From positions 330,518 to 394,517 of the forward strand of contig JAWLHQ010000003.1 in NCBI GenBank assembly GCA_041690215.1: a DNA stretch of 64,000 bases, written 5' to 3'. Positions 1-64,000 of the stretch are shown here, piece by piece (positions within the stretch are counted from its first letter, which is position 1; each line of letters begins with the position of its first letter). The translations under genes and the position numbers were made by a program. The DNA is from Rhodothermales bacterium (lineage in GTDB: Bacteria > Bacteroidota > Rhodothermia > Rhodothermales > DASSAV01). The notes beneath the pieces were generated by a model. The model ran no database searches, was not told the origin of the DNA, and saw only the letters and a list, made by a program, of their open reading frames with translations.

Positions 1-979
1 GGATCTTGAAGTCCTTCCGTTGATACCACCGGTACGCCTCCATCAACTGAGCGGCCGTCACATGTTCGCTTGGATCCTTGCCGGCGTTATACTTCGTCTG
101 GATTGAATTCCAACCTTCAAATGTCGGGTAGCTCTCCCGGAGGTACTTGTTGTTTGCCCATCCGGTGTTCGTACCCACCATGGCGACTTCCGGATCAAAG
201 TAGGGACGCACGGCGAACGCATTCGCGTCGTTCGGCATGCCGTCCATGTACTTCTGAGAGGGTGGGCTGTAGCGGATGATGCCGTCAAAAAAGTACCGGT
301 CGCGGGTACCTTCCTTCGTCACGACGCTGATGAGGCCGGCACGGACATTGCCGAACTCGGCATCGAATCCGCCCGTCTGGACCTGTACTTCGTCAACTGC
401 GGTGTAGCTCACACCCGTGAAGGGAACGTTGTCACGGCCGCCCTGGGTAGAGAATCCATCGACCATGAACTGCACCTGTGAGCCACCTGCGCCACGAACG
501 GTGAGTCCGCGTTCGAAGCCTGCCTGGAGACCGACAACCTTGTCGATATCCGCTACAGGCAGGTTCTCAATCTCTTCGGCACTGATGTTTGCTACGCTGG
601 AAGACACGTCGCGCTGCACCACCGGGCGCTCGGCTTGCACGACGACCTCATCGAGGCCGACCGTCTCTTCCTGAAGCGTGAAGTTAACCTCCGTCGTCAG
701 GTCGATGTTGACACGTACGTCCGACAGCACCTGCGCCGTGTATCCAATAAAAGAAGCACGCACGCTGTAGGTACCGGGGCGTACGTTCAGGATGTTATAG
801 TAACCGTCCACGTCGGTAATGGCACCCTGAGTGGTCCCATCGATCGCGACAGCTACTCCAGGCAATGCTTCTCCCGTCGCTGCATCAATGACCGTACCCG
901 CGATTTTGCCTGACTGGGCAAAGGCCGCTGATACGGGTAGAACGAGCGCGGCCAGGCATAGTAGCTTAGCCAGTCTCAT
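1..979 (-). CDS. TonB-dependent receptor (SusC/RagA-like), N-terminal part; 3' end lies beyond the left window edge
   Basis: Absent from the ORF track because there is no stop in the window. My own minus-strand translation from the ATG at 979..977 reads MRLAKLLCLAALVLPVSAAFAQSGKIAGTVIDAATGEALPGVAVAIDGTTQGAITDVDGYYNILNVRPGTYSVRASFIGYTAQ... This is a signal peptide plus carboxypeptidase-regulatory-like domain, followed by a plug-like segment (LDEVVVQAERP, VDEVQVQTGGFDAEFGNVRAG). The frame stays open to position 1. Confidence 0.8.
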   Translation of the reverse strand, partial: MRLAKLLCLAALVLPVSAAFAQSGKIAGTVIDAATGEALPGVAVAIDGTTQGAITDVDGYYNILNVRPGTYSVRASFIGYTAQVLSDVRVNIDLTTEVNFTLQEETVGLDEVVVQAERPVVQRDVSSSVANISAEEIENLPVADIDKVVGLQAGFERGLTVRGAGGSQVQFMVDGFSTQGGRDNVPFTGVSYTAVDEVQVQTGGFDAEFGNVRAGLISVVTKEGTRDRYFFDGIIRYSPPSQKYMDGMPNDANAFAVRPYFDPEVAMVGTNTGWANNKYLRESYPTFEGWNSIQTKYNAGKDPSEHVTAAQLMEAYRWYQRKDFKI

Positions 980-1593
980 GTTAGGCCCTCCTGTTCTTGA
1001 TGTTGAATTCCTCTCCGCGAGAGGTAACTCGATCTATGGATAGTCTCACCGGAAAGCGCCTTGTCCGAAAGCGCTTCCAGTAATCAGAACATCCAAGGGC
1101 AAAAACACTCGAACGCAACCCTCAAAGAGGGTGACTACAGACGAACTACCTATATGAGGCCCATTTTCTGGGCAGGAGGGAATAGAACAACGAGGGCTAG
1201 AGGGCAAACATCCCCTCTATGCGTGGCAGGTGGGATCACGAAACGACTACGAACGCACCGAACAGGCTGCGCTCAAGGGTGAATATCACGGTCCCGCTGT
1301 AGATCGTCAAGGTATTTATTTATCACCTATTCACAAAACAGCCCGGACAGCAACAAACAGGAAGTGACAGAGTCGCTTCCTGCATGCTCTATTTATAGTA
1401 CGCCAGCGCCAGCATTCTTAGCAAGATCCCTTCTACGTAGAAAGTGAGGTGGCGCCTGCACCGGGATGGCGTGATGTGGCCTAAGCCATACACGCCGAGG
1501 AATTTCGATACAGATGCTGAGATGGCGGGCGCAGCCGCGCATTTCGCTCCGGCTGTGAATTGGCATATGGGTAGATCCACGTATGCCCGGATA

Positions 1594-2406
1594 TCATCCA
1601 GGTTGGCGGGCGTCTGCCATCCCCGCCGCCCATTCGATCCCGCCTAGAATGTGCCGCAGAAAAAGTGGTTCGGAGTAAGATTCCGACGTATGACCGAGCC
1701 CTGTATACCAGGCCCTCCCACCGGCAAATTCATGCGCCCAGGCAATAGGGTGGTCCTGCCCCATCTTTCCACCCTCGTAGGTTTGCTCATCCAGCGTCAT
1801 CAAGACGTGCACATGATCTCGCGGGTTTGAGCGGTAGTTGTACCACTCGTCGAAACGTTCCCAACGCGTAGGCAGGTGCGCCGTCGAGGGATGCATCCGG
1901 TCCACAACATCTAGGATAGCCTGCTGCGGTCTGGGATGCTCGTCGAACCACGCTCCTACGATTTCGCCATAGAAAGGCCAATCGTACTCCCCCGCTGCTG
2001 CCCCGTGAATACCTACGAATCCGCCTCCACCCCGGATGTATGCTTCGAACGCTGCCTGCTCCGCGTCATTGAGGAAATCGCCGCTGGTACTGAGGAACAC
2101 CAGCACCTCGTACTTCCCCAGGCTGTCTGAAAGAAAGATCCTCGAATCCTCCGTCGCATCAACCGTAAACCCGTTCTCGTATCCGAGGCGCCGAATGGCA
2201 CGAATACCGTCCGGGATCGAGTCATGCCGGAATTTCGCGGTCTTGGAAAAGACGAGCACGTCGTAGCGAGGAGACGTTGTCACCGGGACAGCCTGCTCCT
2301 CTGGGCCAACCTCAGAACGCGAACTCGAGCAAGCAGCGATGCTCAGCAGCACCGCGCACAGAAGACCTTGACGAAGGCCACGAAATCTCTCGAGGTATCC
2401 ATGCAT
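1594..2406 (-). CDS. ThuA-domain lipoprotein (trehalose-utilisation-like family)
   Basis: 270 aa ORF with an ATG start. Lipobox LLSIAACSS. ThuA-type motifs VLVFSKTAKFRHDSIP, GGGFVGIHGAA, RFDEWYNYR, HPIAWAHEFAGGRAWYTGLGH. Roughly 60 percent identical (by-eye count) to the ThuA part of the neighbouring 2754..5957 gene. Confidence 0.8.
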   Translation of the reverse strand: MHGYLERFRGLRQGLLCAVLLSIAACSSSRSEVGPEEQAVPVTTSPRYDVLVFSKTAKFRHDSIPDGIRAIRRLGYENGFTVDATEDSRIFLSDSLGKYEVLVFLSTSGDFLNDAEQAAFEAYIRGGGGFVGIHGAAAGEYDWPFYGEIVGAWFDEHPRPQQAILDVVDRMHPSTAHLPTRWERFDEWYNYRSNPRDHVHVLMTLDEQTYEGGKMGQDHPIAWAHEFAGGRAWYTGLGHTSESYSEPLFLRHILGGIEWAAGMADARQPG

Positions 2407-2711
2407 TGGATCCAGGCCGCCAGATCAGTTGTGGGGAAACGATTCACCGGATTCCGCTACGATGCTTGCGAACACCCGCAAGGCAGGTTGCACATCGTAT
2501 AACTACGGGGTGGACTCGTAACGAGAGCTACTCCGGGGAAGTTAACCCGACGTACAGTCTGGTGCCAGAGCCGGAGCACACAAATGAGCAGGGCCGGGAC
2601 GGAGCGGTCAAAATCCTCCAGCATAGAACTGCATACTCCGGCTCTCTCATGCAGGACTATAGTGATCCAACGATACCTCAGGTATACACCCCGGCCTGAC
2701 GCCCTACGAGA

Positions 2712-2743
2712 AGCATCCCGGAGGCTTCTACCTCCGGGATGCT
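2712..2743 (-). terminator. Hairpin directly after the stop of the ThuA-GSDH-CBM gene
   Basis: Perfect 13-bp stem agcatcccggagg / cctccgggatgct with a 6-nt loop, 11 nt beyond the stop at 2754. No clear U-tract, so an intrinsic-terminator function is assumed rather than shown. Confidence 0.5.
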
Positions 2744-2753
2744 TTGAGTCCTG

Positions 2754-5700
2754 CTAGCGCGCGCTTTGCGGTGCATCTGCCACGATGCCTTGCCCGTTAA
2801 ACCGAATCCAATCGAGCGACATAAGCGTGCCTTCACCTGTCCCTTTGAAAACGAGATAGAGGGTCGTCGTACCGCCAGGATCAGTTACGGGAACGGTGAG
2901 GTCGGTCCATCCCTCCGGCACTTGTTCGCCTTCATTGAGGCGGTGCATCTCTTCATCATGCGTCGTTACGTCACCTGCGTCTGCTGACTCTTGTAGCTGA
3001 GCCACAGTCGTATCGACCGGCGCTACCACTACCTGCGCGAGCAAGGATCCGCTCTCGGTACCGTGGCGCACTTCGATGACGCCACCTGCTTCCGGCTTCA
3101 CGCGGAACGTAAGAGATTCTATGTTCAAAAGGTTGACGGGAGCATAAGAAACCACAGCGCCGTTCGTCACGTCGAGCACGGTTTGAGCTTGACCGGCTTC
3201 ACGTTCGTTGCTAAGCGTCCGCCGCTGTGCCCCTTCAGCCGACGTGGCGAATTCAGCCTGTTTGAGGCGCGGCTGTAGCACAATCCGCTGGCGCCCTGTC
3301 AGTGCGGGCGCCCCGTTTGCTCCATCGTCCCGATAGGATGCTTCCAGCAGGACCGCCTGGTTCGTCTTGTAGCGATAGCCATCCGGGTATACGACGAAAG
3401 AGCCCTCCGGTCCGTACTTCCGCTGCAATTCCATCTCGTGCGTGTCCCGCCCCAGGTATGGTTGTACCTCGATTCGTTCCGGCTGAGCAGCATCCGATTC
3501 GGCATCACGGACCGACACCTCGTACCGGATCGGCTGGCCGTAATCGAAGAAGCCACCGTGAACGGGCCAGGTGATCGCAACTTCGGGAGCCGTGTTGCCG
3601 GCCGTGACCGGAATCTCACGGACGGCGGCCAGCCCCGTTGAGCTGGTCACTGTCAGGCGAGCCATGTACTGCCCGGGCCGGGCATAGGTATACGAACCGG
3701 TAGCTGCCGTCGCGTCGATCTGCCCGTCTCCGTCGAGGTCCCACGCATAGGTCAAGCTAGCATCCTGGCTTGTCGTATCCTCTGCGGTCGCCGAGAACCG
3801 GACGTCCAGCGACCCCGCGCCGGCGGGCTGTACCTCGGCAGCGACTACCGGCGGACGATACGGTGAACCGTAATAGTCGAGCCGAACGATCTTCTGCTCG
3901 GGGCGGCCATTGCCCCAGAAATCCGGCCCCCACTCTATCACGTAGAGCCGTCCGTCCGGCCCGAGCTCCATATCCATCGGGCGGAGAAACGTCATTTCGG
4001 TAAAGAGCGGATTGATCTTGAGAATATCGCCGTTCTCGTCCAGCTTGACCTCTTTGATCCAGTTGCGCGCCCACTCATACGCAAGGAATGTGTTATCGAA
4101 GTAAGCCGGGAGCGCGTTGGGGTGCCGCCGTCCTTCGAACCTGTCATAGCGGTATACCGGCCCAGCCATGGCTGTCCGGCCCCCCGCTTCCATTTCGGGG
4201 AACTCCTCCGAGAATCCGTACGGATACCAGATAAAGGCGGGCTGGGCGGGTGGGAGTACGCGTGCACCGGTGTTGAATCGAGAGTCGTTCACCGGGTTGT
4301 TCGGATCAAAGGGTGGACCGGCAGTCTGCGTCTCGAAATCCCAGTCACGGTACGCCTTGTTGTCACCGACGAACAAGGGCCAGCCGTAGTTGCCGGGTCC
4401 CCTCGCCTGCCCGAACTCATCATGTCCCGCCGGGCCACGCTCTTCGTTGGGCGCACCGGCATCCGGACCTACATCACCCCAGTAGAGCCAGCCGGTCTGC
4501 GGATCAATCGAGATCCGGTACGGGTTGCGGTGGCCCATCGTATAGATCTCGGGACGGCCTCCCTTTCCATCCGGGAAAAGGTTGCCCTCCGGGATCGTGT
4601 AGGAGCCGTCCGGTTGCGGTCGTATCCGGAGGATCTTGCCTCGCAGGTCATTCGTGTTGGCGGACGTGCGGCGGGCGTCCCAGGGTTCGCGGCCCGGACG
4701 GTCGTCGATGGGCGCAAAACCATCGGAAGCAAAGGGGTTCGTATTGTCGCCCGTGCTCAAGAACAGGTTACCATCCGGCCCGAACGCCAGTGATCCACCC
4801 GTGTGGCAGCACTCGATGCGCTGCACCGGCACGTCGAGCATGTCCTTCTTGCTGCTCCAATCCAGCTTGTTATCGACGATCGTGAAACGTGAGAGACGGT
4901 TCACCGACTCGGCGCCTTCCGGAGAGTAGTAAAGGTACATCCATCCGTTCTCTTCGAAATTGGGGTCGAGTGTGATGCCGAGCAATCCGTCTTCAATGAC
5001 CTCGTGGACCGGAATGAACCCGACCATGCTGGTCGTGTTTGTCTCGGGATGCCAGACGCGAACCGCCCCACCACGCTCGATAAAGAACACGCGGTTATCC
5101 GGCGCAACTGCCAGTTCGATAGGGTCGGTCACATCTTCCACGAGCACGGTCTTATTGAAGCTGCCCGTCTGTGTCGCCGCTACGTCCGCCTCGACCTGAC
5201 CGGCCACCCACTCCAGCGCGCCGACCAGATGCTGGAGGAACAGCGGCTCGCTATAGCTCTCTTCCGTGTGTCCGAGGCCCGTATAAAAGGCGCGGCCGCC
5301 CCCGAAGTTATGCGCCCACGAGATCGGGTGATCGTGCCCCATCTCTCCCCCTTCGTAGCTCGTCTCGTCCAGTGTCATCAACACATGGACATTTCCGCGC
5401 GGGTTCTCCCGGTAATTGTACCACTCATCGAAGCGGGTCCACTCCTGCGGCAGGTGCTTCGTCGCCGGATGGACACGATCGGCCACCTTGATCGTGGCAT
5501 TCTGATTCTGAGGGTGGCTCTTGAAATAGCCCCCGACAAGCTGGCCGTACCAGGGCCATTCGTACTCAGTGTCTGCCGCTGCGTGTACACCGAGAAATCC
5601 GCCTCCCTGTGCGATGTACTGCTCGAACGCTCTCTCCTGAGCCGCGTTGAGGATGTCGCCCGTGGTGCTCAGGAACACGACCGCATCAAACCGACTCAGA

Positions 5701-5957
5701 TCGTTCGGATTGAAAATGGCCGCATCCTCTGTCGCCTCTACGGCAAAGTTGTGCTGATCACCCAGCTTCTTAAATGCGGCGATGCCGGTTGGGATGGAGG
5801 AGTGCCGGAAGCCGGCTGTCTTCGAAAAGACCAGAACACGATATCGGGGAGCGGCTTCCTGCCCAAGGCTCGTTTGAACGGCCAGCGATCCATTCGCAAA
5901 TACAAGGATCAGCGGCAGCACGGCCCATGTCGTGACCTTACCTGCAAACGCCTTCAT
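2754..5957 (-). CDS. Exported multidomain protein: ThuA + PQQ-type (GSDH-like) sugar dehydrogenase beta-propeller + PKD-like + C-terminal CBM6/35-like module
   Basis: The ORF track gives 2754..6125 (1123 aa). I prefer ATG 5957 (MKAFAGKVTTWAVLPLILVFANGSLAVQT, a signal peptide). ATG 5999 is also possible. The ORF-track start overlaps eboF. Domains read from the translation: ThuA (RYRVLVFSKTAGFRHSSIP ... HPISWAHNFGGGRAFYTGLGH); propeller (IECCHTGGSLAFGPDGNLFLSTGD, LRGKILRIRPQPDGSYTIPEGNLF, YTMGHRNPYRISIDP, NYGWP); PKD-like (YAWDLDGDGQIDATAATGSYTYARPGQYMARLTVT); CBM-like end (TLYLVFKGTGEGTLMSLDWIRFNG). Confidence 0.8.
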   Translation of the reverse strand: MKAFAGKVTTWAVLPLILVFANGSLAVQTSLGQEAAPRYRVLVFSKTAGFRHSSIPTGIAAFKKLGDQHNFAVEATEDAAIFNPNDLSRFDAVVFLSTTGDILNAAQERAFEQYIAQGGGFLGVHAAADTEYEWPWYGQLVGGYFKSHPQNQNATIKVADRVHPATKHLPQEWTRFDEWYNYRENPRGNVHVLMTLDETSYEGGEMGHDHPISWAHNFGGGRAFYTGLGHTEESYSEPLFLQHLVGALEWVAGQVEADVAATQTGSFNKTVLVEDVTDPIELAVAPDNRVFFIERGGAVRVWHPETNTTSMVGFIPVHEVIEDGLLGITLDPNFEENGWMYLYYSPEGAESVNRLSRFTIVDNKLDWSSKKDMLDVPVQRIECCHTGGSLAFGPDGNLFLSTGDNTNPFASDGFAPIDDRPGREPWDARRTSANTNDLRGKILRIRPQPDGSYTIPEGNLFPDGKGGRPEIYTMGHRNPYRISIDPQTGWLYWGDVGPDAGAPNEERGPAGHDEFGQARGPGNYGWPLFVGDNKAYRDWDFETQTAGPPFDPNNPVNDSRFNTGARVLPPAQPAFIWYPYGFSEEFPEMEAGGRTAMAGPVYRYDRFEGRRHPNALPAYFDNTFLAYEWARNWIKEVKLDENGDILKINPLFTEMTFLRPMDMELGPDGRLYVIEWGPDFWGNGRPEQKIVRLDYYGSPYRPPVVAAEVQPAGAGSLDVRFSATAEDTTSQDASLTYAWDLDGDGQIDATAATGSYTYARPGQYMARLTVTSSTGLAAVREIPVTAGNTAPEVAITWPVHGGFFDYGQPIRYEVSVRDAESDAAQPERIEVQPYLGRDTHEMELQRKYGPEGSFVVYPDGYRYKTNQAVLLEASYRDDGANGAPALTGRQRIVLQPRLKQAEFATSAEGAQRRTLSNEREAGQAQTVLDVTNGAVVSYAPVNLLNIESLTFRVKPEAGGVIEVRHGTESGSLLAQVVVAPVDTTVAQLQESADAGDVTTHDEEMHRLNEGEQVPEGWTDLTVPVTDPGGTTTLYLVFKGTGEGTLMSLDWIRFNGQGIVADAPQSAR

Positions 5958-6076
5958 ACGATAGAGGAGTGAGTATGGGGTGATGGCAAATCGTGGCATT
6001 GTGTCTAGCAAAGCGCTTTCAGAACACCCAGGCACCTTGCCTAGAACACGGTGAGGGAAGATACACATTCCCCGCC

Positions 6077-7465
6077 TTATGCACGCGACGGTGCGCCCAG
6101 AAGATGAGAAAGGATTGCGCCGCACACGTCGGTAGGCATCAACCGCTCTTTTTCGAGCAACTCCGTCTGACGTGTAATAAAGAGCGGACCGTCTTTCTCC
6201 ATATCCGGCAACCGGCCATGCGAGCCGCGAACCAGTTCTCCGTTTAGCGGAATGACATCCAGAAGGTATCGGAATCCCAGCTTCTTCTGCAGCAGGCGCA
6301 GCCCTGCTTTCAACTTCGGGGCCCGGAGGTTGGGGTCGATGAACAGCTCCGCCGGATCGTAACCGGGCTTTCGGTGAATATCCACCGTCGGCGCGAAGTC
6401 GGGGGCCCGGGCATCGTCCAACCAGTAGTAATAGGTAAACCAGGCATCCGGCTCGGCGATGGCGACCAGTTCACCGGCCCGGGGATGATCCAGCCCATAA
6501 GCCCGCTTCCCCTCTTCATCCAGTACCTGTTCTACGCCAGGCACGGACGCGATGAGTTCCCGCACGGCCTGAAGCTGACCGGGATCGTTCACGTACACAT
6601 GCGCGACCTGGTGATCCGCCAGGGTGAATGCCCGGCTCGCTCCAGCGTCGAGCAACTCCCGTCCCAACTCTTCCCTCACGGCAATGTATCCGTGCTCGCG
6701 CAGCACCCGATTCAGCGAGACGGGCCGGGAGACGGGCGTGATGCCGTATTCGGAGAGCACGATTACCTGTGCGCCCCGGCTCTCGTAGAACGTGATCAGT
6801 TCCTCACAGACGGCATCTATATCCCGCAGGTCCTGCTCGACACGCGCATCATGGGGACCGTAGCGCTGGAATCCGTAATCCAGATGTGGAAGGTAGATCA
6901 GAGTCAGTGTCGGGTTGTACTCCTCATCGACCATCATGGAAGCATTCGCGATCCAGCGTGAAACGTCAATAGAGGTACCTGGCCCCCAGTACTTGAACAA
7001 GGGGAATTGCCCGAGCCGCTCCTGAACCCGGGGACGCAGATCTGCCGGATGCGTGTAGATATCAGGTAGTTTGCGCCCGTCAGCCGGGTACATCGGCCGA
7101 GGCGTCATGGAGTAATCGACGCTGGAGTACATGTTGTACCACCAGAACATGTTGGCGCACGTGAACGTGGGGTCCAGCTCTCGCGCATGCTCCCAGATCT
7201 TGGGTGCCTGTACCAGCTTGTTCGACTGCCGCCACAGCTTGACTTCGCACTCGTCCCGGAAGTACCACCCGTTACCTACGATCCCGTGCTCCGATGGCAT
7301 CACGCCCGTCATGTATGTCGCCTGGGCTGAGCACGTCACAGCCGGGAGCACACCACCTACCGGCGTGGTCTTTCCCTGCCCTGCCCATTTCGTCAGAAAC
7401 GGTGTATGCGCTCCCAACAACCCGGGCGTCAACCCCACAACATTCAACACGACCGTCTTTTTCAT
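6077..7465 (-). CDS. eboF: EboF: alkaline phosphatase / nucleotide pyrophosphatase superfamily protein
   Basis: 462 aa with an ATG start. Motifs VVGLTPGLL, LPAVTCSAQATYMTG (nucleophile-type region), IYLPHLDYGFQRYGP, RGSHGRLP. It occupies the last position of a six-gene cluster whose families and order match ebo. Confidence 0.8.
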   Translation of the reverse strand: MKKTVVLNVVGLTPGLLGAHTPFLTKWAGQGKTTPVGGVLPAVTCSAQATYMTGVMPSEHGIVGNGWYFRDECEVKLWRQSNKLVQAPKIWEHARELDPTFTCANMFWWYNMYSSVDYSMTPRPMYPADGRKLPDIYTHPADLRPRVQERLGQFPLFKYWGPGTSIDVSRWIANASMMVDEEYNPTLTLIYLPHLDYGFQRYGPHDARVEQDLRDIDAVCEELITFYESRGAQVIVLSEYGITPVSRPVSLNRVLREHGYIAVREELGRELLDAGASRAFTLADHQVAHVYVNDPGQLQAVRELIASVPGVEQVLDEEGKRAYGLDHPRAGELVAIAEPDAWFTYYYWLDDARAPDFAPTVDIHRKPGYDPAELFIDPNLRAPKLKAGLRLLQKKLGFRYLLDVIPLNGELVRGSHGRLPDMEKDGPLFITRQTELLEKERLMPTDVCGAILSHLLGAPSRA

Positions 7466-7528
7466 TCCAGACTACCTACAATCGAAATGCACAACTTACC
7501 TGATAGGAGATGGTGAGACCGGAATGTT

Positions 7529-8743
7529 TCATTGCCCTTCCTTGCCCTCTCGCATCCGCTTATCGAACTGCTCCAACACCCATTCATACTCCCTGCTGAT
7601 AGACTCCGTAATGTCTACTTTCAACTCGGGCGGCAACACATCCCACGTATAGGTTTCAATCTCGAAATGCGGGCAAATGCGTTGCGGAATCACCTCGTCC
7701 AGAGTGGCCGTAATGTCATACTGCGTCGAGCCGAGCTTGCCGTAGTGATCCACGAAGATGGGCACGTGATAATGGATACGCCACTCCTCGGCTTCTGCAT
7801 CAAGGATATTGTACACCGCCCTGGGGAGGTCGGAGTAGTGACCCAGCGTGCCATCCGGCCTGCGCTCGATGACCTGATGCAAGTACGTGTGCTCGGCAAA
7901 TGGATCGAGGAGTTCAACGACCTCGTGTCGCCCTTCCTCACTCTGAGGTATCGGAATCCTCAATGCTGAGCTGATCTGGACTTTCCCTACCTTGATTCCG
8001 TTCTCCGCGAACTGCTCGAATACGACATCTGGCTGCTCGTACTCGACGGCGAAGTGGCAAGTATCGTAGCAGACCCTGATGTGGTCCTGCAAGTCATCCA
8101 CGATCAGCATGTTGCCACTCTTGGGCAGGAGCACGTCGTTGAAAAAATGAATGGTCTCAGCCAGGTTCTCGATGAGGCAGTCCGGCTCGGGTTCGATATC
8201 GATGTGGATGAGCTTATCCGTCCGTTCCCGCAGCCGAACCAGTTCGGCCGTAACCTGCTCCAGATGAATGGCACCCAGTTCCAGCGCCTCGTGCCGCTCT
8301 CCTACCGCGAGCCATGGCTTGTAGGAGATCGGTGACGTGGAAATGCCACCTTCCATTCCCTCCGGCAATAGTTCGGCCAGGATATGGGCAAGGCGAACCG
8401 TGTAGTCCACCCGCTCCTGCGTCCGCCAGTCCGGCGCATAGACATGGTCCTTCACGATTTGCCTGTGGAAGCCGCCATACGGGAAGCCGTTCATCGTGAA
8501 GACATACATCCCGTTCGCATCGAGCCAATCTTTGAACCGGGGCAGTTCGTCACCTTCAAGGATCTCGCGCGATGCCAGATCGGAAAGCCGGAGCCCGATC
8601 CCGAACGGCTCGTCCGGTGAAAGCCGGGTCTTCAGCGCGCGGGTGTAGACGTCGAGGTTACGAAACACCTCATCCCACCGCTCACCCGGATGAATGTTGG
8701 TGCAGTACGTGAGATGGAAGAATCCGTCCGTACCGATTTGCAT
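7529..8743 (-). CDS. eboE: EboE: xylose-isomerase-like TIM-barrel protein
   Basis: The ORF track gives 7529..8818 with a GTG start. I prefer ATG 8743, which gives MQIGTDGFFHLTYCTNIHPGERW, the short N-terminus I recall for EboE proteins. The extra 25 codons are encoded by the REP-like hairpin at 8775-8807. The TIM-barrel family call rests on overall similarity as remembered and on synteny. Confidence 0.75.
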   Translation of the reverse strand: MQIGTDGFFHLTYCTNIHPGERWDEVFRNLDVYTRALKTRLSPDEPFGIGLRLSDLASREILEGDELPRFKDWLDANGMYVFTMNGFPYGGFHRQIVKDHVYAPDWRTQERVDYTVRLAHILAELLPEGMEGGISTSPISYKPWLAVGERHEALELGAIHLEQVTAELVRLRERTDKLIHIDIEPEPDCLIENLAETIHFFNDVLLPKSGNMLIVDDLQDHIRVCYDTCHFAVEYEQPDVVFEQFAENGIKVGKVQISSALRIPIPQSEEGRHEVVELLDPFAEHTYLHQVIERRPDGTLGHYSDLPRAVYNILDAEAEEWRIHYHVPIFVDHYGKLGSTQYDITATLDEVIPQRICPHFEIETYTWDVLPPELKVDITESISREYEWVLEQFDKRMREGKEGQ

Positions 8744-8774
8744 ACCTTCTCTGGCTGATGTGTCTTCAAAAAAT

Positions 8775-8807
8775 GCAATGGGGCACACCGGTGGTGTGCC
8801 CCATTGC
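8775..8807. repeat. GC-rich palindromic hairpin (REP-like) in the eboD-eboE spacer
   Basis: Perfect 15-bp stem gcaatggggcacacc / ggtgtgccccattgc with loop ggt. The core CACACCGGTGGTGTG is shared with the hairpin at 33778-33798. Confidence 0.8.
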
Positions 8808-8814
8808 GGCCATT

Positions 8815-9996
8815 TCACGCCGCGATAGAGATTTCGCTACGATCTCTCAGTATGGCGACTGCTTCGGTGTAGAGTCCGAGATCCACCTCATGCACCTCTA
8901 CACCTTTTCCGATTTGCTCCAGCAGCATGATCGTCAATTCGCCGCCGAGATGCTCCCGAAATTCCTGTAATCCCCGGAAGAGGCATCGTGGGTCATCCGG
9001 CTTGTCCAGGTGCTCTGCCATCTCGGGTGCATACAGCTTGAACCCGACGGCCTCCAGTACCGCGAGCACCCGTTCCATATCCTGCTCCGAAAGACGACCC
9101 TCGAGGTACGAATAGGTAACATCGAGCGCGATACCAATGGCGACCGCCTCGCCATGCCGGAGCTTGTAGTCCGTAAGCTGCTCCAGCTTGTGCGCTGCCC
9201 AGTGTCCGAAATCGAGCGGGCGGGAGCTACCCAGTTCGAAGGGATCACCCGACGTCGCGATGTGCTCCAGATGCAGTTCGGCGCAGCGATAGATCTGCCG
9301 TTGCATGGCCTGCATGTCGCGCTGAGCCAGAGCCGGTGCGTCCCGTTCGATCTCCGCAAAGTAACTGGCATCCTTGATGCAGGCTACCTTCACGGCTTCT
9401 GCGATGCCAGCTCGCCAGTCCCGGTCGTCCAGGGTTTCCAGGAACGAGAAATCGTTCAGCACGGCATAAGGCGTGGCAAACGTGCCCAGGAAGTTCTTCT
9501 TCCCGTACGCATTGATGCTGTTTTTTACCCCGATGGAGGCATCGTTCTGTGCCAGCACCGTCGTAGGTACCCGAATCAGGCGAATACCCCGGTGCGCCGT
9601 CGCCGCAGCATACCCCACGGCATCGATGACTGCCCCGCCACCAATAGCCACGATATAGGAGTGCCGGTCAATACCACACTCGTGTACCGCGCGGTGTATA
9701 CGTTCGATGAGGGCTGGATCGTTTTTCGCTGCCTCTCCACCCGGCAAGATGATCGGCTCGCCTGCCAGTGTCATCACGTCTTCGTGAGCCGCCGCGTAGA
9801 CCTTGACTCGATCCCAGAGATCAGGATGGTACTTCAGCACACCGCTGTCGATGGCGAACAGGAGCTTCTTCGCCTGCCCGGACTCGCCCTCCCGGACGGT
9901 ACGCGCAAGCAGCGGGTGCGATGGTTCGAACAGGCCCGTCGTGAAGTGGACCTCATACGTGAACAGCAAGGGAACGCGCTGTAGGATCGGTTTCAT
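8815..9996 (-). CDS. eboD: EboD: 3-dehydroquinate-synthase-like sugar phosphate cyclase
   Basis: 393 aa with an ATG start. DHQS-fold motifs GGGAVIDAVGYAAA, RLIRVPTTVLAQNDASIGVKNSIN, and metal-His regions HWAAHKLE and HGEAVAIG. Confidence 0.85.
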   Translation of the reverse strand: MKPILQRVPLLFTYEVHFTTGLFEPSHPLLARTVREGESGQAKKLLFAIDSGVLKYHPDLWDRVKVYAAAHEDVMTLAGEPIILPGGEAAKNDPALIERIHRAVHECGIDRHSYIVAIGGGAVIDAVGYAAATAHRGIRLIRVPTTVLAQNDASIGVKNSINAYGKKNFLGTFATPYAVLNDFSFLETLDDRDWRAGIAEAVKVACIKDASYFAEIERDAPALAQRDMQAMQRQIYRCAELHLEHIATSGDPFELGSSRPLDFGHWAAHKLEQLTDYKLRHGEAVAIGIALDVTYSYLEGRLSEQDMERVLAVLEAVGFKLYAPEMAEHLDKPDDPRCLFRGLQEFREHLGGELTIMLLEQIGKGVEVHEVDLGLYTEAVAILRDRSEISIAA

Positions 9997-10081
9997 TCCT
10001 TCTAGTTGCCGGGGGTTCTAATGTCCTGCTGATACACGGCGCCCTCACCAGTCCGTCCTTACCCCACGTACATACAAATGT

Positions 10082-11011
10082 TTATGTTACTGCAAACGCT
10101 TTGGCGAGCAGAATAGAAAAAACGAGCAGGACCGCCGTTACAAGCCCGATTACCCACCCCCCGAATCCTGCTGCAAGCGTTGCGTCCATCAAAATGAGGG
10201 AGATAACCCCTCGTTTCACGGCAGCTCGTATGTGCCCTGCCTGAGGATCCACGGCCGCCTGAATGAAGGCCGGTACGACGGCTATCGTGAAAACAAGCAA
10301 AAAGGGTACCGCCCGAATAATCTCATATTCGGGGATAACGCCCAATCCGAGCAATCCAATAATGACCAGTACAACAAACACCAGTGACACGATTACCGTA
10401 CGCCGCTGTCCACCGTGAACTTCCCCTCGGCTCACGGTGGTCACAGCCGCGATGTAGAGCACGGGCAAGATCGCCAGAAACCACAACTGCCCGACCATAA
10501 CGGGAACAGCGCTCACGCCGAGCAACAGATTGCCGCCCCGGCACATCCCCATGTTCACCGGGCCCAGAATCGAATGATGTTTCCCGTATATGTCATACGT
10601 GACGACCCACAGAGCAATGGCAAACGCGATTCCGGCACTGAGCATCGAAACCATAGCTGCGGCAGCTATACCGATGAGCAGCAGTATCGCTCCCAGGATC
10701 CCCGCATTCCGGCGCGACACACGCCCGCTCGGGATGGGTCGTTCCGGGCGTTCAGTCGCATCCAGTGCCGCATCGAAGTAGTCGTTGAGCACCACTCCGC
10801 CTCCGTACAGCCCGGCTGTCGAAAGGAGCAACCACATCAGCGATGGCAGGAGGTTCGCCCCAGTCTGCGTCCCCAGTAAGGAGACCGCCCCTGAAGCCGC
10901 GAAGCCCGCAAGAATATCGGCCAGCGCGGTCACGATGTTGGCGGGCCGCATCAATTCCAGGTATGCCCGTACCCGTGAACGTTTCGGCTGAACGGCTTCT
11001 TTCATCGACAT
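10082..11011 (-). CDS. eboC: EboC: UbiA-family prenyltransferase
   Basis: 309 aa, hydrophobic throughout (about 8-9 predicted TM segments by eye). Asp-rich prenyltransferase motif VVLNDYFDAALD. Confidence 0.85.
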   Translation of the reverse strand: MSMKEAVQPKRSRVRAYLELMRPANIVTALADILAGFAASGAVSLLGTQTGANLLPSLMWLLLSTAGLYGGGVVLNDYFDAALDATERPERPIPSGRVSRRNAGILGAILLLIGIAAAAMVSMLSAGIAFAIALWVVTYDIYGKHHSILGPVNMGMCRGGNLLLGVSAVPVMVGQLWFLAILPVLYIAAVTTVSRGEVHGGQRRTVIVSLVFVVLVIIGLLGLGVIPEYEIIRAVPFLLVFTIAVVPAFIQAAVDPQAGHIRAAVKRGVISLILMDATLAAGFGGWVIGLVTAVLLVFSILLAKAFAVT

Positions 11012-11117
11012 CGGTCAGTAGTCAGTCGTCGGTTGCGCGTGGTCGACTGCTTCGAGGGACGATACCAGCACCGGGGTTGGCACGCTGCCCTCCAACCGGC
11101 CATGGGCAACGGACCAA

Positions 11118-12047
11118 TCACTTGATGATCAACGAATCCTTATCTCTCGCCGGCATTCCCGGCTCCCGGCCTCCGCGCAGCACCGTATTGCCATTGTAGA
11201 GTTGCCGCTGGTCGATAGCAGGCGGATTGAGCCAGTCGTCCTCCTTCATCTGTCCACTCTGACCATAGGCAGCAAGAGCGTTCCCATAAGTCACCTGCCG
11301 CACGTGCTCTTCGGGAATACCTCGCTGCAGCATGAGTGTCGCCGTCTTTGGTACGGCCAGAGGATCACTGATCCCCCAGTCACATGCACTATCTACAATG
11401 ATGCGCTCCGGACCATACTTACGCACGATCTCCGTCATGCGCTCGTTACCCATCTTTGTGCTCGGGTAGATACTGAAGGCGCACCAGAACCCCCTGTCCA
11501 GCACCTCATGCACCGTCTCTTCGTTGTTGTGGTCGATGATGACCCGAGTAGGCTCCAGGCCATGCTCCAGGCACACGTCCATGCTGCGGCTCGTACCCTG
11601 CTTCTTATTTCGATGGGGAGTATGGACCAGCACCACCATGTCCAGTTCCTTTGCGAGTTCGAGCTGTTGCCGGAAATAGCGGTCCTCCAGTTCCGTCATC
11701 GCATCGTAGCCGATTTCCCCAATAGCGACCACACCCTCCTTGGCTGCGTAAAGAGGAAGCAACTCCATCACCTCTTCCGCCAGAGCCTCATTATTGGCTT
11801 CCTTCGAGTTCAGGCCGATCGTCGCATAATGCCGAATACCGAACTGCCCGGCACGAAACCGCTCCCAGCCGACGATCATGCTGAAATAATCCTGGAATGA
11901 CCCCGCATTCGTGCGCGGCTGTCCGAGCCAGAACGCCGGCTCGATTACAGCGACTACCCCTGCCGCCCGCATGGCCTCATAGTCGTCCGTCGTCCGCGAA
12001 ACCATGTGGGCGTGCGGATCGATGAACATCATGTTTTCAACTGTCAT
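11118..12047 (-). CDS. eboB: EboB: TatD-family metal-dependent hydrolase
   Basis: 309 aa. Amidohydrolase/TatD signatures FIDPHAHM, VLVHTPH, IIVDSACDWG. Confidence 0.85.
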   Translation of the reverse strand: MTVENMMFIDPHAHMVSRTTDDYEAMRAAGVVAVIEPAFWLGQPRTNAGSFQDYFSMIVGWERFRAGQFGIRHYATIGLNSKEANNEALAEEVMELLPLYAAKEGVVAIGEIGYDAMTELEDRYFRQQLELAKELDMVVLVHTPHRNKKQGTSRSMDVCLEHGLEPTRVIIDHNNEETVHEVLDRGFWCAFSIYPSTKMGNERMTEIVRKYGPERIIVDSACDWGISDPLAVPKTATLMLQRGIPEEHVRQVTYGNALAAYGQSGQMKEDDWLNPPAIDQRQLYNGNTVLRGGREPGMPARDKDSLIIK

Positions 12048-12279
12048 GGCTCTGAAGCTACTCTAAACCTGATCCGATATTGCCGAAGTGGAAAAGCTGT
12101 CCGGACGAAACGATTCCCGTTCAAAAAGACGTGGCAAACGTTCGCACCGTCACCGATCACGCCACGTGGTGACGACCTGATGCTCTCCACCATGTCAGTA
12201 TACGCAGGCACGTGAGCCTACACATGGCCTCACCGCTTTCCTACGTGGATATTCAACGAAGTCCCGTCCATATTTCCGC

Positions 12280-13176
12280 TCACCCTACGCTCCGGCTCAG
12301 GCTCTCCCACGTCAGTTCGCCCCGCTCAATACGCTGCAGCAATTCAGGCTGCGTCGCAAGAACGTCCGATGCTTCGGGTACACGGGCATGAGAAAGCGCC
12401 AGCGCTGCCGCTTGCCGGTGCAATGGATCGTCCGAAGCTAGTGCACGCTCCAGATCCTGTATGCCGCGCTGATCCGAGAACGGTCCGACGAGGCGCCACA
12501 ACTCCGGCGTGAACGTCCGCGAAGCGGCCCAACGTTCATGTACGTAGTCCAATAGCATACGCGCAAGCTCGGGGTTTGCACGCCAGTCCAGGCCCGCGAT
12601 GCGATGTAGGGGACTCCCTACAAATACCGCCTTCAGGACGAGCTGATTCCATGCCTGTTCGTCGAAATAATCGGCCGGAAATGGGTTCTCGAGCGCTACC
12701 GCATTGAATACGGCATCAATGCTGCTTCGCAAGCCCTCCTCCGCTCTCGGTACGAAGCGTTCTGGATAGGGCAGAAGTGGCAAACTCTGGTACAGGGCGA
12801 CCTGCTCACCCACATCGGCCGCAGAAAACAACCGGTCGAGCTTCTTGACGTAAGCGTCGGCATCACCTGGTGGAATGGCCAGCACAAGCAGGGTGCGCGC
12901 GGCCTGATCAACACTCCACCCTTGCGGGTGCCAGCCGGACCGGACGCGATCGGCTTCGCGCTCATCATCCGCCGACAAGTTCAGATCGGCTTTGCCGGTA
13001 TAGCGAGGCACTGCGCTGAATGCCGTGAAGAAAACGCGATCCGGTGCCCCCTCCTCGATCTGCTGCCGTTTCTCCTCCAGCCAGCGCTGGCCTTTCTCAT
13101 CTACGAGCGGGCGAATCCAGCGCAGCAGCAGATCGACCACGAGAGACGTATCTGCCTGTGATGTCGCTCCAGTCAT
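12280..13176 (-). CDS. eboA: EboA-like protein (no known catalytic motif)
   Basis: 298 aa with an ATG start. It is the first gene of the cluster. I recognise no motif, so the call rests on position, size and the identity of the five downstream genes. Confidence 0.65.
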   Translation of the reverse strand: MTGATSQADTSLVVDLLLRWIRPLVDEKGQRWLEEKRQQIEEGAPDRVFFTAFSAVPRYTGKADLNLSADDEREADRVRSGWHPQGWSVDQAARTLLVLAIPPGDADAYVKKLDRLFSAADVGEQVALYQSLPLLPYPERFVPRAEEGLRSSIDAVFNAVALENPFPADYFDEQAWNQLVLKAVFVGSPLHRIAGLDWRANPELARMLLDYVHERWAASRTFTPELWRLVGPFSDQRGIQDLERALASDDPLHRQAAALALSHARVPEASDVLATQPELLQRIERGELTWESLSRSVG

Positions 13177-13248
13177 ATATCACCTGTAAATCTTCGGACT
13201 GCCCGTTGTACGTAGTACACCGGGGCAAAAGACGCTAACCATGAACGG

Positions 13249-13280
13249 AAAAGGGGCGGGCAACCTGCCCGCCCCTTTTT
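13249..13280 (-). terminator. Rho-independent terminator after the cytochrome c gene (A/T tracts on both sides, potentially bidirectional)
   Basis: aaaa ggggcgggca acc tgcccgcccc ttttt: a 10-bp GC stem, 3-nt loop and a U-tract on the minus-strand transcript, 18 nt after the stop at 13298. It separates the cytochrome c unit from eboA. Confidence 0.75.
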
Positions 13281-13297
13281 ATCAGAGAGAATCTCGC

Positions 13298-13864
13298 TCA
13301 GTCAGCTGACGGGATCCCTTTGTTTTCATCCTTCTTCAGCTCCTCAGCGGTCCAGGGCTGCTTCCGGTCCTTGGTCGCAGCACGGACCTTTGCAACGTCC
13401 TCTGCAGAAATGGCCGAAGCCTGGTTACCCCAACTGCTACGAATGTACGTCGCAAGCGCGGCGATCTCGTCATCCTTCAGGGCCGCTCCCCAGGGAGGCA
13501 TGACGCCGTTATACGTATAGCCCTTCACTTCAACCGGACCGGACATCCCGTTCATGATGATACGCACGAGCGTACCGGGATCGCCCGTCACGTGATCAGA
13601 ACCGGCAAGCGGCGGGAAAACACCTGTGACACCAGCCCCGTTCATCTGATGGCAGGAGCCGCACCGGGTAGCGTAGACCTTGGCGCCGTCTGGCGGAGCG
13701 GCCATTGCCGGGATTGCACCGATCCACCCGTGTTCCGATTCCGAACTGGCAGCCTGAGTGTTTACCAGCGGATGCACTGTCTGTACAGCAAAGAACACAA
13801 GTAAGACGGCAGAAAGGCAAAGCCCTCCACGCATGATGCGTTTGTAAGTGACTGGCTGGCTCAT
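13298..13864 (-). CDS. Class I c-type cytochrome, mono-haem, membrane-anchored or exported
   Basis: 188 aa. N-terminal hydrophobic segment LCLSAVLLVFFAV, a single CGSCH haem motif and a GVMPPW distal-Met region. Confidence 0.85.
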   Translation of the reverse strand: MSQPVTYKRIMRGGLCLSAVLLVFFAVQTVHPLVNTQAASSESEHGWIGAIPAMAAPPDGAKVYATRCGSCHQMNGAGVTGVFPPLAGSDHVTGDPGTLVRIIMNGMSGPVEVKGYTYNGVMPPWGAALKDDEIAALATYIRSSWGNQASAISAEDVAKVRAATKDRKQPWTAEELKKDENKGIPSAD

Positions 13865-14033
13865 ACAAAGTACCAGAGATTGAGTGAGAAAACCTGTTCC
13901 GTGTAGTTGCTTCAGGTGTAGCCCTTAGCCCTTCAGGACCTCTTTCCACCGCGCCCGGGCTGTACAGGAAGCGCTACTTTCAAATAGCATTCCCACATCG
14001 GCACCATGGTCATAGCAACACCCATCAGCAGAT

Positions 14034-14068
14034 CCGCCATCGGGCACGTTTATCTTGCCCGATGGCGG
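14034..14068 (-). other. Intercistronic hairpin between the dehydrogenase fusion and the cytochrome c gene
   Basis: 13-bp perfect stem ccgccatcgggca / tgcccgatggcgg with a 9-nt loop and no U-tract. Possible mRNA processing, stability or attenuation element. Confidence 0.35.
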
Positions 14069-14086
14069 AAATGTACAACAAGCTAC

Positions 14087-17000
14087 CTATTTCCCCGAAC
14101 TTGCACCAGCGCCTGAGTTGGCGCTCGTCTGGCTGGCTGGCGCATTGTCGTCACTGATCCAGCGGTACCGGGTTACCTTGGCATTCGGGCCAGGTCCCCA
14201 GAATCCGTCGAACTCGGCCACGTAGAGCGTGCCGTCCGGCGCCAACTCCATCGAAATCGGCGTAGTTTCCGGCAATACATCGAACAGTTTGATGTTCGTG
14301 AGGCGCTTGGCCGGTACTTCGATCGAGTACGGGTAAGCCTTCACGCTGCCCGTCGTGTCGTTCGTCCACGTACGGTCCTCGACGTCGGCCCACTTGATCC
14401 AGCGGCGCGCCCAGTCGAAGACGAACACCTTTTCCTGGAATGCTGCCGGGAAAGCATATTCGCCATCAGACCGGTAGATCGGGCCAAACGTCGCCGAACG
14501 GCCACCTGTCGCGTAGGTGTACTCCCACATAGAGGGCGTCCAGTTCGGTATCATCTCGGGCTTCCACTCGTTGTAGAGGAGCTTCCCGTTATCGCGCGGC
14601 CAGCCGAAGTTCTCACCGCCCTTCATGGATACGTTGTATTCGTCGTACGTGGTGACTTCGTCCGGGCCTACTACGCCGATGTATACGTATCCGGTCTTGT
14701 CATCGACCTTGAACCGGTAGGGGTTGCGCAGACCATACGCATAGATTTCCCAGCGGACGCCCGGCTGTCCGAAGAACGGGTTGTCCTTCGGGATGGAGCC
14801 ATCCTTGTTGATGCGAAGGATTTTGCCGCGCAGTTCCTGGAGGTTCTGCGCCGTACGCTCCGAGTCCACAAGCCGCGACCAGTGATAGCCGCTCAGGTTG
14901 TTCTTCTCGACAAACGCCTGAACCTCCTCCTCGCTCACACCATCCTGTGGCCGTACGGAGGACTGCCCGGTATCGCCCGTGGAAACGAACAGCGTGCCGT
15001 CCGGTCCCCACTCGAGGTCGCCCGCCTGGTGGCAGCACGCAGGCTCCGTCGGAACGCGCAGGAGCACGGTCTCTGTGGACATGTCGAACTTGCCGTCGCG
15101 GAATTCAAACCGAGACAGCGTGTTGATGAACGTCTCCGGCTCGGCGTAGAACACATAGACGTACGGCTGGCCGTTGTAGAACTCCGGATCGACTTCGATG
15201 CCGAAGAGGCCATGCTCGATGTTCACCGGATCTGTGGTGTTGATCTTGGCCACCTCCCGCGTCTGGCCAGTGGCCGCATCGTACAGAAGCACTCTGCCCG
15301 TCAGTTCCGCAATCCACACATTGCCACGCTCATCCACCGCAATATCATCCGGCCACACGTTATCGACAATGACTTCTTTGATGCGCTGGCCAGAGAAATC
15401 GGCAGGAATGCGACCTGCAGCCATCCGAATGCCCTGCAGTACATGCTGGAGGAAATCCGGCTGCTTCCAGTTGTCAGCGAAATGACCGAGCTTGGTCACG
15501 AATACGCGTCCGCCGTTGTGCTTGCGGATCCAGGAGATCGGATGGTCATTGCGGCCGATATCGGCAGGTCCCTCCACGACGCCCACGCTCTCCATGTCCA
15601 GCGACAGGAGCACACGTGAGTTCCAACGCGGGTTCTCGTCCAGCGTATAGATCTCATCGCGAATGCTGAATGACTCACCCAGGTGCTCGGTCGCGGGATT
15701 ATCCGTCTCCTCAACGACGATCTCGACGTGCTGGGTCCAGGGATGTTCTTCGAACAACCCGCCGCCGACCATCTCCTTGTATTCGTCCCATCCGTAGAAG
15801 GCATCCAGGCCTGCGTGCGCGACGGCTATACCTTTACCCTGGCGCAGGAAGTCCATGATGGCCTGCCGCTGGGCTTCCGTGACGAGCACGGTTCCTTCCG
15901 GAATACCCGCAGTCCTGGTGCCATCATGATACGTGCCCGTCAGAGCGACTTTATTGTCGCCGAACACGACTTCTCCTTCCAGCTTGTCGCCGACAACATT
16001 GGCCTGTCCTTTAAACTGACCTTCATTGCCGAATGCGAAGGTCAGCTTATCGTTTTCAAATGTAACGTCCCGTAGTTCAGCCTCATTCCCGCCATCCCAG
16101 GCAACCGAGGCGGTATATGCTCCCGGCTCGCCGCGCAGGACAAGCTTACCCGTCCTGTTACCCCGTGAGGAGTTCATCTGTACATCCCACGTGGCCACGA
16201 CACCAGGAATTGCCTTGTCTGCCTTAATACGCAGAGTCGAGTTATTAAAGAAGAGAACGTCGTACTTCGCGAGGTTCTGCGCGTTGAGATCGTTCACATC
16301 CTCAGTGAAGTCGAACTCGAACTCCGTCGTCGTCTCGATCTCTCCCAGCACCCGGGTTGCCGTCTCAATAGCATCCTTATGACGGAAACCATGCGTCGCC
16401 GTCACCACGAGAACATTGATCGGATCGGCCTGTGTGTTCGTGCGGAAGACATCCGCCAGCGTTTCCGGCCCGCCCTCAGGGAGCGGCATTACGCGAATGT
16501 TGCGGTACCACACCTTCGAGAGGTCATCATGGTTCTGCAAACCGATATACCCCTGGCGACCACGGTTACCGATGAAGTCATTGACCTTCTCGCCATTGAG
16601 ATAGATCTGATAGCGCTGGCCGCGCACTTCGATCCGGTAGGTATTCCACTCTCCCGCCGGCTTGGAGGCTTTCTTCAGTGGCGCCTGGAAGCTGTACACC
16701 GAGCCGGTAACGTGCAATGGATCCTGGCTGTCGTCGATCTGGATTTCGTATCCGTTGTTGACGGCATACCAGGGGTCATCCGTCTTCTCGGGGAAACGCA
16801 CAAAGATGCCGGCGTTGGCTGAGTCGGTCGCTGCCTTCCAGTCGAGTTCGAGGACAAAATCCTTGAATGGCCGCGCCTCGTAATAGAACAGGCCCATTCC
16901 GCCCCGGCCCAGGATGGAGCCATCAGCCTGCTGTTCAAAGTGGCCCGGACCTGCCTGGGTCCAGCCTTCGAGGCTGCTTCCGTCGTAAAGCGTCACCCAC

Positions 17001-17110
17001 TGGTTCACATCCGGATCGCTTGAAGCCTGCTGCGTTCCGGCACACCCGGCCCATACCAAGGCCACCATCAGCACAAGCGCGGGACCGGCAAAGAAACGTC
17101 TTGTATTCAT
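14087..17110 (-). CDS. Exported lipoprotein fusion: DUF1080 (3-keto-disaccharide-hydrolase-like) + ThuA (with internal insert) + PQQ-type (GSDH-like) dehydrogenase propeller
   Basis: The ORF track gives 14087..17125 with a TTG start. ATG 17110 gives MNTRRFFAGPALVLMVALVWAGCAG (lipobox). DUF1080-like: WVTLYDGSSLEGW, YEIQIDD, NTYRIEVRGQRYQIYLNGEKV, GYIGLQNH. ThuA: VLVVTATHGFRHKD ... HPISWIRKHNGGRVFVTKLGH. Propeller: EPACCHQAGDLEWGPDGTLFVSTGD, LRGKILRINKDGSIPKDNPF, YAYGLRNPYRFKVD, ENFGWP. Confidence 0.8.
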   Translation of the reverse strand: MNTRRFFAGPALVLMVALVWAGCAGTQQASSDPDVNQWVTLYDGSSLEGWTQAGPGHFEQQADGSILGRGGMGLFYYEARPFKDFVLELDWKAATDSANAGIFVRFPEKTDDPWYAVNNGYEIQIDDSQDPLHVTGSVYSFQAPLKKASKPAGEWNTYRIEVRGQRYQIYLNGEKVNDFIGNRGRQGYIGLQNHDDLSKVWYRNIRVMPLPEGGPETLADVFRTNTQADPINVLVVTATHGFRHKDAIETATRVLGEIETTTEFEFDFTEDVNDLNAQNLAKYDVLFFNNSTLRIKADKAIPGVVATWDVQMNSSRGNRTGKLVLRGEPGAYTASVAWDGGNEAELRDVTFENDKLTFAFGNEGQFKGQANVVGDKLEGEVVFGDNKVALTGTYHDGTRTAGIPEGTVLVTEAQRQAIMDFLRQGKGIAVAHAGLDAFYGWDEYKEMVGGGLFEEHPWTQHVEIVVEETDNPATEHLGESFSIRDEIYTLDENPRWNSRVLLSLDMESVGVVEGPADIGRNDHPISWIRKHNGGRVFVTKLGHFADNWKQPDFLQHVLQGIRMAAGRIPADFSGQRIKEVIVDNVWPDDIAVDERGNVWIAELTGRVLLYDAATGQTREVAKINTTDPVNIEHGLFGIEVDPEFYNGQPYVYVFYAEPETFINTLSRFEFRDGKFDMSTETVLLRVPTEPACCHQAGDLEWGPDGTLFVSTGDTGQSSVRPQDGVSEEEVQAFVEKNNLSGYHWSRLVDSERTAQNLQELRGKILRINKDGSIPKDNPFFGQPGVRWEIYAYGLRNPYRFKVDDKTGYVYIGVVGPDEVTTYDEYNVSMKGGENFGWPRDNGKLLYNEWKPEMIPNWTPSMWEYTYATGGRSATFGPIYRSDGEYAFPAAFQEKVFVFDWARRWIKWADVEDRTWTNDTTGSVKAYPYSIEVPAKRLTNIKLFDVLPETTPISMELAPDGTLYVAEFDGFWGPGPNAKVTRYRWISDDNAPASQTSANSGAGASSGK

Positions 17111-17128
17111 CTTTTCGAGCTCCAAAAA

Positions 17129-18007
17129 TTAACGACTGACCAGCCCGGCCGACTCCGCCTCACGCAGGGCCGTATACAGACCGCCTTCCATCTTTTCCGG
17201 TTCTACGGTACCGTCGTTGTCGGCATCCACGCCATTCAGGTACTTTTCGATGAGACGGGTCATATCGGCAGCATGCTTCCGAGCCATTTCCACGTCCCCC
17301 TCATAATCCGTCTTCATGATATTGACGGCTTGGGAGTAGGCCTCGTAAAGCCAGCCCGTATCAGCTGTGGAGTTCCAGAACTCCGGCGAAGAAGTCCATT
17401 CTTCGGTCAGGCTGATGCGGGGCTGGCGCTCATCCCCTTTCAGCCCAACACGCAGCCGCATCCAGCCAATAACATTGTTCAGCGATGCAGCGATGCGCTC
17501 GGCACGCTGCCGGTCTGCAGCCGGAGTGTTTTCATCTTTGGCCAGCGCTTCCAGGTGGTCACGCAGGTAACGCGCCCGTCCTGCAATTCCCAGCTTCTCA
17601 GGATCCGTAATGGTGGGCGGTTTCGTGCCGTAACGAGCAGTCCACATGGAGTCGAACTCGGCCCCGCTCGTCTGCCACAGCACCTTCCACCCGTGTGCCG
17701 GAACGTCACCGAACGGCTCGGCCTCAACCATTCCCGACTTCATGCCCCAGACGGTCTCAAAAACCTGGTCGGCACCTGCCTTTACCTCTTCAACGGTTGT
17801 TGCTTTCTCGGCGGCACGACTGGCTGCTAGCGCCTGTTCACCGAGCTTCACTATATCCTGTAGATATGCTCCGGCATCAATCTGCGAAGCCTGCGCAGAG
17901 GTCAGATTCAGGTGTCCGCCGGCTCCCCAGAGGAGCCCTACCAAACTCAGGATGGCAACGCGTGAGCGTACACCCCCACCTCGTGTGATTGGTTGTGTCA
18001 TGTCCAT
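17129..18007 (-). CDS. Hypothetical exported, probably all-helical protein with a C-terminal EF-hand-like loop
   Basis: 292 aa with an ATG start. Signal-like segment VAILSLVGLLWGAGG...SAQA. Ala/Glu/Arg-rich helical composition. A DADNDGTVEPEKME (DxDxDG-type) loop lies near the C-terminus. Its stop is 18 nt upstream of my preferred start (17110) of the next gene (3 nt from the ORF-track TTG start at 17125). I recognise no family. Confidence 0.5.
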   Translation of the reverse strand: MDMTQPITRGGGVRSRVAILSLVGLLWGAGGHLNLTSAQASQIDAGAYLQDIVKLGEQALAASRAAEKATTVEEVKAGADQVFETVWGMKSGMVEAEPFGDVPAHGWKVLWQTSGAEFDSMWTARYGTKPPTITDPEKLGIAGRARYLRDHLEALAKDENTPAADRQRAERIAASLNNVIGWMRLRVGLKGDERQPRISLTEEWTSSPEFWNSTADTGWLYEAYSQAVNIMKTDYEGDVEMARKHAADMTRLIEKYLNGVDADNDGTVEPEKMEGGLYTALREAESAGLVSR

Positions 18008-18459
18008 GGAATATTGACTGCTAATGCTGCGCTCCAGACGACGGGACCTTCAGACCGGTCTTACGTTGGGTACCAGAGAGAAGTGTTGCGGAGAGAAGCG
18101 CATGAGGTTGACGCGAGCACGGCGCGACAGATCATTATAATATAAAAAATGCGACGGTTGTGTGAAAGCGGTTTGCGGATGTTACACGACCACCCGGGAA
18201 TGATAAGAACCACTCGACACCTTCCCGTTTCTCTCTGCCCACCCATACCAAACCTCAAACGAATCCGAACAAGCAGATTCACACCCCGGAGCAATCGATG
18301 TAACAGAATGGCTACGAGATCCGGTCCCAGGAGATCCCGGCCCCGGTCTGTTTCCCAGGCACAAACCCCTCATCGATGCCGGATGACCATGATTTCTTAC
18401 GGCCTCGACAGCGCCCGCTCACCCGGCCCGGCAATGGACACGTTGCCGGGCAACAAAAA

Positions 18460-18492
18460 AGCCCCCTCACCTCGAGTCGAGACGAGGGGGCT
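18460..18492 (-). terminator. Rho-independent terminator of the aminotransferase gene
   Basis: agccccctc ... gagggggct stem with an inner ctcga/tcgag stem, followed on the minus transcript by UUUUUUGUUG. It lies 34 nt after the stop at 18526. Confidence 0.7.
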
Positions 18493-18525
18493 GACTTGCC
18501 CCATTTCACCAATCGAACAACTGAC

Positions 18526-19743
18526 TTACGAAAGCGCCTTAAGTCCGGTTTCAATCCGGCGCATCGCTTCCTTCAGATCATCCATGGAAGCCGCGTACGA
18601 GATCCGTATTCCTTCCGGAGAGCCGAACCCGCTACCCGGCACAAGCGCCACGTTCTGCTCTTCTAGGAGATACATACACATGTCGTCGCTGTCACGAATG
18701 ACCTTCCCCCCGGGCGTCTTCGAACCAAAGAATGCCGATACATCTGGGAACAGGTAAAAGGCACCTTCAGGAGTGGGGCAGCGTACGCCCTCGATGCGAC
18801 GCAACTGATCCAGCATAAAGTCGCGCCGTTCGCGGAAAGAGCGGACCATCTCATCGATGGGCGCCTTATCCATCTCCAGAGCCGCAATGCCTGCTTTCTG
18901 GGTAATGGTTGAGGGCGCAGAGGTCACCTGGCTCTGCACTTTGTCCACCGCCTTTACGATCTCCTTCTCGGCAGCGAGGTAACCCAGCCGCCATCCGGTC
19001 ATCGCGTACCCCTTTGAGAAGCCGTTGACCGTGATCGTACGCTCCTTCATTCCTTCGAGCGATGCGAAGGAAACGTGCTCCGCGTCGAAAAGGATATACT
19101 CGTAGATCTCATCCGACAACACGAACACCTGCTCATGCCGACGCAACACGGCAGCCAGCGCCTCCATTTCCTGCCGGGTATACACCGATCCCGTCGGATT
19201 GGAGGGCGAATTGATGATGAGAAGCCGCGTCTGCGGCGTAATCGCCGCTTCAAGCTGCTCTGGTGTCATCCTGTAGTTCGTCTCGACGGAGGTATGGATC
19301 GTCACCGGTTCGGCCCCGGCCAGGCGAACCATCTCCGGATAGCTTACCCAGTACGGCGCTGGAATCAGCACCTCGTCACCCGGACGACAGAGCACCTGGA
19401 TCGCCATCTCGACCGACTGTTTCGCGCCGTTCGAAACGATGATCTGGTCCGGCGTATAGTCCAGCCCGTTATCCCGCTTGAGCTTCTCGCAGATCCGCTG
19501 GCGCAGTTCCAGCAGACCCATGTTTTCCGTGTAATGGTGAAAACCTTGCTTGATCGCTTCAATACCGGCCTGCGCGATGGGTGCAGGCGTAAGGAAATCA
19601 GGCTCGCCCGCACTGAGACCGATGATCGGCTTCCCCTCGCGTTTGAGTTGCTTTGCCTTGGCCGTCATCGCGAGTGTAGCCGAAGGCTGCATGGCCTCCA
19701 CATTGGGGTTGAACGACAGAGCAGGAGCAGATATCGTTGCCAT
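18526..19743 (-). CDS. Class I pyridoxal-phosphate-dependent aminotransferase (aspartate/prephenate aminotransferase type)
   Basis: 405 aa. Motifs GEPDF, SNPTGSVY, and NGFSKGYAMTGWRLGY (PLP-lysine motif). Confidence 0.9.
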   Translation of the reverse strand: MATISAPALSFNPNVEAMQPSATLAMTAKAKQLKREGKPIIGLSAGEPDFLTPAPIAQAGIEAIKQGFHHYTENMGLLELRQRICEKLKRDNGLDYTPDQIIVSNGAKQSVEMAIQVLCRPGDEVLIPAPYWVSYPEMVRLAGAEPVTIHTSVETNYRMTPEQLEAAITPQTRLLIINSPSNPTGSVYTRQEMEALAAVLRRHEQVFVLSDEIYEYILFDAEHVSFASLEGMKERTITVNGFSKGYAMTGWRLGYLAAEKEIVKAVDKVQSQVTSAPSTITQKAGIAALEMDKAPIDEMVRSFRERRDFMLDQLRRIEGVRCPTPEGAFYLFPDVSAFFGSKTPGGKVIRDSDDMCMYLLEEQNVALVPGSGFGSPEGIRISYAASMDDLKEAMRRIETGLKALS

Positions 19744-19982
19744 ACCTGAATAGGAACGTTAGAAAGTGAGTTGCCCGGTCTCGAAGAGGGTCTTTCGAAA
19801 GCACGCCGATGTTCGACCCCACCCCGGTCCACTTCCGGACAGGAGAAAATGCTGACTGGCTCTAACAAACGACCCCGTATAGCAGGTTTCATCCTGCAGC
19901 GGGTGGCACCGTCGGGAAATTAACCGCCCCACGATGCCTACCGTTGGTGAGCGTCTATAAGTTAAGACTGCATCGGCCTCAC

Positions 19983-20468
19983 TCAGCCGTTCCGCCTCGA
20001 CTTTTCTTCCAGCATCCGCACGACAGGCGGGGGCACAAATGACGAAATGTCCCCACCCCACCGGTGGATCTCCCGCACGATGGAGGCGGCCACATAGGCA
20101 TGCTCCTCGGAAGTCATGAAAAAGACACTCTCAATCTCCGGTGCCAGGCGACGGTTCGCAAATGCCATTCGAAACTCGTAATCGAAGTCCGTCACCTGAC
20201 GCAGCCCCCGCACAAGCGCGATGGCGCCCACGGCACGCGCGTGGTCTACCAACAACCCTTCGAATGATGCCACACTCACACCTTTCAGGTGCCGCGTGCT
20301 CTCTCGCACCAGCTCCGTACGCTCCTCAATGGAAAGCAACGTCTGTTTATTCTTGTTCACGGCCACGGTCACTTCCACCCGATCGAACACACGCAGCGCA
20401 CGCTCCAGAATATCGAGGTGCCCGTAGGTAATCGGGTCAAACGTGCCGGGATACAGAGCCAGGGACAT
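19983..20468 (-). CDS. coaD: Phosphopantetheine adenylyltransferase
   Basis: 161 aa. N-terminus LALYPGTFDPITYGHLDILERA (T/HxGH nucleotidyltransferase motif) and the typical CoaD length. Confidence 0.9.
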   Translation of the reverse strand: MSLALYPGTFDPITYGHLDILERALRVFDRVEVTVAVNKNKQTLLSIEERTELVRESTRHLKGVSVASFEGLLVDHARAVGAIALVRGLRQVTDFDYEFRMAFANRRLAPEIESVFFMTSEEHAYVAASIVREIHRWGGDISSFVPPPVVRMLEEKSRRNG

Positions 20469-20593
20469 AGATACTAGGCTGAGGCTACATGTTGCAGCGT
20501 CCGAACGTTTCGGAAGTTCGAAACCTCTGGAACGTTCTACCTCGCAACAAGGCTGTGATTACACTGGATACATATGCCACATAGATATGGGGC

Positions 20594-21139
20594 TCACTCT
20601 ACCGGCTGCGCCGCAAACACGCTTACGATCGTCCGCCCGTAGGAACGGCTCGTATCCAGATGCGGATGTTCATCGAACGAATGCCGCACATCGTGCTCCA
20701 GAATAAATAACCCGTCGGGTTTCAGGTGCAGGATCGCTAGCTCGGGGAGACGCGGTAAATCCGCAAGTTCGTATGGGGGATCTGCCAGTATGAGATCAAA
20801 AGGCGGACCGCTGTATCTCTCCAGGTAGGATACTGCATCCGATCGAAAAAACTGGCACTGGCGAGCTACGCCCAACTCCTCGGCATTCATCCGTGCGAAC
20901 TTCAGCACTGCCGGGTCTTGTTCGACGAAAAAAGCTGTCTCTGCACCGCGGCTGATTGCTTCCAATCCGAGCGCACCTGTACCGGCGAACAGATCGAGCA
21001 CCTCAGCCCCATCCAGTTCTAACCGGCTTTCGACAATATTAAATAAGGATTCGCGTGCACGGTCCGTGGTTGGACGCGTCAGGTGCCCCTTGGGGGCGTG
21101 CAATCCTCTTCGACGAAACCGCCCGGCAATGATGCGCAT
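20594..21139 (-). CDS. rsmD: 16S rRNA (guanine966-N2)-methyltransferase RsmD
   Basis: 181 aa. MRIIAGRFRRRGL...TRPTTDRARESLFNIV, SAM motif VLDLFAGTGALGLEA, and DPPY. Confidence 0.85.
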   Translation of the reverse strand: MRIIAGRFRRRGLHAPKGHLTRPTTDRARESLFNIVESRLELDGAEVLDLFAGTGALGLEAISRGAETAFFVEQDPAVLKFARMNAEELGVARQCQFFRSDAVSYLERYSGPPFDLILADPPYELADLPRLPELAILHLKPDGLFILEHDVRHSFDEHPHLDTSRSYGRTIVSVFAAQPVE

Positions 21140-21284
21140 GTGAAGTTACCAGGAGCAATGTACGGGCCGAGGCAACATGCATTCACACCCCGGTCATCTG
21201 GAGTGGCAATATACGAGATGGGCGTTCCGATCCGTCTTAGTTACGCTTACACAGGGCTTCGCAGCGCACCACTGTACACCCGGC

Positions 21285-22217
21285 TCAAAGCGCAACTCCG
21301 ATGCACGGCACGTAGGCCTCCGCGTCGAAGTCCGTTGAAAGACTGCCGGGATCGAGGTCCACGACGGGGATCGGATTGAGCCGTTCGGGCTGTGTGTCAA
21401 AAATGGCTGCAAAGATCGCGAAATCATTTTCCTCGATTCCCCGCCCGTATACGTACACCTGTACGATATCGCTCGGCCGGAGTCCCAGACGGCGAAGCAA
21501 GGTCACAGCAAAGTAGGCGCTGTCAGCCAGGCTCTGCACCGTTGCATAGTGGCTGAAGTACCAGCGTCCATTCCGGCATAGCGTATACTCCACATGGGAC
21601 CCATACCAGCCAAGCGCGAGCGTATACGCCACCTCTCCCGTTCGCGCCGCCCTGTTCTTGCCGCGCTCTTCCAATCCGGTGACGACCGCTGCTGCCGCCT
21701 GCATGCTCAGCTTCAACTGATGCGTTCGATACGGGAGTGCACCGAAAATCTGCTGAAACCGCTCGTGGACAAAGTCATGCATCGCCCAGACGTGAAACCA
21801 TGATACGCCACGTCCATCCTCCATTGTCTCCTCATACACGGGATCCGCCGTGACATGAAGCGACGTGGATTCCACAGCGGGGTACGTCAACAACTTCACC
21901 TCCTCCGCGATCCGCGCCTCCCGCTGCACGCTCGTAAGCGAGTTCGCCAGCGGTGTAAAGAACGAATATCCGCCCGGTGGGTGAATGGCCACGCTGATCT
22001 GCTCCGAAACGGAGCCCGCAAACACATCCTTGAGCGCTTCAGCTACCGTCTCCAGATTACCAGAGGACGTGTGACTCAGTAGTTCCTGCGTCAGGTCAAA
22101 ATCAAAGTCGCAACTCCCCAGGCGCAGCAGCCGGTACCGATTCCCGTACTGTTCCACCTCTGCATACCGAAGAACGTTCTGGTAGAGGTCGATGCCCGCG
22201 CGCGCTTGTGCTTGCAT
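21285..22217 (-). CDS. Hypothetical protein, possibly PilM-like (actin-like ATPase fold)
   Basis: 310 aa with an ATG start. The N-terminal pattern GIDLYQNVLRYAEVEQYGNRYRLLRLG and the length resemble PilM-type assembly proteins. I could not identify nucleotide-binding motifs. Weak call. Confidence 0.35.
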   Translation of the reverse strand: MQAQARAGIDLYQNVLRYAEVEQYGNRYRLLRLGSCDFDFDLTQELLSHTSSGNLETVAEALKDVFAGSVSEQISVAIHPPGGYSFFTPLANSLTSVQREARIAEEVKLLTYPAVESTSLHVTADPVYEETMEDGRGVSWFHVWAMHDFVHERFQQIFGALPYRTHQLKLSMQAAAAVVTGLEERGKNRAARTGEVAYTLALGWYGSHVEYTLCRNGRWYFSHYATVQSLADSAYFAVTLLRRLGLRPSDIVQVYVYGRGIEENDFAIFAAIFDTQPERLNPIPVVDLDPGSLSTDFDAEAYVPCIGVAL

Positions 22218-22277
22218 AATGAATGTGAAAGGCGATTAAGCTCCGAGATGGGTCAGTAGCCGACAGGAGGGAACGCT

Positions 22278-22739
22278 TCACTCCCAGCTTGCGGCATTGA
22301 TACGGGACAGGTTCGCCGTTAGGGTGCCGATATGATCGTTGGAATCGGGGTCTTTGAGAAAGTACGTTTCCAGGCCTGCCGTATCGGTGACGATCAACTC
22401 GAAGGGTCTACCGGAACGAGGAGAATAGGGCAACGAATCGGAATTGAACCCCGGCCCGAAAAGTACATCGATATTAGCCTGCAAGATGGCATCCTGCTCG
22501 ACGAACGTACTCAGGGAGTCCAGCGACGAAGGATAGCGACCGTGAATCGCCTGGTAGCGGGCCATGGCCTTACGAATACCATCCATGTGGCGGCGCGTCT
22601 CCAGGGTAAGCATCTGCCGCTCTTCTTCTGCCTCATACGGCTCGGTTATAGAGCGGTACAGCCAGTAGGACAGCCCCAGAATGGCAAAAGCCAGAATGGC
22701 CTGAACACCCACTCTGAAACCCCGGCTGAACATAATCAT
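22278..22739 (-). CDS. Hypothetical membrane-anchored protein with a GspG/pseudopilin-like helix motif
   Basis: 153 aa. One N-terminal TM (VGVQAILAFAILGLSYWLY) followed by GIRKAMARYQAIHGRYPSSLDSL. This matches the A-x-x-x-Y-x-x-x-x-G-x-YP-x-x-L pattern of GspG-type pseudopilins. No canonical G/FTLxE prepilin cleavage site. Confidence 0.4.
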   Translation of the reverse strand: MIMFSRGFRVGVQAILAFAILGLSYWLYRSITEPYEAEEERQMLTLETRRHMDGIRKAMARYQAIHGRYPSSLDSLSTFVEQDAILQANIDVLFGPGFNSDSLPYSPRSGRPFELIVTDTAGLETYFLKDPDSNDHIGTLTANLSRINAASWE

Positions 22740-23074
22740 GCTCTACAGAACTCCACTAGATCTTACAACACGGGAGATCCGCCCCACGCCATCGTCGAAA
22801 CGATGCCCTGCGAGATCAAAATAACAGGGCCGTCGGCGAAAATGCAACCATTTCGTTTTCACCCAGCCACACCCGCCTACCCCCGTCAGCCGGATTCCAC
22901 GCATCACGTCATATCTTATCAGGGATCGCATACTCCCGTGTAATCTTTCTTGGGCCGTAGCGCCACTCCGAATCTGCCCGAGCATGTGCCGGGTATGTTG
23001 ACCTGACATGCTCGGCACCGGAGGATACCGAATCGCTGCGGCCCGATGATCTCAAGCACCATCTCCTATTTAAC

Positions 23075-23800
23075 GTGACGAACCTTCTCATCAATATCGA
23101 TCACGTCGCAACGCTCCGTAATGCACGCCGTGAGACGTTCCCCGATCCTGTCCACGCCGCCGTCATCTGCGAGATGGCAGGCGCAGACGGGATCGTCTTC
23201 CACCTCCGCGAGGACCGGCGCCACATAACCGACCACGATGTCCGGCTCCTCAAAGAGGTTGTCAAGACCAAGCTCGATTTCGAACTCTCGACGGCAGACG
23301 AGGTCGTGGACATCTGCTGCGAGATCCAGCCCCAGCTTGCGACGCTCGTGCCGGAACGCCGGGAAGAGATTACCACGGAAGGCGGCCTGGATGTCGTACG
23401 CCATGCCGATCGGCTCCGCGCCGTCACAGAAAAGCTCTTCGAGGCCGGCATCGAGGAGGTTTCTCTCTTTGTCGATCCGGATCTCGAACAGATCGAGGCT
23501 ACAACCCAGGTGGGCGCGAACTGCATCGAACTCCATACGGGGGATTTCGCCAACGCGCGTACCGATACCGAACGCCGGCGTCAGGCCGACCTCCTCGCCC
23601 TTGCCGCCGAACGCGCCAGCGACCTCGGACTGCGTGTCCACGCCGGACACGGACTGGATTACCAGAACTATCAGATTTTCAAGGAAACCGTCCACCACGT
23701 CCAGGAAGTCTCCATCGGATTTGCCGTGATCGCCCGCGCCGTCCTCGTCGGCATGGAACAAGCCGTCCGGGAAATGCGACTACTGGTGAAGGGGTATTGA
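23075..23800 (+). CDS. pdxJ: Pyridoxine 5'-phosphate synthase
   Basis: 241 aa with a GTG start. LINIDHVATLRNAR, GIVFHLREDRRHI, and ELHTG motifs of PdxJ. Confidence 0.9.
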   Translation: MTNLLINIDHVATLRNARRETFPDPVHAAVICEMAGADGIVFHLREDRRHITDHDVRLLKEVVKTKLDFELSTADEVVDICCEIQPQLATLVPERREEITTEGGLDVVRHADRLRAVTEKLFEAGIEEVSLFVDPDLEQIEATTQVGANCIELHTGDFANARTDTERRRQADLLALAAERASDLGLRVHAGHGLDYQNYQIFKETVHHVQEVSIGFAVIARAVLVGMEQAVREMRLLVKGY

Positions 23801-23889
23801 GGCTATCGACTCCCGGCTATCTCTGTTCCTCATTCCTCTTTCATCCATTCTCTCTGCTTGCGGCCGATGGTCGGCAGCCTCGAAACGCT

Positions 23890-24801
23890 ATGGACACCCA
23901 GGACTATCAGATTGAAGCGATCCCCGAGCACTTCCGTAGCGGCTACGTTGCGCTCATCGGGAAGCCTAATGTCGGCAAGAGCACGCTGCTCAATGCGCTA
24001 CTCGGCCGCAAGTTGTCCATCGTCACGGCGAAGCCACAGACGACGCGACACCGCATCCTGGGTATCCTTTCGGGCGACGATTACCAGATCATCTTCCTGG
24101 ATACACCCGGCATCATCAAGCCGCGTTACGGCCTCCAGGAAGCCATGATGCGCGCCGTGAATGAGGCCGTGGCCGATGCCGACCTCCTGCTCTTCATGGC
24201 TGACGCCAGCAAGGATGAGCCGGACACATTCAGCCTGGGGCACATCGGAGACCGCCCCGCGCTCCTCGTGCTCAATAAGATGGACCTGATCCCACAGGAA
24301 AAGGCTATCCCCCTCGTCCACGCCTACACCGAGCTACGTGCCTTCGAAGCCGTCGTCCCGATCTCGGCTGCTACCGGTTATAACCTGGACGTTCTGCTCG
24401 ACGAGATCATCAAGCGCCTCCCACACGGGCCTCCCTTCTACCCGCGTGACATGATCAGCGAGCACCCTGAACGGTTCTTCGTATCCGAGATCATTCGCGA
24501 GAAGATCTTCGAGCAGTTCCGAGAGGAGATTCCTTATTCGGTTCAGGTAAACGTCGTCACGTATGAGGAACGCCCCGGCGGGAAAGACTTCATCGACTGC
24601 GAAATCGTCGTAGAACGTGATACCCAGAAGGGAATCCTGATTGGAAAAGGAGGTGCAGCGCTAAAAAAGATCGGCGCCGAAGCCCGCAAAGACATCGAGG
24701 CGTTCGTCGATCACCCGGTCTACCTCCAGCTGCACGTCAAAGTACGGGAAAACTGGCGTGACAGGGATTCCTTTCTCCGCTCATACGGCTATTCGAGATA
24801 G
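23890..24801 (+). CDS. era: GTPase Era
   Basis: The ORF track starts at 23797. I prefer ATG 23890 (MDTQDYQIEAIPEHFRSGYVALIGKPNVGKSTLLNAL, G1 motif). DTPG and NKMD motifs and a C-terminal KH domain (GILIGKGGAALKKIG) follow. Confidence 0.9.
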   Translation: MDTQDYQIEAIPEHFRSGYVALIGKPNVGKSTLLNALLGRKLSIVTAKPQTTRHRILGILSGDDYQIIFLDTPGIIKPRYGLQEAMMRAVNEAVADADLLLFMADASKDEPDTFSLGHIGDRPALLVLNKMDLIPQEKAIPLVHAYTELRAFEAVVPISAATGYNLDVLLDEIIKRLPHGPPFYPRDMISEHPERFFVSEIIREKIFEQFREEIPYSVQVNVVTYEERPGGKDFIDCEIVVERDTQKGILIGKGGAALKKIGAEARKDIEAFVDHPVYLQLHVKVRENWRDRDSFLRSYGYSR

Positions 24802-24876
24802 CCGGGCCGAATTCTCTCTATCCCAGACAGACCGACCGACGATGCGTACCCGCATCATGCCGGACACCGCCCTTCC

Positions 24877-26061
24877 TCAGACAAGGTTAACCAGCAATCC
24901 ATTCCGAACCGCCTCGCGGTATGCGGCTGGAACCACCCGGACAGGCAGATTGAAACGGCTGAATGTACGCCTCCGTGGGTAGTTCTTGCGTAGTGCTGTG
25001 AAGTAAGCGCCTTGCTCATCAGGGGGGAGATCGGGCAGCTTCCGCATGCGGGCATCGTCTGCAACGACGTCGTACATCTGCTGCACGAGCGCAAACAGCC
25101 ACGACGTTTCCCCCTCATCAAAAGCAGGCGGGTTCAAGTCGAGATGATCCTCCCCTGCCCCGCTCAGCACCACCTCCGAATCCCAGACGTGCGGTAGCCC
25201 GAAGTGCTCCACGAAGGCATCATACACCATCGTCGTGCCGAGCACTTTGCCGTCGAACGAATAGCCCGCGATGTGCGGCGTTGCCACATCGGTCAGGCGG
25301 ACCAACTCGGGATCGATTTCCGGTTCTCCTTCCCACACGTCGAACAGCGCCGCGCCAAGCGCTCCCGCCTCGATGGCGCGTCGTGCCACCGGATTGTCCA
25401 CGACGGCTCCCCGGCACGTGTTGACGAGCCACGCGCCAGGCTTCATGTGCGCAAGCGCTGCACCATCGATGAGATGGTAGGTCGCGTACGGTCCTTTCCG
25501 CTCCAGCGGGACATGCAGCGTGACGATATCGGATTCAGCCAGAACCTGCTCCAGGGACACAAAGTCATGTGCTTTCCCGGCCTCTTCCGCTGCAGCCTGC
25601 AGGGGTGGGTCGTTCTTGAGCACGCGCATGCCAAGCGCCGGCAGGCGCCCGGCCAGACGACTTCCGATATTTCCCACCCCTACGATCCCGACCGTCTTCC
25701 CCCGTAGCGACACCTTTTTTCGCACCGCCGTCCAGAGCAGGGAAGCCAGCACGTATTCAACGACAGACGTAGCGTTTGAACCGGGTGCGTGCGCGAATAC
25801 GATCCCGCGTTCCCGAAGATAGTCCCGGTCGATGTGGTCCGTCCCAATCGTCGTAGATCCCACGAACCGGACGGAGCTGTTCTCCAGCAAGGCCCTGTCT
25901 ACCCGTGTGACACTCCGTACGAGCAGCACATCTGCGTCCCGCACTACTTCCGGATTGATGGCCCGTCCGTTGAGCGTATGCACTTCGCCCGCGTGACCGA
26001 ACGTTTCGTAAACGAACGGAATATTCTCGTCTGCAACGATTCGTGTGATCTCTTTTTTCAT
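24877..26061 (-). CDS. pdxB: 4-phosphoerythronate dehydrogenase (D-2-hydroxyacid dehydrogenase family)
   Basis: 394 aa from ATG 26061 (the ORF-track start at 26064 is TTG). IVADENIPFV N-terminus typical of PdxB, NAD motif VGIVGVGNIGSRLA, and a C-terminal dimerisation-type extension. Confidence 0.8.
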   Translation of the reverse strand: MKKEITRIVADENIPFVYETFGHAGEVHTLNGRAINPEVVRDADVLLVRSVTRVDRALLENSSVRFVGSTTIGTDHIDRDYLRERGIVFAHAPGSNATSVVEYVLASLLWTAVRKKVSLRGKTVGIVGVGNIGSRLAGRLPALGMRVLKNDPPLQAAAEEAGKAHDFVSLEQVLAESDIVTLHVPLERKGPYATYHLIDGAALAHMKPGAWLVNTCRGAVVDNPVARRAIEAGALGAALFDVWEGEPEIDPELVRLTDVATPHIAGYSFDGKVLGTTMVYDAFVEHFGLPHVWDSEVVLSGAGEDHLDLNPPAFDEGETSWLFALVQQMYDVVADDARMRKLPDLPPDEQGAYFTALRKNYPRRRTFSRFNLPVRVVPAAYREAVRNGLLVNLV

Positions 26062-26713
26062 CAAAACCCGTCTGGAAGGCTATCGTGTAAAACACCTGGT
26101 TCCTGCAATGGCCGGAATGCAGGGGCGCAATTTGCGTGTAATCCGGATGATGGAATATGAAGTAACTGCAAGGACGTGAAACAGGCACTTTTCTTCACAT
26201 ACCTGACACGGGGACGGGTATGCGGATCACGATCAGTGAGCTGCCGTTCCGGGGTATCTGGCAAACATTCGGCACGGCCTCGAACCAATCGGGCAGGCAA
26301 GGATGAACCTGTCGCTTTTGGTGGATCGGACTGCCGTTACACGCGAGCATCGGCGCACTGCGGATGGGTCTTTTGCCGGTTTTTTGGAGCCGCCCAGGCA
26401 GTAGATTTAACGGCAATAATCGCCGATTCCGAGGCATTTGGCGCGCATAACGAGATATTCACAGGTCACGTCTCGGATTTAGGCGGATATTTGTTACCTG
26501 TGAGCCGTATCGGGTTTACACCTTATATGGGGTCGCAGAGCGGATGGAACAAGGTGGGGAGGAGACGCTGGCAGCGTCTATCGGGACAGCAATCCCGGTG
26601 CGAATGCCCAGCGTTTCACATACCTGTGCCGCACATGCGACGTGCGCAGCACAGGCTGCTTTGACAGACATGTTGAAGCCGGACGAAAGCTTCTTCCATA
26701 GCACACAGGAGCA

Positions 26714-27433
26714 ATGCCTATGGACTCTATGAAGAAGGTGAACGGCGTACGACTGTTAACATACGCTTCCATAGTGATATTGAGCGGTGCGCTGGCTCTT
26801 CAGCATGCCGAACTGCTTGGCAGGACGCTTGCCAGCGCCCTGCTTCCCAGTGAAACAGCGACGGCGTATGAAGCGCCGACCGCTGCAGTTTCCGAAACGG
26901 CCCCGGCCAGACCGGCGGGTTTCACGAGCACGCTTTACGCCGACAACCAGATCAACTTCGAGGGGCTCAAGCCCTTAAGCCCCGAACTCATCGACAACGA
27001 GACGCTGTGGCTTGCTCGTTGCATCTTTTCCGAAAGCAAACGCCCAAAAGAACAGGAACTCATCGCCTGGGTCGTCCGCAACCGTGTAGAGACGGCCTAC
27101 CGCGGCAAGACGTCGTACCGGGACGCCATTCTGGATCCGTACCAGTTCAGCGCGTTCAATCCGGGCACCCGTACGCGTGACTTTTATTCCAGCCTCGGGC
27201 CACACGCCCGCTATCCCGGCTGGCAGACGGCGCTACGCATCGCGTATGAGGTCCGGTATGCCGACCCCAAGTTCCGGCCCTTCCCCCACAAGACACGGCA
27301 TTTCTACAGCGAGCAGTCCATGCTCGCAGGTATACCGGAGCCCAACTGGGCGGGAGATTTCCTCCCAGTCCTTCCTGAACGTGAGCACCGGATCGACCCT
27401 CGCCGGTTCCGGTTCTACCAGGGCGTCCGCTAG
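26714..27433 (+). CDS. Cell wall hydrolase, SleB-like (Hydrolase_2 family)
   Basis: 239 aa. N-terminal anchor LLTYASIVILSGALAL. Motifs LWLARCIFSESKRPKEQELIAWVVRNRV and ILDPYQFSAFNPG typical of SleB-type hydrolases. In-frame ATGs at 26720 and 26729 are alternative starts. Confidence 0.7.
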   Translation: MPMDSMKKVNGVRLLTYASIVILSGALALQHAELLGRTLASALLPSETATAYEAPTAAVSETAPARPAGFTSTLYADNQINFEGLKPLSPELIDNETLWLARCIFSESKRPKEQELIAWVVRNRVETAYRGKTSYRDAILDPYQFSAFNPGTRTRDFYSSLGPHARYPGWQTALRIAYEVRYADPKFRPFPHKTRHFYSEQSMLAGIPEPNWAGDFLPVLPEREHRIDPRRFRFYQGVR

Positions 27434-27523
27434 TTTTCATTCGGATGCGGCTTTTGATCCAGCATATGTACCGGGTTGAGGCGTAGCACTGTTGCGATTC
27501 TTCCCGATGGTAGCCATTCCTTG

Positions 27524-27558
27524 ACGTAGAGACGTGCGGCCCACGTCTCTACGTTTTT
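27524..27558 (+). terminator. Rho-independent terminator; the stem belongs to the GTAGRGRCG palindrome family
   Basis: acgtagagacgtg cggcc cacgtctctacgt followed by tttt, located 91 nt after the stop at 27433. Confidence 0.7.
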
Positions 27559-27598
27559 ATATCGTCAGTTCCCCACCTCGAAAGGCGCCTCTACCCCC

Positions 27599-28615
27599 AT
27601 GCGTCTGTACGCTCTCGTCCTGCTTCTCATAATCGGCTGCGGCGGATGGAGATGCGCCGGATCGGACATGCCGGTCCGGCTACCACAGCCCGGTTCAAAC
27701 GGGATCTTCACGCCGGAGCCGCCACCCACACCCAGTTCCAGCGGCCTACGGATCGCAACCCTGAACGCCGCATTCCTCTTCGACGGAGTCGGCGACGAAG
27801 GGCAGGCTACGTTTCCCCATAAAGACGATCCGGAGTTGGCGCAAGCGCACCTCCAGCGAGTAGGAGCTGTCATACGCATGCTCGATGCGGACGTCGTCAT
27901 GCTCCAGGAAGTAGAAAATGAGGACGTCCTCCACCTGCTCCTTCAAGGCCCCCTGGCCGGAGCAGGCTATACGCCCTATTTCGTTCAGGGCACCGACACG
28001 TTTACCGGTCAGGACATCGGCCTACTTGCTCGTGTGCCTGTAGATGACGTGAGTCGGACAGACGAGCGTGTTCCGGTCAAGGGTACCGACGACACGTACG
28101 GCGTCAGCAAGAACCTCATCGCGCGCCTCAACCTGGGAAACATTCCGGTGACCCTCATCGGCCTCCACTTCCTTGCACAGCCTGACAACAAGGAGCGTAA
28201 GCCGCGCCGGGAAGCCCAGGCGGAAGTGATTCGCCGCGTCGTCGCGTCAGAGATCGCAGCCGGTCGGGCCGTTGCCGTCCTGGGCGACTTCAATGACCAC
28301 GATGAGGATACGCCTGATGCCGCGGGCAATCGCCCCATTACCAATGTGCTCGCAATCATCAAGCGAGCCGGCGTCGGCGCATCCGACGACCTCCGGAACG
28401 TGATGGCCAGTGTTCCTCAAGAAGAACGCTTTACGCACTTCTGGGACCGCAACGATAACGGCATCGTCGAAGAGGGCGAACTTTCTGCCATCGACCACAT
28501 TCTCCTCTCTCCCGAACTCCACAGCCGTGTAGTGGACGTGGATTACGTGCACGCCCATGATCCCATGACCTATACGGACCACTTCCCCATCCTTGTGACC
28601 CTGGATGTGGACTAG
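27599..28615 (+). CDS. Endonuclease/exonuclease/phosphatase (EEP) family lipoprotein
   Basis: 338 aa. Lipobox LLIIGCGG. EEP motifs LRIATLNAAFL, VVMLQEVEN, LGDFND, and TDHFPILVTLDV. Confidence 0.8.
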   Translation: MRLYALVLLLIIGCGGWRCAGSDMPVRLPQPGSNGIFTPEPPPTPSSSGLRIATLNAAFLFDGVGDEGQATFPHKDDPELAQAHLQRVGAVIRMLDADVVMLQEVENEDVLHLLLQGPLAGAGYTPYFVQGTDTFTGQDIGLLARVPVDDVSRTDERVPVKGTDDTYGVSKNLIARLNLGNIPVTLIGLHFLAQPDNKERKPRREAQAEVIRRVVASEIAAGRAVAVLGDFNDHDEDTPDAAGNRPITNVLAIIKRAGVGASDDLRNVMASVPQEERFTHFWDRNDNGIVEEGELSAIDHILLSPELHSRVVDVDYVHAHDPMTYTDHFPILVTLDVD

Positions 28616-28705
28616 GTGCCAATGGTCAGCTTTCGGTGGTCGGCTTTCGGGAGTAATTATCTTTCCGGTACACTCGTAAGCTTATCCTGTACAGCCGATA
28701 GCCGC

Positions 28706-29239
28706 ATGAACCAGCATTCTTCTTCCAGTGATCACGCCTCGGCCATAGATGATTTACCCGAGGGCCGCGCCGAACGCTACGAGGCTATCCTTGCCCGCAT
28801 TCATGCCCTGCTGGAAGGCGAAGACGACTGGATCTCTGCCATGGCCACGGTTGCCTGCGAACTGCACGGAGCCTTCGATCACTACCACTGGACCGGCTTC
28901 TACCGCGCCGTTTCTGCGAGCCTGCTCATCGTTGGCCCTTATCAGGGCGGCCACGGCTGCCTGCGCATTCCATTTGACAAGGGAGTCTGCGGCGCAGCCG
29001 CACGTACCCGCCAGACCCAGCTCGTGCCGGACGTCAACCAGTTCCCCGGCCATATCGCCTGCTCCAGTTCCACCCGATCCGAGATCGTCGTGCCAGTCAT
29101 AACACCGAAAGGTGATCTCCTCGCCGTTCTCGACGTGGATTCCAATTACCCGGCGGCGTTCGACGAAACCGACCGGCACTACCTGGAACAACTCTGTGCC
29201 GACCTGGGACGGCAATTCCAGGGTGCAACCATTCGGTGA
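28706..29239 (+). CDS. msrC: GAF-domain free methionine-(R)-sulfoxide reductase
   Basis: The ORF track starts at 28616. I prefer ATG 28706. WTGFYR, GPYQGGHGCLRIPFDKGVCGAAA, and FPGHIACSSSTRSEIVVPV match the YebR/fRMsr family as I recall it. Confidence 0.75.
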   Translation: MNQHSSSSDHASAIDDLPEGRAERYEAILARIHALLEGEDDWISAMATVACELHGAFDHYHWTGFYRAVSASLLIVGPYQGGHGCLRIPFDKGVCGAAARTRQTQLVPDVNQFPGHIACSSSTRSEIVVPVITPKGDLLAVLDVDSNYPAAFDETDRHYLEQLCADLGRQFQGATIR

Positions 29240-29408
29240 TTTAATAAAAGAGACGGCACGGACGAAGGATTCATGGAGTTGGTGCGGTGATTCCTGGCCG
29301 TGCACAGGCAGGCACCGATCGGAGGGTTTCGAGGCGTACGAGGGGACGGGAGCGTCGGCGTGCCGCGCCATGCGGCCAGCCTACAGCAACCTTATTCCGG
29401 GCACTCCT

Positions 29409-29726
29409 ATGCGCATAGCTCTCATTTTCGGCGTCGTCCTTGCCATCCTGGCAGTGATTTTCGCGTTCGAGAACCCCGGGTTCACCGACATCACGTTTTT
29501 CGGGTACAGCTTCCGCGTTCTCACGGCAGCCCTGTTGATCGCTTCTTTCGGAATGGGCGCACTGATCGGCATGTTGCTCACGTTTCCCAGTGGCTGGCGA
29601 AGTCGCCGCCGCGTCCGCGCCTTGGAGAAGCAACTCAGGGAGCGGCCTGTCGTGGCGTCACCCGTGGTGGAGCGTACTGTCGTTGAAGATCCGGACCCGG
29701 CTACGAGGCGCAGCCTCAATCTGTGA
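29409..29726 (+). CDS. LapA/DUF1049-like small inner-membrane protein
   Basis: An internal ATG of ORF 29112..29726 gives MRIALIFGVVLAILAVIFAFENP...LLIASFGMGALIGMLL (two TM segments) plus a charged tail. The upstream part of the ORF looks non-coding. Confidence 0.55.
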   Translation: MRIALIFGVVLAILAVIFAFENPGFTDITFFGYSFRVLTAALLIASFGMGALIGMLLTFPSGWRSRRRVRALEKQLRERPVVASPVVERTVVEDPDPATRRSLNL

Positions 29727-29792
29727 ACGTGGTGAAAGCGCTTATGGAATGGTGCCCGGCCTTCCCCCTGCTCCCCTATAACAACACCAGCC

Positions 29793-30248
29793 ATGAGCAG
29801 TCATGAACAACGGGTCATCTTGCTGGCCGAGGATGATCCCGACGACCAGATGTTCGCCCGCAAGGCCCTGAACGACTGCCAGACTACCATTCGGATCGAG
29901 GTGGTCCACGATGGTGAGCAACTCATGCAATACCTCAGGCGAGAGGGTCCGTATTCCGACGACGATACGGCCCCCCTGCCAGACGTCATCCTGCTCGATC
30001 TGAATATGCCCCGGATGAATGGCCGGGAGGCCCTTCATCAGATCAAGCGGGACGCTATACTCAAGCGCATCCCGGTCATCGTCCTGACCACGTCGAACGC
30101 ATCCCCCGATATTCTCGACTCGTACGACCGTGGAACCAACGCGTACATCGTCAAGCCGCTCAACTATAAAGCGATGTGTGCGGCGATGGATGCTATCGGG
30201 CAGTTCTGGTTCAATACCGCCAGACTGACCTCACGAGACAGCCGATAA
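29793..30248 (+). CDS. Stand-alone response regulator receiver domain (CheY-like)
   Basis: 151 aa. ILLAEDDPDD, phospho-acceptor context VILLDLNMPRMNG, VIVLTTS, and YIVKP. Confidence 0.85.
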   Translation: MSSHEQRVILLAEDDPDDQMFARKALNDCQTTIRIEVVHDGEQLMQYLRREGPYSDDDTAPLPDVILLDLNMPRMNGREALHQIKRDAILKRIPVIVLTTSNASPDILDSYDRGTNAYIVKPLNYKAMCAAMDAIGQFWFNTARLTSRDSR

Positions 30249-30286
30249 GCCGGCAACAGGATAGAGGTAGGGGCCCCATGAAAGGT

Positions 30287-30337
30287 GGATGGGAGGTTGA
30301 GCAGGGTACAAGACCGTAGCCCTCTAGCCTCCCATCC
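30287..30337 (+). terminator. Candidate terminator hairpin after the response regulator gene
   Basis: 10-bp stem ggatgggagg / cctcccatcc enclosing a structured ~30-nt loop, followed by tttt. Confidence 0.4.
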
Positions 30338-30402
30338 TTTTACTCCACACAGGTTTGCCGCACTCGGGCCCGGCCGGATCCGACCGGTCAGTGTGCTCCC
30401 GC

Positions 30403-31812
30403 TTAAACGCCGAGTTGCTTTACCGCATCCTCAATGAGGGCCTCGGCCTCCTTCACAGATGGCGCCTCCGCATAGATTCGAAGCACGGGCTCCGTTCCCG
30501 AGGGCCGAACGAGCAGCCAGCCGTTCTCGGTGAGGTGCTTGTACCCGTCCAGCGTCTGCACCTCCTGCACTTTCTTACCGGCAATCTGGTCCAGCCCGCC
30601 CTGTTTCAGGCGATCCAACACGTTCTGCTTCTTTTCCTCCGTCGTGTGTATGTCAGCGCGGCGGTTGTAGTGCGGGCCGAACTCATCGAACAGTTCTTGC
30701 ACGAGTTCGGACAGCTTCTTGCCTCGCTTCACTATCATCTCCACGATGAGCAAGCCGATGTAGATGCCGTCGCGTTCCGGGATATGGCCCTTCACCGCCA
30801 TCCCGCCCGATTCTTCCCCACCGACGAGCACATCCCCCTCGACAATCTTGGACCCGATGTACTTGAACCCGATGGCGGTCGTATCCACCTTGAGGCCGTA
30901 CTTCTGCCCCATCTTATCGAGCATGTGGGTCGTGGAGAAGGTCTTTACGATATCGCCGCTCAGGCCGCGCTCCTCGTGCAGGTATTTCACCAGCAGCGCA
31001 AGCAGCTGATGTGAATCCACAAACTGGCCCTTCTCGTCGAACATGCCGATCCGGTCGGCATCGCCGTCGTTTGCCAGCCCCACATCGCACCCTGCCTCGA
31101 CGACGGCCTCTGCCAATCCTTGCAGGTTCTTTTCGATAGGTTCGGGGGCCTGCCCGTGAAAGCCGGGGTTGAGGTCGCTCCGGAGCGACAGCACGTTGTC
31201 TGCTCCCAGAAGCCGGGCTACGACTCCCTGACCCGCCCCGTACATCGCGTCGTGCGCCACTTTGACACCCGACCTGATGATGGCCGGGATATCGAGGCGG
31301 CCCCGCAACATGGTCTCGTAATCCCCCTCGATGTCCTGCACGTCGATGATTCCCTGCCGCCTGAACTCCTCGAAGGATTCCTTGATGGGGGGCAAGTCGG
31401 TAACCCGATCGGTCTCGTCTTCCACCGCCGAGATCATCTCGGGAGAAGCCGGGCCGCCGAAGTGCGCCTTGATCTTGAATCCGTTGTATTCCGGAGGGTT
31501 ATGGCTGGCCGTGATCACGATGCCAGCATCGGCGCCGAACTCCTTCGTGGCCCATGAGATGGCCGGCGTGGTGGCGAAGGTTTCGGCGAAGATGACCTTG
31601 ATGTTCTGTGCGGCCAGAATACGGGCCGTGTGCTCGGCAAACTGACGGCCGAGGAAGCGCGTGTCATGACCGACAACGGCTTTCGGGCTATCTCCATAGT
31701 TTTTCTTCAACCACTGCGCCGTGGCATGGGCCACCAGGCTCAGATTCTCAAATGTGTAATCCTTCGCTATAACGGCCCGCCAGCCGTCCGTACCGAACTT
31801 GATCTTGGGCAT
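30403..31812 (-). CDS. Phosphoglucomutase/phosphomannomutase family protein
   Basis: 469 aa. Active-site loop ITASHNPPEYNGFK, metal loop ANDGDADR, and sugar loop GGEESGG. Confidence 0.9.
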   Translation of the reverse strand: MPKIKFGTDGWRAVIAKDYTFENLSLVAHATAQWLKKNYGDSPKAVVGHDTRFLGRQFAEHTARILAAQNIKVIFAETFATTPAISWATKEFGADAGIVITASHNPPEYNGFKIKAHFGGPASPEMISAVEDETDRVTDLPPIKESFEEFRRQGIIDVQDIEGDYETMLRGRLDIPAIIRSGVKVAHDAMYGAGQGVVARLLGADNVLSLRSDLNPGFHGQAPEPIEKNLQGLAEAVVEAGCDVGLANDGDADRIGMFDEKGQFVDSHQLLALLVKYLHEERGLSGDIVKTFSTTHMLDKMGQKYGLKVDTTAIGFKYIGSKIVEGDVLVGGEESGGMAVKGHIPERDGIYIGLLIVEMIVKRGKKLSELVQELFDEFGPHYNRRADIHTTEEKKQNVLDRLKQGGLDQIAGKKVQEVQTLDGYKHLTENGWLLVRPSGTEPVLRIYAEAPSVKEAEALIEDAVKQLGV

Positions 31813-32003
31813 AAGTGATAGTCGGTTGTCTATGATCGAGATGATTCAGCCGGATGCCGAAGATAGGGAAACACCCGGCGTTGCACACCCCGGCATGAAG
31901 TGCCGAGATGCGCAAAACGCGAGGAAGCTAATAAGAAATCGGACGGAGTATCGTTTCAAGACGGTAAACACCCGGTAACACTCCCGATACCCCATTCGAG
32001 CTA

Positions 32004-32819
32004 TCACGGCGGTGGAGGCGGGGCGGGACGCAAGACCGCCATTGCGGTGGCATGCACGGTTACCCGGACGCGCTGCATGCCCGAGGGCATATTCTCCCGC
32101 GGTGAGATTCTGAGCAGGCCCGTATAGTCCTCTCCCGCGTACAACACCTTGTCCGTCGTGAGTGAGAGCGTAGTGCCGTCCGGTGCATTGGCGGCAACGG
32201 ATGCGATCTCCACCCACTTCCGGTCCGACGAGCGCAGCAGGAACGTCAGGTCACCGAAGATCGTCGGCGCACTGCCACCTCCGATCCATTCCGATCTGAC
32301 CTGCCGCGGCCTGATCCACTCCATCTGCTCCTCATCGAGCCCCCTTGCCATTACCTGGTCAGCGAGGCCGTGCTCCGGCGCCGTAATCCCCACACTTTCG
32401 AACCCGGCGAAGCGGTCGGGGTCGAATTCAAAGGTATACGTCAGGACCACATTGAAATAGGCGCGATCCTCGGTCGTGAACGCCCCGATGGGACTGGACG
32501 GGAGATCTTTTCCCCACTGGACGGGGACGACCCGCCACCAGTGATGCCCCAACGGCTTGGGCCGGATCGTGACCTGGGTTTCCGTGGTCCGGATCGAGTC
32601 CGTTACCTTCGTGAGGAGAGGGTCTTCGGCGATTTCGACCCGGTAGTACTGTATGTTCTCGATCGGGCTCCACCGTAGTACGAGCGAGGAGTCGGACGAC
32701 CAGACGGTCCAGTTCATAGGCCCCAGCAAGCGAGGTCCCTCGTCGATTTCCATGCTCGAGGAATCGCATGCTGCGAGCAGTACTATACAGACGACAATCG
32801 GAACTATCAGCTTCATCAT
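32004..32819 (-). CDS. Hypothetical lipoprotein (FN3-like N-terminal region, Pro-rich tail)
   Basis: The ORF-track start at 32852 is TTG. ATG 32819 gives MMKLIVPIVVCIVLLAACDSS (lipobox). LVLRWSPIENIQYYRVEIAED resembles an FN3-type strand pattern. I recognise no family. Confidence 0.5.
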   Translation of the reverse strand: MMKLIVPIVVCIVLLAACDSSSMEIDEGPRLLGPMNWTVWSSDSSLVLRWSPIENIQYYRVEIAEDPLLTKVTDSIRTTETQVTIRPKPLGHHWWRVVPVQWGKDLPSSPIGAFTTEDRAYFNVVLTYTFEFDPDRFAGFESVGITAPEHGLADQVMARGLDEEQMEWIRPRQVRSEWIGGGSAPTIFGDLTFLLRSSDRKWVEIASVAANAPDGTTLSLTTDKVLYAGEDYTGLLRISPRENMPSGMQRVRVTVHATAMAVLRPAPPPPP

Positions 32820-33086
32820 TTCTGCCGGTGAGTCGGCTCCATAATACGTCAATTTCTTGTAACGCCGTCAAATTCTTGTAACACGGCATCCTCTCAAACC
32901 GGCTCGTTCCGGCAGTTTTCACCCGGCGTCGCGTTCGTATGCCGCGACCGCCCTCTTTCGATATGGAACCGTAACGCTCCGAAGGGATCAAGCCAGGCCG
33001 TATGCACTACAAGGAGCACATCTCACCGCTCTAATTGAGGCGTATGAGGGCTTATGGAGCACGTCAGGGTGCACCAGCGGGATGCA

Positions 33087-33254
33087 TCAGCGGACCTGGA
33101 TCGGTTCCGGCATCACGTCGATACTGCGTGCCGGGGCGATGCACGTGCACGTCCAAAGGACTGTACCAGTCGCAGATTTCTCGTCCGGGATGATTTCTAT
33201 GACGCCTTTGTCGACCTGGCCGGGTGGTACGGATTGCGTGTCGAACGTGAACAT
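33087..33254 (-). CDS. Candidate small ORF (55 aa), below the ORF-track size cut-off
   Basis: Own translation: MFTFDTQSVPPGQVDKGVIEIIPDEKSATGTVLWTCTCIAPARSIDVMPEPIQVR. AAGGA lies 8 nt upstream of the ATG. The composition looks protein-like, unlike the Arg/Pro-rich spurious frames nearby. Confidence 0.25.
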   Translation of the reverse strand: MFTFDTQSVPPGQVDKGVIEIIPDEKSATGTVLWTCTCIAPARSIDVMPEPIQVR

Positions 33255-33354
33255 GGCTGAGTCCTTTGTGGCGAATAGCGGTCGGCTGTCAGTGGTCGGA
33301 TTGTGACGGGGGTGTAACGAATCTTACAAAATTGAACGGGGTGTGGGGCGGAGT

Positions 33355-33798
33355 GGGCGCAGCGCGCTGCGCCCCTACGATGGGGCGGGTGTGTTCGGAG
33401 GTTCGGGGACATTGGTGCTCGTAGTGGGGTTGTGTAGGGGCGTGCGGCCACACGCCCCTACGTGGTCTGGTGCAGGCGGGTGTTGAAACAGGAGCGCCGG
33501 TGGCACGGTGGCGCCACCGGTACCTGGATTCCGGGCGGGCGGGCATGATGTTGCAGGTTCTTTCGTCCAGACGGTTTGCTATTGCTGATCATGTGCGAAC
33601 ATCCTCCTGCCTTGCTCCGCTGGACGCGTTCGCAAGGCTGTCCTCCTTCAAAGGAGGATTCACAGTCTGGGGACATCGTCGTTGTGCGATTGCAGGGTCG
33701 TGTACGATTGCAGGGTCGTTGCGTGGAGACGCAGCATGCTGCGTCTCTACAATAGCATAGTGCCATGTGGGTATGGAGGACACACCGGTGGTGTGTCC
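33355..33798. repeat. Cluster of four GC-rich palindromic hairpins plus an 18-bp-period direct repeat in non-coding DNA
   Basis: The palindromes are: 33355-33374 gggcgcagcgcgctgcgccc (20 nt); 33434-33461 gtaggggcgtg cggcca cacgcccctac; 33726-33747 gagacgcagcatgctgcgtctc (22 nt); 33778-33798 ggacacacc ggt ggtgtgtcc. Each is followed by ctac. The direct repeat cgattgcagggtcgt occurs at 33687-33701 and 33705-33719. Confidence 0.85.
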
Positions 33799-34132
33799 CT
33801 ACCATGTGGCCTGGGACCGGGTCGGCGTTCTGGAAGGTAGGTTGTGAGTGGGGGTGTGTCGAGGTTATTCTGGTAACCTACATATGTGTGTTGGAGTTGT
33901 CAGCGGTCAGCAAAACCAGAAGGCGGTTGGCGGTTAGCCAGGGAGGGTTGGGAGTTGACGGGGATCGGGGTGGGTGAAGCTGAGGTGCGCTGGTGGCGGG
34001 TAGTTGCTCTCGGGTCATATCCGGGCGGGCTTTGTTGCCTTTTTCACACACGCGCACGTCTGATTGTCGTATGTATAGGGGCAACGAGGTCCGCCGTGAC
34101 GGCGGTTTCCGTGGTGCCCTGACTTGACGCTT

Positions 34133-34513
34133 ATGGGTCGCCTGATCCGATATCACGCACTCCTGCTGATGGTACTGAGCATCGGGCTCAGCACACAGGG
34201 CGGGCTCGTGGTTCAGGCGCTGTTTCATCTCCGGCAGGGGTTCATTGCGACGCATCTCTGCGAGAACCGTGCGAATCCGGACATGAAATGCCATGGCAAA
34301 TGCTTTCTGAAGAAGCACCTGCACGAAGCGGAGCAGCAGCGTAAGCAGACCACCTCCTCCCCCACTGTCTCCCCGGTGTTTCATTTTCTGGTATCCGGCG
34401 ACGTAATCCTCCCGCCCACCCCTGCGTCCGGGAGCCCGCTTTTGAGCCATTACAGTGGCACCGAGCAGGACGGCGTCGCCGTGCAGATCGATCCTCCTCC
34501 CCGAGCAGCCTGA
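34133..34513 (+). CDS. Hypothetical small membrane-anchored protein with a C-x9-C-x3-C motif
   Basis: ATG 34133 (the ORF-track TTG is at 34124). MGRLIRYHALLLMVLSIGL is a TM segment, followed by IATHLCENRANPDMKCHGKCFLKKHL. I recall similar CxN...P...CxGKCxL proteins next to receptors in Bacteroidota, but cannot verify this. Confidence 0.4.
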   Translation: MGRLIRYHALLLMVLSIGLSTQGGLVVQALFHLRQGFIATHLCENRANPDMKCHGKCFLKKHLHEAEQQRKQTTSSPTVSPVFHFLVSGDVILPPTPASGSPLLSHYSGTEQDGVAVQIDPPPRAA

Positions 34514-34742
34514 TGCTTTCTGCGAGCGATCCTGCTTGCACACCGTATCCCTTCCGACCTCCCATCTGATAGCAGATCTGCGGTCTTCCGGTACAGACGT
34601 ACGCATGGCGGCTTTTGCGGTCCGGCTGCGTCTATACCAGCGAACACCGCGCCCGAAATGGTGATGCGCCGTGTGTGCGGGACCGAACCGGAACGACCGG
34701 AGGCCTGCCATGAGGTTTCTCCGGCCCCACCCAGGATCTGCC

Positions 34743-37043
34743 ATGAACCGTATCGTGATGCTGGCCGTGCTGGTGATAGCGGCCTTGTTTATCCCCCTGA
34801 CGACCTATGCGCAACATGTCCTTCGCGGGCACGTGGAGGACGCCGTGACCGGCGAAGCCCTCATCGGCGTGGCCGTACGCGCGGAGGGCACCACCCTCGG
34901 CACCGTCACCGATCCCGACGGCAACTTTGAACTGCATGCTGCCGGTCCCGCCAGGCGGCTGGTGTTCTCGTTCGTAGGCTATGAGACGAAGATCGTGTAC
35001 CTAGAGGACGCCGCTGCCGAGATCCAGGTAGCACTCGCGCCCCGGATGATGGACCTTCAGCCCGTCATCGTCAGTGCGAGCCGGACCGAAGAGCAACGTT
35101 CCGCCGCGCCCGTCGCGATCGCGGCGCTCACAGCCAGCCAGATCAAGACTTCTAAGCCCAACATGCTCTCTGAGGCGCTCAACACCCTGCCGGGCGTTCA
35201 CGTGACGAACCTCGGCAACGAGCAGCACGCTATGAGCATCCGGCAGCCGCTTTCTTACAAGGCCCTGTTCGCCTACCTGGAGGACGGTATTCCGATCCGC
35301 CCCGTGGGCATTTTCAACCATAACGCGTTGATCGAAATCAACATGGTAGGAATGGAGCGCGTGGAGGTCGTCCGCGGCCCTTCGTCGTCCCTCTACGGTT
35401 CCAACGCCATCGGAGGCGCGATCAACTTCATCACGCCGCGCCCATCGCAAACGCCGACCGCCACCCTCAGTCTCCGCACCGATAACTACGGCTACCGGCG
35501 CGGCGACTTCGAGGCCTCCACGACGACGGGCAAGTTCGGACTGTACGGCGGCGGCTACGTGGCCCGGCAGCGAGATGGGTGGAGCGAACACAGCGACTTC
35601 GATAAGGTCTCCCTCACGCTCCGGGGCGACTACACCTTCACCCCGACTACGAGACTGACCACGACCTTCTCGACGAACCACCTGAAGACGGATACCAACG
35701 GCAACCTGGACAGCCTCAATTTCTACACCAAGGGGTTCACGAGCCTTCAGACGTTCACGTACCGGGAAGTCCACGCCTCCCGGCTAACGAGCCAGCTGGA
35801 TCACGTCTGGAACGCCCGCAACAGCACGAACGTCGCCCTATACTGGCGCAAGAACTCGGTAGGCCAGCTGCCGCATTACCGGATCAGGAATCTCAGAGAC
35901 GATCCGGCTCGGGCTCTGGGTGAGGTCAACGAGGACGGGTTCTGGAGCCTGGGTCTGAACGTCCAGCACCGTACGTACCTGAACCTGCTGAATGCCCGGC
36001 TCATCACCGGAGTGAGCATCGACCGCAGCCCCAACTCGTACCTGGCGCATTTCATCGACATAGACCGGGATCCGGAGAGCGGGCGTTATCTGCACTACGA
36101 ACAACAGGATTCCCTCCTGACGGATTACGACGTGGACCTCCTCAATTCGGCGGCCTATGCTCAGTTCGAGCTTTCGCCCGTGGCCCGGTTGAGGCTCGTC
36201 GCCTCCCTGCGGTACGACCGGATCGATTACGGCTATGACAACCACCTGCCCCCATCGGCCTTCTCCGGTGCGCCTGACGAGCGGAACCGCTTCAACCGGC
36301 TCAGCCCACGCGCCGGCCTCACGTACGACCTCGGCGGCGGACGCGGCCTCTACGCCAATTACAGCCGGGGTTTCCTGCCGCCGGAAGTCGGCGAGCTGTA
36401 CCGGGGCGTCAAGGTGCCCACCCTTCAACCCTCTACGTTCGACAGTTATGAGGCGGGCGGCTGGCTGGCGCTCTGGAACGGGCGGCTGAACGCAGAGGCG
36501 AGCGTCTACCGGATGGATGGGACGAACGAGATCATCTCCGTCCGGCTGGACGATGGTTCGTCGGAGAACCGGAATGCAGGGCGGACGCGCCACACCGGCA
36601 TCGAGTATGCCCTCGTCGCCGCGCCGGTACGCGACCTCACGATCCGCCTGAGCGGGACCAACGCCCGGCACGAATTCATCCGGTACGAGGACCAGGGGCA
36701 GCAGCTCGACGGGAACCTGATGGACGCCGCGCCGGGGTGGATGGCGAATGCGGAAGTCACGTACCGTCCACGCTTCCTCAAGGGTGCCCGCGCCGGTTTC
36801 GAGTGGGAGCACGTGGGGCCGTACTACATGGACCCACAGAATACGCTGCGGTATGGCGGCTACGACGTGTTCAACATCCGGTTGGGATACACCTTCCGCA
36901 TGGTAGAATTGTGGGCGAACGTGCTCAACGTGACAGACGAGCTGTACGCCAGCATCGCCAGCAAGAGCCGGTACGGACAACAGTACAATCCGGGCGCTCC
37001 GCGAAGCATCAGCTTCGGCGTCGGCTACCGGTTCGGACAATGA
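34743..37043 (+). CDS. TonB-dependent receptor with carboxypeptidase-regulatory-like N-terminal domain
   Basis: The ORF track starts at 34671. ATG 34743 gives MNRIVMLAVLVIAALFIPLTTYAQ (signal peptide). HVEDAVTGEALIGVAVRAEGTTLGTVTDPDGNFEL, plug motifs (VIVSASRTEE, IEVVRGPSSSLYGSNAIGGAINFI) and a long beta-barrel follow. Confidence 0.9.
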   Translation: MNRIVMLAVLVIAALFIPLTTYAQHVLRGHVEDAVTGEALIGVAVRAEGTTLGTVTDPDGNFELHAAGPARRLVFSFVGYETKIVYLEDAAAEIQVALAPRMMDLQPVIVSASRTEEQRSAAPVAIAALTASQIKTSKPNMLSEALNTLPGVHVTNLGNEQHAMSIRQPLSYKALFAYLEDGIPIRPVGIFNHNALIEINMVGMERVEVVRGPSSSLYGSNAIGGAINFITPRPSQTPTATLSLRTDNYGYRRGDFEASTTTGKFGLYGGGYVARQRDGWSEHSDFDKVSLTLRGDYTFTPTTRLTTTFSTNHLKTDTNGNLDSLNFYTKGFTSLQTFTYREVHASRLTSQLDHVWNARNSTNVALYWRKNSVGQLPHYRIRNLRDDPARALGEVNEDGFWSLGLNVQHRTYLNLLNARLITGVSIDRSPNSYLAHFIDIDRDPESGRYLHYEQQDSLLTDYDVDLLNSAAYAQFELSPVARLRLVASLRYDRIDYGYDNHLPPSAFSGAPDERNRFNRLSPRAGLTYDLGGGRGLYANYSRGFLPPEVGELYRGVKVPTLQPSTFDSYEAGGWLALWNGRLNAEASVYRMDGTNEIISVRLDDGSSENRNAGRTRHTGIEYALVAAPVRDLTIRLSGTNARHEFIRYEDQGQQLDGNLMDAAPGWMANAEVTYRPRFLKGARAGFEWEHVGPYYMDPQNTLRYGGYDVFNIRLGYTFRMVELWANVLNVTDELYASIASKSRYGQQYNPGAPRSISFGVGYRFGQ

Positions 37044-38404
37044 GACATACGACCATGAACGAGATTCAGAACGTTGCCCTGCGCGCCGGGATTGCCGTGG
37101 TGATCGCGCTCCTTTTCGCTACCGGGTGCAGGCCCGCGACGGTGTCCGAGACCGTGGACACCTATACGCTTTCCAGTGAAAGCCTCACGCGGCCCACTAC
37201 CGCGGTGGACCGATCGGGTGAGCGCGTCTACGTGGCCTGGGTGGCGAAGGACGACAGCATCGCCAACGTCTACCTTGCCCGGCTGGATCGACCGGGGAGC
37301 TCGACCTTTTCGCACCCCGTACGCGTGAACGACATCCCCGGCGATGCGGCGGGGCATCAGCAGGCGCCCGCCCAGGTCGCCGTTGCGCCGGATGGCACGG
37401 TGTACGTGGCCTGGCTCACCCAGACCGATGTGCCGGGGCGGCGCTTTCCGGCCAGCGACATCCGCCTGGCCCGCTCCACCGACGGCGGGCAGACCTTCGA
37501 GCCGGCCATTACCGTCAATGAGGATTCCGGCTTCCCGACCGGGCACCACTTCCACAACCTGGCGGTCGGGCCGGACGGTACGGTGTACGTCTCCTGGCTC
37601 GATACACGCGAGCGGGACCGGGCGCAGGCGGCAGGGTCCGGCGCAGCGACGATGGTCCACGCCTCGGCACAGACAGACCATGGCGCCCATCATGCCGGGA
37701 CAAGCGGCCATGCGGGACCCGGCAGGCACACGCCCGATCCGAAAGACAATCTTCCGGGCACCCAGGTCCGGGTAGCTCGCTCGACGGATGGAGGGCGCAG
37801 CTTCGGCCCGAGCGTGGTCGTGGCGGAAGGCACGTGCCAGTGCTGCAGGACGGCGCTCGCCATCAGTGAGGACCGTACGGTTTACGTGGCGTGGCGGCAC
37901 ATCTTCGGCGGCGTCACGCGAGACATGGCCCTGGCCCGGTCGGAAGACGGCGGTCAGACCTTTAGCAAGCCGGTCCGCATACACGCGGACGGCTGGATGA
38001 TCGACGGCTGCCCGCATTCCGGCCCATCCCTGACGGTAGACCGGGATCGGAACGTCCATGTGGCGTGGTATACGGGCGCACCAGAACGGGCCGGACTCTA
38101 CTACACCGTATCCCGCGACGGCGGCGCGAGCTTCGAGCCGGCTCAGGCACTGGCGAAAGATGTTGCGGTAGCGCAGACGAGCCTGGCGACCGACGAGCAG
38201 GGCTATACCTGGATTGCCTGGGAGAACCCCGGCGAGGATTGCGTGTGCCTCACGCGGGCAGATGCACGCGGCACGCTGCACCTCGCGGCGGCCGACACAC
38301 TTTCCGGCAGCGGTCCGGCTCTCGCGACAGCATCCAGCACACACGCCATGGCGTGGCGGAGCGGAAAAGCGATCCAGGTTCGGGTCATGCAGGGTAACAT
38401 GTAA
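37040..38404 (+). CDS. BNR/Asp-box repeat beta-propeller lipoprotein with a His-rich insert
   Basis: The start ATG 37040 overlaps the receptor stop (ATGA). ATG 37055 is an alternative. Lipobox LLFATGCRP. Four Asp-box motifs: STDGGQTF, STDGGRSF, SEDGGQTF, SRDGGASF. His-rich loop HASAQTDHGAHHAGTSGHAGPGRH. Confidence 0.8.
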   Translation: MRHTTMNEIQNVALRAGIAVVIALLFATGCRPATVSETVDTYTLSSESLTRPTTAVDRSGERVYVAWVAKDDSIANVYLARLDRPGSSTFSHPVRVNDIPGDAAGHQQAPAQVAVAPDGTVYVAWLTQTDVPGRRFPASDIRLARSTDGGQTFEPAITVNEDSGFPTGHHFHNLAVGPDGTVYVSWLDTRERDRAQAAGSGAATMVHASAQTDHGAHHAGTSGHAGPGRHTPDPKDNLPGTQVRVARSTDGGRSFGPSVVVAEGTCQCCRTALAISEDRTVYVAWRHIFGGVTRDMALARSEDGGQTFSKPVRIHADGWMIDGCPHSGPSLTVDRDRNVHVAWYTGAPERAGLYYTVSRDGGASFEPAQALAKDVAVAQTSLATDEQGYTWIAWENPGEDCVCLTRADARGTLHLAAADTLSGSGPALATASSTHAMAWRSGKAIQVRVMQGNM

Positions 38405-38609
38405 GAACACCCTGCCACGTTCGGAAACCGGCCCTTCTCAAACGAGAACAATCTCCCGGTTTCTCCGGTACCACCTGCAAAAAGCGGACATGACACACGG
38501 CACGAACGGTCCGATCCGGGCCAACTTCGCCATCGTGTGGCATGTCCTTTGCTTTAGTAACGATAACACACCAAATTCGGCCCACGGCTGACGAATTCAC
38601 ATATCGGTA

Positions 38610-38638
38610 TTGCCGAACGGGCAGTCATGTACTATAAT
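38610..38638 (+). promoter_or_regulatory. Sigma70-like promoter candidate upstream of the CNNM/GldE-like gene
   Basis: TTGCCG, 17 nt, TATAAT read directly at 38610-38615 and 38633-38638. I do not know whether this organism uses this consensus. Confidence 0.3.
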
Positions 38639-38791
38639 CTTCATTGTGGAACACTGTCCCGAACCATCAGTTTGGGGTTCCTCTTATGTCAAAATGACAT
38701 AAAAAATGGGCTTTCCGGGCGCCCAGCGCCCGTGCGCAGAGCCGCCCAGTCCGCATGTATCACCAGCCGAGGGAGTTGACCCTCACCTGCC

Positions 38792-40186
38792 TTGGACTCT
38801 GACCCTGCTAGTTATACTAGCCTCGTCGCTCTTTTTCAGCACACCCCGGAGATCGTACTTGAACCGGCCATACTGGTGGTTCAGATCGTGATACTGATGC
38901 TGCTCTTGCTTGCGTCAGCGGTATTTTCCGGGTCGGAGGTCGCCCTTTTCTCGCTCGACAGGTCTGCGAAGCATGCTCTGGCGTCTGCCGGAGATCCGGC
39001 CTACTCGCGGATTCTCGCCCTCCTGGAGCACCCACGCCCGCTCCTCATGACGCTGCGCATCCTGAATACGGTCGCGCACGTCTGTGCGGCCATTTTGATC
39101 GCCATCATGGTGGCGGGCTTCGCGGAGTCGTCCGGATGGGATCCGACGTGGACCCTGCTCACCCAGATGGTGGCCCTCACGCTGGCGCTGATCGTCGTCA
39201 GCGAGATCGCGCCGAAACTGATCGCCGTACGCACGGCACCTCCCCTCAACAGACGCATTGCGCGCCTCATCCTGACCATTCATCAGGTTCTGGATCCCAT
39301 CTCGCGGCGTCTCGACCCTGCTATGAACGTATTCAAATTCAGATCACTGGCATCCTCCAGGCACCAGCCGTCAGAGTCCGAACCGGCCCAGGTGAAGGCT
39401 GAAGGAACGAACGGAGAAGCCGTTGAAGAAGAACGCAGCCTGATCCATTCCGTCATCGAGTTCGGTGAGACGACCGTACGGGAGGTCATGACGAGCCGCC
39501 TGGACGTCGTGGCGTTGCCGGTGACGGCTACCGTGGAGGAAGCACTGGACCTGATCCGGACCAGCGGGCACTCCCGCCTGCCCCTTTACGAGGAGCACCT
39601 GGACAACATCCTCGGCGTGATCTACGCGAAGGACCTCCTGGCCTATCTCGGCCCCAGAAACCACGCGGAGGTTCAGCCGGAGATCGACTGGACGAAGATC
39701 GCACGCTCGCCCATGTTCGTTCCGCAAAGCAAGCGGTTGGACGACCTCCTCAAGGATTTCCAGTCGAGCAAGATGCACCTGGCCATCGTCGTAGACGAGT
39801 ACGGCGGTACGTCGGGCCTCGTCACCATGGAGGATGTGCTGGAAGAGATCGTCGGCGACATCCGCGACGAACACGACGAGCAGGAGAACCCGCTCTATGA
39901 GCAGATCGACGCCAACACGTACCGGTTCGACGCCCGTATCGATCTGGACGACCTGAACGACGTGCTCGGCACGAAGCTGGATACGGAGGCGTTCGACTTC
40001 GAAACGCTCGGCGGGCTCATTTTCCACGTCAGAGGCTCCATCCCGTCTCCGGGCGAAGAACTTACGTACGAGGGCCTGCACATGCAGGTCGAGAGCGTCG
40101 AAGCACACCGGATCGGGCACGTGCTCGTGCGACTGGGCCCGGTAGAGGCGGGTGTTCCCTCGAACCGCGCTCTGGCCGGGCGCTAA
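38792..40186 (+). CDS. CNNM/DUF21 + CBS pair + CorC_HlyC family protein (hemolysin-family, GldE-like)
   Basis: 464 aa with a TTG start. The N-terminus MDSDP... resembles GldE as I recall it. DUF21 membrane domain (LLLLASAVFSGSEVALFSL), CBS region (VREVMTSRLDVVAL ... HLAIVVDEYGGTSGLVTMEDVLEEIVG), and a C-terminal transporter-associated domain. Confidence 0.85.
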   Translation: MDSDPASYTSLVALFQHTPEIVLEPAILVVQIVILMLLLLASAVFSGSEVALFSLDRSAKHALASAGDPAYSRILALLEHPRPLLMTLRILNTVAHVCAAILIAIMVAGFAESSGWDPTWTLLTQMVALTLALIVVSEIAPKLIAVRTAPPLNRRIARLILTIHQVLDPISRRLDPAMNVFKFRSLASSRHQPSESEPAQVKAEGTNGEAVEEERSLIHSVIEFGETTVREVMTSRLDVVALPVTATVEEALDLIRTSGHSRLPLYEEHLDNILGVIYAKDLLAYLGPRNHAEVQPEIDWTKIARSPMFVPQSKRLDDLLKDFQSSKMHLAIVVDEYGGTSGLVTMEDVLEEIVGDIRDEHDEQENPLYEQIDANTYRFDARIDLDDLNDVLGTKLDTEAFDFETLGGLIFHVRGSIPSPGEELTYEGLHMQVESVEAHRIGHVLVRLGPVEAGVPSNRALAGR

Positions 40187-40221
40187 ACCGCCCGGCCTGC
40201 AGCCAGACACCGGTTCTGCCG

Positions 40222-40845
40222 TTGAAACGATGGTTTGCCCCTCCCCTCCTGCTCTTCGCGGCTGTTCTGTGGCCGCTCGGAACGACACGGGCTGCAGCAG
40301 CGCACGCTCCACTCCAGACAGAAATACCCGGAGTGCATGCATCCACCGAGCCCATCATCACCGGTCCGGTCAGTGACCGCGCACCATCCCGGGTAGACGC
40401 ACATGCCGGTACGGTTCCGTGTCGCACGGAACCAGCTGCACCGAAGTGCGCCGCTTTCTGGATTCCAGCTTACGATTTCCGGCCCGGATTCCCGCCGCAG
40501 GAACGTTTGCACCCAAACCATTCAAAAGATCATCCGATCTTTAAAACCGCTGAGACGGACGATGGGTTGTACCGTCGTCCTCGGGATTCGTGGTTCGGAT
40601 GGGACAAGGTGCAGCATGCCACGTTCAGCTTTCTGTTTACGGTAGGCAGCCAGTATGCGCTGGTAAACAAGGCAGGGATGGGCGAGCGAGACGCCCTGCC
40701 GGTCTCGATGGGCATCAGCGGAGCCATAGGACTAGCAAAAGAATTGAATGACCGTTACCGGGGGCCGACACGGTATTTCAGCAAGCGCGACCTCGTTGCT
40801 GATGCCGCGGGCATTCTCGTCGCGGCGGGGTTCATTCTGTTATGA
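40222..40845 (+). CDS. Hypothetical exported protein, DUF2279/YfiM-like C-terminal region
   Basis: 207 aa with a TTG start. Signal-like KRWFAPPLLLFAAVLWPLG. WDKVQHATFSFLFTVG and DLVADAAGILVAAGFIL resemble the YfiM-type lipoprotein family. Weak call. Confidence 0.45.
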   Translation: MKRWFAPPLLLFAAVLWPLGTTRAAAAHAPLQTEIPGVHASTEPIITGPVSDRAPSRVDAHAGTVPCRTEPAAPKCAAFWIPAYDFRPGFPPQERLHPNHSKDHPIFKTAETDDGLYRRPRDSWFGWDKVQHATFSFLFTVGSQYALVNKAGMGERDALPVSMGISGAIGLAKELNDRYRGPTRYFSKRDLVADAAGILVAAGFILL

Positions 40846-41137
40846 GCGAACACCGTGTAACACCCTGCGGAAGTGCGACACTAACGGGCGCTCCGGCGAA
40901 CCGTGAGTTTTCCACAAACGGCAGTACAACCCATCCGGAGAAAGTTACGACGCGTATATTTCCACAGTGTTACCGCCATCGCGGAACCGCACGAAATCTT
41001 TATTCCGTACCCCGAGTCTAAAGCCGGAGCGCGCCCGCAATGGCACAGTTTGTGATTCATTTTAGACAACTTGCACCGGCGGGACCCGCCTTGCAAGAGA
41101 CCAGCCGGGATAGTTTCACCTTCTGGATGTAACCCGC

Positions 41138-42637
41138 ATGGCATTGGAAGAAATCAAAGAGGAATGCGGCATCTTCGGCGTATACAATGCACCGGATGCA
41201 GCACGCCTCATCTACTACGGCCTCCACGCGCTCCAACACCGAGGCCAGGAGGCGGCCGGCATCGCTACCTCTACGTATGACGAGGTCAAAAAGAAGCCGG
41301 TCATGCCGTACCACAAAGATGCCGGGCTGGTACTGGACGTCTTCGCCGATACCACGCTGTTCGACTCGAAGTTGCTCGGATCGGCCGGTATCGGGCACAA
41401 CCGGTACTCCACGAGCGGTTCATCCAACAACAGGGCCAACATTCAGCCTTTCGTGGTGAACTACCGGGACGGTAACCTCGCGCTGGCCCATAACGGCAAC
41501 CTGTCCAATGCCCGTGAACTGCGCCAGTCGTTCAGCAACCGGGGCACGCTGTTCCAGTCGACTTCGGACAGCGAACTCATCCTTCACCTGATTTCCCAGA
41601 GCCGCCGTCAGAAGCAGATCGACCAGATCATCGACGCCCTCACGCAGGTCGAGGGTGCGTTCTGCCTGGTCATGCTGACGGACGACAGCCTCATCGCGGT
41701 ACGCGACCCGAACGGATTTCGGCCGCTCGCCCTCGGTAGCCTTCAGAACAAGGACGGCAGCACGGCCTACTGTGTAGCCAGCGAGACCTGTGCGTTCGAC
41801 CTCATCGGCGCCACCTACATCCGCGACATCGAACCCGGCGAGATCCTGGTTATCGACCGGAAAGGGTGCGAGACGGGCGAGTTCAAGCGCTACCATCTCC
41901 CCCAGAATCACGGCGTCAGCCAGTGCATCTTCGAATACGTCTACTTCTCCCGGCCGGACTCCTCCGTCTTCGGCGAGATGGTGGACAAGGTCCGGCGGAA
42001 GATCGGCAAGCAGCTCGCGTACGACGCGCCCGTCCCGCAGGTGGACGACGACGAGAAACAGCCCATCGTGATCTCGGTGCCGGACTCCTCCAACACGGCG
42101 GCCCTCGGCTACGTGACGGAGTGCAACAAGATCGGTCACAAGTGCCGCTACGAGATCGGCCTCATCCGTAACCACTACGTCGGCCGCACGTTCATCTCGC
42201 CCGGGCAGAACTCACGCGAGATCAAGGTGCGTTCGAAATTCAACACGGTAAAGGGCGTGTTGAAGGACCGGATCGTGGTAGTGGTGGACGACTCCATCGT
42301 GCGCGGCACGACGGCCCGCTTCCTCGTGGACATGATCCGCGAAGCCGGCGCCAAAGAAGTCCACCTGCGTATCGCCTCCCCGCCGGTCATCAGCCCGTGC
42401 TACTACGGCATGGATTTCCCCAGCTACGACGAACTCTTCGCCAACAAGTTCGCCAGCACGGAGGACATGGCGAAATGGCTGGGGGTGGATTCGGTAGGCT
42501 ATCTCTCGACGGAAGGCCTGATGAAAGCCGTCCAGACGGCGAACACCGGTCCGCATGGCTACTGCAATGCCTGCTTCACGGCCAACTATCCCGTGCCGGT
42601 CGAGATCGGTGTCGAGAAGGAAGAAAACGAGTGGTAA
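41138..42637 (+). CDS. purF: Amidophosphoribosyltransferase (propeptide and [4Fe-4S] type)
   Basis: 499 aa. MALEEIKEECGIFGV (short propeptide before the catalytic Cys), GHNRYSTSG, PRTase loop VVVVDDSIVRGTT, and Cys ligands PCYYGMD and CNACFT. Confidence 0.95.
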   Translation: MALEEIKEECGIFGVYNAPDAARLIYYGLHALQHRGQEAAGIATSTYDEVKKKPVMPYHKDAGLVLDVFADTTLFDSKLLGSAGIGHNRYSTSGSSNNRANIQPFVVNYRDGNLALAHNGNLSNARELRQSFSNRGTLFQSTSDSELILHLISQSRRQKQIDQIIDALTQVEGAFCLVMLTDDSLIAVRDPNGFRPLALGSLQNKDGSTAYCVASETCAFDLIGATYIRDIEPGEILVIDRKGCETGEFKRYHLPQNHGVSQCIFEYVYFSRPDSSVFGEMVDKVRRKIGKQLAYDAPVPQVDDDEKQPIVISVPDSSNTAALGYVTECNKIGHKCRYEIGLIRNHYVGRTFISPGQNSREIKVRSKFNTVKGVLKDRIVVVVDDSIVRGTTARFLVDMIREAGAKEVHLRIASPPVISPCYYGMDFPSYDELFANKFASTEDMAKWLGVDSVGYLSTEGLMKAVQTANTGPHGYCNACFTANYPVPVEIGVEKEENEW

Positions 42638-42962
42638 GGACCGCACCGCCGTTCCATTTCTGAAACGGGCTACCAGCCAGGCGCTTTTCCGGCAGGAGCA
42701 GTTGCATTCTGATACGACTGCCGCGCCGTCATGCTTGCCGGACCACGTGCGGCTTTCTGGATTACTGCCAGCGCTCGCATCGCCCTTCTCCTGATGGCTA
42801 TCCGGCATATCCGCCGAACACGTCCCCCGTGCGTCTGCCCCGAGCCGTGTCTTTCAGACGAGCCGCTTGCTTGTTTGTAACAAACGGGAGTTCTTTTCAG
42901 TATGATAGAGCTATTGGCAGGATAACACTCGCGCTGCAGGCACCAGAGAAGCCATCTACCTC

Positions 42963-45203
42963 ATGATAGCTCGCCTCCTATTCCGTCCTTCGGAAGGCGT
43001 GCTCTCGGAAACGAAGAGCACGCGCGCACGGCGTGTGCTGCTGGGTGTTCTCTGTGCCGTCGCGTTCATTGCCGGATTCTTCTATCACTTTTCCGCCTGG
43101 CAAACCGGCGTACGCCCTGCGATTCCGTACGAGATCGCCTACAACCTGGTCACGATTGCCGGGTATGCGTTTCTGTGGCGGCTTCTATCCTACTACCACG
43201 AGGAACGGCAGTCGACCCCGGCCAAGACGTTCTGGATCACCCTCTTTTTCGGATTGATCCTGATGGGAGCGGGGCGCCTCGTGCTCGGTATCGGCGGCGT
43301 GCCCGACATGCCGTCTTTTACACAGGGAGGCGCTCAGTTCGGCTTCGCGCTCGACACGAAGACTCCGCTGGCGCTGGCGACGGTGGTCAAGATGTGCCTC
43401 ATCAGCCTCCTGGAGGCCTCCTTCGCCTTCCTCCTGCTGCTCCGGCTTCGCGACCTCGTGCTCTTCCGGCGTTCGAAGACGAGCCAGCGTAACTGGCACC
43501 TGATGCTCCTGTTCATGGCCATCGCCGGCGTGTCGGCCTTTCTCAAGGAGCCGGGAACGGAATGGAGCCCACTTCAGGTCGTCGCGTTCATCCCGGCCGT
43601 CTCCATGATGGTCATCAACTCGTTCCGGCTATCCTGGATCGTGTTGCTTTCGTTCAAGGAGAAGGTTGCCTGCATCGGTCTTTTGCTGCTTCTTCTGATC
43701 CTTCTCGGATCGGGAATAGGCGTCAATGACATGTCGTTGCTGCCGGGCGCCTATACCTACCTCGAGTACTACAGCTATCCGCTCAACGCCTTCACGCAGC
43801 TTGCCATCATCTTTGGCATCCTGTATAGCACGACGGCGTTCCTCTCCCTGCTGTTTCACCTTCCCACTACGGGCGACTTCCAGCAGAAGGCGGGCGAGCT
43901 GGCGGCCATGCACTCGCTGACCTCCCTCGTCAGCCAGGTTTTCGACCTGGAACGACTCGCCCATACGATTACGGCCTCTCCGGTCGAGACGGGCTCGGCA
44001 CACGCCTCCTGGCTGGCCCTGCCGGACCCGCAGAGCGGTTCGCTGCGCCCCCGTATCGCAGCGACGTGCCGGATATCGCAGGAACGCATCGAGCAACTCG
44101 CCGATACACAGGCCCTGTACGAGGACGTCTATTGCAAGCGTGAGCCGGTCCTGCTCAACCAGGCCCCTGCCGACCACCGGATCACGGCCAAGCCCGGGGA
44201 CGGGCTCGGCAGCCTCCTCGTGCTTCCGCTCATCACCCGGGACGACGTCCTCGGCGCGCTCTTCCTCACGCGCGACGTCACCTATGGCTTCGAGAAGGAC
44301 GATGTAGAAGCGGCTACCGTCTTTGCCGCCCAGGCCGCCCTGGCCCTGGATCACGCTCGCCTTTTCGAAGAACAGCTGGAAAAGGAGCGGCTGTCCCGCG
44401 AGATCGACATTGCCCGCGAAGTCCAGCGCAAGCTCCTTCCGGACAGCCCTCCTGAAGTCAAAGGACTATCCATCTGCGCATCAAGCGTAGCCGCTCAGGA
44501 AGTGGGCGGCGACTATTACGACTTCGCCCAACTGGACGAGGACCGGCTGGCCTTCATCATCGCAGACGTATCCGGCAAAGGAACGTCGGCAGCCTTTTAT
44601 ATGGCTGAAATGCAGGGCATCTTCCAGTCCGTCAGCCGTCTCGCTCCTGGTCCGGCCGAGTTCCTGACCCACGCCAATGACGCCCTGATACGAGCGCTGG
44701 AAAAACACGTGTTTATTTCCGTGATTTACGGCGTGCTCGATTCGAAGAACGAAACGCTCTCCATCGCGCGTGCCGGGCATTGCCCGGCGGCGTTCATCAA
44801 CCTGGACGGAGAGGCGCGCTTCCTGCGCACGAGAGGACTTGGCCTGGGGCTGGATCGAAGCCGCCATTTCCACCGGACGATTGTGGAGGAGCACGTATGC
44901 CTGCAGCCCGGCGATGTGTTCGTGCTGTACACAGACGGTGTCGTAGAAAGTCGAAACCCGGCGGGGGATGAATATGGCTACGATCGACTCATGAACGCGC
45001 TCCGTGAGCACCGGCATGAGGATGCAGCCGACCTTCACAAGGCTCTCCTCGCCGACCTTACTGGTTTCATGGAGGACAAGAGCTACGACGACGACATGAC
45101 CCTCGTGGTGCTGAAGTGGCACGGCATTGGCACCGCTTCAGGAACGCTATACACGGAGCACAACGGGGTGCGAAAACACGCGCGAACGAATATTCTCACC
45201 TGA
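42963..45203 (+). CDS. Membrane sensor PP2C phosphatase (multi-TM + GAF + SpoIIE/RsbU domain)
   Basis: 746 aa. About 330 aa of hydrophobic segments, a GAF-like region (GSLLVLPLITRDDVLGALFL), and PP2C/SpoIIE motifs (VGGDYYDF, FIIADVSGKG, LYTDGVVE, DDDMTLVVLK). Confidence 0.85.
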   Translation: MIARLLFRPSEGVLSETKSTRARRVLLGVLCAVAFIAGFFYHFSAWQTGVRPAIPYEIAYNLVTIAGYAFLWRLLSYYHEERQSTPAKTFWITLFFGLILMGAGRLVLGIGGVPDMPSFTQGGAQFGFALDTKTPLALATVVKMCLISLLEASFAFLLLLRLRDLVLFRRSKTSQRNWHLMLLFMAIAGVSAFLKEPGTEWSPLQVVAFIPAVSMMVINSFRLSWIVLLSFKEKVACIGLLLLLLILLGSGIGVNDMSLLPGAYTYLEYYSYPLNAFTQLAIIFGILYSTTAFLSLLFHLPTTGDFQQKAGELAAMHSLTSLVSQVFDLERLAHTITASPVETGSAHASWLALPDPQSGSLRPRIAATCRISQERIEQLADTQALYEDVYCKREPVLLNQAPADHRITAKPGDGLGSLLVLPLITRDDVLGALFLTRDVTYGFEKDDVEAATVFAAQAALALDHARLFEEQLEKERLSREIDIAREVQRKLLPDSPPEVKGLSICASSVAAQEVGGDYYDFAQLDEDRLAFIIADVSGKGTSAAFYMAEMQGIFQSVSRLAPGPAEFLTHANDALIRALEKHVFISVIYGVLDSKNETLSIARAGHCPAAFINLDGEARFLRTRGLGLGLDRSRHFHRTIVEEHVCLQPGDVFVLYTDGVVESRNPAGDEYGYDRLMNALREHRHEDAADLHKALLADLTGFMEDKSYDDDMTLVVLKWHGIGTASGTLYTEHNGVRKHARTNILT

Positions 45204-45272
45204 ACTTTGCAACTTGCAACGAAACGCTCCGTCAACTGCCAACGCATAAGCATTTTTATACCCGAACGAGAG

Positions 45273-45638
45273 ATGAGCAATTTTTCCGTAGGTTTCCGTC
45301 CCGTGGGGCAGGTCCACGTGCTGGACTTGAAGGGAGAGCTCGATGCCCATACGGCGTCAGAGCTCGAGGCTGCCATACAGAAGTGTCAGGCAGACGAGCA
45401 CTACCAGATCGTAGTGAACGGGGCAAACCTGCAGTATATATCGAGCGCAGGACTGGGCGTGTTCATGGCTTACATAGAGGAGTTGCGTGAGCGAGGGGGG
45501 GATATCAAGATTGCGGCTCTCCAGCCCAAAGTGTACAACGTATTCGATCTGCTGGGTTTCCCCATGCTGTTCGACATCGTGGACACGGAGGAAGAGGCGC
45601 TCTCACGTTTTGAGACGAACGGTCAGAGGATTCTATAG
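45273..45638 (+). CDS. STAS-domain anti-sigma-factor antagonist (RsbV/SpoIIAA-like)
   Basis: Internal ATG of ORF 45207..45638. VHVLDLKGELDAHTASELE, and NLQYISSAGLGVF containing the conserved phospho-Ser context. Confidence 0.85.
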   Translation: MSNFSVGFRPVGQVHVLDLKGELDAHTASELEAAIQKCQADEHYQIVVNGANLQYISSAGLGVFMAYIEELRERGGDIKIAALQPKVYNVFDLLGFPMLFDIVDTEEEALSRFETNGQRIL

Positions 45639-45687
45639 TCATGACATATTCTTACTCTTACCACGCCCTTCCATCAGGAGCCCTCTC

Positions 45688-46140
45688 GTGACGCGTTCCG
45701 TATACACGAAATCCTTCCCGAGCTCGACGCGGCACCTCGAGGAGGTGCGGCGTTTCGTCGAGATGTGTTGCCAGGAGGCCCGGCTTTCGGCGGACACCGT
45801 GGAGCAGTTCAAACTGGCCGTCGATGAAGCGTGTACGAACGTGATCAAACATGCCTACAAGGGCGACGGAGGCCGAAGCATAGACGTGGCGGTCATTTTC
45901 GAGCCCGACCGCTGCATCATCCGAATCCGCGACGAGGGACAACGCTTCCGTCCCTCCGAGTACCGCAGCCCCGACCTCATGGAATCCGTCCGCCAGCGCC
46001 GTGCCGGAGGCTTCGGCGTCCAGATCATGCGCCGTCTCATGGATCAGGTCGAATACCGCACGAAGGGCCGCATCAATGAAGTGTGCCTCACGAAATTCCT
46101 GGGCGGTGATAACGGCTGCAACGGCAACAGGAGCAGGTGA
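45688..46140 (+). CDS. Anti-sigma regulatory factor, Ser/Thr protein kinase (RsbW/SpoIIAB-like, HATPase_c)
   Basis: In-frame GTG 45688 preceded by caggag 8 nt upstream. VDEACTNVIKHAY (N-box), IRDEGQRF, and GGFGVQIMRRLMD (G-box). Confidence 0.8.
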   Translation: MTRSVYTKSFPSSTRHLEEVRRFVEMCCQEARLSADTVEQFKLAVDEACTNVIKHAYKGDGGRSIDVAVIFEPDRCIIRIRDEGQRFRPSEYRSPDLMESVRQRRAGGFGVQIMRRLMDQVEYRTKGRINEVCLTKFLGGDNGCNGNRSR

Positions 46141-46245
46141 ATAGGTGGTCAGCTTTCAGCCTCCACTCCTCCTACTTTGAACCTACTCTGCGATGTCCGT
46201 CTTACCTGCAACCCTCTATCCCTCTGCTTCTCTTCTGGCTGACAG

Positions 46246-47232
46246 CTAGCTGACTGCTGACAGTTCCTTAGCAAGGCGCTCCGCTGTCTCTCTAAAAGGC
46301 CGGAAGGAGCATCCCAGTTCTCCCACTGCTTTCCGGTTGCTGTACCGGTAAAACTTCGAAGCGGTCCGCGCCGTCTCCATAGTGATGAGCGGGCGCATTC
46401 GGGTGATTGCAGAGACGGCTTCCGATACCCGGGCAATAGCCAGGGCCATGCGCGGCCCCACCTTGAAGCGCGGCGGCTCCACACCGAATGCCCCGGCCAG
46501 CGTCCCGATGATCTCGCTCCAGGACAGGTTCTCATTGCCCAGGAAGTACCGTTCGCCTACCGTTCCGGCTTCCATGGCCCGGATGTGGCCCGCGGCCACG
46601 TCGATCACGTCCACCACGTTCGTTCCCCCCGGCGGGATTGCAGGTAGTTTCCGGTCTCGCACTTTCTCCACGATCTGCATGGTATTGTCGCCGCGCCGTC
46701 CGACGCCGAAGATGAGCGCCGGGTTGACGATGACCGCGTCCAGCCCCTCGGCGATTCCCCGGTGGACTTCCAGTTCACCCTCATATTTCGACCGGGCGTA
46801 GACACTGTTCACGGAAGAACCCTGCCAGTCGGCCGTCTCATCGATCATGCCGGAGGGCACCTCGGGTCGCCCAAAAGCCGCCATGCTGGAGGTATGAACG
46901 AGCCGCTCTACCCCGGTGCGGAGTGCCGCATTGACGACGTTAGCGGTACCCTGCACGTTGACCTGGCGAAGCTGCTCCTCCCCGCTCTTGCCCTCGAAAC
47001 GCACGAGCCCTGCCGTGTGGTATACGAGACGCACGCCCTCCAGCGCAGCCATGAGGCTATCGCTGTCTGTTACATCACCAATGGCGTGCTCCACACGATC
47101 GACCACATCCGCAAGCAGATCCAGGCCGGACTTCTCCCGCCGCAGGATACGCACGTCCTCCCCCCGCTCAACGAGCTGCCGGACGAGTTCGGAACCTAGA
47201 AAGCCGGTCGCGCCAGTAACGAGTGTTTTCAA
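46246..47232 (-). CDS. NAD-dependent epimerase/dehydratase family protein (extended SDR)
   Basis: 328 aa with a TTG start. KTLVTGATGFLGSEL Rossmann motif and YARSK catalytic motif. Confidence 0.85.
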   Translation of the reverse strand: MKTLVTGATGFLGSELVRQLVERGEDVRILRREKSGLDLLADVVDRVEHAIGDVTDSDSLMAALEGVRLVYHTAGLVRFEGKSGEEQLRQVNVQGTANVVNAALRTGVERLVHTSSMAAFGRPEVPSGMIDETADWQGSSVNSVYARSKYEGELEVHRGIAEGLDAVIVNPALIFGVGRRGDNTMQIVEKVRDRKLPAIPPGGTNVVDVIDVAAGHIRAMEAGTVGERYFLGNENLSWSEIIGTLAGAFGVEPPRFKVGPRMALAIARVSEAVSAITRMRPLITMETARTASKFYRYSNRKAVGELGCSFRPFRETAERLAKELSAVS

Positions 47233-47514
47233 GATGAACTAACTAATGGGGAGATACAGATGATCGAGAAGCGCCAGTCATGGAATTGCCTTGTCCCGAT
47301 AACCAGCCTGCACACGATGGCTACCGTGACCGCCACGTTTGAGCACAAGAGAACGTGAACATACGCCGGGAAGGCCGGGAGCAGCAACCCGGAGAAGCTC
47401 GTCACCTCCGCTACGGAACGGTGATATGGTGAGCATCGAGGTATCTGGCTGGTGATAGGCGCCACACTACTACAAGGTACTCCACAGCGAGGTTGCAGAC
47501 CGGTTTGCCTGTCC

Positions 47515-48042
47515 TCACTCGAACTCCACGAGCAACTGTCCTTTCGTCACAGGATCACCGGGCTTCACGTGCACGGCCCGCACGGTGCCCTCGCCCGGGG
47601 CTCGCAGTTCGTTCTCCATCTTCATGGCCTCCAGCACGAGTAATCCCTCTCCGGCCCGCACGGTCTGTCCCTCCTGAACGTGGACGCTCAGGACCAGGCC
47701 GGGCATCGGTGCATGGACCTCCCGGTGTGCCCCGCCTCCCGCTGCGCCAACACCGAACCGCTCCAGGAGCAGATCCATCTCATCCCGGACCGTCACCTCC
47801 ATCTCCCGCCCTCCGACAGTCACGTGCATGGATCCGGCAGCATTCCGGCTGATGGTGATGCCGAAGCTCTGCCCCTCCAGGAGCAGGCTGTAATGCCCAG
47901 GGCCGACCGGCTCGAAACTTACCGTGACCGGCCTGCCGTCCAGGTATACCTGTCCGGATTCGATCCTGATCTCGTACACCTGCCCGCCGATCTCTGCCCG
48001 GTAGGTGCGTGATGGAACCGTGCCCCTATTCGATAGCGTCAT
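47515..48042 (-). CDS. Biotin/lipoyl-attachment domain protein (biotin carboxyl carrier type)
   Basis: The C-terminal VLEAMKMENELRAPGEGTVRAVHVKPGDPV carries the AMKM biotinylation motif. I chose ATG 48042; the ORF-track ATG 48081 is also possible. Confidence 0.75.
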   Translation of the reverse strand: MTLSNRGTVPSRTYRAEIGGQVYEIRIESGQVYLDGRPVTVSFEPVGPGHYSLLLEGQSFGITISRNAAGSMHVTVGGREMEVTVRDEMDLLLERFGVGAAGGGAHREVHAPMPGLVLSVHVQEGQTVRAGEGLLVLEAMKMENELRAPGEGTVRAVHVKPGDPVTKGQLLVEFE

Positions 48043-48067
48043 ATGGTACTTTTCCAATTCATCCGGG

Positions 48068-48107
48068 CAATGAAAAGCCATTCAGTCCAATGAAAAGCCA
48101 TTCAGTC
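48068..48107. repeat. Perfect 20-bp tandem duplication
   Basis: caatgaaaagccattcagtc occurs at 48068-48087 and again at 48088-48107, in the divergent spacer between the BCCP-like gene and aat. Confidence 0.9.
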
Positions 48108-48142
48108 AAAGATAGAACGCCGGCCCATTAGTCCAAATTCGT

Positions 48143-48718
48143 GTGTCGCTCACGCCTGAATATCTCCTGTACGGATACCTGAACGGGTACTTTCCCATGG
48201 CAGACCCCGATGAAGGCGACGCCATTTACTGGTACGCGCCGGACCCACGCGCCATTATACCCCTCGATACCTTCTACGTCTCGAAGAACCTGGCCAAACT
48301 GGTGCGCCGAGGTATCTTCGAGATCCGTTACGATACGGCGTTCGAGGCCGTCATGCGGGGGTGTGCAAACCGTGAAAAGACATGGATTTCAGAAGAGATC
48401 ATTACGGCGTACACGGCGTTACATCATCTCGGTTTCGCACATAGTGTGGAGTGCTGGAAGGACGGCCACTTGGCGGGCGGGTTGTACGGTGTAGCGCTCG
48501 GCGGTGCGTTCTTTGGGGAATCGATGTTTACACGCGTACGCGACGCGTCGAAGGTGGCGCTGGTACACCTGGTGGAGCGGCTCCGGCAGAACGGATTCGT
48601 TCTGCTGGATACGCAATTCATTACCCCGCACCTCGCGCGGTTCGGTGCAGTGGAGATTCCTCGAAATGAATACGAACGCCGGCTCGTTTATGCCCGCCAA
48701 CTCCCTGCAACGTGGTAG
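48143..48718 (+). CDS. aat: Leucyl/phenylalanyl-tRNA--protein transferase
   Basis: 191 aa with a GTG start. YLNGYFPMADP, YWYAPDPRAIIPLD, and GGLYGVALGGAFFGESMF. Confidence 0.9.
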   Translation: MSLTPEYLLYGYLNGYFPMADPDEGDAIYWYAPDPRAIIPLDTFYVSKNLAKLVRRGIFEIRYDTAFEAVMRGCANREKTWISEEIITAYTALHHLGFAHSVECWKDGHLAGGLYGVALGGAFFGESMFTRVRDASKVALVHLVERLRQNGFVLLDTQFITPHLARFGAVEIPRNEYERRLVYARQLPATW

Positions 48719-48804
48719 ATTCCGGCACGACTTTCGTGTGTGATTCTTGAGAATCCGTATCGTGTGTTTCCGTCGTCCGAATTTCCACCCAACGCAATAA
48801 TCAC

Positions 48805-49698
48805 ATGCGACTTTCTCTCGTCCTCTGCGTCCTGGCCCTCGTGCTCAGCGCCTGTACGTCGCGTACCGAACAGGTACCTGTGCCCGTACGCACAGCCTCA
48901 CTTTCACAGTCCGCAGGTATCACAGATGCGCCCCGGGAGTTTACGGATGTGATGGCGTACGCGCGCGCGCAGCGGCTTCACGAGCGCCCGCTGGGCGAGA
49001 TCATGCAGATCGTCGGCGAGCGTTTCAAGGGCAAGCCCTACATGGCCGGCCTGCTCGATGAGCCTGCGGAAGAAGTGCTCGTCTGCAGGCTGGACGGATT
49101 CGACTGCGTGACCTTCGTGGAGACGGCACTGGCCATGGCGCGCGGTATAGCCGAGCAGGACTACTCCTACGAGACGTTCCAGCGTTATGTAACGGACACG
49201 CGCTACCGTGGCGCCGAGATGGACGGGTACTGCAGCCGCCTGCATTACTGGACGGAATGGATCCTCGATAACGAGATCCGCGGCAACGTCGAAGATATCA
49301 CTGCCGAGTTGGGTGGGACGCGGTTGAACAAGAAGATCAACTTCATGACGACGCACCGCGACCTGTACCCCCGTTTCGCAACGAACAATGAGGTATATGC
49401 CTGCGTGCAGCAGATGGAAGAGCGGATCGGGAATGCCGAATTTCACTACATTCCGAAGGACCGGATCCGCGCCGTCTATGACCAGCTACAGGCCGGTGAT
49501 ATCATCGCTACGGCGACCAGCATTCCCGGGCTCGACGTCTCGCATACCGGACTGGTCTACGATGCCGGTAACGGCAAGAAGGGGCTCCTGCATGCCTCCA
49601 CGAGCGGTGGCGTGAAGGTTTCGCCGGATCTTCAAGACTACGTCCAGAACAACAGCAAATTGATCGGTATCGTGGTAGTTCGCCCGGTCAGTCTTTAG
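48805..49698 (+). CDS. DUF1460-domain protein (amidase-like) with lipoprotein signal
   Basis: 297 aa. LVLSACTS lipobox. DGFDCVTFVETALAMARG and HTGLVY as recalled for DUF1460. Confidence 0.7.
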   Translation: MRLSLVLCVLALVLSACTSRTEQVPVPVRTASLSQSAGITDAPREFTDVMAYARAQRLHERPLGEIMQIVGERFKGKPYMAGLLDEPAEEVLVCRLDGFDCVTFVETALAMARGIAEQDYSYETFQRYVTDTRYRGAEMDGYCSRLHYWTEWILDNEIRGNVEDITAELGGTRLNKKINFMTTHRDLYPRFATNNEVYACVQQMEERIGNAEFHYIPKDRIRAVYDQLQAGDIIATATSIPGLDVSHTGLVYDAGNGKKGLLHASTSGGVKVSPDLQDYVQNNSKLIGIVVVRPVSL

Positions 49699-49745
49699 AT
49701 TAGGTATTATTTGAGACTAAATTTGTTCGGAGTTTTTTAGCATAG

Positions 49746-50729
49746 ATGGATAACATTAAGCGCATCGGCGTCTACACGAGTGGCGGCGATGCACCAGGAA
49801 TGAATGCCTGTGTTCGGGCCGCTGTTCGAACCGCCATTGCACATGATCTCGAGGTGATAGGTATCCGGCGCGGGTACGCCGGCATGATCGACAGCGATTT
49901 CGTCGAGATGGACGGCCGCTCCGTCTCGAACATCGTCCAGAAGGGCGGCACGATCCTCAAGAGTGCCCGATCCGATGCGTTCCGCACACCGGAGGGGCGT
50001 GCCAAAGCCGCCGAGAACCTCCGCGCGGCAGAAATCGACGCCCTCGTCGCTATCGGCGGCGACGGTACGTTCCGCGGCGCCGCTCTCTTCCACGACGAAT
50101 ACGGCTTCCGTACCGTCGGGTGCCCCGGCACCATCGACAACGACCTGTTCGGCACGGACGAGACCATCGGCTACGACACGGCCCTGAATACGGCTATCGA
50201 AAACATTGACCGTATTCGGGACACGGCGGATGCGCACGACCGCGTGTTCCTCGTCGAAGTCATGGGCCGTGACGCGGGCTTCATTGCGCTCAACTCGGGC
50301 ATTGGCGGCGGGGCCGAGCTGGTGCTGATTCCCGAGACCCTCACGGGTATGCAGGAAATCAAGGACCGCATCCTCTCATTGATGACGGCCCAGGCCCGCT
50401 CCTCCATCGTGGTCGTGGCTGAGGGAGACGACCACGGCGGCGCTACACATATCGGGCGGGTACTGAAGGAGGACCCCGCCTTCGCCAGCATCGACCTCCG
50501 CATTTGCATCCTCGGCCACACGCAGCGTGGGGGCTCCCCGACGGCTCGCGACCGCGTGCTTGCCAGCCGGCTCGGCGCCGCCGCCATCGAGGCGCTCCTG
50601 GAGGGTCACACGAACGTCATGGTGGGCATTGTCAACAACGAGGTCAAGCTCACCCCCATGCGTGACGTGTGGAGCCGGAAGAAGAACATCAACTTCGAGC
50701 TGCTCAAACTGACGCAGTTGCTCAGCTAG
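49746..50729 (+). CDS. pfkA: ATP-dependent 6-phosphofructokinase
   Basis: 327 aa. IGVYTSGGDAPGMNA, GGDGTFRGA, PGTIDNDL, MGRDAG, and GHTQRGG. Confidence 0.95.
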   Translation: MDNIKRIGVYTSGGDAPGMNACVRAAVRTAIAHDLEVIGIRRGYAGMIDSDFVEMDGRSVSNIVQKGGTILKSARSDAFRTPEGRAKAAENLRAAEIDALVAIGGDGTFRGAALFHDEYGFRTVGCPGTIDNDLFGTDETIGYDTALNTAIENIDRIRDTADAHDRVFLVEVMGRDAGFIALNSGIGGGAELVLIPETLTGMQEIKDRILSLMTAQARSSIVVVAEGDDHGGATHIGRVLKEDPAFASIDLRICILGHTQRGGSPTARDRVLASRLGAAAIEALLEGHTNVMVGIVNNEVKLTPMRDVWSRKKNINFELLKLTQLLS

Positions 50730-50833
50730 CAGTGTGCGGCACAAGCCAGCCCCTTCCCGCCGCCCCTCTCTGCACCTAGCAAAGCCGAAGCTTCTTTGCC
50801 GGCCCGGAATGGCAGGTGGAACCCCAATCCGAT

Positions 50834-50878
50834 ACCCGGTTCTCCCGGAGGAGGTTTATCCCTCCGGGAGAACCGGGT
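50834..50878 (+). terminator. Strong hairpin downstream of pfkA
   Basis: Perfect 18-bp stem acccggttctcccggagg / cctccgggagaaccgggt with a 9-nt loop. No U-tract. Confidence 0.55.
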
Positions 50879-51042
50879 GCCTCAATTCAACAAAAGCTAC
50901 GCGACAGTACGTTGTCGCCGATCGTTTATTTTCGGTTCTTCGCGTTCGCCTGTGATCCGCTCAGAGGATTCGGAGCGGTACGAACCAGGGGCGAAGTACG
51001 ACGACGTTAATTCGAACACTGTCCACCAGCAACCTACAACCC

Positions 51043-51765
51043 ATGAAACACTACCCTCCGGTCGGAGAAGCACACGGCAAGAAGGAAAAGGTCGAAGCCA
51101 TGTTCGACGCCATCGCACCGCGTTACGATCTCCTCAACCGGGTGCTTAGCATGGGCATCGACCAGACGTGGCGCAAGAAGGCGGTGCGGCTGCTGGAAGG
51201 AGATAAGCCGGAACGCATTCTGGACGTGGCTACGGGAACGGCAGATCTCGCCCTCGAAGCCGCTCGCCTCCAGGCCAAGAGCATCGTGGGCGTGGACATC
51301 TCAGAAGAGATGCTCAAGATCGGGCGAGAAAAGATCGAGCAGCGTGGCCTCTCGGACCGGATCACGCTCCGCCGCGGCGATTCCGAGAAGCTCCCGTTCT
51401 CCGATTCCCAGTTCGACGCGGTCCTCGTCGCCTTCGGCGTCCGCAACTTTGAGAATCTCCAGAAGGGCCTCACCGAGATCCGCCGCGTCTTGCGGCCCGG
51501 CGGCACCGTCGTCGTACTGGAGTTCAGCCAGCCGCGCGTTTTTCCGGTAAAGCAACTCTACAGCCTGTATTCCCGGTACGTTCTCCCCCACATCGGAGGC
51601 GCTATATCGAAGGACAAAGGGGCGTACCAGTACCTCCCCGACTCCGTTGCCCGGTTCCCGTCCGGACCCGACTTCCTCAGGCGGATGGAGGAAGCCGGCT
51701 TCAAGAAGACGACCTGGAAGCCCCTCACGTTCGGCATCGCCTCGCTGTATAAGGGATATGTCTGA
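51043..51765 (+). CDS. ubiE: Demethylmenaquinone / ubiquinone biosynthesis C-methyltransferase
   Basis: 240 aa. FDAIAPRYDLLNRVLSMGIDQTWRK, SAM motif ILDVATGTADLA, and GGTVVVLEFS. Confidence 0.9.
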   Translation: MKHYPPVGEAHGKKEKVEAMFDAIAPRYDLLNRVLSMGIDQTWRKKAVRLLEGDKPERILDVATGTADLALEAARLQAKSIVGVDISEEMLKIGREKIEQRGLSDRITLRRGDSEKLPFSDSQFDAVLVAFGVRNFENLQKGLTEIRRVLRPGGTVVVLEFSQPRVFPVKQLYSLYSRYVLPHIGGAISKDKGAYQYLPDSVARFPSGPDFLRRMEEAGFKKTTWKPLTFGIASLYKGYV

Positions 51766-51904
51766 CCCGGTTCGGGGGATCATTACCCTCTTCCGGCTGC
51801 CGTGACGCGGCCTGTGCGGGCCTGCATCCGGCACAGGCCGACTGGAGAAGCGAGTTGAATACGAGCACCCGGATGCGTATTCTCCACCCAGAGGTTAGCG
51901 AACG

Positions 51905-52225
51905 ATGCATCCGACGATCAAACAGGTACTTGGCGACATCCGGCAGAGCCTCGAACGGCTCTACGGAAACAAATTGGCGCGTGTGGTACTCTTTGGATCA
52001 CAGGCCAGAGGGGACGCACGAGAAGATTCGGACGTGGATGTGCTCGTCGTGCTCCGGGGAGAGATCGATTATGCGGAGGAGGTAGACCGAATGCTAGACG
52101 AGGAAATCAGGCTTTCAGAACGTTCGGGCCGCTTTATTTCGTTCATACCGGTTTCCGAAAACAGGTATGCGGATGGGCTGCACCCGCTGATGATGAACGT
52201 TCATCGGGAGGGCCTGGAGGTATGA
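51905..52225 (+). CDS. Minimal nucleotidyltransferase (MNT), antitoxin-type partner of HEPN
   Basis: 106 aa. VVLFGSQARGDAREDSDVDVLVVL (GSxxRG...DxD). Its stop overlaps the next start (ATGA at 52222). Confidence 0.8.
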   Translation: MHPTIKQVLGDIRQSLERLYGNKLARVVLFGSQARGDAREDSDVDVLVVLRGEIDYAEEVDRMLDEEIRLSERSGRFISFIPVSENRYADGLHPLMMNVHREGLEV

Positions 52226-52596
52226 ATCCACACATTCCAGCCCTCCTTGCAAGAGCGGAGCAGACGCTGGAAACTGCCCGGCATATCCTCGCAACCGGCG
52301 ATGCGGAGAGCGCGATCAACCGCACGTATTACGCTGCGTTCTATGCAGCAACCGCGGCACTCCTCAGCATAGGAGAACAACCCGGATCTCACGCGGGCAC
52401 ACTCAGCCGCTTTCAGGCCCTGTTTGTCGCTACGGGCAAGGTGCCCGCAGAGGCAGGCCGCTCTCTACGCCGCGCCTTCGACCTCAGGCAAGGGGTGGAC
52501 TACGACTTCGCCGCGTCCTTCTCTACCACAACAGCCGCCGGCCTCGTGGATGAAGTGGAGTACGTCGTCCGCATCATCAAGCAACTCACGTCCTGA
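52222..52596 (+). CDS. HEPN-domain protein (toxin-type partner of MNT)
   Basis: 124 aa, helical. The Rx4-6H-like region RRAFDLRQGVDYD is only approximate. Size and pairing are typical of HEPN/MNT modules. Confidence 0.7.
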   Translation: MNPHIPALLARAEQTLETARHILATGDAESAINRTYYAAFYAATAALLSIGEQPGSHAGTLSRFQALFVATGKVPAEAGRSLRRAFDLRQGVDYDFAASFSTTTAAGLVDEVEYVVRIIKQLTS

Positions 52597-52639
52597 CCGG
52601 CCCTATCCCGACGCGACCGTACCGGGGTATAACGGTGAG

Positions 52640-52978
52640 TCAATTCGCGAGGTGCTGTTCCACACAGCTGGGGCAATCCAGCCAGACTTCGGCGGGAATG
52701 TGCGCGAGCGCGTTGGGGCTCTTTCCGCGTTCGAACACGGGACGATACAGGACCTCCCCCTGCTTGTGCTCACCGCCGCACGTATGGCAGGAAGCCTCCC
52801 CGATCAATTCCACGGGCGTGTAACCCGTTATCACCCACCCGTCATGTCCGATATGAGCCGCCAGGCTTTCCAGCGCGGCGCGTACGGTCTGTGATTTGTT
52901 GCCGCCGTAGTACGTATTTGCGAGGCGCTCCAGCAATCCTACGGTGGAGCTGTCGAGGGTAAAGTTCAGTCGATGCAT
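52640..52978 (-). CDS. Ribbon-helix-helix (CopG-like) protein with a C-terminal Cys4/His-rich zinc-ribbon-like region
   Basis: 112 aa. RLNFTLDSSTVGLLERLANTYYGGNKSQTVRAALESLA is an RHH pattern. CHTCGGEH ... CPSCVEQH gives two CxxC pairs. It overlaps the upstream gene by 13 nt. Confidence 0.5.
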   Translation of the reverse strand: MHRLNFTLDSSTVGLLERLANTYYGGNKSQTVRAALESLAAHIGHDGWVITGYTPVELIGEASCHTCGGEHKQGEVLYRPVFERGKSPNALAHIPAEVWLDCPSCVEQHLAN

Positions 52979-53490
52979 GCTTCTTCTCCGGCGAGTTGCG
53001 GCAGGGCTTCAGACTGAAACGTCCGGTGTATCGAATGGTTGTTGTGGACGTGATGACGGCGGATCAACCGCCAGTTGCGCCAGTGCCCCACCATCAGGAT
53101 GGTGCTACCCGTAAGCGTCAGTGCCGTCTCGATGAACGCGCCCGGAACGGAATGACCGAGCACTCCTGCCGTCAACACGACGCAGAGTCCGACCGCCAGC
53201 ATTACGATTACGGGCCTGTCCCTGTGACTCCTCCACCCATGCCAGGCCGCCGCGATGGTCGTCGGCACGAGCAGCACGGCAAAGACCGGGTGCAGCCATG
53301 CGTGGACCTCTTCCATGATGGGCCACACAGCGAGCGAGGCCAGCACGATGGGAAGCACCAGACAGTGAATCATGCAGATACCTGAAAGTCCGATGCCTAT
53401 ACGATCCCACAGGCTGGCGTTCGACTCCTGACTCACAGAAGATCTCCTGAAGCCGGATCTATCTTCCACTGTTCCTTCCGACCTTAGCAT
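52966..53490 (-). CDS. MerC-family membrane protein
   Basis: 174 aa, 4 TM by eye. GIGLSGICMIHCLVLPIVL Cys motif as in MerC-domain proteins. His-rich C-terminal tail RRHHVHNNHSIH. Confidence 0.6.
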   Translation of the reverse strand: MLRSEGTVEDRSGFRRSSVSQESNASLWDRIGIGLSGICMIHCLVLPIVLASLAVWPIMEEVHAWLHPVFAVLLVPTTIAAAWHGWRSHRDRPVIVMLAVGLCVVLTAGVLGHSVPGAFIETALTLTGSTILMVGHWRNWRLIRRHHVHNNHSIHRTFQSEALPQLAGEEACID

Positions 53491-53500
53491 GCTCGCCTCC

Positions 53501-53530
53501 CATGGGTGTGTATATTAATACACACCCATG
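53501..53530. promoter_or_regulatory. Perfect 13-4-13 inverted repeat (operator candidate) 11 nt upstream of the MerC-like start
   Basis: catgggtgtgtat atta atacacacccatg read directly. The AT-rich centre tatattaata could double as a -10 region. Confidence 0.5.
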
Positions 53531-53674
53531 ATACACACGAACTGGCCGGATTCCAACACCTGGCCTGACTTTTTCAACGTATGTATCCGGAAACGGAATG
53601 ACGAGCGCGTTCTCATTCTCCAGCGCCGTTATCTAAACGGCACGTCTCCCCCGGCTAATCGACGTTCCGGCCCC

Positions 53675-53860
53675 TCACTCCGGCTTCGAATTGCCGGTTT
53701 CACGCTTACGCTTTCGTTCCGCTTCCCTGACCTTCTCGGGATCGGGCGCGATGATGACCTTCTCCTTGCCGGGTTGGGACAGCGAATGGGGATCTGTCCC
53801 GACCACCGGTTCGTGGTCCGGATCGATCAGATCACTTACTCGTTTGCGTTTGCCGGACAT
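53675..53860 (-). CDS. Candidate small, highly charged protein (61 aa)
   Basis: ORF-track entry MSGKRKRVSDLIDPDHEPVV...REAERKRKRETGNSKPE. Low-complexity Lys/Arg/Glu ends and no recognisable family. It lies between a terminator (53967-53995) and the MerC-like promoter region. Confidence 0.25.
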   Translation of the reverse strand: MSGKRKRVSDLIDPDHEPVVGTDPHSLSQPGKEKVIIAPDPEKVREAERKRKRETGNSKPE

Positions 53861-53966
53861 AATGTTTACCTGGCCAGGGTTCGTGGTGCGGTGCCGTGTA
53901 TACCCCCCGGCCCGGGAATAGTTAGTTACCGACCGGTTATTCTCGTCCGATCCCCGTTTACAAAAA

Positions 53967-53995
53967 GAGGGGGCGCGCCTGTTGCGCGCCCCCTC
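53967..53995 (-). terminator. Rho-independent terminator of the M23 peptidase gene
   Basis: gagggggcgcgc ctgtt gcgcgccccctc, followed on the minus transcript by UUUUUG. It lies 25 nt after the stop at 54020. Confidence 0.75.
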
Positions 53996-54019
53996 AGCAC
54001 GTTCAATTCAGCGCAGGTA

Positions 54020-55270
54020 TTACCAGCTCATGGACCTGATCCTGTCTGCGGCTTCCTCATCCAACTCACCGGCCTGTGCGTCTTCCGCCACATCTGAGCG
54101 GGTAGATGAATTCGGAGGACGCACCGACGTGTGTACGGGAAGCACAACGGGACGGGCGAGCGGATAGAATTTCTTGTCTTCCTTTCTTTCTTCAGGTTCC
54201 GCTCTCGGCACCCTCCCGCTCCGCGTGTCCGCTGTGGGCATCATAAGCAGCCCGATATAACGCTGGCCGGACGCCGAGAGGATAGGATCTCCCCAGCGGG
54301 TCTGGGTCAGATGATTCGTCAGGTCAGCGTAGCTTCCTGGTCCGGAGTAAGAGGCAAAGACGATGGGTTCTTTTGCGAACGCATTCGTGGAAGAGATACG
54401 GACGGGAAGGCCGGATGCCGTGAAGCCGATCTCCAGGGAGCGGGCATGCGGATCGAAGTGCTCATCGGCGAGCCAGGGGTATCGGTACAGGAGATCCGGC
54501 AGGTGATCGTTCGGGATCCTGACCGTAAAGAAGGCCTCCTCGCGCGACAGGAACTGCCGGATGGTCAGGTCGGGATTGTTTTGCAGTGCCAGGTACAGTT
54601 CGGCCACATTGATCCCGGCCAGGTTGAGCCCGTTGTATCTCCCATGCGGATTACCGGCGCGGCGGTTATACCGCCTGTTCCAGTCGTCGTAATCCTGGTT
54701 GAGGAGCATGTTGATCTCGAAGTGCAGGTGCGCCCGTGTCCGGTCGATTCCCCGGCCGGTGTAGCCAACCACGCCGAGTTGGTCGCCCTGGCGGACATAC
54801 TGGCCTGCACGCACGTGGACGCTCCCCAGGTGTGCGTAGAGGCTGTAGAACGGCGACCCGCTCCACCAGTGCTCTACGACGACGTACTTGCCGTAGCTGG
54901 ATGCACGCGCGTTGGGGTTTGCATAGACCACCTTGCCCTCATCGATCGCCCGGACCTCGTCCAGCGGTTCTCCCCGTCGGTCACGGTATAGTGGCTTGAT
55001 GTCTACCCCCTCATGGAAGCGGGTATATACGATTTCATTGCCGGCAAACTTCGCATTTCGGACGAAGCCGTATTGCCCCCCCTCCCACGGGCGCGACCGC
55101 ACACCGTTGAAGTACCGGTTGGTATACTGGAAGAACGCCGGCCCATCCCCGTACAGAAGGGCGTCGTTGTCTGTGGGCAGGATTAACCGGAGCGGCTGAG
55201 CATGAACAGAAAGGCCGACCGCCGGAGCAATCAGGCCAAACAGGAACAGGAACAGCAATCCTCTACGCAT
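54020..55270 (-). CDS. M23-family metallopeptidase
   Basis: The ORF-track start at 55288 is GTG. ATG 55270 gives MRRGLLFLFLFGLIAPAVGLSVHA (signal peptide). Motifs FHEGVDI, GYTGRG, and RAHLHFEI (HxxxD / HxH). Confidence 0.85.
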   Translation of the reverse strand: MRRGLLFLFLFGLIAPAVGLSVHAQPLRLILPTDNDALLYGDGPAFFQYTNRYFNGVRSRPWEGGQYGFVRNAKFAGNEIVYTRFHEGVDIKPLYRDRRGEPLDEVRAIDEGKVVYANPNARASSYGKYVVVEHWWSGSPFYSLYAHLGSVHVRAGQYVRQGDQLGVVGYTGRGIDRTRAHLHFEINMLLNQDYDDWNRRYNRRAGNPHGRYNGLNLAGINVAELYLALQNNPDLTIRQFLSREEAFFTVRIPNDHLPDLLYRYPWLADEHFDPHARSLEIGFTASGLPVRISSTNAFAKEPIVFASYSGPGSYADLTNHLTQTRWGDPILSASGQRYIGLLMMPTADTRSGRVPRAEPEERKEDKKFYPLARPVVLPVHTSVRPPNSSTRSDVAEDAQAGELDEEAADRIRSMSW

Positions 55271-55745
55271 CTCGTGCTTCCGACTCACGTAAACGAAGTG
55301 ACTACAGTGCGGCCACGACAGGCCAGACGAGGCGGTCCCGCCAGTTGCGCAGCGGGAAGAAGGAGGGTTTAACCTCGCAAAAACGGATACCTTAAAAAAT
55401 ATAGCCTACCCTTTAAAAGCAAGTAAAGGATAGGCAATATTTGCCGCCGGTGCATGCTACCGAACGGTAGGACGTTCACCGCAGGCAGGGGACTTCCGCT
55501 TACAACGCGCCCGTCATTGTAAATAGCAGAATCCGCGCCAATTTGCGGCCTCACGAGGCATGTCGAAGCAAACAGCGCTGCGGCTGTTCGCCGGATCCCC
55601 AGAAAAGGTGCAGGGCGGCGGCTACCGATCGAGGAATCGTGCGTTAAACAAGGCTAGCGATGTAGCTCTTTCTCCACAGGAATGAGCGGAGACACGCTTC
55701 ATTCGGAAAGCTCCATTCGCAAACGTCCCTGCATCGTCCACTAAG

Positions 55746-56672
55746 ATGATCCCTATGTCCACCCGTTTCCTCACCCTGATCGGAATTGCCGTTACGCTTT
55801 GCGCGCATCCGGCCCGCGCACAACATGCCGATGCGCTGACGCAAGGCTATCCTCCATCGCTCTGCGCCAGTTGTGCCGAATGGAACGCGCCCGAGGCCCC
55901 CTTCCGGATTCATCGCGATACGTATTATGTGGGTACCCACGGCCTGAGCTCGATCCTGATCACATCTCCGGAAGGGCACATTCTGATCGACACCGGCCTT
56001 CCGAATTCAGCGCCGATCATTCTGGAGAACATCCGCGCGCTCGGCTTCGATCCCTCCGACATCGAGCTCATCCTCAACACGCATCCCCACTTCGACCATG
56101 CAGGCGGGACCGCAGCGATCCAGCAGGCCAGTGGAGCACGTGTAGCGGCGAGTCCGGCAAGCGCGCTTGTCCTCGAGCGCGGCAGCAGCGGTCCTGACGA
56201 CCCGCAGTATGGTATACTGTTCGATTTCCCATCCGTATCCGGAGTAGAGCGGTTCACACCGGGCGATACGCTCCGGGTCGGCCCCATCGAGGTGGTCTCA
56301 CACGCGACCGCAGGCCACACACCGGGTGGAACGACCTGGTCATGGGAGTCCTGCGACAACGATGGCTGCGTGGACGTGGTCTATGCCGATAGCCAGACGC
56401 CCATCTCCGCAGAGGGCTTCCGGTTCACGGACAGTGAGACGTACCCGAACGCTGTAGCCGACTTCGAACATGGTCAGCGTGTGCTGGAAACCATGCCGTG
56501 CGACATCCTGATTACGGCCCATCCGGGCGCGTCCTCACTATGGGAACGACTTGCCGATGGCAAGGAAGGCCTCATCGACCCGGAAGCATGCCGGCGGTAT
56601 GCGGCATCCGCACGGCAGCAACTTACTATCCGACTGGCACGTGAGGCCGAAGCATCCCGAAACCAGCGATGA
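55746..56672 (+). CDS. Subclass B3 metallo-beta-lactamase-like protein
   Basis: 308 aa. Signal peptide LTLIGIAVTLCAHPARA. YYVGTHGLSSILITSPEGHILIDTG, NTHPHFDHAGG (H116-x-H118-x-D120-H121 equivalents), AGHTPG (H196), and ITAHPG (H263). Confidence 0.8.
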   Translation: MIPMSTRFLTLIGIAVTLCAHPARAQHADALTQGYPPSLCASCAEWNAPEAPFRIHRDTYYVGTHGLSSILITSPEGHILIDTGLPNSAPIILENIRALGFDPSDIELILNTHPHFDHAGGTAAIQQASGARVAASPASALVLERGSSGPDDPQYGILFDFPSVSGVERFTPGDTLRVGPIEVVSHATAGHTPGGTTWSWESCDNDGCVDVVYADSQTPISAEGFRFTDSETYPNAVADFEHGQRVLETMPCDILITAHPGASSLWERLADGKEGLIDPEACRRYAASARQQLTIRLAREAEASRNQR

Positions 56673-56684
56673 AGAAAACCGGCT

Positions 56685-56726
56685 GTGGAGCTATCCGGGA
56701 GGCAGCCCCCTCCCGGATAGCTCCAC
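56685..56726. terminator. Hairpin between the convergent MBL and receptor genes (bidirectional terminator candidate)
   Basis: 18-bp perfect stem gtggagctatccgggagg / cctcccggatagctccac with a 6-nt loop, between the stops at 56672 (+) and 56747 (-). Confidence 0.65.
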
Positions 56727-56746
56727 GGTATCGGTCCGGTCTACCC

Positions 56747-58987
56747 TTAGAAGTAGACCTTGTACAGCAGCCGGAGATTCAAACCGGGCTCGGGCATGAT
56801 CACTTTGACGCGAGATAGATGATCGTGGTATTCCGCGTTGGTCAGGTTCTCGATCGTCAGATCGAACGTATGCAGCAGGTTGCCGGTTGACAGGTAGAAC
56901 TGCCCGAATGCATCGAACACGACGTACCCATCCGTCCGTTCTTCGAATGCTCCCAGCCGTTCCTGCGCGGTGGCGGCTCGCGCGGCGAGGCCCAGCGTGA
57001 TCGGGCCGTTCCGGTATCGTAGCCCGGTCCGACCCGTCAGCGGAGGCATGAACGGCAGGGGATCGCCCGAATCCGTGAAGGTGCCGCGCACGTAGCTGGC
57101 ACTCCCCTCCACCCCGAACCCGAACCCGATGGGCACCGAAGCGGAAGCCTCACCGCCGATCATCGTGGCAGTCGCTCCCCGAAACTGGTAAATGGGAAGG
57201 AGCACCGAATAAGTCGTATCTCCCGTGTTCTGCGGGTGGATATAATCCTGGATGTAGTTGCCGAAGAGCGCGAGCGAGGCACTCGCACGCGTTCCGGCAT
57301 ACCGGGCGGTTGCTTCAACGCCCCAGCCCCGCTCCGAATCGAGATCGGCGTTGCCGACTTCGAAAGAATAGGAGGCCAGGTGGGGGCCTTCCGAGTACAG
57401 TTCCTCAACGCCGGGCATCCGCAGGGACCGCATCAGGGTAAGCCCGGCCGTAACCTGCCTCGAAGGCCGCCACGTACCGGCCAGGGACGCGGATACACCG
57501 CTGAAGGTACGCTGCCGGATGAAGCCCACCCGCCGCGACTCTTTCTCGTGCTCCGGCGTCACGGCCCGGTAATCGAACCGCAGACCGCCCTGGATCGAAA
57601 CAGCCCCCACCGTAGCTTCCTGGAATGCAAACGCCGCCACCGTCTGCTCGGCGGCATTCGGCGTAAAGCTCAGCCCACCGGATGCCACGCTCCGGAGCTC
57701 GCCCCACATCCCGACGGCCCCCTTCGTGAACGGGCCCAGCCCGGCGGTATAGCCGACCACCGACGCCTGCCCCGACAGGATCCCGTACTCTACACCGACG
57801 ACGTCTCTCGACTCGAACTCCTGGTGGAAGTACCGCGAGAACTGGGTGCGCCCTTCGACACGCTGCAACCATGCGGCACGGGGCAGGTATTCCCCGCGCA
57901 ACTCGGCGTGCTTCCGGTCGATCCGGATATCGACGCCATTCGGATGGGCACCGACGAAACCACCCGGAATCCCGTATTCCGAGTAGTAATAGCCGCCGGC
58001 ACCGCCTATGTAGCCACGCTGCCCGATCCTGCTCACACCGGCCGACGCGTTGTACGTCGATAGCGCCGTATTGCCGAGTTTCCCGGCTGGTGTCTGGAGA
58101 TCACCGGCCTGCCGAATACTCCCGTCCATGCTGACGGACAACGGACCCACCGGAGCCGTGAGCATCAACCCACCCGATAGGCCCTCGTTGACGGACTGCC
58201 CCTGCACACTCATACCCACGTGCAACCCATCGGGCCGTACGGACGGGACAGACCCGCGCACCACATTCACGACGCCTCCGAGCGTGTTGGACCCATAGAC
58301 CAGGGCCGCCGGACCGCGGACAATCTCGATCCGTTCCGCCGTCATGGGTTCGATGACGACTGCGTGGTCGGAGGATACCGCCGAGAGGTCACCCGTACGC
58401 CCGCCGTCCTCCAGGACGAGCAGGCGCTCCCCCCCGAGCCCGCGCAACACAGGCCGCGCGGGAGCCGGGCCCATGGACCGCATCGCAATGCCGGGCTGGT
58501 CATTCAGCGTTTCCGCAATGGTGGTTCCCAGATGCTGGCGGAGGTCCCGCCCCTCGACGGAAAGAGCCGGATCGGCCAGCGTACCAGAATCACGATCGCC
58601 CTCCACCACGACCCCGTCCGCTGAAACAGCGGAACTGGTCATATCGATGTCCACCCGGACGGTGTCCCCGGAGGGCACCGTGATCCGTCGTGCAATCTGC
58701 TCATATCCGATCCGAAACGCCTTTAACGTATACGTGCCTGCCGGGATACCGGCCAACTCGAACCGCCCGTTTGCATCAGACGTCGTTCCGCGATTCAACT
58801 CCTCCAGAACGACCTGTGTAAAGCTCACCGGGGCGTGTGAATCGGCATCGTGTACAGCGCCAGCAATTACTCCAGGGCTCTGGCGCTGCGGCTGCGCTGT
58901 CACTCCCGAGGGCCATATTCCACCCAGCACCATCAGGGCACCGAGCAAGAATACCGGCCCGTACTTGCGTGGTCCGGACGGTTTCAT
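56747..58987 (-). CDS. TonB-dependent receptor with carboxypeptidase-regulatory-like N-terminal domain
   Basis: 746 aa. Signal peptide. GVIAGAVHDADSHAPVSFTQVVLEELNRGTTSDANGRFELAGIPAGTYTLKAFRIGY, plug (IEIVRGPAALVYGSNTLGGVVNVV), and a terminal ...LLYKVYF aromatic residue. Confidence 0.9.
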   Translation of the reverse strand: MKPSGPRKYGPVFLLGALMVLGGIWPSGVTAQPQRQSPGVIAGAVHDADSHAPVSFTQVVLEELNRGTTSDANGRFELAGIPAGTYTLKAFRIGYEQIARRITVPSGDTVRVDIDMTSSAVSADGVVVEGDRDSGTLADPALSVEGRDLRQHLGTTIAETLNDQPGIAMRSMGPAPARPVLRGLGGERLLVLEDGGRTGDLSAVSSDHAVVIEPMTAERIEIVRGPAALVYGSNTLGGVVNVVRGSVPSVRPDGLHVGMSVQGQSVNEGLSGGLMLTAPVGPLSVSMDGSIRQAGDLQTPAGKLGNTALSTYNASAGVSRIGQRGYIGGAGGYYYSEYGIPGGFVGAHPNGVDIRIDRKHAELRGEYLPRAAWLQRVEGRTQFSRYFHQEFESRDVVGVEYGILSGQASVVGYTAGLGPFTKGAVGMWGELRSVASGGLSFTPNAAEQTVAAFAFQEATVGAVSIQGGLRFDYRAVTPEHEKESRRVGFIRQRTFSGVSASLAGTWRPSRQVTAGLTLMRSLRMPGVEELYSEGPHLASYSFEVGNADLDSERGWGVEATARYAGTRASASLALFGNYIQDYIHPQNTGDTTYSVLLPIYQFRGATATMIGGEASASVPIGFGFGVEGSASYVRGTFTDSGDPLPFMPPLTGRTGLRYRNGPITLGLAARAATAQERLGAFEERTDGYVVFDAFGQFYLSTGNLLHTFDLTIENLTNAEYHDHLSRVKVIMPEPGLNLRLLYKVYF

Positions 58988-59445
58988 TGCTCGGTTACTT
59001 CAATGGGAATGTTCTTGCTGGAGAAGTCGAAATGGTCGCCGTGCCCGATGTGCACGCGGAGCGTGGTCGTCCCTACCTGTTTGCCCAGGACATGAAACTC
59101 GTCGTGCCCATCCTCCTCGTGTTGCTCCACTTCCGCGATCGTCTCGTCGCCTACCTCGAACACGATGTCATGATCATCCTCTGCATGATCGTGCTCGATC
59201 TCCTCACCATCCGCATCCAGAAAGTGAACGTGGATGTGGTCCGTCTCCGCACCAACGGCTACCGTAATCTGGCCCGTTACCACTCCATTCTCGTAGGTGA
59301 CAATCTCCTCACCATTCATCTCCAGCACGAGACCTTCCGGCCTGATGTGCTCCTCTTCTCCGTCACTATCGACCCAGTCGCAGCCAGAAATCGTACCGGC
59401 TGCAACAACAAAACCTGCTAAAACCAGAACCTTGAATATCCTCAT
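58984..59445 (-). CDS. His/Asp/Glu-rich lipoprotein, putative metal-binding partner of the receptor
   Basis: Internal ATG 59445 of ORF 58984..59571 gives MRIFKVLVLAGFVVAAGTISGCD (lipobox). HIHVHFLDADGEEIEHDHAEDDHDIVFEV...EQHEEDGHDEFHV...HIGHGDHFDF follows. Its stop overlaps the receptor start (ATGA). Confidence 0.6.
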   Translation of the reverse strand: MRIFKVLVLAGFVVAAGTISGCDWVDSDGEEEHIRPEGLVLEMNGEEIVTYENGVVTGQITVAVGAETDHIHVHFLDADGEEIEHDHAEDDHDIVFEVGDETIAEVEQHEEDGHDEFHVLGKQVGTTTLRVHIGHGDHFDFSSKNIPIEVTEQ

Positions 59446-59692
59446 GATCTCCCTCGACAGATGTGAACCCCGGATGGGGTATGTACACGCAAGATGAGTA
59501 AGGCGTGTCGGATCGAGGGATGCACGGCTACCCTGGACGCCACTGCTCCGGGCACAGACCACGGGAGCCATTCGCCAGTGTAACCGCTAAACCAGGATGG
59601 TGCGGACAAGCAGCGGGTTGGAGCACCTACAAACCGGCTCCGACTGCATCATGCGCTACACGTAATCCCGCCGCAAAGTACCCCTCGATCCA

Positions 59693-60109
59693 TCAGGCGA
59701 GGGGCGGTCCCCGAACGGGGCAATAGAGAGAAACGAGAGGGAGAGAAAGGGTGCCGGGAACATCGTTGATCGTCCAGATCAGACGCCCTGGAATGATCGA
59801 CACATGCTCCTGCACCTCCCAGGCCGACAACCCGGAACACAGAAAGCAACCAACCTCCAGGTGAACGTAGGACTGCGGAGCGGTACTCACCGCAGGCAGG
59901 TCGCTATGCGTGTGGCCGGTGCCATCGACCGTCGCCTGCTCGTGCGCGTGAAGCTCGTGCGCGTGTTGGATCTGATGAACCTGTGGCGCAACCATCCCTC
60001 CGACCATGAAAATGGCCAGCAGGAAGAGCGCGCCGATTCGGTTCACCTGATGCATAGACTGACCGAACGAGTTTCGTCGGAAGGGAAGTAGTGGAGCGTC
60101 AAGGCTCAT
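59693..60109 (-). CDS. Hypothetical small His-rich membrane-anchored protein
   Basis: ORF-track 138 aa (ATG 60109; ATG 60055 also possible). TM segment IGALFLLAIFMVGGMVAP followed by VHQIQHAHELHAHEQATVDGTGHTH and a CFLC pair. It is separated from the lipoprotein gene by 247 bp. Confidence 0.35.
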   Translation of the reverse strand: MSLDAPLLPFRRNSFGQSMHQVNRIGALFLLAIFMVGGMVAPQVHQIQHAHELHAHEQATVDGTGHTHSDLPAVSTAPQSYVHLEVGCFLCSGLSAWEVQEHVSIIPGRLIWTINDVPGTLSLPLVSLYCPVRGPPLA

Positions 60110-60158
60110 TGGATGAGCAGATCGGCCATATCCGGGTTATCTGCTATCTCTACCATCC

Positions 60159-60270
60159 GTCATCCCGAGCGCAGCCGAGGACACGAGACGGAGCCGACTG
60201 TCGAAGAAATCCCATATAGGAGCATAGCGGTGCTACTTTGGTGCGATTCTTCGGCTCCGCTCAGCTCAGC
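60159..60270. repeat. Decayed MITE/REP-like element with imperfect terminal inverted repeats
   Basis: The left end gtcatcccgagcgcagccgagga pairs imperfectly (15 of 21 by my count) with the right end gattcttcggctccgctcagc. The gtcatcc(c/t)gagcgcagc...ttcttcgg...gctcag pattern resembles a repeat I have seen in many bacterial genomes. Confidence 0.35.
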
Positions 60271-60297
60271 CTATCATGATTGATAGGATACTAGAAT

Positions 60298-60876
60298 TTA
60301 GCCTACCGGGGTCGAACCCGCAACCAGTGGATACTCGGCCTCCACCTCGCCCCGCGCCATCTCCCGCAGCCGGCGCTTCAACAGCCTGCGCCGGAACGGG
60401 CTGATGCGGTCGATGAACAGGATGCCTTCGAGGTGATCGTACTCATGTTGCACGACGCGGGCGAGCATGCCCTGCGCATTCAGTTCATGCGGTTCGAAGT
60501 TCCGATCCAGATACGTCATGCGCACCTGATCCGGGCGCGTGACCGTCTCTCGGAGATCCGGAATGGAGAGGCATCCTTCCTCGAAATCACAATCCTCCTC
60601 CCCTTCTTCCACGATCTGTGGATTGATAAAGACCATCGGCTGCTCGGGAATCGTCTGGCCTTCCTTCTGAAGCTCATCGGCCATCGGGGTCAGATCGACC
60701 ACGAAGATCCGCTCGCGCCGGCCGACCTGCGGCGCCGCAAGCCCGATTCCGGATGCACCGTGCATCGTCTCAATCATATCATCGATGAGCTGCTGCACCT
60801 CCGGTGTGTTTTCGGTCACATCGACCGTCTTCTCACGCAAGATCGGCTCACCGTATACGTATATCGGTAATACCAT
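60298..60876 (-). CDS. def: Peptide deformylase
   Basis: 192 aa. GIGLAAPQVG, EGCLSIP, and QHEYDHLEG. Confidence 0.95.
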   Translation of the reverse strand: MVLPIYVYGEPILREKTVDVTENTPEVQQLIDDMIETMHGASGIGLAAPQVGRRERIFVVDLTPMADELQKEGQTIPEQPMVFINPQIVEEGEEDCDFEEGCLSIPDLRETVTRPDQVRMTYLDRNFEPHELNAQGMLARVVQHEYDHLEGILFIDRISPFRRRLLKRRLREMARGEVEAEYPLVAGSTPVG

Positions 60877-61063
60877 AGAAATGTTTGTATAACGATTCTA
60901 TTGTCTCGCTCACATTCATCTGTGAGGAGATAAGGTAAACGGCAAGCAAACGAAAAGGTGCCTGTCGTACTCGCGTTCTCAACACAAGACCTGGGCCGTA
61001 AAAACCCACTGAACCGAGCCACAATCAGCGATTCCGCGTGCTAGATCCGGACGCCCCTGCGTC

Positions 61064-61507
61064 TCACAATGCTCCGCCCGTGCTGTCCAGATATTCCTGG
61101 AGAATCACCGCTGCAGCGGCGGCATCCACGCGGGCTTTGTCCCGCCGGGCTTTTCGCCGGGCGCCCGACTCGCGAATGGCCCTTTCGGCGATCTGCGAGG
61201 TGAACAGTTCATCCCATTGCACGATCTCGACGGAAGGAAACAGCTCGCGCAGCCGCTCGATGAAGGGCCGCACGAAGGCGGTGGCCGCCCCCTCCGTCCC
61301 GTCCGGCAAAACGGGCCAGCCGACTACGATGGTGGCAAGCCCGTGCTCCTCGTACAGCCGAAACAGGACCTGCTCCGCCTCGGCCGGACTGAACGTACCG
61401 TAGGGCTGGGCGAACATACGGAGCGGATCGGCGAGCGCGATGCCGACGCGCTTGGTGCCGTAATCCACGCCCACTACACGAGCCGGTATATGCCCTATGA
61501 CGTCCAC
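61064..61507 (-). CDS. ruvX: Holliday junction resolvase-like protein RuvX (YqgF)
   Basis: 147 aa with a GTG start. VVGVDYGTKRVGIALAD and WDELFTS. Confidence 0.9.
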   Translation of the reverse strand: MDVIGHIPARVVGVDYGTKRVGIALADPLRMFAQPYGTFSPAEAEQVLFRLYEEHGLATIVVGWPVLPDGTEGAATAFVRPFIERLRELFPSVEIVQWDELFTSQIAERAIRESGARRKARRDKARVDAAAAAVILQEYLDSTGGAL

Positions 61508-61546
61508 CTCTTCTCCTTGAGCTTGCCTTATGGCACAACATACATA

Positions 61547-61584
61547 GAAATAGGGCCGGGAAGTTTTCCTCCCGGCCCTATTTC
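61547..61584 (-). terminator. Hairpin after the HU/IHF gene
   Basis: 15-bp perfect stem gaaatagggccggga / tcccggccctatttc with an 8-nt loop, 35 nt after the stop at 61619. Confidence 0.6.
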
Positions 61585-61618
61585 ATACACACCACTAAAC
61601 GCGTAATGCGTTCGATTA

Positions 61619-62026
61619 TCAGACCAGACCACCGGCAGCGGCATGTCCGTTCTGCTTCGTCATCAGAGCGGACTTATCGGCACTGCCATCCGGAATAACG
61701 TAGTTCAGCTCCTTCAACGGCGTCTGCAGGACCGACTTCAGACGCTTGCTGGGCTTGAAATGGGTCTTCCGACGGCTGGGAATGAATACCGTTTCGTTCG
61801 TCTTCGGATTGCGGGCCTTCGGCTTGGCTTTCGTCTTTTTGACCTCGAAGACACCGAAATCGCGCAATTCGATGCGGACCTCCGGGTCGGCCTCGATCAT
61901 CAACTCGCCGAGGGCCTGGATGACAGCGCTCACCCACGGCTCGCTCTTGTAGATGGGCTCATCGACGAGCTCCGACACGCGGCGCGCTACGTCTTTTTTC
62001 GTAAGTGTCTTCGGTCGGTCTTGCAT
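61619..62026 (-). CDS. HU/IHF-family DNA-binding protein with terminal extensions
   Basis: ATG 62026 (the ORF-track TTG is at 62038). LTKKDVARRVSEL..., RDFGVFEVKKTKAKPKARNPKTNETVFIPSRRKTHFKPSKRLK (beta-arm with the conserved Pro). Confidence 0.8.
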   Translation of the reverse strand: MQDRPKTLTKKDVARRVSELVDEPIYKSEPWVSAVIQALGELMIEADPEVRIELRDFGVFEVKKTKAKPKARNPKTNETVFIPSRRKTHFKPSKRLKSVLQTPLKELNYVIPDGSADKSALMTKQNGHAAAGGLV

Positions 62027-62458
62027 GATACGGGTCAAATTGAGGAAGAGTGGTTGTAACGGTCAGTTCATAGACTTCGCTTCCAGCCAAACCACAACCC
62101 TGCACGTTATGCTCTGCTCAAGGCAAATTACAAACTACTGACCACTAGCGCTATCTTTAGCGAACACAAGTGGTTCGGCCTTGTATAGGACAGCAGTTTA
62201 CAAAACAGATCGCCTCTTTCCACACTCAATCTACAAAATCTACAGGTTACGTTACAAACTATTTATCTTTTCTCCACTTAATGGGTCAGATCAGATAATG
62301 AAGCAACGCCTGTGGTCCGTCGTACAGGAGCCACTGCCCAAAAAACGGACCATTCCTGTAGATTTGAGACCCGATAGAGATGCCCTGACCGCCCCTGCCG
62401 CAGGTACGCAGGATCGTTAGAGCCCCACAACCGACCACCTGGGTCCGCGCCGGCACCG

Positions 62459-64000
62459 CTACTCTTCGAACCGGTATACCCCGTGAATGCCCTCCAGCCG
62501 CTTGAGCCGTTCGATCAGTCGGCGGAGATGCTCCAGGTCGCTCACGTTGAGCACGATGGTGCCTTCGAAGATTCCATCATCCGTATCGACGGTGATGGAG
62601 CGAATATTGGTCTTGAGGTTTCGCGAGATGACGGTTGTAATGTCGCTCACGATACCGACGCGATCCTCGCCCATGATACGGAGTGCCGCGACGAACTGGA
62701 CGTCCTTCTGACGGCTCCACTCGACCGGTACGATGCGGTCCGGATGGTTGATGAGCAGGTTCGGTGCGTTCCGGCAGTTGACCCGGTGGATCTTAATCCC
62801 TCCTGCCCGGCTTACGTAGCCGAACACCTCGTCGCCCGGAATGGGGTTGCAGCACGTCGCATACTGCGTGACAATGTCTGTATGCAGTTCTCCGTCGATG
62901 AGGAGCGAGGCCTTGCCGCTCGTCTGAGCGGTATCCAGAAAGCTCTCGTACTGGAGCCGGAGCGTTTCGCCCGGTACCGGCTCGTCCGCCTTTTCCTGGG
63001 CCGCGGAAGGCTCCTCCGGCGCACGTGCCGAGAAGCCATTCTTGACGTACTGGACGAAGTCGTCCGCGTCGTACAGCCCCGTCCCGATCTCATAGAACAT
63101 CTGCTGCGGGTTCGGGAACTTGAGCTTGGCGACGTAGCGGCTGAGATCCTGTTCGTCGATTTCCAGGTGAGCTCTGGCGATCTTCTTCTCCCAGACCTCC
63201 CGGCCGAGATCTACGGCCTTGCGGCGCTTCTCGTTGATCCAGTGGCGGATCCGGCTGCGCGCCTTGTGCGTCACCACGAACTTCATCCAGTCCGGGTTCG
63301 GCGTCTGCTTCTTGGAGGTGATGATCTCCACCTGATCGCCGCTTTTCAGCCGTGCCGAGAGCGGCACCATCTTTCCGTTGACCTTCGCCCCGATACAGTG
63401 GAAGCCGACCTCCGTGTGTACGGTAAACGCGAAGTCTACCGGAGTAGCACCGCTGGGCAGGCTGAGCAGATCACCTTTCGGCGTGAAGACGTAGATCTCC
63501 TCGTCGTACAGGTTCAGCCGGAACTCCTTTACGAACTCGGTAGCCTGGTCCGGCTTCGGATTTTCCAGCAGGTCGCGCACCCACGAGAGCCATGTATCGA
63601 GCCGCTCTTCGGACTGGGAGACACCCTCCTTATATTTCCAGTGCGCAGCGACGCCACGTTCGGCAATCTCGTGCATCTCCTGCGTGCGGATCTGCACTTC
63701 CACGCGCCGCCCTGCAGGCCCGAGCACGGTTGTATGTAGGCTCTGGTAGCCGTTCGACTTGGGCACGGAGATGAAGTCGCGGAAGCGTTCCGGTAGAGGG
63801 CGGTACAGATCCGTGATGATGGAGTACACGCGCCAGCAGTCCTCCTTGCCTTTCTTGTCCGTGCTTTTCAGAACGATGCGAATGGCAAAGAGATCATAGA
63901 TCTCCTCGAGCGGCTTGCCCTGCCGCTTCATCTTCCGGTAGATCGAGTAGATGTTCTTCGGACGGCCGTAGATATCGAACTCGAATCCTTCGCTCTGGAG
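62459..64000 (-). CDS. RelA/SpoT-family (p)ppGpp synthetase/hydrolase, C-terminal ~510 codons; 5' end beyond the right window edge
   Basis: The frame remains open from 63931 to 64000 (LQSEGFEFDIYGRPKNIYSIYRKM-KRQGKPLEEIYDLFAIRIVL, synthetase domain). The TGS region (VFTPKGDLLSLPSGATPVDFAFTVHTEVG) and a C-terminal ACT-like region (GIFEGTIVLNVSDLEHLRRLIERLKRLEGI) follow. Confidence 0.9.
   Translation of the reverse strand, partial: LQSEGFEFDIYGRPKNIYSIYRKMKRQGKPLEEIYDLFAIRIVLKSTDKKGKEDCWRVYSIITDLYRPLPERFRDFISVPKSNGYQSLHTTVLGPAGRRVEVQIRTQEMHEIAERGVAAHWKYKEGVSQSEERLDTWLSWVRDLLENPKPDQATEFVKEFRLNLYDEEIYVFTPKGDLLSLPSGATPVDFAFTVHTEVGFHCIGAKVNGKMVPLSARLKSGDQVEIITSKKQTPNPDWMKFVVTHKARSRIRHWINEKRRKAVDLGREVWEKKIARAHLEIDEQDLSRYVAKLKFPNPQQMFYEIGTGLYDADDFVQYVKNGFSARAPEEPSAAQEKADEPVPGETLRLQYESFLDTAQTSGKASLLIDGELHTDIVTQYATCCNPIPGDEVFGYVSRAGGIKIHRVNCRNAPNLLINHPDRIVPVEWSRQKDVQFVAALRIMGEDRVGIVSDITTVISRNLKTNIRSITVDTDDGIFEGTIVLNVSDLEHLRRLIERLKRLEGIHGVYRFEE

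Follow-up and report, generated by a model that had tools for sequence, protein, structure and literature searches.

The locus occupies the minus strand at the beginning of the window, that is, the whole 64-kb stretch of DNA that was analysed, and comprises in minus-strand order Unk292, Fus1, CytC, eboABCDEF, Fus2, a solo ThuA and a SusC-like receptor (Table 1). The genes and domains listed in the original prediction were all recovered on this strand with Pfam and NCBIfam, and the signal peptides and lipoboxes it described are visible in the translations, which were read by eye without a predictor: Sec-type signals in Fus2, Unk292 and SusC, and lipoboxes in the solo ThuA (IAAC) and Fus1 (WAGC). 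The rest of the window is free of ThuA, GSDH and DUF1080 domains.

Table 1. Genes, spacer and hairpins of the ebo locus, with their coordinates in the window.
Feature	Coordinates	Strand	Description
Unk292	17129..18007	-	Exported, predicted all-helical; first gene of conserved Unk292-Fus1-CytC module
Fus1	14087..17110	-	Pfam DUF1080 (157 bits), ThuA (150 bits), GSDH (124 bits); lipoprotein
Hairpin Fus1/CytC	14033..14069	-	14-bp stem; z -4.4
CytC	13298..13864	-	Pfam PF00034 and PF13442; single CGSCH motif; mono-haem; N-terminal signal or anchor
Intrinsic-terminator-like hairpin CytC/eboA	13249..13279	-	A-run, 14-bp GC stem, UUUU; z -3.05
eboA	12280..13176	-	NCBIfam NF035937, 343.8 bits (cut-off 320)
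eboB	11118..12047	-	TatD-like hydrolase; Pfam TatD_DNase
eboC	10082..11011	-	UbiA-type prenyltransferase; NF035940, 395 bits (cut-off 250)
eboD	8815..9996	-	DHQS-like sugar-phosphate cyclase; Pfam DHQ_synthase and DHQS_C; NF004852, 589 bits
eboE	7529..8743	-	Xylose-isomerase-like TIM barrel; NF035939, 498 bits (cut-off 250)
eboF	6077..7465	-	Alkaline-phosphatase / nucleotide-pyrophosphatase family; Pfam Phosphodiest, 207 bits
eboF-Fus2 spacer	5958..6076	-	119 nt; without significant structure
Fus2	2754..5957	-	Pfam ThuA (281 bits), GSDH (148 bits), PKD, CBM6; Sec-exported
Hairpin 3' of Fus2	2711..2744	-	15-bp stem; z -4.9; U-tract weak
Solo ThuA	1594..2406	-	Pfam ThuA, 268 bits; lipoprotein
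SusC-like TonB-dependent receptor	1..979	-	N-terminal 326 aa visible, CarboxypepD_reg-type start; runs off window

All six ebo genes are present in the canonical A to F order, and EboA, EboC and EboE score above the cut-offs of their NCBIfam equivalogs. The Ebo proteins of the window are 50-86% identical to those of 80 other loci, with values of 76-86% for EboB against EboB from other ebo loci and 78-83% for EboF against its counterparts in loci L136 and L135. The eboE reading frame reaches a GTG at 8818, and its start is most likely the ATG at 8743, which agrees with homologues and is that of P0001, a 404-aa protein 99% identical to window EboE; P0001 and other matches cover 92-94% of the long reading frame. 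In Nostoc, the ebo cluster has been connected with the supply of a compound to the periplasm (PMC6282210), and the cluster has recently been linked to synthesis of thallusin, an algal morphogen, with ebo genes reported as determinants of its production (bioRxiv 10.64898/2026.05.21.724671). EboD yields a cyclitol from mannose-6-phosphate, according to work cited in PMC12904256, EboC prenylates a hydroxyquinoline, trihydroxyquinaldic acid, and the end product of the pathway is a saccharoquinoline/thallusin-type metabolite, with one oxidative rearrangement step left without an assigned enzyme (bioRxiv 10.64898/2026.05.21.724671). Dehydrogenase-type neighbours of ebo are mentioned neither in a 2016 survey, where inserted genes were left unanalysed (PMC5133447), nor in the 2026 thallusin preprint.

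The hairpins that had been proposed after CytC and after Fus2 are both found, the former as a strong terminator with an equivalent stem and U-run at the same place in a sister MAG (locus L090). The spacer between eboF and Fus2, correctly described before as free of a hairpin, folds with a z of -0.30 and is similar in its lack of structure to the intra-ebo spacers (63-232 nt, z +0.1 to +1.2), so that strong hairpins lie only at the two ends of the stretch from eboA to Fus2 and all internal spacers are unstructured. Most likely, eboABCDEF and Fus2 make up a single transcription unit between the hairpins at 13249-13279 and 2711-2744, the latter being its likely end in spite of the weak U-tract, and co-transcription of Fus2 as a seventh gene would fit this pattern. 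The upstream module would be transcribed apart from ebo, ending in the conserved terminator.

Within this upstream module, Unk292 has no match among Pfam, NCBIfam or PDB profiles and its single-sequence AF2 model is of low confidence (pLDDT 50); its homologues lie immediately 5' of Fus1 homologues in ~27 loci, and in the window an 18-nt spacer separates the two genes. Fus1, whose ThuA domain carries an insertion of ~130 aa, is identical to P0241, a protein present on 48 public contigs, and belongs to a family of 357 members (E<1e-30). CytC is a candidate for the dedicated electron acceptor of Fus1: at least 15 loci encode its homologues 3' of Fus1 homologues, and in others the two are fused, with a C-terminal cytochrome c in the Fus1-family proteins of L098, L101, L102, L107 and L111. 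The hairpin between Fus1 and CytC, absent from the original prediction, is as strong as the others and does not split functions, because the two partners are fused in other species. The trio recurs in ~40 loci, mostly without ebo, and is a widespread, autonomous module, independent of ebo in most of its occurrences. The gene that follows Fus1 modules varies (gluconolactonase in 2/10 loci, aldo-keto reductase, FAD enzyme, AMP-binding enzyme and others). The loci on either side of ebo had been described as paralogous, and so they are, but the paralogy is ancient, since Fus1 and Fus2 are only 35% identical.

On the other flank, a long reading frame (2754-6125) overlaps eboF, and Fus2 likely starts at the ATG at 5957, followed by the signal peptide. 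Thousands of proteins from many phyla share the Fus2 architecture. Among 121 homologues, the ebo-linked genes sit in an 11-member clade, which holds all four Fus2 genes with a known ebo-linked context and excludes P0123 and P0126, the two unlinked homologues that were checked; judged by their sequences, the ebo-linked genes are a small separate subfamily. Fus2 keeps motifs like those of soluble glucose dehydrogenase (sGDH), namely the catalytic His, the HRN motif, the GP calcium site and GNYGWP, and from motifs alone the GSDH domains would be PQQ-dependent. The solo ThuA shares 63% identity with the ThuA domain of Fus2 and is replaced by a GSDH-CBM6 protein in the sister MAG, while the SusC-like receptor gene recurs as a 993-aa fragment in L001 and is matched in position by a CarboxypepD_reg protein in L136.

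A significant general enrichment of ThuA/GSDH/cytochrome c-type genes around ebo, which the original prediction had proposed as a check, did not emerge. Across 80 ebo loci from species-representative genomes (35 cyanobacterial, 45 other), such genes lie within ~10 kb of ebo in 0/35 cyanobacterial loci and in 7-8 of the 45 non-cyanobacterial loci fished with ebo, leaving 37-38 without, and within the ebo-fished loci they account for 6/150 near and 4/256 distant genes, a difference that is not significant (Fisher p=0.12). The survey in related genomes likewise found none near ebo in five of five Rhodothermales species representatives, nor in the additional MAG loci L087 and L088. Because most ebo clusters are without them, the dehydrogenase genes stand outside the core ebo pathway.

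When the search is run outward from the dehydrogenases, homologues of Fus1, CytC or Fus2 adjoin ebo genes in another four organisms, in varied orders (identities in brackets). One of these is the sister Rhodothermales MAG, represented by two contigs: L090 carries Unk-Fus1 (69%)-CytC-eboA-eboB, and L136 carries eboE, a sulfatase and an FGE-sulfatase gene, eboF, a Fus2 orthologue (63%) that has lost its ThuA domain, the GSDH/CBM6 gene and SusC. In L082, Fus2 (58%) precedes eboC, eboD and a gene for a TAT-exported GFO_IDH_MocA protein, with Fus1 and CytC on the other strand, and in L132 a DUF1080-ThuA gene precedes eboA, eboB and eboC. The fourth (L141/L137) reads eboE-F-A-B-Fus2-eboC-DUF7133/HEAT-eboD-Unk-Fus1-CytC on one strand, with gaps of 71 and 43 bp flanking Fus2, and the L141 cluster ends with an alpha-L-fucosidase gene, which also adjoins a Fus1-like gene in L138. 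Fus2 orthologues thus adjoin ebo genes in L136, L082 and L141. The Fus1-like genes of the linked loci come from different subfamilies, window Fus1 ranking 75th in closeness to the L132 protein and 51st to the L082 protein. Ebo identities among the linked loci lie on the same plateau as identities to cyanobacteria, and the linkage is therefore deep or has arisen more than once. For 43 non-redundant dehydrogenase-fished loci with 278 kb of flank, ~0.15-0.2 ebo encounters are expected and three were observed (Poisson P ~1e-3), L141 being additional. The linkage is real, if lineage-restricted, in a set of loci that were fished with dehydrogenases, may be phylogenetically related and are all metagenomic contigs of uncertain taxonomy. 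The functional link suggested originally is thus partly supported, by this recurrent, rearranged linkage in restricted lineages, by the small separate Fus2 clade and by the hairpin pattern; against the link are the non-significant general enrichment, the usually ebo-free upstream unit and the conserved terminator between that unit and eboA.

The reading that we favour, and to which we would give about an even chance, is that exported beta-propeller dehydrogenases were recruited to ebo in a few lineages, where their periplasmic substrate would be an ebo-derived metabolite, with Fus2 as the seventh member of the operon. The region would then hold two kinds of unit, the Unk292-Fus1-CytC dehydrogenase module and eboABCDEF with Fus2. 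Fus1, a lipoprotein combining DUF1080, ThuA and an sGDH-like beta-propeller, would pass electrons to its own mono-haem CytC in the periplasm, with Unk292 as a conserved exported companion, while the ebo enzymes would make a saccharoquinoline/thallusin-type metabolite. Fus2, most likely a lineage-specific addition to the operon, is the main candidate for periplasmic action on this product, to which Fus1 and CytC may also contribute; the most plausible action would be an oxidative tailoring step that delivers electrons to cytochrome c. Gene content and the conservation of the module are observed directly, as are the linkage in different orders, the clade structure and the hairpin pattern; the last three favour recruitment, as do the deep or independent origin of the linkage, the chance test, the Nostoc precedent and the unassigned oxidation in thallusin synthesis. 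Co-transcription, substrate and chemistry are what we infer beyond these observations. Evidence on the other side is the rarity of such neighbours at ebo clusters in general, the unrelated contexts of most Fus1 modules, the conserved CytC/eboA terminator, the loss of ThuA from the sister-genome Fus2, the glycan-type domains and neighbours, and the possible relatedness and uncertain taxonomy of the dehydrogenase-fished loci. If the recruitment reading is true, the exported dehydrogenases are a lineage-specific addition acting on the ebo product.

Several of these counterpoints would equally suit a locus without any functional link, which we regard as rather unlikely. The dehydrogenases come from large, mobile families of paralogues that abound in Rhodothermota and Bacteroidota, and adjacency to ebo could reflect inherited synteny that was locally reshuffled, with Fus1-CytC oxidising periplasmic sugars or 3-keto-glycosides and Fus2, ThuA and SusC forming a glycan uptake and oxidation locus. 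The non-significant enrichment, the autonomy of the upstream module, the gluconolactonase gene that follows it in some loci, as expected for aldose oxidation, the conserved terminator and the wide distribution of the Fus2 architecture agree with such an origin, and CBM6, PKD, the SusC-like receptor and the neighbouring sulfatase and fucosidase genes point to glycan substrates over a small meroterpenoid. Mere synteny is harder to reconcile with a linkage that outlasts full scrambling of gene order, including co-directional interleaving with gaps of 43-71 bp, that involves Fus1 genes of different subfamilies and one small clade in which every Fus2 gene of known context is ebo-linked, and that exceeds the ~0.2 encounters expected by chance with at least three observed.

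The same glycan-related features, along with the role reported for ebo genes in thallusin production, could instead mark an island for life on algae or plants, in which an ebo-derived signal (a thallusin-type morphogen) is co-regulated with SusC and host-glycan enzymes (CBM6 dehydrogenases, ThuA and DUF1080, plus sulfatase and fucosidase in relatives) and the dehydrogenases never touch the ebo product. The CBM6 and PKD domains of Fus2, the receptor downstream in both the window and L136, the sulfatase genes inserted between eboE and eboF and the two fucosidase genes would suit it. It sits less well with the conservation of Fus2, Fus1 and CytC, but not of SusC, sulfatase and fucosidase, among the linked loci, and with the many verified ebo carriers that have no such neighbours. 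We regard this coupling as improbable. A reversed dependence appears very improbable: the ebo product, a hydroxyquinoline-2-carboxylate meroterpenoid capable of forming an o-quinone, would be brought to the periplasmic face as redox cofactor or mediator for GSDH, DUF7133 and ScyE-type beta-propeller dehydrogenases in organisms without PQQ synthesis. The prenylation of trihydroxyquinaldic acid by EboC and the need for ebo in periplasmic ScyE-dependent oxidation in Nostoc (PMC6282210) are circumstantially in line with this proposal, as is the variety of beta-propeller dehydrogenases that abut ebo, comprising Fus1 and Fus2 in the linked loci, DUF7133-HEAT-cytochrome c genes in L030, L031, L053 and L060, and DUF7133 in L038 and L141. 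However, monomer accumulates in different places in Nostoc ebo and scyE mutants, from which the authors infer an export defect (PMC6282210). In a search that spans the 64-kb window, no pqq genes were found, which would also suit the proposal, but the PQQ and calcium-site motifs of sGDH are preserved in the GSDH domains, compatible with ordinary PQQ, and the non-significant neighbourhood enrichment also speaks against a reversed dependence.

The combination of an sGDH-fold quinoprotein, a carbohydrate-binding module and a dedicated cytochrome, as seen here, is known from the fungal AA12 PQQ-dependent pyranose dehydrogenase, which differs in being eukaryotic, in its b-type cytochrome and CBM1, and in being without ThuA or DUF1080; we know of no link between that enzyme and a secondary-metabolite cluster. 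The GSDH domains of the window align at E 1e-19 to 1e-26 with sGDH of Acinetobacter calcoaceticus (PDB 1C9U), E. coli Asd/YliI (2G8S) and the Thermus protein (2ISM), and retain His144, HRN (Arg228/Asn229), the GP calcium-site residues and GNYGWP of 1C9U in an alignment without the C-terminal PQQ ligands. Unlike sGDH, they are fused to ThuA, DUF1080, PKD and CBM6 and partnered with a c-type cytochrome, and TIGR03606, at 91 bits, falls far under its cut-off of 435. The ThuA and DUF1080 domains are shared, with high scores, with the 3-keto-glycoside pathways of rhizobia and Agrobacterium (ThuAB) and Bacteroides thetaiotaomicron (BT2156-2160), in which ThuAB is described as a periplasmic, cytochrome-c-dependent dehydrogenase and the DUF1080 protein BT2157, a 3-keto-disaccharide hydrolase, was shown to hydrolyse 3-keto-trehalose (PMC8121099). 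Here, by contrast, ThuA is fused to a quinoprotein-type propeller, and the window holds no ThuB or other GFO_IDH_MocA partner, of which L082 and L090 have one each. The logic of an exported beta-propeller with haem c is also that of the PVC-type 'membrane-bound dehydrogenase' proteins (DUF7133-HEAT-cytochrome c; TIGR02604); none is encoded in the window, where TIGR02604 matches Fus1 and Fus2 weakly (27-29 bits, cut-off 122), whereas L141 places a DUF7133-HEAT protein between eboC and eboD.

The scytonemin locus of Nostoc punctiforme likewise has ebo beside genes for Sec-exported beta-propeller-type proteins, and there a pathway whose last step is oxidation by ScyE in the periplasm depends on ebo (PMC6282210). 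The window is without scy genes and has exported ThuA/GSDH quinoprotein-type fusions and cytochrome c instead of ScyD/E/F, with weak, sub-threshold matches of the NCBIfam model ScyE_fam to Fus1 and to the L141 DUF7133 protein. Compared with canonical eboABCDEF, as in the eustigmatophyte/bacterial operon, the EDB cluster of Pseudomonas fluorescens and the proposed thallusin genes, the window has the same six genes in the same order, but with exported ThuA/GSDH-type dehydrogenase genes on both flanks; Fus2 probably shares the transcription unit of the ebo genes, and in the relative L141 dehydrogenase-type genes are interleaved among them.

The genes around the ebo cluster, which the original prediction had set between two exported ThuA/PQQ-type dehydrogenase loci, are all confirmed by Pfam and NCBIfam searches with minor corrections. 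EboA (NF035937, 343.8 bits against a cut-off of 320), EboC (NF035940, 395.4 against 250) and EboE (NF035939, 497.8 against 250) score above the curated NCBIfam equivalog cut-offs, and the cluster is therefore canonical; its six genes are clustered and co-directional in the order A-B-C-D-E-F, with spacers of 63-232 nt. Fus1 and Fus2, the two exported fusion proteins on either side, share only 35% identity; the solo ThuA lipoprotein matches the corresponding domain of Fus2 at 63% identity. Within the 64-kb window there are no further copies of the ThuA, GSDH or DUF1080 domains, no pqq genes and no structured-RNA match in Rfam, and the other genes are housekeeping ones (Era, PGM/PMM, PFK and RelA) together with two more TonB-dependent receptors. 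The SusC-like gene is visible over 993 aa on the retrieved contig L001, which then ends. A class I/II aminotransferase gene (18526-19743) lies just upstream of Unk292, an exported protein without a family, and a phosphoglucomutase/phosphomannomutase gene (30403-31812), 17 kb from ebo, is probably housekeeping; EboD reportedly uses mannose-6-phosphate as its substrate.

Genes and hairpins of the ebo neighbourhood in the window
Feature	Position	Strand	Description
Hairpin	18460-18492		3' of upstream aminotransferase gene; canonical terminator, 15-bp stem then TTTTTT
Unk292	18007-17129	minus	Exported, no family
Fus1	17110-14087	minus	Lipoprotein; DUF1080, ThuA, GSDH (Pfam)
Hairpin	14033-14069	minus	222-nt Fus1-CytC spacer; strong 14-bp stem, z -4.4
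CytC	13864-13298	minus	Mono-haem cytochrome c, one CGSCH motif
Hairpin	13249-13279		After CytC; z -3.05, with U-run
eboA	13176-12280	minus	NF035937
eboB	12047-11118	minus	TatD-like (Pfam)
eboC	11011-10082	minus	NF035940
eboD	9996-8815	minus	DHQS-like (Pfam)
eboE	8743-7529	minus	NF035939
eboF	7465-6077	minus	Phosphodiest-type (Pfam)
Fus2	5957-2754	minus	ThuA, GSDH, PKD, CBM6 domains; Sec signal peptide
Hairpin	2711-2744		After Fus2; z -4.9
Solo ThuA lipoprotein	2406-1594	minus	ThuA domain
SusC-like receptor	start at 979	minus	Only N-terminal 326 aa inside window

Scans for promoter and terminator consensus sequences gave counts not above those of shuffled sequence, and hairpins were therefore judged by folding, with z-scores. 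The eboF-Fus2 spacer (5958-6076, 119 nt) is unstructured on folding (z -0.30), as are all the intra-ebo spacers (z +0.1 to +1.2); the stretch from eboA to Fus2 has strong hairpins at its two ends only (13249-13279 and 2711-2744). The sister genome (L090) keeps the terminator that separates CytC from eboA. The hairpin pattern suggests two units, Unk292-Fus1-CytC and, apart from it, a single predicted transcription unit running from eboA through eboF to Fus2. A hairpin alone is no proof of a functional boundary, since Fus1 and CytC, hairpin-separated here, are fused in other species, and the element in their spacer may serve for attenuation or RNA stability.

The trio upstream of ebo recurs widely. 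There are 357 homologues of Fus1 at E<1e-30, several with a C-terminally fused cytochrome c, and scanning metagenomes with the Fus1 alignment yielded 44 loci with GC contents of 45%-70%, almost all of which contain the Unk292-Fus1-(CytC) block. At least 15 loci have CytC 3' of a Fus1 homologue, and a fusion of the two is seen in five (L098, L101, L102, L107 and L111) and in the homologous proteins P0332, P0338, P0349, P0357 and P0359. The recurrent block and these fusions identify CytC as the dedicated partner of Fus1, and the proposal of a dedicated cytochrome c is borne out by adjacency or fusion kept across genomes. A conserved gene 3' of the module was rejected because the neighbour differs between the 10 loci examined (gluconolactonase twice, an unknown protein four times, and an aldo-keto reductase, an FAD enzyme, an AMP-binding enzyme and a redoxin once each). 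Unk292-Fus1-CytC is an autonomous conserved module, normally independent of ebo. Unk292 represents a conserved exported family without a Pfam entry, rich in invariant Trp, His and Arg residues (alignment A3), whose genes always lie directly 5' of DUF1080-ThuA-GSDH genes. Pfam, NCBIfam and PDB profile searches returned nothing on its identity, the sole match being an insignificant PqqD-like one (E=0.13), and a single-sequence AlphaFold model reached a pLDDT of 50.

The wider ebo neighbourhood was surveyed with an EboE alignment, which drew at least 80 ebo loci, each with up to 10 kb of flank on either side of eboE, from species-representative genomes. Those listed comprise 35 cyanobacterial loci and 45 from other phyla, the latter including 5 Rhodothermales, 7 Balneolales and about 25 Bacteroidota; among the matches listed, no EboE exceeds 58% identity to that of the window. 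Single-sequence and iterated HMMs were run over the flanks, and their matches verified by Pfam. Among the matches listed, genes for ThuA, GSDH/DUF7133, DUF1080 or cytochrome c occur in none of the 35 cyanobacterial loci and in 7-8 of the 45 others. These are DUF7133-HEAT-cytochrome c genes with or without DUF1080 in three Balneolales (L030, L031 and L060), ThuA in a fourth (L057), DUF1080 plus DUF7133-HEAT-cytochrome c in Pontibacter (L053), a DUF7133 gene directly 5' of eboC in Abditibacterium (L038), a tandem DUF1080 protein in Chitinophaga (L081) and a weak DUF1080 match in L063. L087 and L088, two more ebo loci traced from close homologues of EboE, carry none of the dehydrogenase-type genes. 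Such genes account for 6 of 150 first or second neighbours against 4 of 256 more distant genes in the listed loci (Fisher p=0.12), and a general dehydrogenase enrichment around ebo is rejected as a rule; the enrichment expected near ebo clusters at large is essentially absent from the listed loci.

Several side observations concern the composition of ebo clusters. A small membrane protein of the TMEM220 family (PF15071) directly adjoins ebo in four unrelated loci (L058:3745-4152, L059:12700-13125, L063:5369-5812 and L141:3297-3692), lying 17 bp upstream of eboE in L141, and is possibly an accessory ebo gene; the window has none. On a Rhodothermales chromosome (L037) the eboB-eboD gap at 7353-8456 holds a Fic/DOC-DUF4172 gene and no eboC was detected there, nor was eboC detected in the equivalent gap of L044, L046 and L047. 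A Balneolaceae MAG (L031:11270-13518) has genes of FG-GAP/UnbV_ASPIC, another exported propeller family, between eboE and eboF, and in L083 the same family is found beside a cytochrome c-Fus2-like pair.

A different picture comes from loci found by fishing outward from the dehydrogenases, all of which are metagenomic contigs. Self-matches aside, Fus2 is closest to P0122 (58%). The contig of P0122, L082, comes from an organism of 65% GC; on it Fus2, eboC, eboD and a TAT-exported GFO_IDH_MocA gene follow one another and Fus1 and CytC run on the opposite strand. For Fus1 the closest homologue is P0242 (69%), whose contig L090, from a MAG listed at NCBI as 'Rhodothermales bacterium', has the order Unk-Fus1-CytC-eboA-eboB. 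A second contig of this sister MAG, L136, carries eboE, eboF, a Fus2 orthologue without ThuA, a GSDH/CBM6 gene and SusC; sulfatase and FGE-sulfatase genes are inserted between eboE and eboF (1084-3690), the ThuA domain has been lost from the Fus2 orthologue, and the GSDH-CBM6 protein stands in place of the solo ThuA. In L132, eboA-B-C directly follow a DUF1080-ThuA gene without a GSDH domain. The most telling of the linked contigs is the interleaved cluster L141/L137, in which eboE-F-A-B-Fus2-eboC-DUF7133/HEAT-eboD-Unk-Fus1-CytC share a single strand and Fus2 is flanked by gaps of 71 and 43 bp. The 43 non-redundant loci fished with the dehydrogenases supply 278 kb of flank, in which chance alone would bring about 0.15-0.2 encounters with ebo; 3 were observed (P about 1e-3), L141 being additional to these. 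The functional link first proposed is partly supported: it does not extend to ebo clusters at large, but it stands as a lineage-restricted, rearrangement-resistant association (L082, L090/L136, L132 and L141). This restricted association is not described in the literature that could be searched, and ThuA, GSDH, cytochrome c or PQQ neighbours go unmentioned in the 2016 ebo survey and the 2026 preprint.

These observations fit, at about even chances, a reading in which a few lineages recruited exported dehydrogenases to ebo and Fus2 became a seventh operon member, acting in the periplasm on a metabolite derived from ebo. The lineage of the window would be among these, with Fus2 as the candidate seventh member and Unk292-Fus1-CytC as a neighbouring, separately transcribed module whose participation could go either way. 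In Nostoc, a pathway whose last step is a periplasmic oxidation by ScyE requires ebo, and the cluster has been linked there to the delivery of a metabolite into the periplasm (PMC6282210). Plain inherited synteny of abundant families is a rather unlikely explanation of the same linkage. The linked loci may share deep ancestry, and a single deep origin of Fus2 is possible: the four ebo-linked Fus2 genes all fall within an 11-member clade of 121 homologues, and the two unlinked homologues examined lie outside it. Simple recent shared ancestry is rejected, since the Ebo proteins of the linked loci are as far from those of the window as cyanobacterial ones, on the same identity plateau, and their Fus1-like genes belong to different subfamilies, so that the loci form no tight clade.

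Co-localisation on ecological or regulatory grounds, bringing a host-directed signal together with glycan-foraging genes, is improbable, though CBM6, SusC, sulfatase and fucosidase speak for it. Two further proposals turn on the chemistry of the ebo product. EboC has been reported as a prenyltransferase acting on hydroxyquinolines, and production of the algal morphogen thallusin, whose route includes an oxidative rearrangement step without an assigned enzyme, is determined by ebo genes (bioRxiv 10.64898/2026.05.21.724671); the published work credits the cluster with a thallusin/saccharoquinoline-type product or with a part in export to the periplasm; EboD is cited in PMC12904256 as a mannose-6-phosphate cyclase. 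It is very improbable that the ebo product, at the periplasmic face of the membrane, serves as redox cofactor, mediator or obligatory substrate of exported beta-propeller dehydrogenases; the product would then be a prenylated hydroxyquinoline-2-carboxylate, o-quinone-capable and chemically PQQ-like, and the enzymes would be GSDH-type Fus1 and Fus2, the DUF7133-HEAT-cytochrome c proteins and, by extension, ScyE. If true, this would explain the repeated recruitment of such genes beside or into ebo clusters and the loss of periplasmic oxidation in Nostoc ebo mutants, and would name the missing oxidative step of thallusin formation. Reverse dependence in the narrower sense, with a quinone-capable ebo product as cofactor for the propeller dehydrogenases, is speculative and likewise very improbable.

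The linkage of dehydrogenases to ebo matters for the testable candidates it yields for periplasmic steps in a widespread, partly solved pathway: few bacterial gene clusters are as widely distributed as ebo, the chemistry of which is only partly known, and lineages that keep cytochrome-c-linked exported dehydrogenases in or beside it supply concrete candidates for such steps on its product. Linkage would also give the first physiological context for DUF1080-ThuA-GSDH and ThuA-GSDH-PKD-CBM6, both very large, uncharacterised fusion families, and for their conserved partner Unk292. Should it prove to be only synteny, the Unk292-Fus1-CytC trio would still be defined as an autonomous conserved module and ebo neighbourhoods in general shown to be without a dehydrogenase signature.

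The GSDH domain (PF07995) scores 148.4 bits in Fus2 and 124.2 bits in Fus1 against a Pfam cut-off of 25; the NCBIfam model TIGR03606 gives 90.8 and 83.1 bits for these proteins, far below its cut-off of 434.55, and judged by profile score the domains are related to that curated subfamily without belonging to it. Aligned to 1C9U, they keep the equivalents of catalytic His144, Arg228/Asn229 (HRN), Gly247/Pro248 (GP calcium site) and GNYGWP, and the C-terminal ligands of sGDH (Lys377, Arg406 and Arg408) fall outside the alignment. The ThuA domains (PF06283) reach 268, 281 and 150 bits against 33.4. Pfam finds that of Fus1 as two stretches because of a poorly conserved insertion of ~130 aa (residues ~290-410, window ~15900-16250), which is missing from a shorter Fus1-like subfamily of ~908 aa (P0288, L132). 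DUF1080 (PF06439) in Fus1 scores 156.6 bits against 26.8, which places it in a family reported to hydrolyse 3-keto-disaccharides (PMC8121099). Genes of the GFO_IDH_MocA (ThuB/inositol-dehydrogenase) family lie beside or near ebo in four other loci (L082:5663-6805, whose product bears a TAT signal, L090:2999-4342, L064:3812-5155 and L081:13456-14805). Of the ThuA/ThuB 3-keto-disaccharide-forming dehydrogenase, the window has the ThuA domain but no adjacent ThuB (GFO_IDH_MocA) partner among its ORFs or Pfam-scanned genes; ThuAB itself has been described as a periplasmic dehydrogenase that depends on cytochrome c (PMC8121099).

Follow-up and report, generated by a model that had tools for sequence, protein, structure and literature searches.

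An intact ebo cluster in an uncultured Rhodothermales lineage and its probable hydroxyquinoline meroterpenoid product

In this article, I describe a locus on the minus strand at 6077-13176 of the window (the whole 64,000-nt stretch of DNA that was analysed), where eboA, B, C, D, E and F stand together in what is almost certainly an ebo cluster. This identity follows from family-specific HMM matches above their cut-offs, from 45-78% identity of all six proteins to ebo-cluster proteins of other Rhodothermales, Balneolales and cyanobacteria (80 genomes), and from the same ABCDEF order in other Rhodothermales. The cluster is intact, an ordinary additional copy of a widespread six-gene set, and the best overall explanation is that it probably makes a farnesylated hydroxyquinoline-carboxylate meroterpenoid.

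The genome is that of an uncultured Rhodothermales bacterium, which several public metagenomes also contain, at 99.8-99.9% identity, and whose lineage is found in at least six public sequencing runs; PurF of the window is 80-85% identical to Rhodothermales proteins, and the best ebo match among GTDB species representatives, to EboE, is only 58% identical. If the genotype rule of a recent preprint, discussed below, holds, this uncultured lineage can be counted among the predicted makers of thallusin-type morphogens.

The six genes and their proteins

The initial annotation had proposed a complete eboA-F set in canonical order, and family models, coordinates and identities all bear this out: the six open reading frames lie where it had placed them, adjacent and on one strand, in an order that 20 of the loci compared share and that the Rhodothermales loci L010, L059, L071, L170 and L172 show. 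The spacers from eboA to eboF measure 232, 106, 85, 71 and 63 nt, the family-model scores of the six frames are beyond chance, and each of EboA, EboB, EboC, EboD, EboE and EboF, as the eboABCDEF type has them, is present. The proteins retain 92-97% of the columns conserved at >=95% among homologues, and the variants in the ebo genes across five same-species contigs (13 synonymous, 7 non-synonymous) include neither stop codons nor frameshifts. No flanking gene is common to the window and the 80 ebo-bearing genomes.

The initial calls of 12280..13176 as EboA and 7529..8743 as EboE both stand, the two frames matching their models above cut-off. EboA (12280-13176, minus strand, 298 aa) scores 343.8 bits with NF035937 EboA_family (cut-off 320) and 185 bits with NF035938 (cut-off 50), and Pfam assigns PF28008 to an identical protein. 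Its AlphaFold model (pLDDT 95.9) has 18 helices, Foldseek with this model finds repeat proteins only and none at E<=1e-3, and the protein contains no hydrophobic segment; the confident prediction for EboA is a soluble, all-helical HEAT/ARM-like solenoid that probably serves as a scaffold or partner subunit without catalytic activity, a role that the non-enzymatic helical-repeat prediction fits. EboC (10082-11011, minus strand, 309 aa) reaches 395.4 bits with the equivalog NF035940 (cut-off 250), carries at least 7 hydrophobic segments and a conserved NDYFDAALD motif at residues 76-84, and is the sole membrane protein of the six; by its family match it is a membrane UbiA-type prenyltransferase.

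EboD (8815-9996, minus strand, 393 aa) has DHQ_synthase domains and scores 588.9 bits with NF004852 (cut-off 333), and the same holds for its counterparts in three other ebo loci (566-616 bits); it is 74% identical to the EboD of locus L175. AroB (3-dehydroquinate synthase) was considered and rejected, as TIGR01357 gives 224.7 bits, under its cut-off of 305, so that the initial placement of EboD with the ebo-linked cyclases and not with AroB was correct. On this scoring EboD belongs to the ebo-type, DHQS-like sugar phosphate cyclases. It shares with AroB its fold and the superfamily of NAD- and metal-dependent cyclases, and genuine DHQS enzymes are its best solved relatives (2.6e-43), but EboD homologues take mannose-6-phosphate, not DAHP (PMC12904256). 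Automated annotation names eboD as AroB, and NF004852 is itself titled '3-dehydroquinate synthase', a label that invites wrong shikimate-pathway calls for cyclases of the EboD type.

EboF (6077-7465, minus strand, 462 aa) matches Phosphodiest PF01663 over its full length (6e-61; 207 bits, cut-off 23), shares 61-71% identity with the EboF proteins of 70 loci and resembles phosphonoacetate hydrolase 1ei6 only weakly; it lacks both a signal peptide and a hydrophobic segment, and is, as far as its family goes, a soluble alkaline-phosphatase-superfamily enzyme (type I phosphodiesterase / NPP-like). EboB (11118-12047, minus strand, 309 aa) matches TatD_DNase PF01026 (4e-18; 66 bits, cut-off 27), shares 72-78% identity with the EboB proteins of 69 ebo loci and finds its closest solved structure in AF_1765 (3guw, 1.7e-22), and the NCBIfam scan yielded no curated model specific to EboB; by sequence it is a metal-dependent hydrolase, TatD-like and with the amidohydrolase fold. 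For EboE (7529-8743, minus strand, 404 aa; TIM_EboE NF035939 equivalog, 497.8 bits, cut-off 250) the longest frame begins at a GTG at 8818, and the ATG at 8743 is the start on which an independent gene call, the homologues and the EboE model agree. The AlphaFold model is a TIM barrel (pLDDT 89.6) with invariant His/Glu/Asp positions, and Foldseek matches it to the Art22 isomerase (3.7e-7), the 3-dehydroshikimate dehydratase AsbF (2e-5) and IolI (2.8e-5), and further to xylose isomerase and UlaE; the xylose-isomerase-like EboE probably works as a metal-dependent isomerase or dehydratase on a cyclitol (inosose) intermediate. These last two proteins are also where a nuclease or self-resistance function would reside, with EboB and EboE acting on DNA like the YtkR4/YtkR5-like pairs of ebo-like actinobacterial clusters, as has been proposed (10.1101/2024.09.16.613364) and as the Pfam placements of EboB in TatD_DNase and, weakly, of EboE in AP_endonuc_2 would suggest. 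However, EboB shares only about 24% identity with YtkR4, the best structural matches of EboE are isomerases and dehydratases of sugars and cyclitols and not endonuclease IV, and deletion of eboB or eboE costs a bacterium its thallusin synthesis (10.64898/2026.05.21.724671), all of which leaves this function highly improbable.

Chemistry and likely product

A May 2026 preprint, not peer reviewed, ties ebo genes to saccharoquinoline and to thallusin, an algal growth signal, across five phyla by way of genotype-phenotype correlation, aspartate labelling and single-gene deletions (10.64898/2026.05.21.724671). In that work, whose strains include no Rhodothermales, the ebo genes are present in 27 thallusin producers and absent in 8 non-producers, loss of eboB, C, E or F abolishes thallusin in Stieleria maiorica, and Maribacter incorporates labelled aspartate. 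EboC homologues, moreover, farnesylate the hydroxyquinoline-carboxylic acids 8-HQA and 6,7,8-trihydroxyquinaldate (PMC9235831; 10.64898/2026.05.21.724671). By its family models the window cluster has the genotype that the preprint reports for thallusin producers, and its product may well belong to the thallusin/saccharoquinoline family. The initial annotation's statement that the ebo product is still not identified is therefore out of date, given the farnesylation by EboC and the link to thallusin and saccharoquinoline, and the earlier interest in that product has been overtaken by the work of 2024-2026.

The pathway would begin with a cyclitol made by the EboD cyclase, a reaction shown for homologues (PMC12904256), after which soluble cytoplasmic enzymes would join the cyclitol and L-aspartate into trihydroxyquinaldic acid. 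The steps can be assigned to proteins only provisionally: EboE would serve as the metal-dependent TIM-barrel isomerase or dehydratase on the inosose, EboB as an amidohydrolase-fold hydrolase or cyclase, EboF as a phosphoryl-transfer enzyme and EboA as a helical-repeat scaffold, probably paired with EboE. EboC would then add farnesyl from FPP, as homologues of three phyla do in vitro, and may also cyclise it, and a final oxidative step, for which no enzyme is yet assigned, would open the ring to give thallusin.

The initial annotation had read the locus differently, as a source of a prenylated, phosphorylated cyclitol-like membrane carrier for moving metabolites, the same idea that underlies the NCBI name 'metabolite traffic protein'. 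In favour of this idea are Nostoc punctiforme, where ebo mutants build up scytonemin monomer in the cytoplasm (PMC6282210), the fact that EboC is an integral membrane protein, and the periplasmic cytochrome c that is a conserved neighbour of the cluster in this lineage. Yet such a carrier is mismatched with the chemistry of EboC and thallusin; the products of the cyclase and of the prenyltransferase both come out free of phosphate (Yurchenko 2016, PMC5133447), and EboC prefers quinoline acceptors in vitro (PMC9235831); the window holds neither scytonemin genes nor another obvious cargo pathway; and the preprint ascribes the Nostoc phenotype to indirect effects and detects thallusin in N. punctiforme itself (10.64898/2026.05.21.724671). 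The carrier is accordingly unlikely and metabolite traffic as the function of the cluster improbable, and a farnesylated hydroxyquinoline-carboxylate is preferred, with pleiotropic or lineage-specific ebo roles possible in view of the Nostoc and Pseudomonas genetics.

Hairpins and the adjoining cytochrome c gene

A monoheme c-type cytochrome is encoded immediately upstream of eboA at 13298..13864 (minus strand; PF00034 and PF13442, one CxxCH motif, N-terminal signal or anchor segment), and ThuA/GSDH dehydrogenases are among the other neighbours in the window. Orthologues of 55-61% identity hold the same position in the closest relatives (L087, L088 and L089), and in two unrelated, distant metagenome lineages (L102 and L123) a cytochrome c homologue, a small conserved ORF and then an eboB-like gene open ebo-like loci; beside the ebo genes of the 80 genome loci and of L170-L173 there is no cytochrome c. 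Between this gene and eboA, at 13249..13279, stands a GC-rich hairpin with flanking A and T runs, of the bidirectional terminator type (inverted repeat I2, 14 nt, 100% complementary, also found by the terminator scan), with equivalent hairpins at the same site in L087 and L089, and it appears to bound the ebo transcription unit on its upstream side, so placed that ebo transcription would begin past the terminator downstream of the cytochrome c gene.

The cytochrome is a possible accessory only and lies outside the canonical ebo cluster. It could possibly carry electrons for oxidative chemistry, be it aromatisation of the cyclitol or the ring opening from saccharoquinoline to thallusin, and since it adjoins both eboA-type and putative eboG-type loci it is a candidate for the missing oxidative step of the pathway; neither the thallusin preprint (10.64898/2026.05.21.724671) nor the 2016 operon description (PMC5133447) mentions a cytochrome, and that this periplasmic protein takes a working part in the ebo pathway of some lineages is, going by gene neighbourhoods, distinctly unlikely. 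The same gene enters into the thought that the early steps are shared and the end product is another one, a different prenylated quinoline or a saccharoquinoline-like compound at which the pathway halts, with lineage-specific tailoring or redox that could involve the cytochrome and the dehydrogenase block. Bacterial drimane-quinoline meroterpenoids such as saccharoquinoline (PMC6410326) and the streptoquinolines (PMC12862604) are indeed described, the oxidative step to thallusin lacks an assigned enzyme (10.64898/2026.05.21.724671), the window's ebo proteins are only 53-78% identical to those of the 80 genome loci, which include Nostoc, a thallusin-positive genus, and the cytochrome is kept in the closest relatives and recurs at two distant ebo-like loci. 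Against this, thallusin was found in every ebo-bearing strain tested, in five phyla and despite varied gene organisation (10.64898/2026.05.21.724671), terminator hairpins lie between eboA and the cytochrome c gene, and other Rhodothermales ebo clusters lack this neighbour, so that another end product is unlikely and a compound of the thallusin/saccharoquinoline family stays the favoured one.

A second hairpin lies inside the cluster, in the 71-nt eboD-eboE spacer (8767..8807, minus strand), where a perfect 15-bp stem with a 3-nt loop is followed by the U-run AUUUUUUG and stops 24 nt ahead of the eboE start codon. It is inverted repeat I1, 100% complementary and also picked by the terminator scan; it folds at -39.1 kcal/mol (z = -4.26, with 0/200 shuffles as good), occurs once in the window, carries no population variants and is absent from the D-E spacers of relatives. 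It looks like a species-specific candidate intrinsic terminator or attenuator, and so strong a terminator-like structure between eboD and eboE weakens the case for a single six-gene transcript and argues for attenuation or for two transcription units in this species, with ebo transcription probably attenuated or split at the hairpin and its U-run. The eboA-eboB spacer (12048..12279, minus strand) is unusually long at 232 nt (44-85 nt in close relatives) and shows no Rfam match, only short, unconvincing ORFs and a fold z-score of -0.14.

Relation to known ebo systems

Among the described systems, the ABCDEF operon of Bacteroidota and eustigmatophyte plastids (PMC5133447) is alike in its six families, order, single strand and length of about 7 kb, and in having EboA rather than EboG; its Maribacter representative is tied to thallusin (10.64898/2026.05.21.724671), and the five Rhodothermales loci named above, which are MAGs, share the layout. 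The cluster here differs from these ABCDEF relatives in its longer spacers (A-B 232 nt; D-E 71 nt here, 6-21 nt in L170 and L172), in the D-E hairpin and in the cytochrome c gene conserved upstream.

The scytonemin-associated ebo genes of Nostoc punctiforme, which genetics tied to export of the scytonemin monomer (PMC6282210), belong to a cyanobacterial cluster type that encodes homologues of all six proteins, at 53-78% identity. In Nostoc, however, eboD diverges from eboABCEF, and this D-/ABCEF layout is found in 38 loci, whereas the cluster here is a collinear ABCDEF; in some cyanobacteria eboC and eboD are set apart by insertions of 3-4 kb. The initial annotation saw no scytonemin genes in the window, and the annotated ORFs agree: the scy genes that are linked to ebo in Nostoc have no family member among them, the lone trace being a sub-threshold ScyE_fam match (25 bits) on a beta-propeller dehydrogenase. 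The scytonemin-associated cyanobacterial type was thus set aside, as no linked scyA-F genes are present and the host belongs to the Rhodothermales. Lastly, the EDB locus of Pseudomonas fluorescens NZI7, known for nematode repellence, has homologues of the six ebo genes (PMC12904256) but, by its published description, orders its genes differently and has three more of them.

Composition and integrity of the cluster

Six open reading frames follow one another on the minus strand across 6077-13176 of the window and, read in the order of transcription as eboA, eboB, eboC, eboD, eboE and eboF with intergenic spacers of 232, 106, 85, 71 and 63 nt, they constitute a complete and correctly identified ebo cluster, as the initial annotation had it in coordinates, order and family matches alike. 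The first gene, eboA (12280-13176, 298 aa), matches the EboA family model NF035937 with 343.8 bits (cut-off 320), and is followed by eboB (11118-12047, 309 aa), a TatD_DNase homologue (PF01026, 4e-18), eboC (10082-11011, 309 aa), matching the EboC equivalog NF035940 with 395.4 bits (cut-off 250), eboD (8815-9996, 393 aa), carrying both DHQ-synthase domains and scoring 588.9 bits on NF004852 (cut-off 333), eboE (7529-8743, 404 aa), matching the TIM_EboE model NF035939 with 497.8 bits (cut-off 250), and eboF (6077-7465, 462 aa), a type I phosphodiesterase homologue (PF01663, 6e-61). The profile searches thus place the two frames proposed as EboA and EboE in those very families. The start of eboE deserves a word. 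Its longest open reading frame reaches up to a GTG at 8818, but the originally proposed start at 8743 is right, because the model match sets in only at residue 36 of this longer frame, EboE homologues start with MQIG, and a protein of 404 aa was also called independently on metagenome contigs of identical sequence.

The question of whether EboD would cluster with genuine AroB, the 3-dehydroquinate synthase (DHQS) of the shikimate pathway, was answered against AroB, since the protein reaches just 224.7 bits on the aroB equivalog (TIGR01357), under the cut-off of 305. EboDs encoded in ebo clusters elsewhere (two further Rhodothermales MAGs and a third locus) likewise score 566-616 bits on NF004852 and fall below the cut-off on aroB, so NF004852 is in practice the EboD family. 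Searching the solved structures with the EboD sequence gave matches to genuine DHQS enzymes only, and NCBIfam NF004852 (PRK06203), an "equivalog", still carries the name 3-dehydroquinate synthase; automated annotation therefore mislabels EboDs, which according to 2024 work as relayed in PMC12904256 cyclise mannose-6-phosphate to an inosose, as shikimate-pathway AroB.

The host is an uncultured member of the Rhodothermales (NCBI phylum Rhodothermota), because its PurF shares 85% identity with a protein from a Rhodothermales MAG and 80% with the PurF of Rhodocaloribacter litoris. Contigs of the same species occur in at least six sequencing runs at 99.8-99.9% nucleotide identity (SRR32607928 and SRR33747695 sample environments inhabited by the species), and over five of these contigs the ebo genes contain 13 synonymous and 7 non-synonymous variants and neither stop codons nor frameshifts. 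Of the alignment columns in which 60-80 homologues agree to 95% or more, the Ebo proteins of the window keep 92-97%, and their departures are mostly conservative. Recent horizontal transfer was rejected, as the GC content (0.58) and GC skew equal those of the surrounding window and as neighbour joining on the six proteins gives the window a deep position on the Rhodothermales/Balneolales side. Judged by its sequence, this is an intact and apparently functional cluster, native to its host and subject to purifying selection. Separately, same-species contigs from different sequencing runs (five of the six aligned) break off at 7125-7130 inside eboF, where strains may differ or assembly may tend to break.

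Pathway product and protein roles

The initial annotation regarded the ebo product as unidentified, a view overtaken by work on EboD, EboC and thallusin (PMC12904256; PMC9235831; 10.64898/2026.05.21.724671), and its proposal of a prenylated, phosphorylated cyclitol carrier is unlikely, as neither the cyclase nor the prenyltransferase product retains phosphate (Yurchenko et al., 2016; PMC5133447). Homologues of EboC ("Ubi-297") transfer farnesyl to 8-hydroxyquinoline-2-carboxylate and quinaldate (PMC9235831). A bioRxiv preprint of May 2026 reports, for an initial set of 35 strains from four phyla, ebo in 27 of 27 thallusin producers and in none of eight non-producers; both of the cyanobacterial ebo carriers tested, including N. 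punctiforme, make thallusin, and the single ebo-less cyanobacterium makes none (10.64898/2026.05.21.724671). In the same study the quinoline core takes up labelled L-aspartate, EboC enzymes from three phyla farnesylate 6,7,8-trihydroxyquinaldate, and Stieleria maiorica loses thallusin when any one of eboB, C, E or F is deleted (10.64898/2026.05.21.724671). Because of these reported EboD, EboC, producer, labelling and deletion results, the window cluster most likely encodes a saccharoquinoline/thallusin-type pathway. It is possible that the same early chemistry leads here to a different end product, and possible too that the metabolite-traffic model from Nostoc applies, although no cargo pathway is present in the window.

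Two genes elsewhere in the window were considered for this pathway: an aspartate-aminotransferase-like gene (18526-19743) that might handle aspartate was rejected, as it lies 5 kb distant, stays under all equivalog cut-offs and is missing from the neighbourhoods of the comparison loci L087 and L089, and a phosphohexomutase (30403-31812), entertained as a supplier of mannose-6-phosphate, is GlmM-like, 17 kb distant and below cut-off, and so without support.

Sequence searches of solved structures gave no match for EboA or EboE, and predicted models were used for both. EboA is modelled by AlphaFold as a solenoid of 18 helices (pLDDT 95.9), for which every Foldseek hit is a HEAT/ARM-type repeat protein, none reaching E<=1e-3; the EboA of Actinobacteria forms a fusion protein with a xylose-isomerase-like domain, and other lineages have EboG instead (Yurchenko et al., 2016; PMC5133447). 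The solenoid model, this fusion and the replacement by EboG together suggest that EboA is a non-catalytic partner, probably of EboE. The EboE model is a TIM barrel (pLDDT 89.6) whose best Foldseek matches are Art22 isomerase, xylose isomerase, the 3-dehydroshikimate dehydratase AsbF, the inosose isomerase IolI and UlaE, from which we infer that EboE would act as an isomerase or dehydratase on the inosose made by EboD, toward the aromatic ring. A nuclease or self-resistance role for the EboB- and EboE-like proteins is at odds with both the structural matches and the deletion phenotypes. The nearest match of EboB is an uncharacterised archaeal TatD-fold protein, and the only structural match of EboF, a weak one, is phosphonoacetate hydrolase. 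EboC, with at least seven hydrophobic segments, is the sole Ebo protein to have any; EboA, EboB, EboD, EboE and EboF are soluble and lack a signal sequence. Residues 1-12 of EboF include KTVVLNVVGLT, whose Asn is shared by 95% or more of EboF homologues, whereas alkaline-phosphatase-superfamily enzymes usually carry a metal-binding Asp (the "DG" motif) at this position.

Transcription signals and neighbouring genes

Within the 71-nt spacer between eboD and eboE lies a hairpin (8767-8807) with a perfect 15-bp stem and a 3-nt loop, followed by AUUUUUUG, that folds at -39.1 kcal/mol (z = -4.26; none of 200 shuffles was as good). Its sequence is invariant among the population sample and unique in the window, a single copy there speaking against a dispersed repeat element, and a conserved regulatory structure was rejected as well, as the hairpin was not found in the D-E spacers of any fetched relative, including L175, the closest relative with this junction (EboD 74% identical). 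The hairpin has the form of an intrinsic terminator, as which it is a candidate, and may thereby divide the cluster into eboABCD and a read-through or separately initiated eboEF. No terminator-like site was detected between the end of eboF and the next gene, and 5800-14200 contains no sigma-70 consensus promoter, a consensus that is uninformative for the host's phylum. The eboA-eboB spacer measures 232 nt versus 44-85 nt in close relatives; it yielded no structure signal, convincing ORF or Rfam match, and a regulatory RNA or small ORF was accordingly dismissed.

The gene directly upstream of eboA (13298-13864, minus strand) specifies a periplasmic cytochrome c of the monoheme type, whose N-terminus carries a single hydrophobic segment; a GC-rich hairpin with A and T runs on its flanks (13249-13279) parts this gene from eboA. 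Orthologues of 55-61% identity occupy exactly the same position in the three closest relatives, namely L087 (9377-9853) and L088 (868-1440), a Rhodothermales MAG lineage, and L089 (9340-9900), and in L087 and L089 a terminator hairpin likewise sits between the two genes; the remaining upstream genes of L089 differ from those of the window. Scanning metagenomes with these cytochromes as seeds brought up, for the most part, unrelated contexts. In two unrelated metagenome contigs, L102 and L123, the cytochrome c gene (5908-6366 and 18-530) is followed by a conserved ORF of 100-115 aa (6381-6728 and 1892-2194, both plus strand) and then by an eboB-like gene cut by the contig end; this small ORF has no NCBIfam match and could be "EboG", which some lineages have in place of EboA. 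The cytochrome was not found at the other Rhodothermales clusters L170 and L172 or in 80 genome loci, cyanobacterial ones included, and is not mentioned in the thallusin preprint (10.64898/2026.05.21.724671) or the 2016 operon description (PMC5133447). We regard its linkage to ebo as a lead rather than a finding: the gene order may have been inherited, or the cytochrome may work with the adjacent ThuA/GSDH dehydrogenase, which is present in the window and L087 and not in L089, L102 or L123.

ThuA-domain genes lie on both flanks of the cluster (1594-6125 and 14087-18007, both minus strand), and in two of the flanking proteins, each longer than 1000 aa, ThuA is joined to glucose/sorbosone-dehydrogenase propellers, with a 3-keto-disaccharide-hydrolase domain added in one and PKD and CBM6 domains in the other. 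The ThuA/GSDH/3-keto-disaccharide-hydrolase genes (1594-6125, 14087-17125) were rejected as cluster members, as no homologue of them lies beside ebo in the 80 loci or L170-L173; the upstream block of hyp292, large dehydrogenase and cytochrome c is kept by the nearest relative L087 only. Farther away, 34671-38410 stands out by a locally raised GC content (0.66 at 36-38 kb) and by long ORFs overlapping on opposite strands, those on the plus strand encoding a TonB-dependent receptor and a BNR-repeat protein and those on the minus strand lacking family matches, and 42963-46140 (plus strand) encodes a GAF-SpoIIE phosphatase and then a HATPase_c_2 protein, which looks like a partner-switching regulatory pair unrelated to ebo.

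Comparison with known ebo systems

A scan of species-representative genomes with EboE found 568 relatives, the best just 58% identical. When 19 proteins of the window were searched by tblastn in the 80 fetched loci, the six Ebo proteins were recovered at 45-78% identity and the flanking-gene proteins gave no match. With the general function of ebo recently reported, the window copy adds an uncultured Rhodothermales member, and only the terminator-like hairpin inside it, the predicted fold of EboA and the link with cytochrome c go beyond the ordinary. The collinear order ABCDEF of the window recurs in 20 loci, among them the Rhodothermales loci L010, L059 and L071, whereas 38 loci of the Nostoc type have eboD running divergently from ABCEF and in Fodinibius the genes are split into divergent CBA and DEF; the complete eboABCDEF operon described for Bacteroidota (10.64898/2026.05.21.724671) has the same layout as the cluster in the window.
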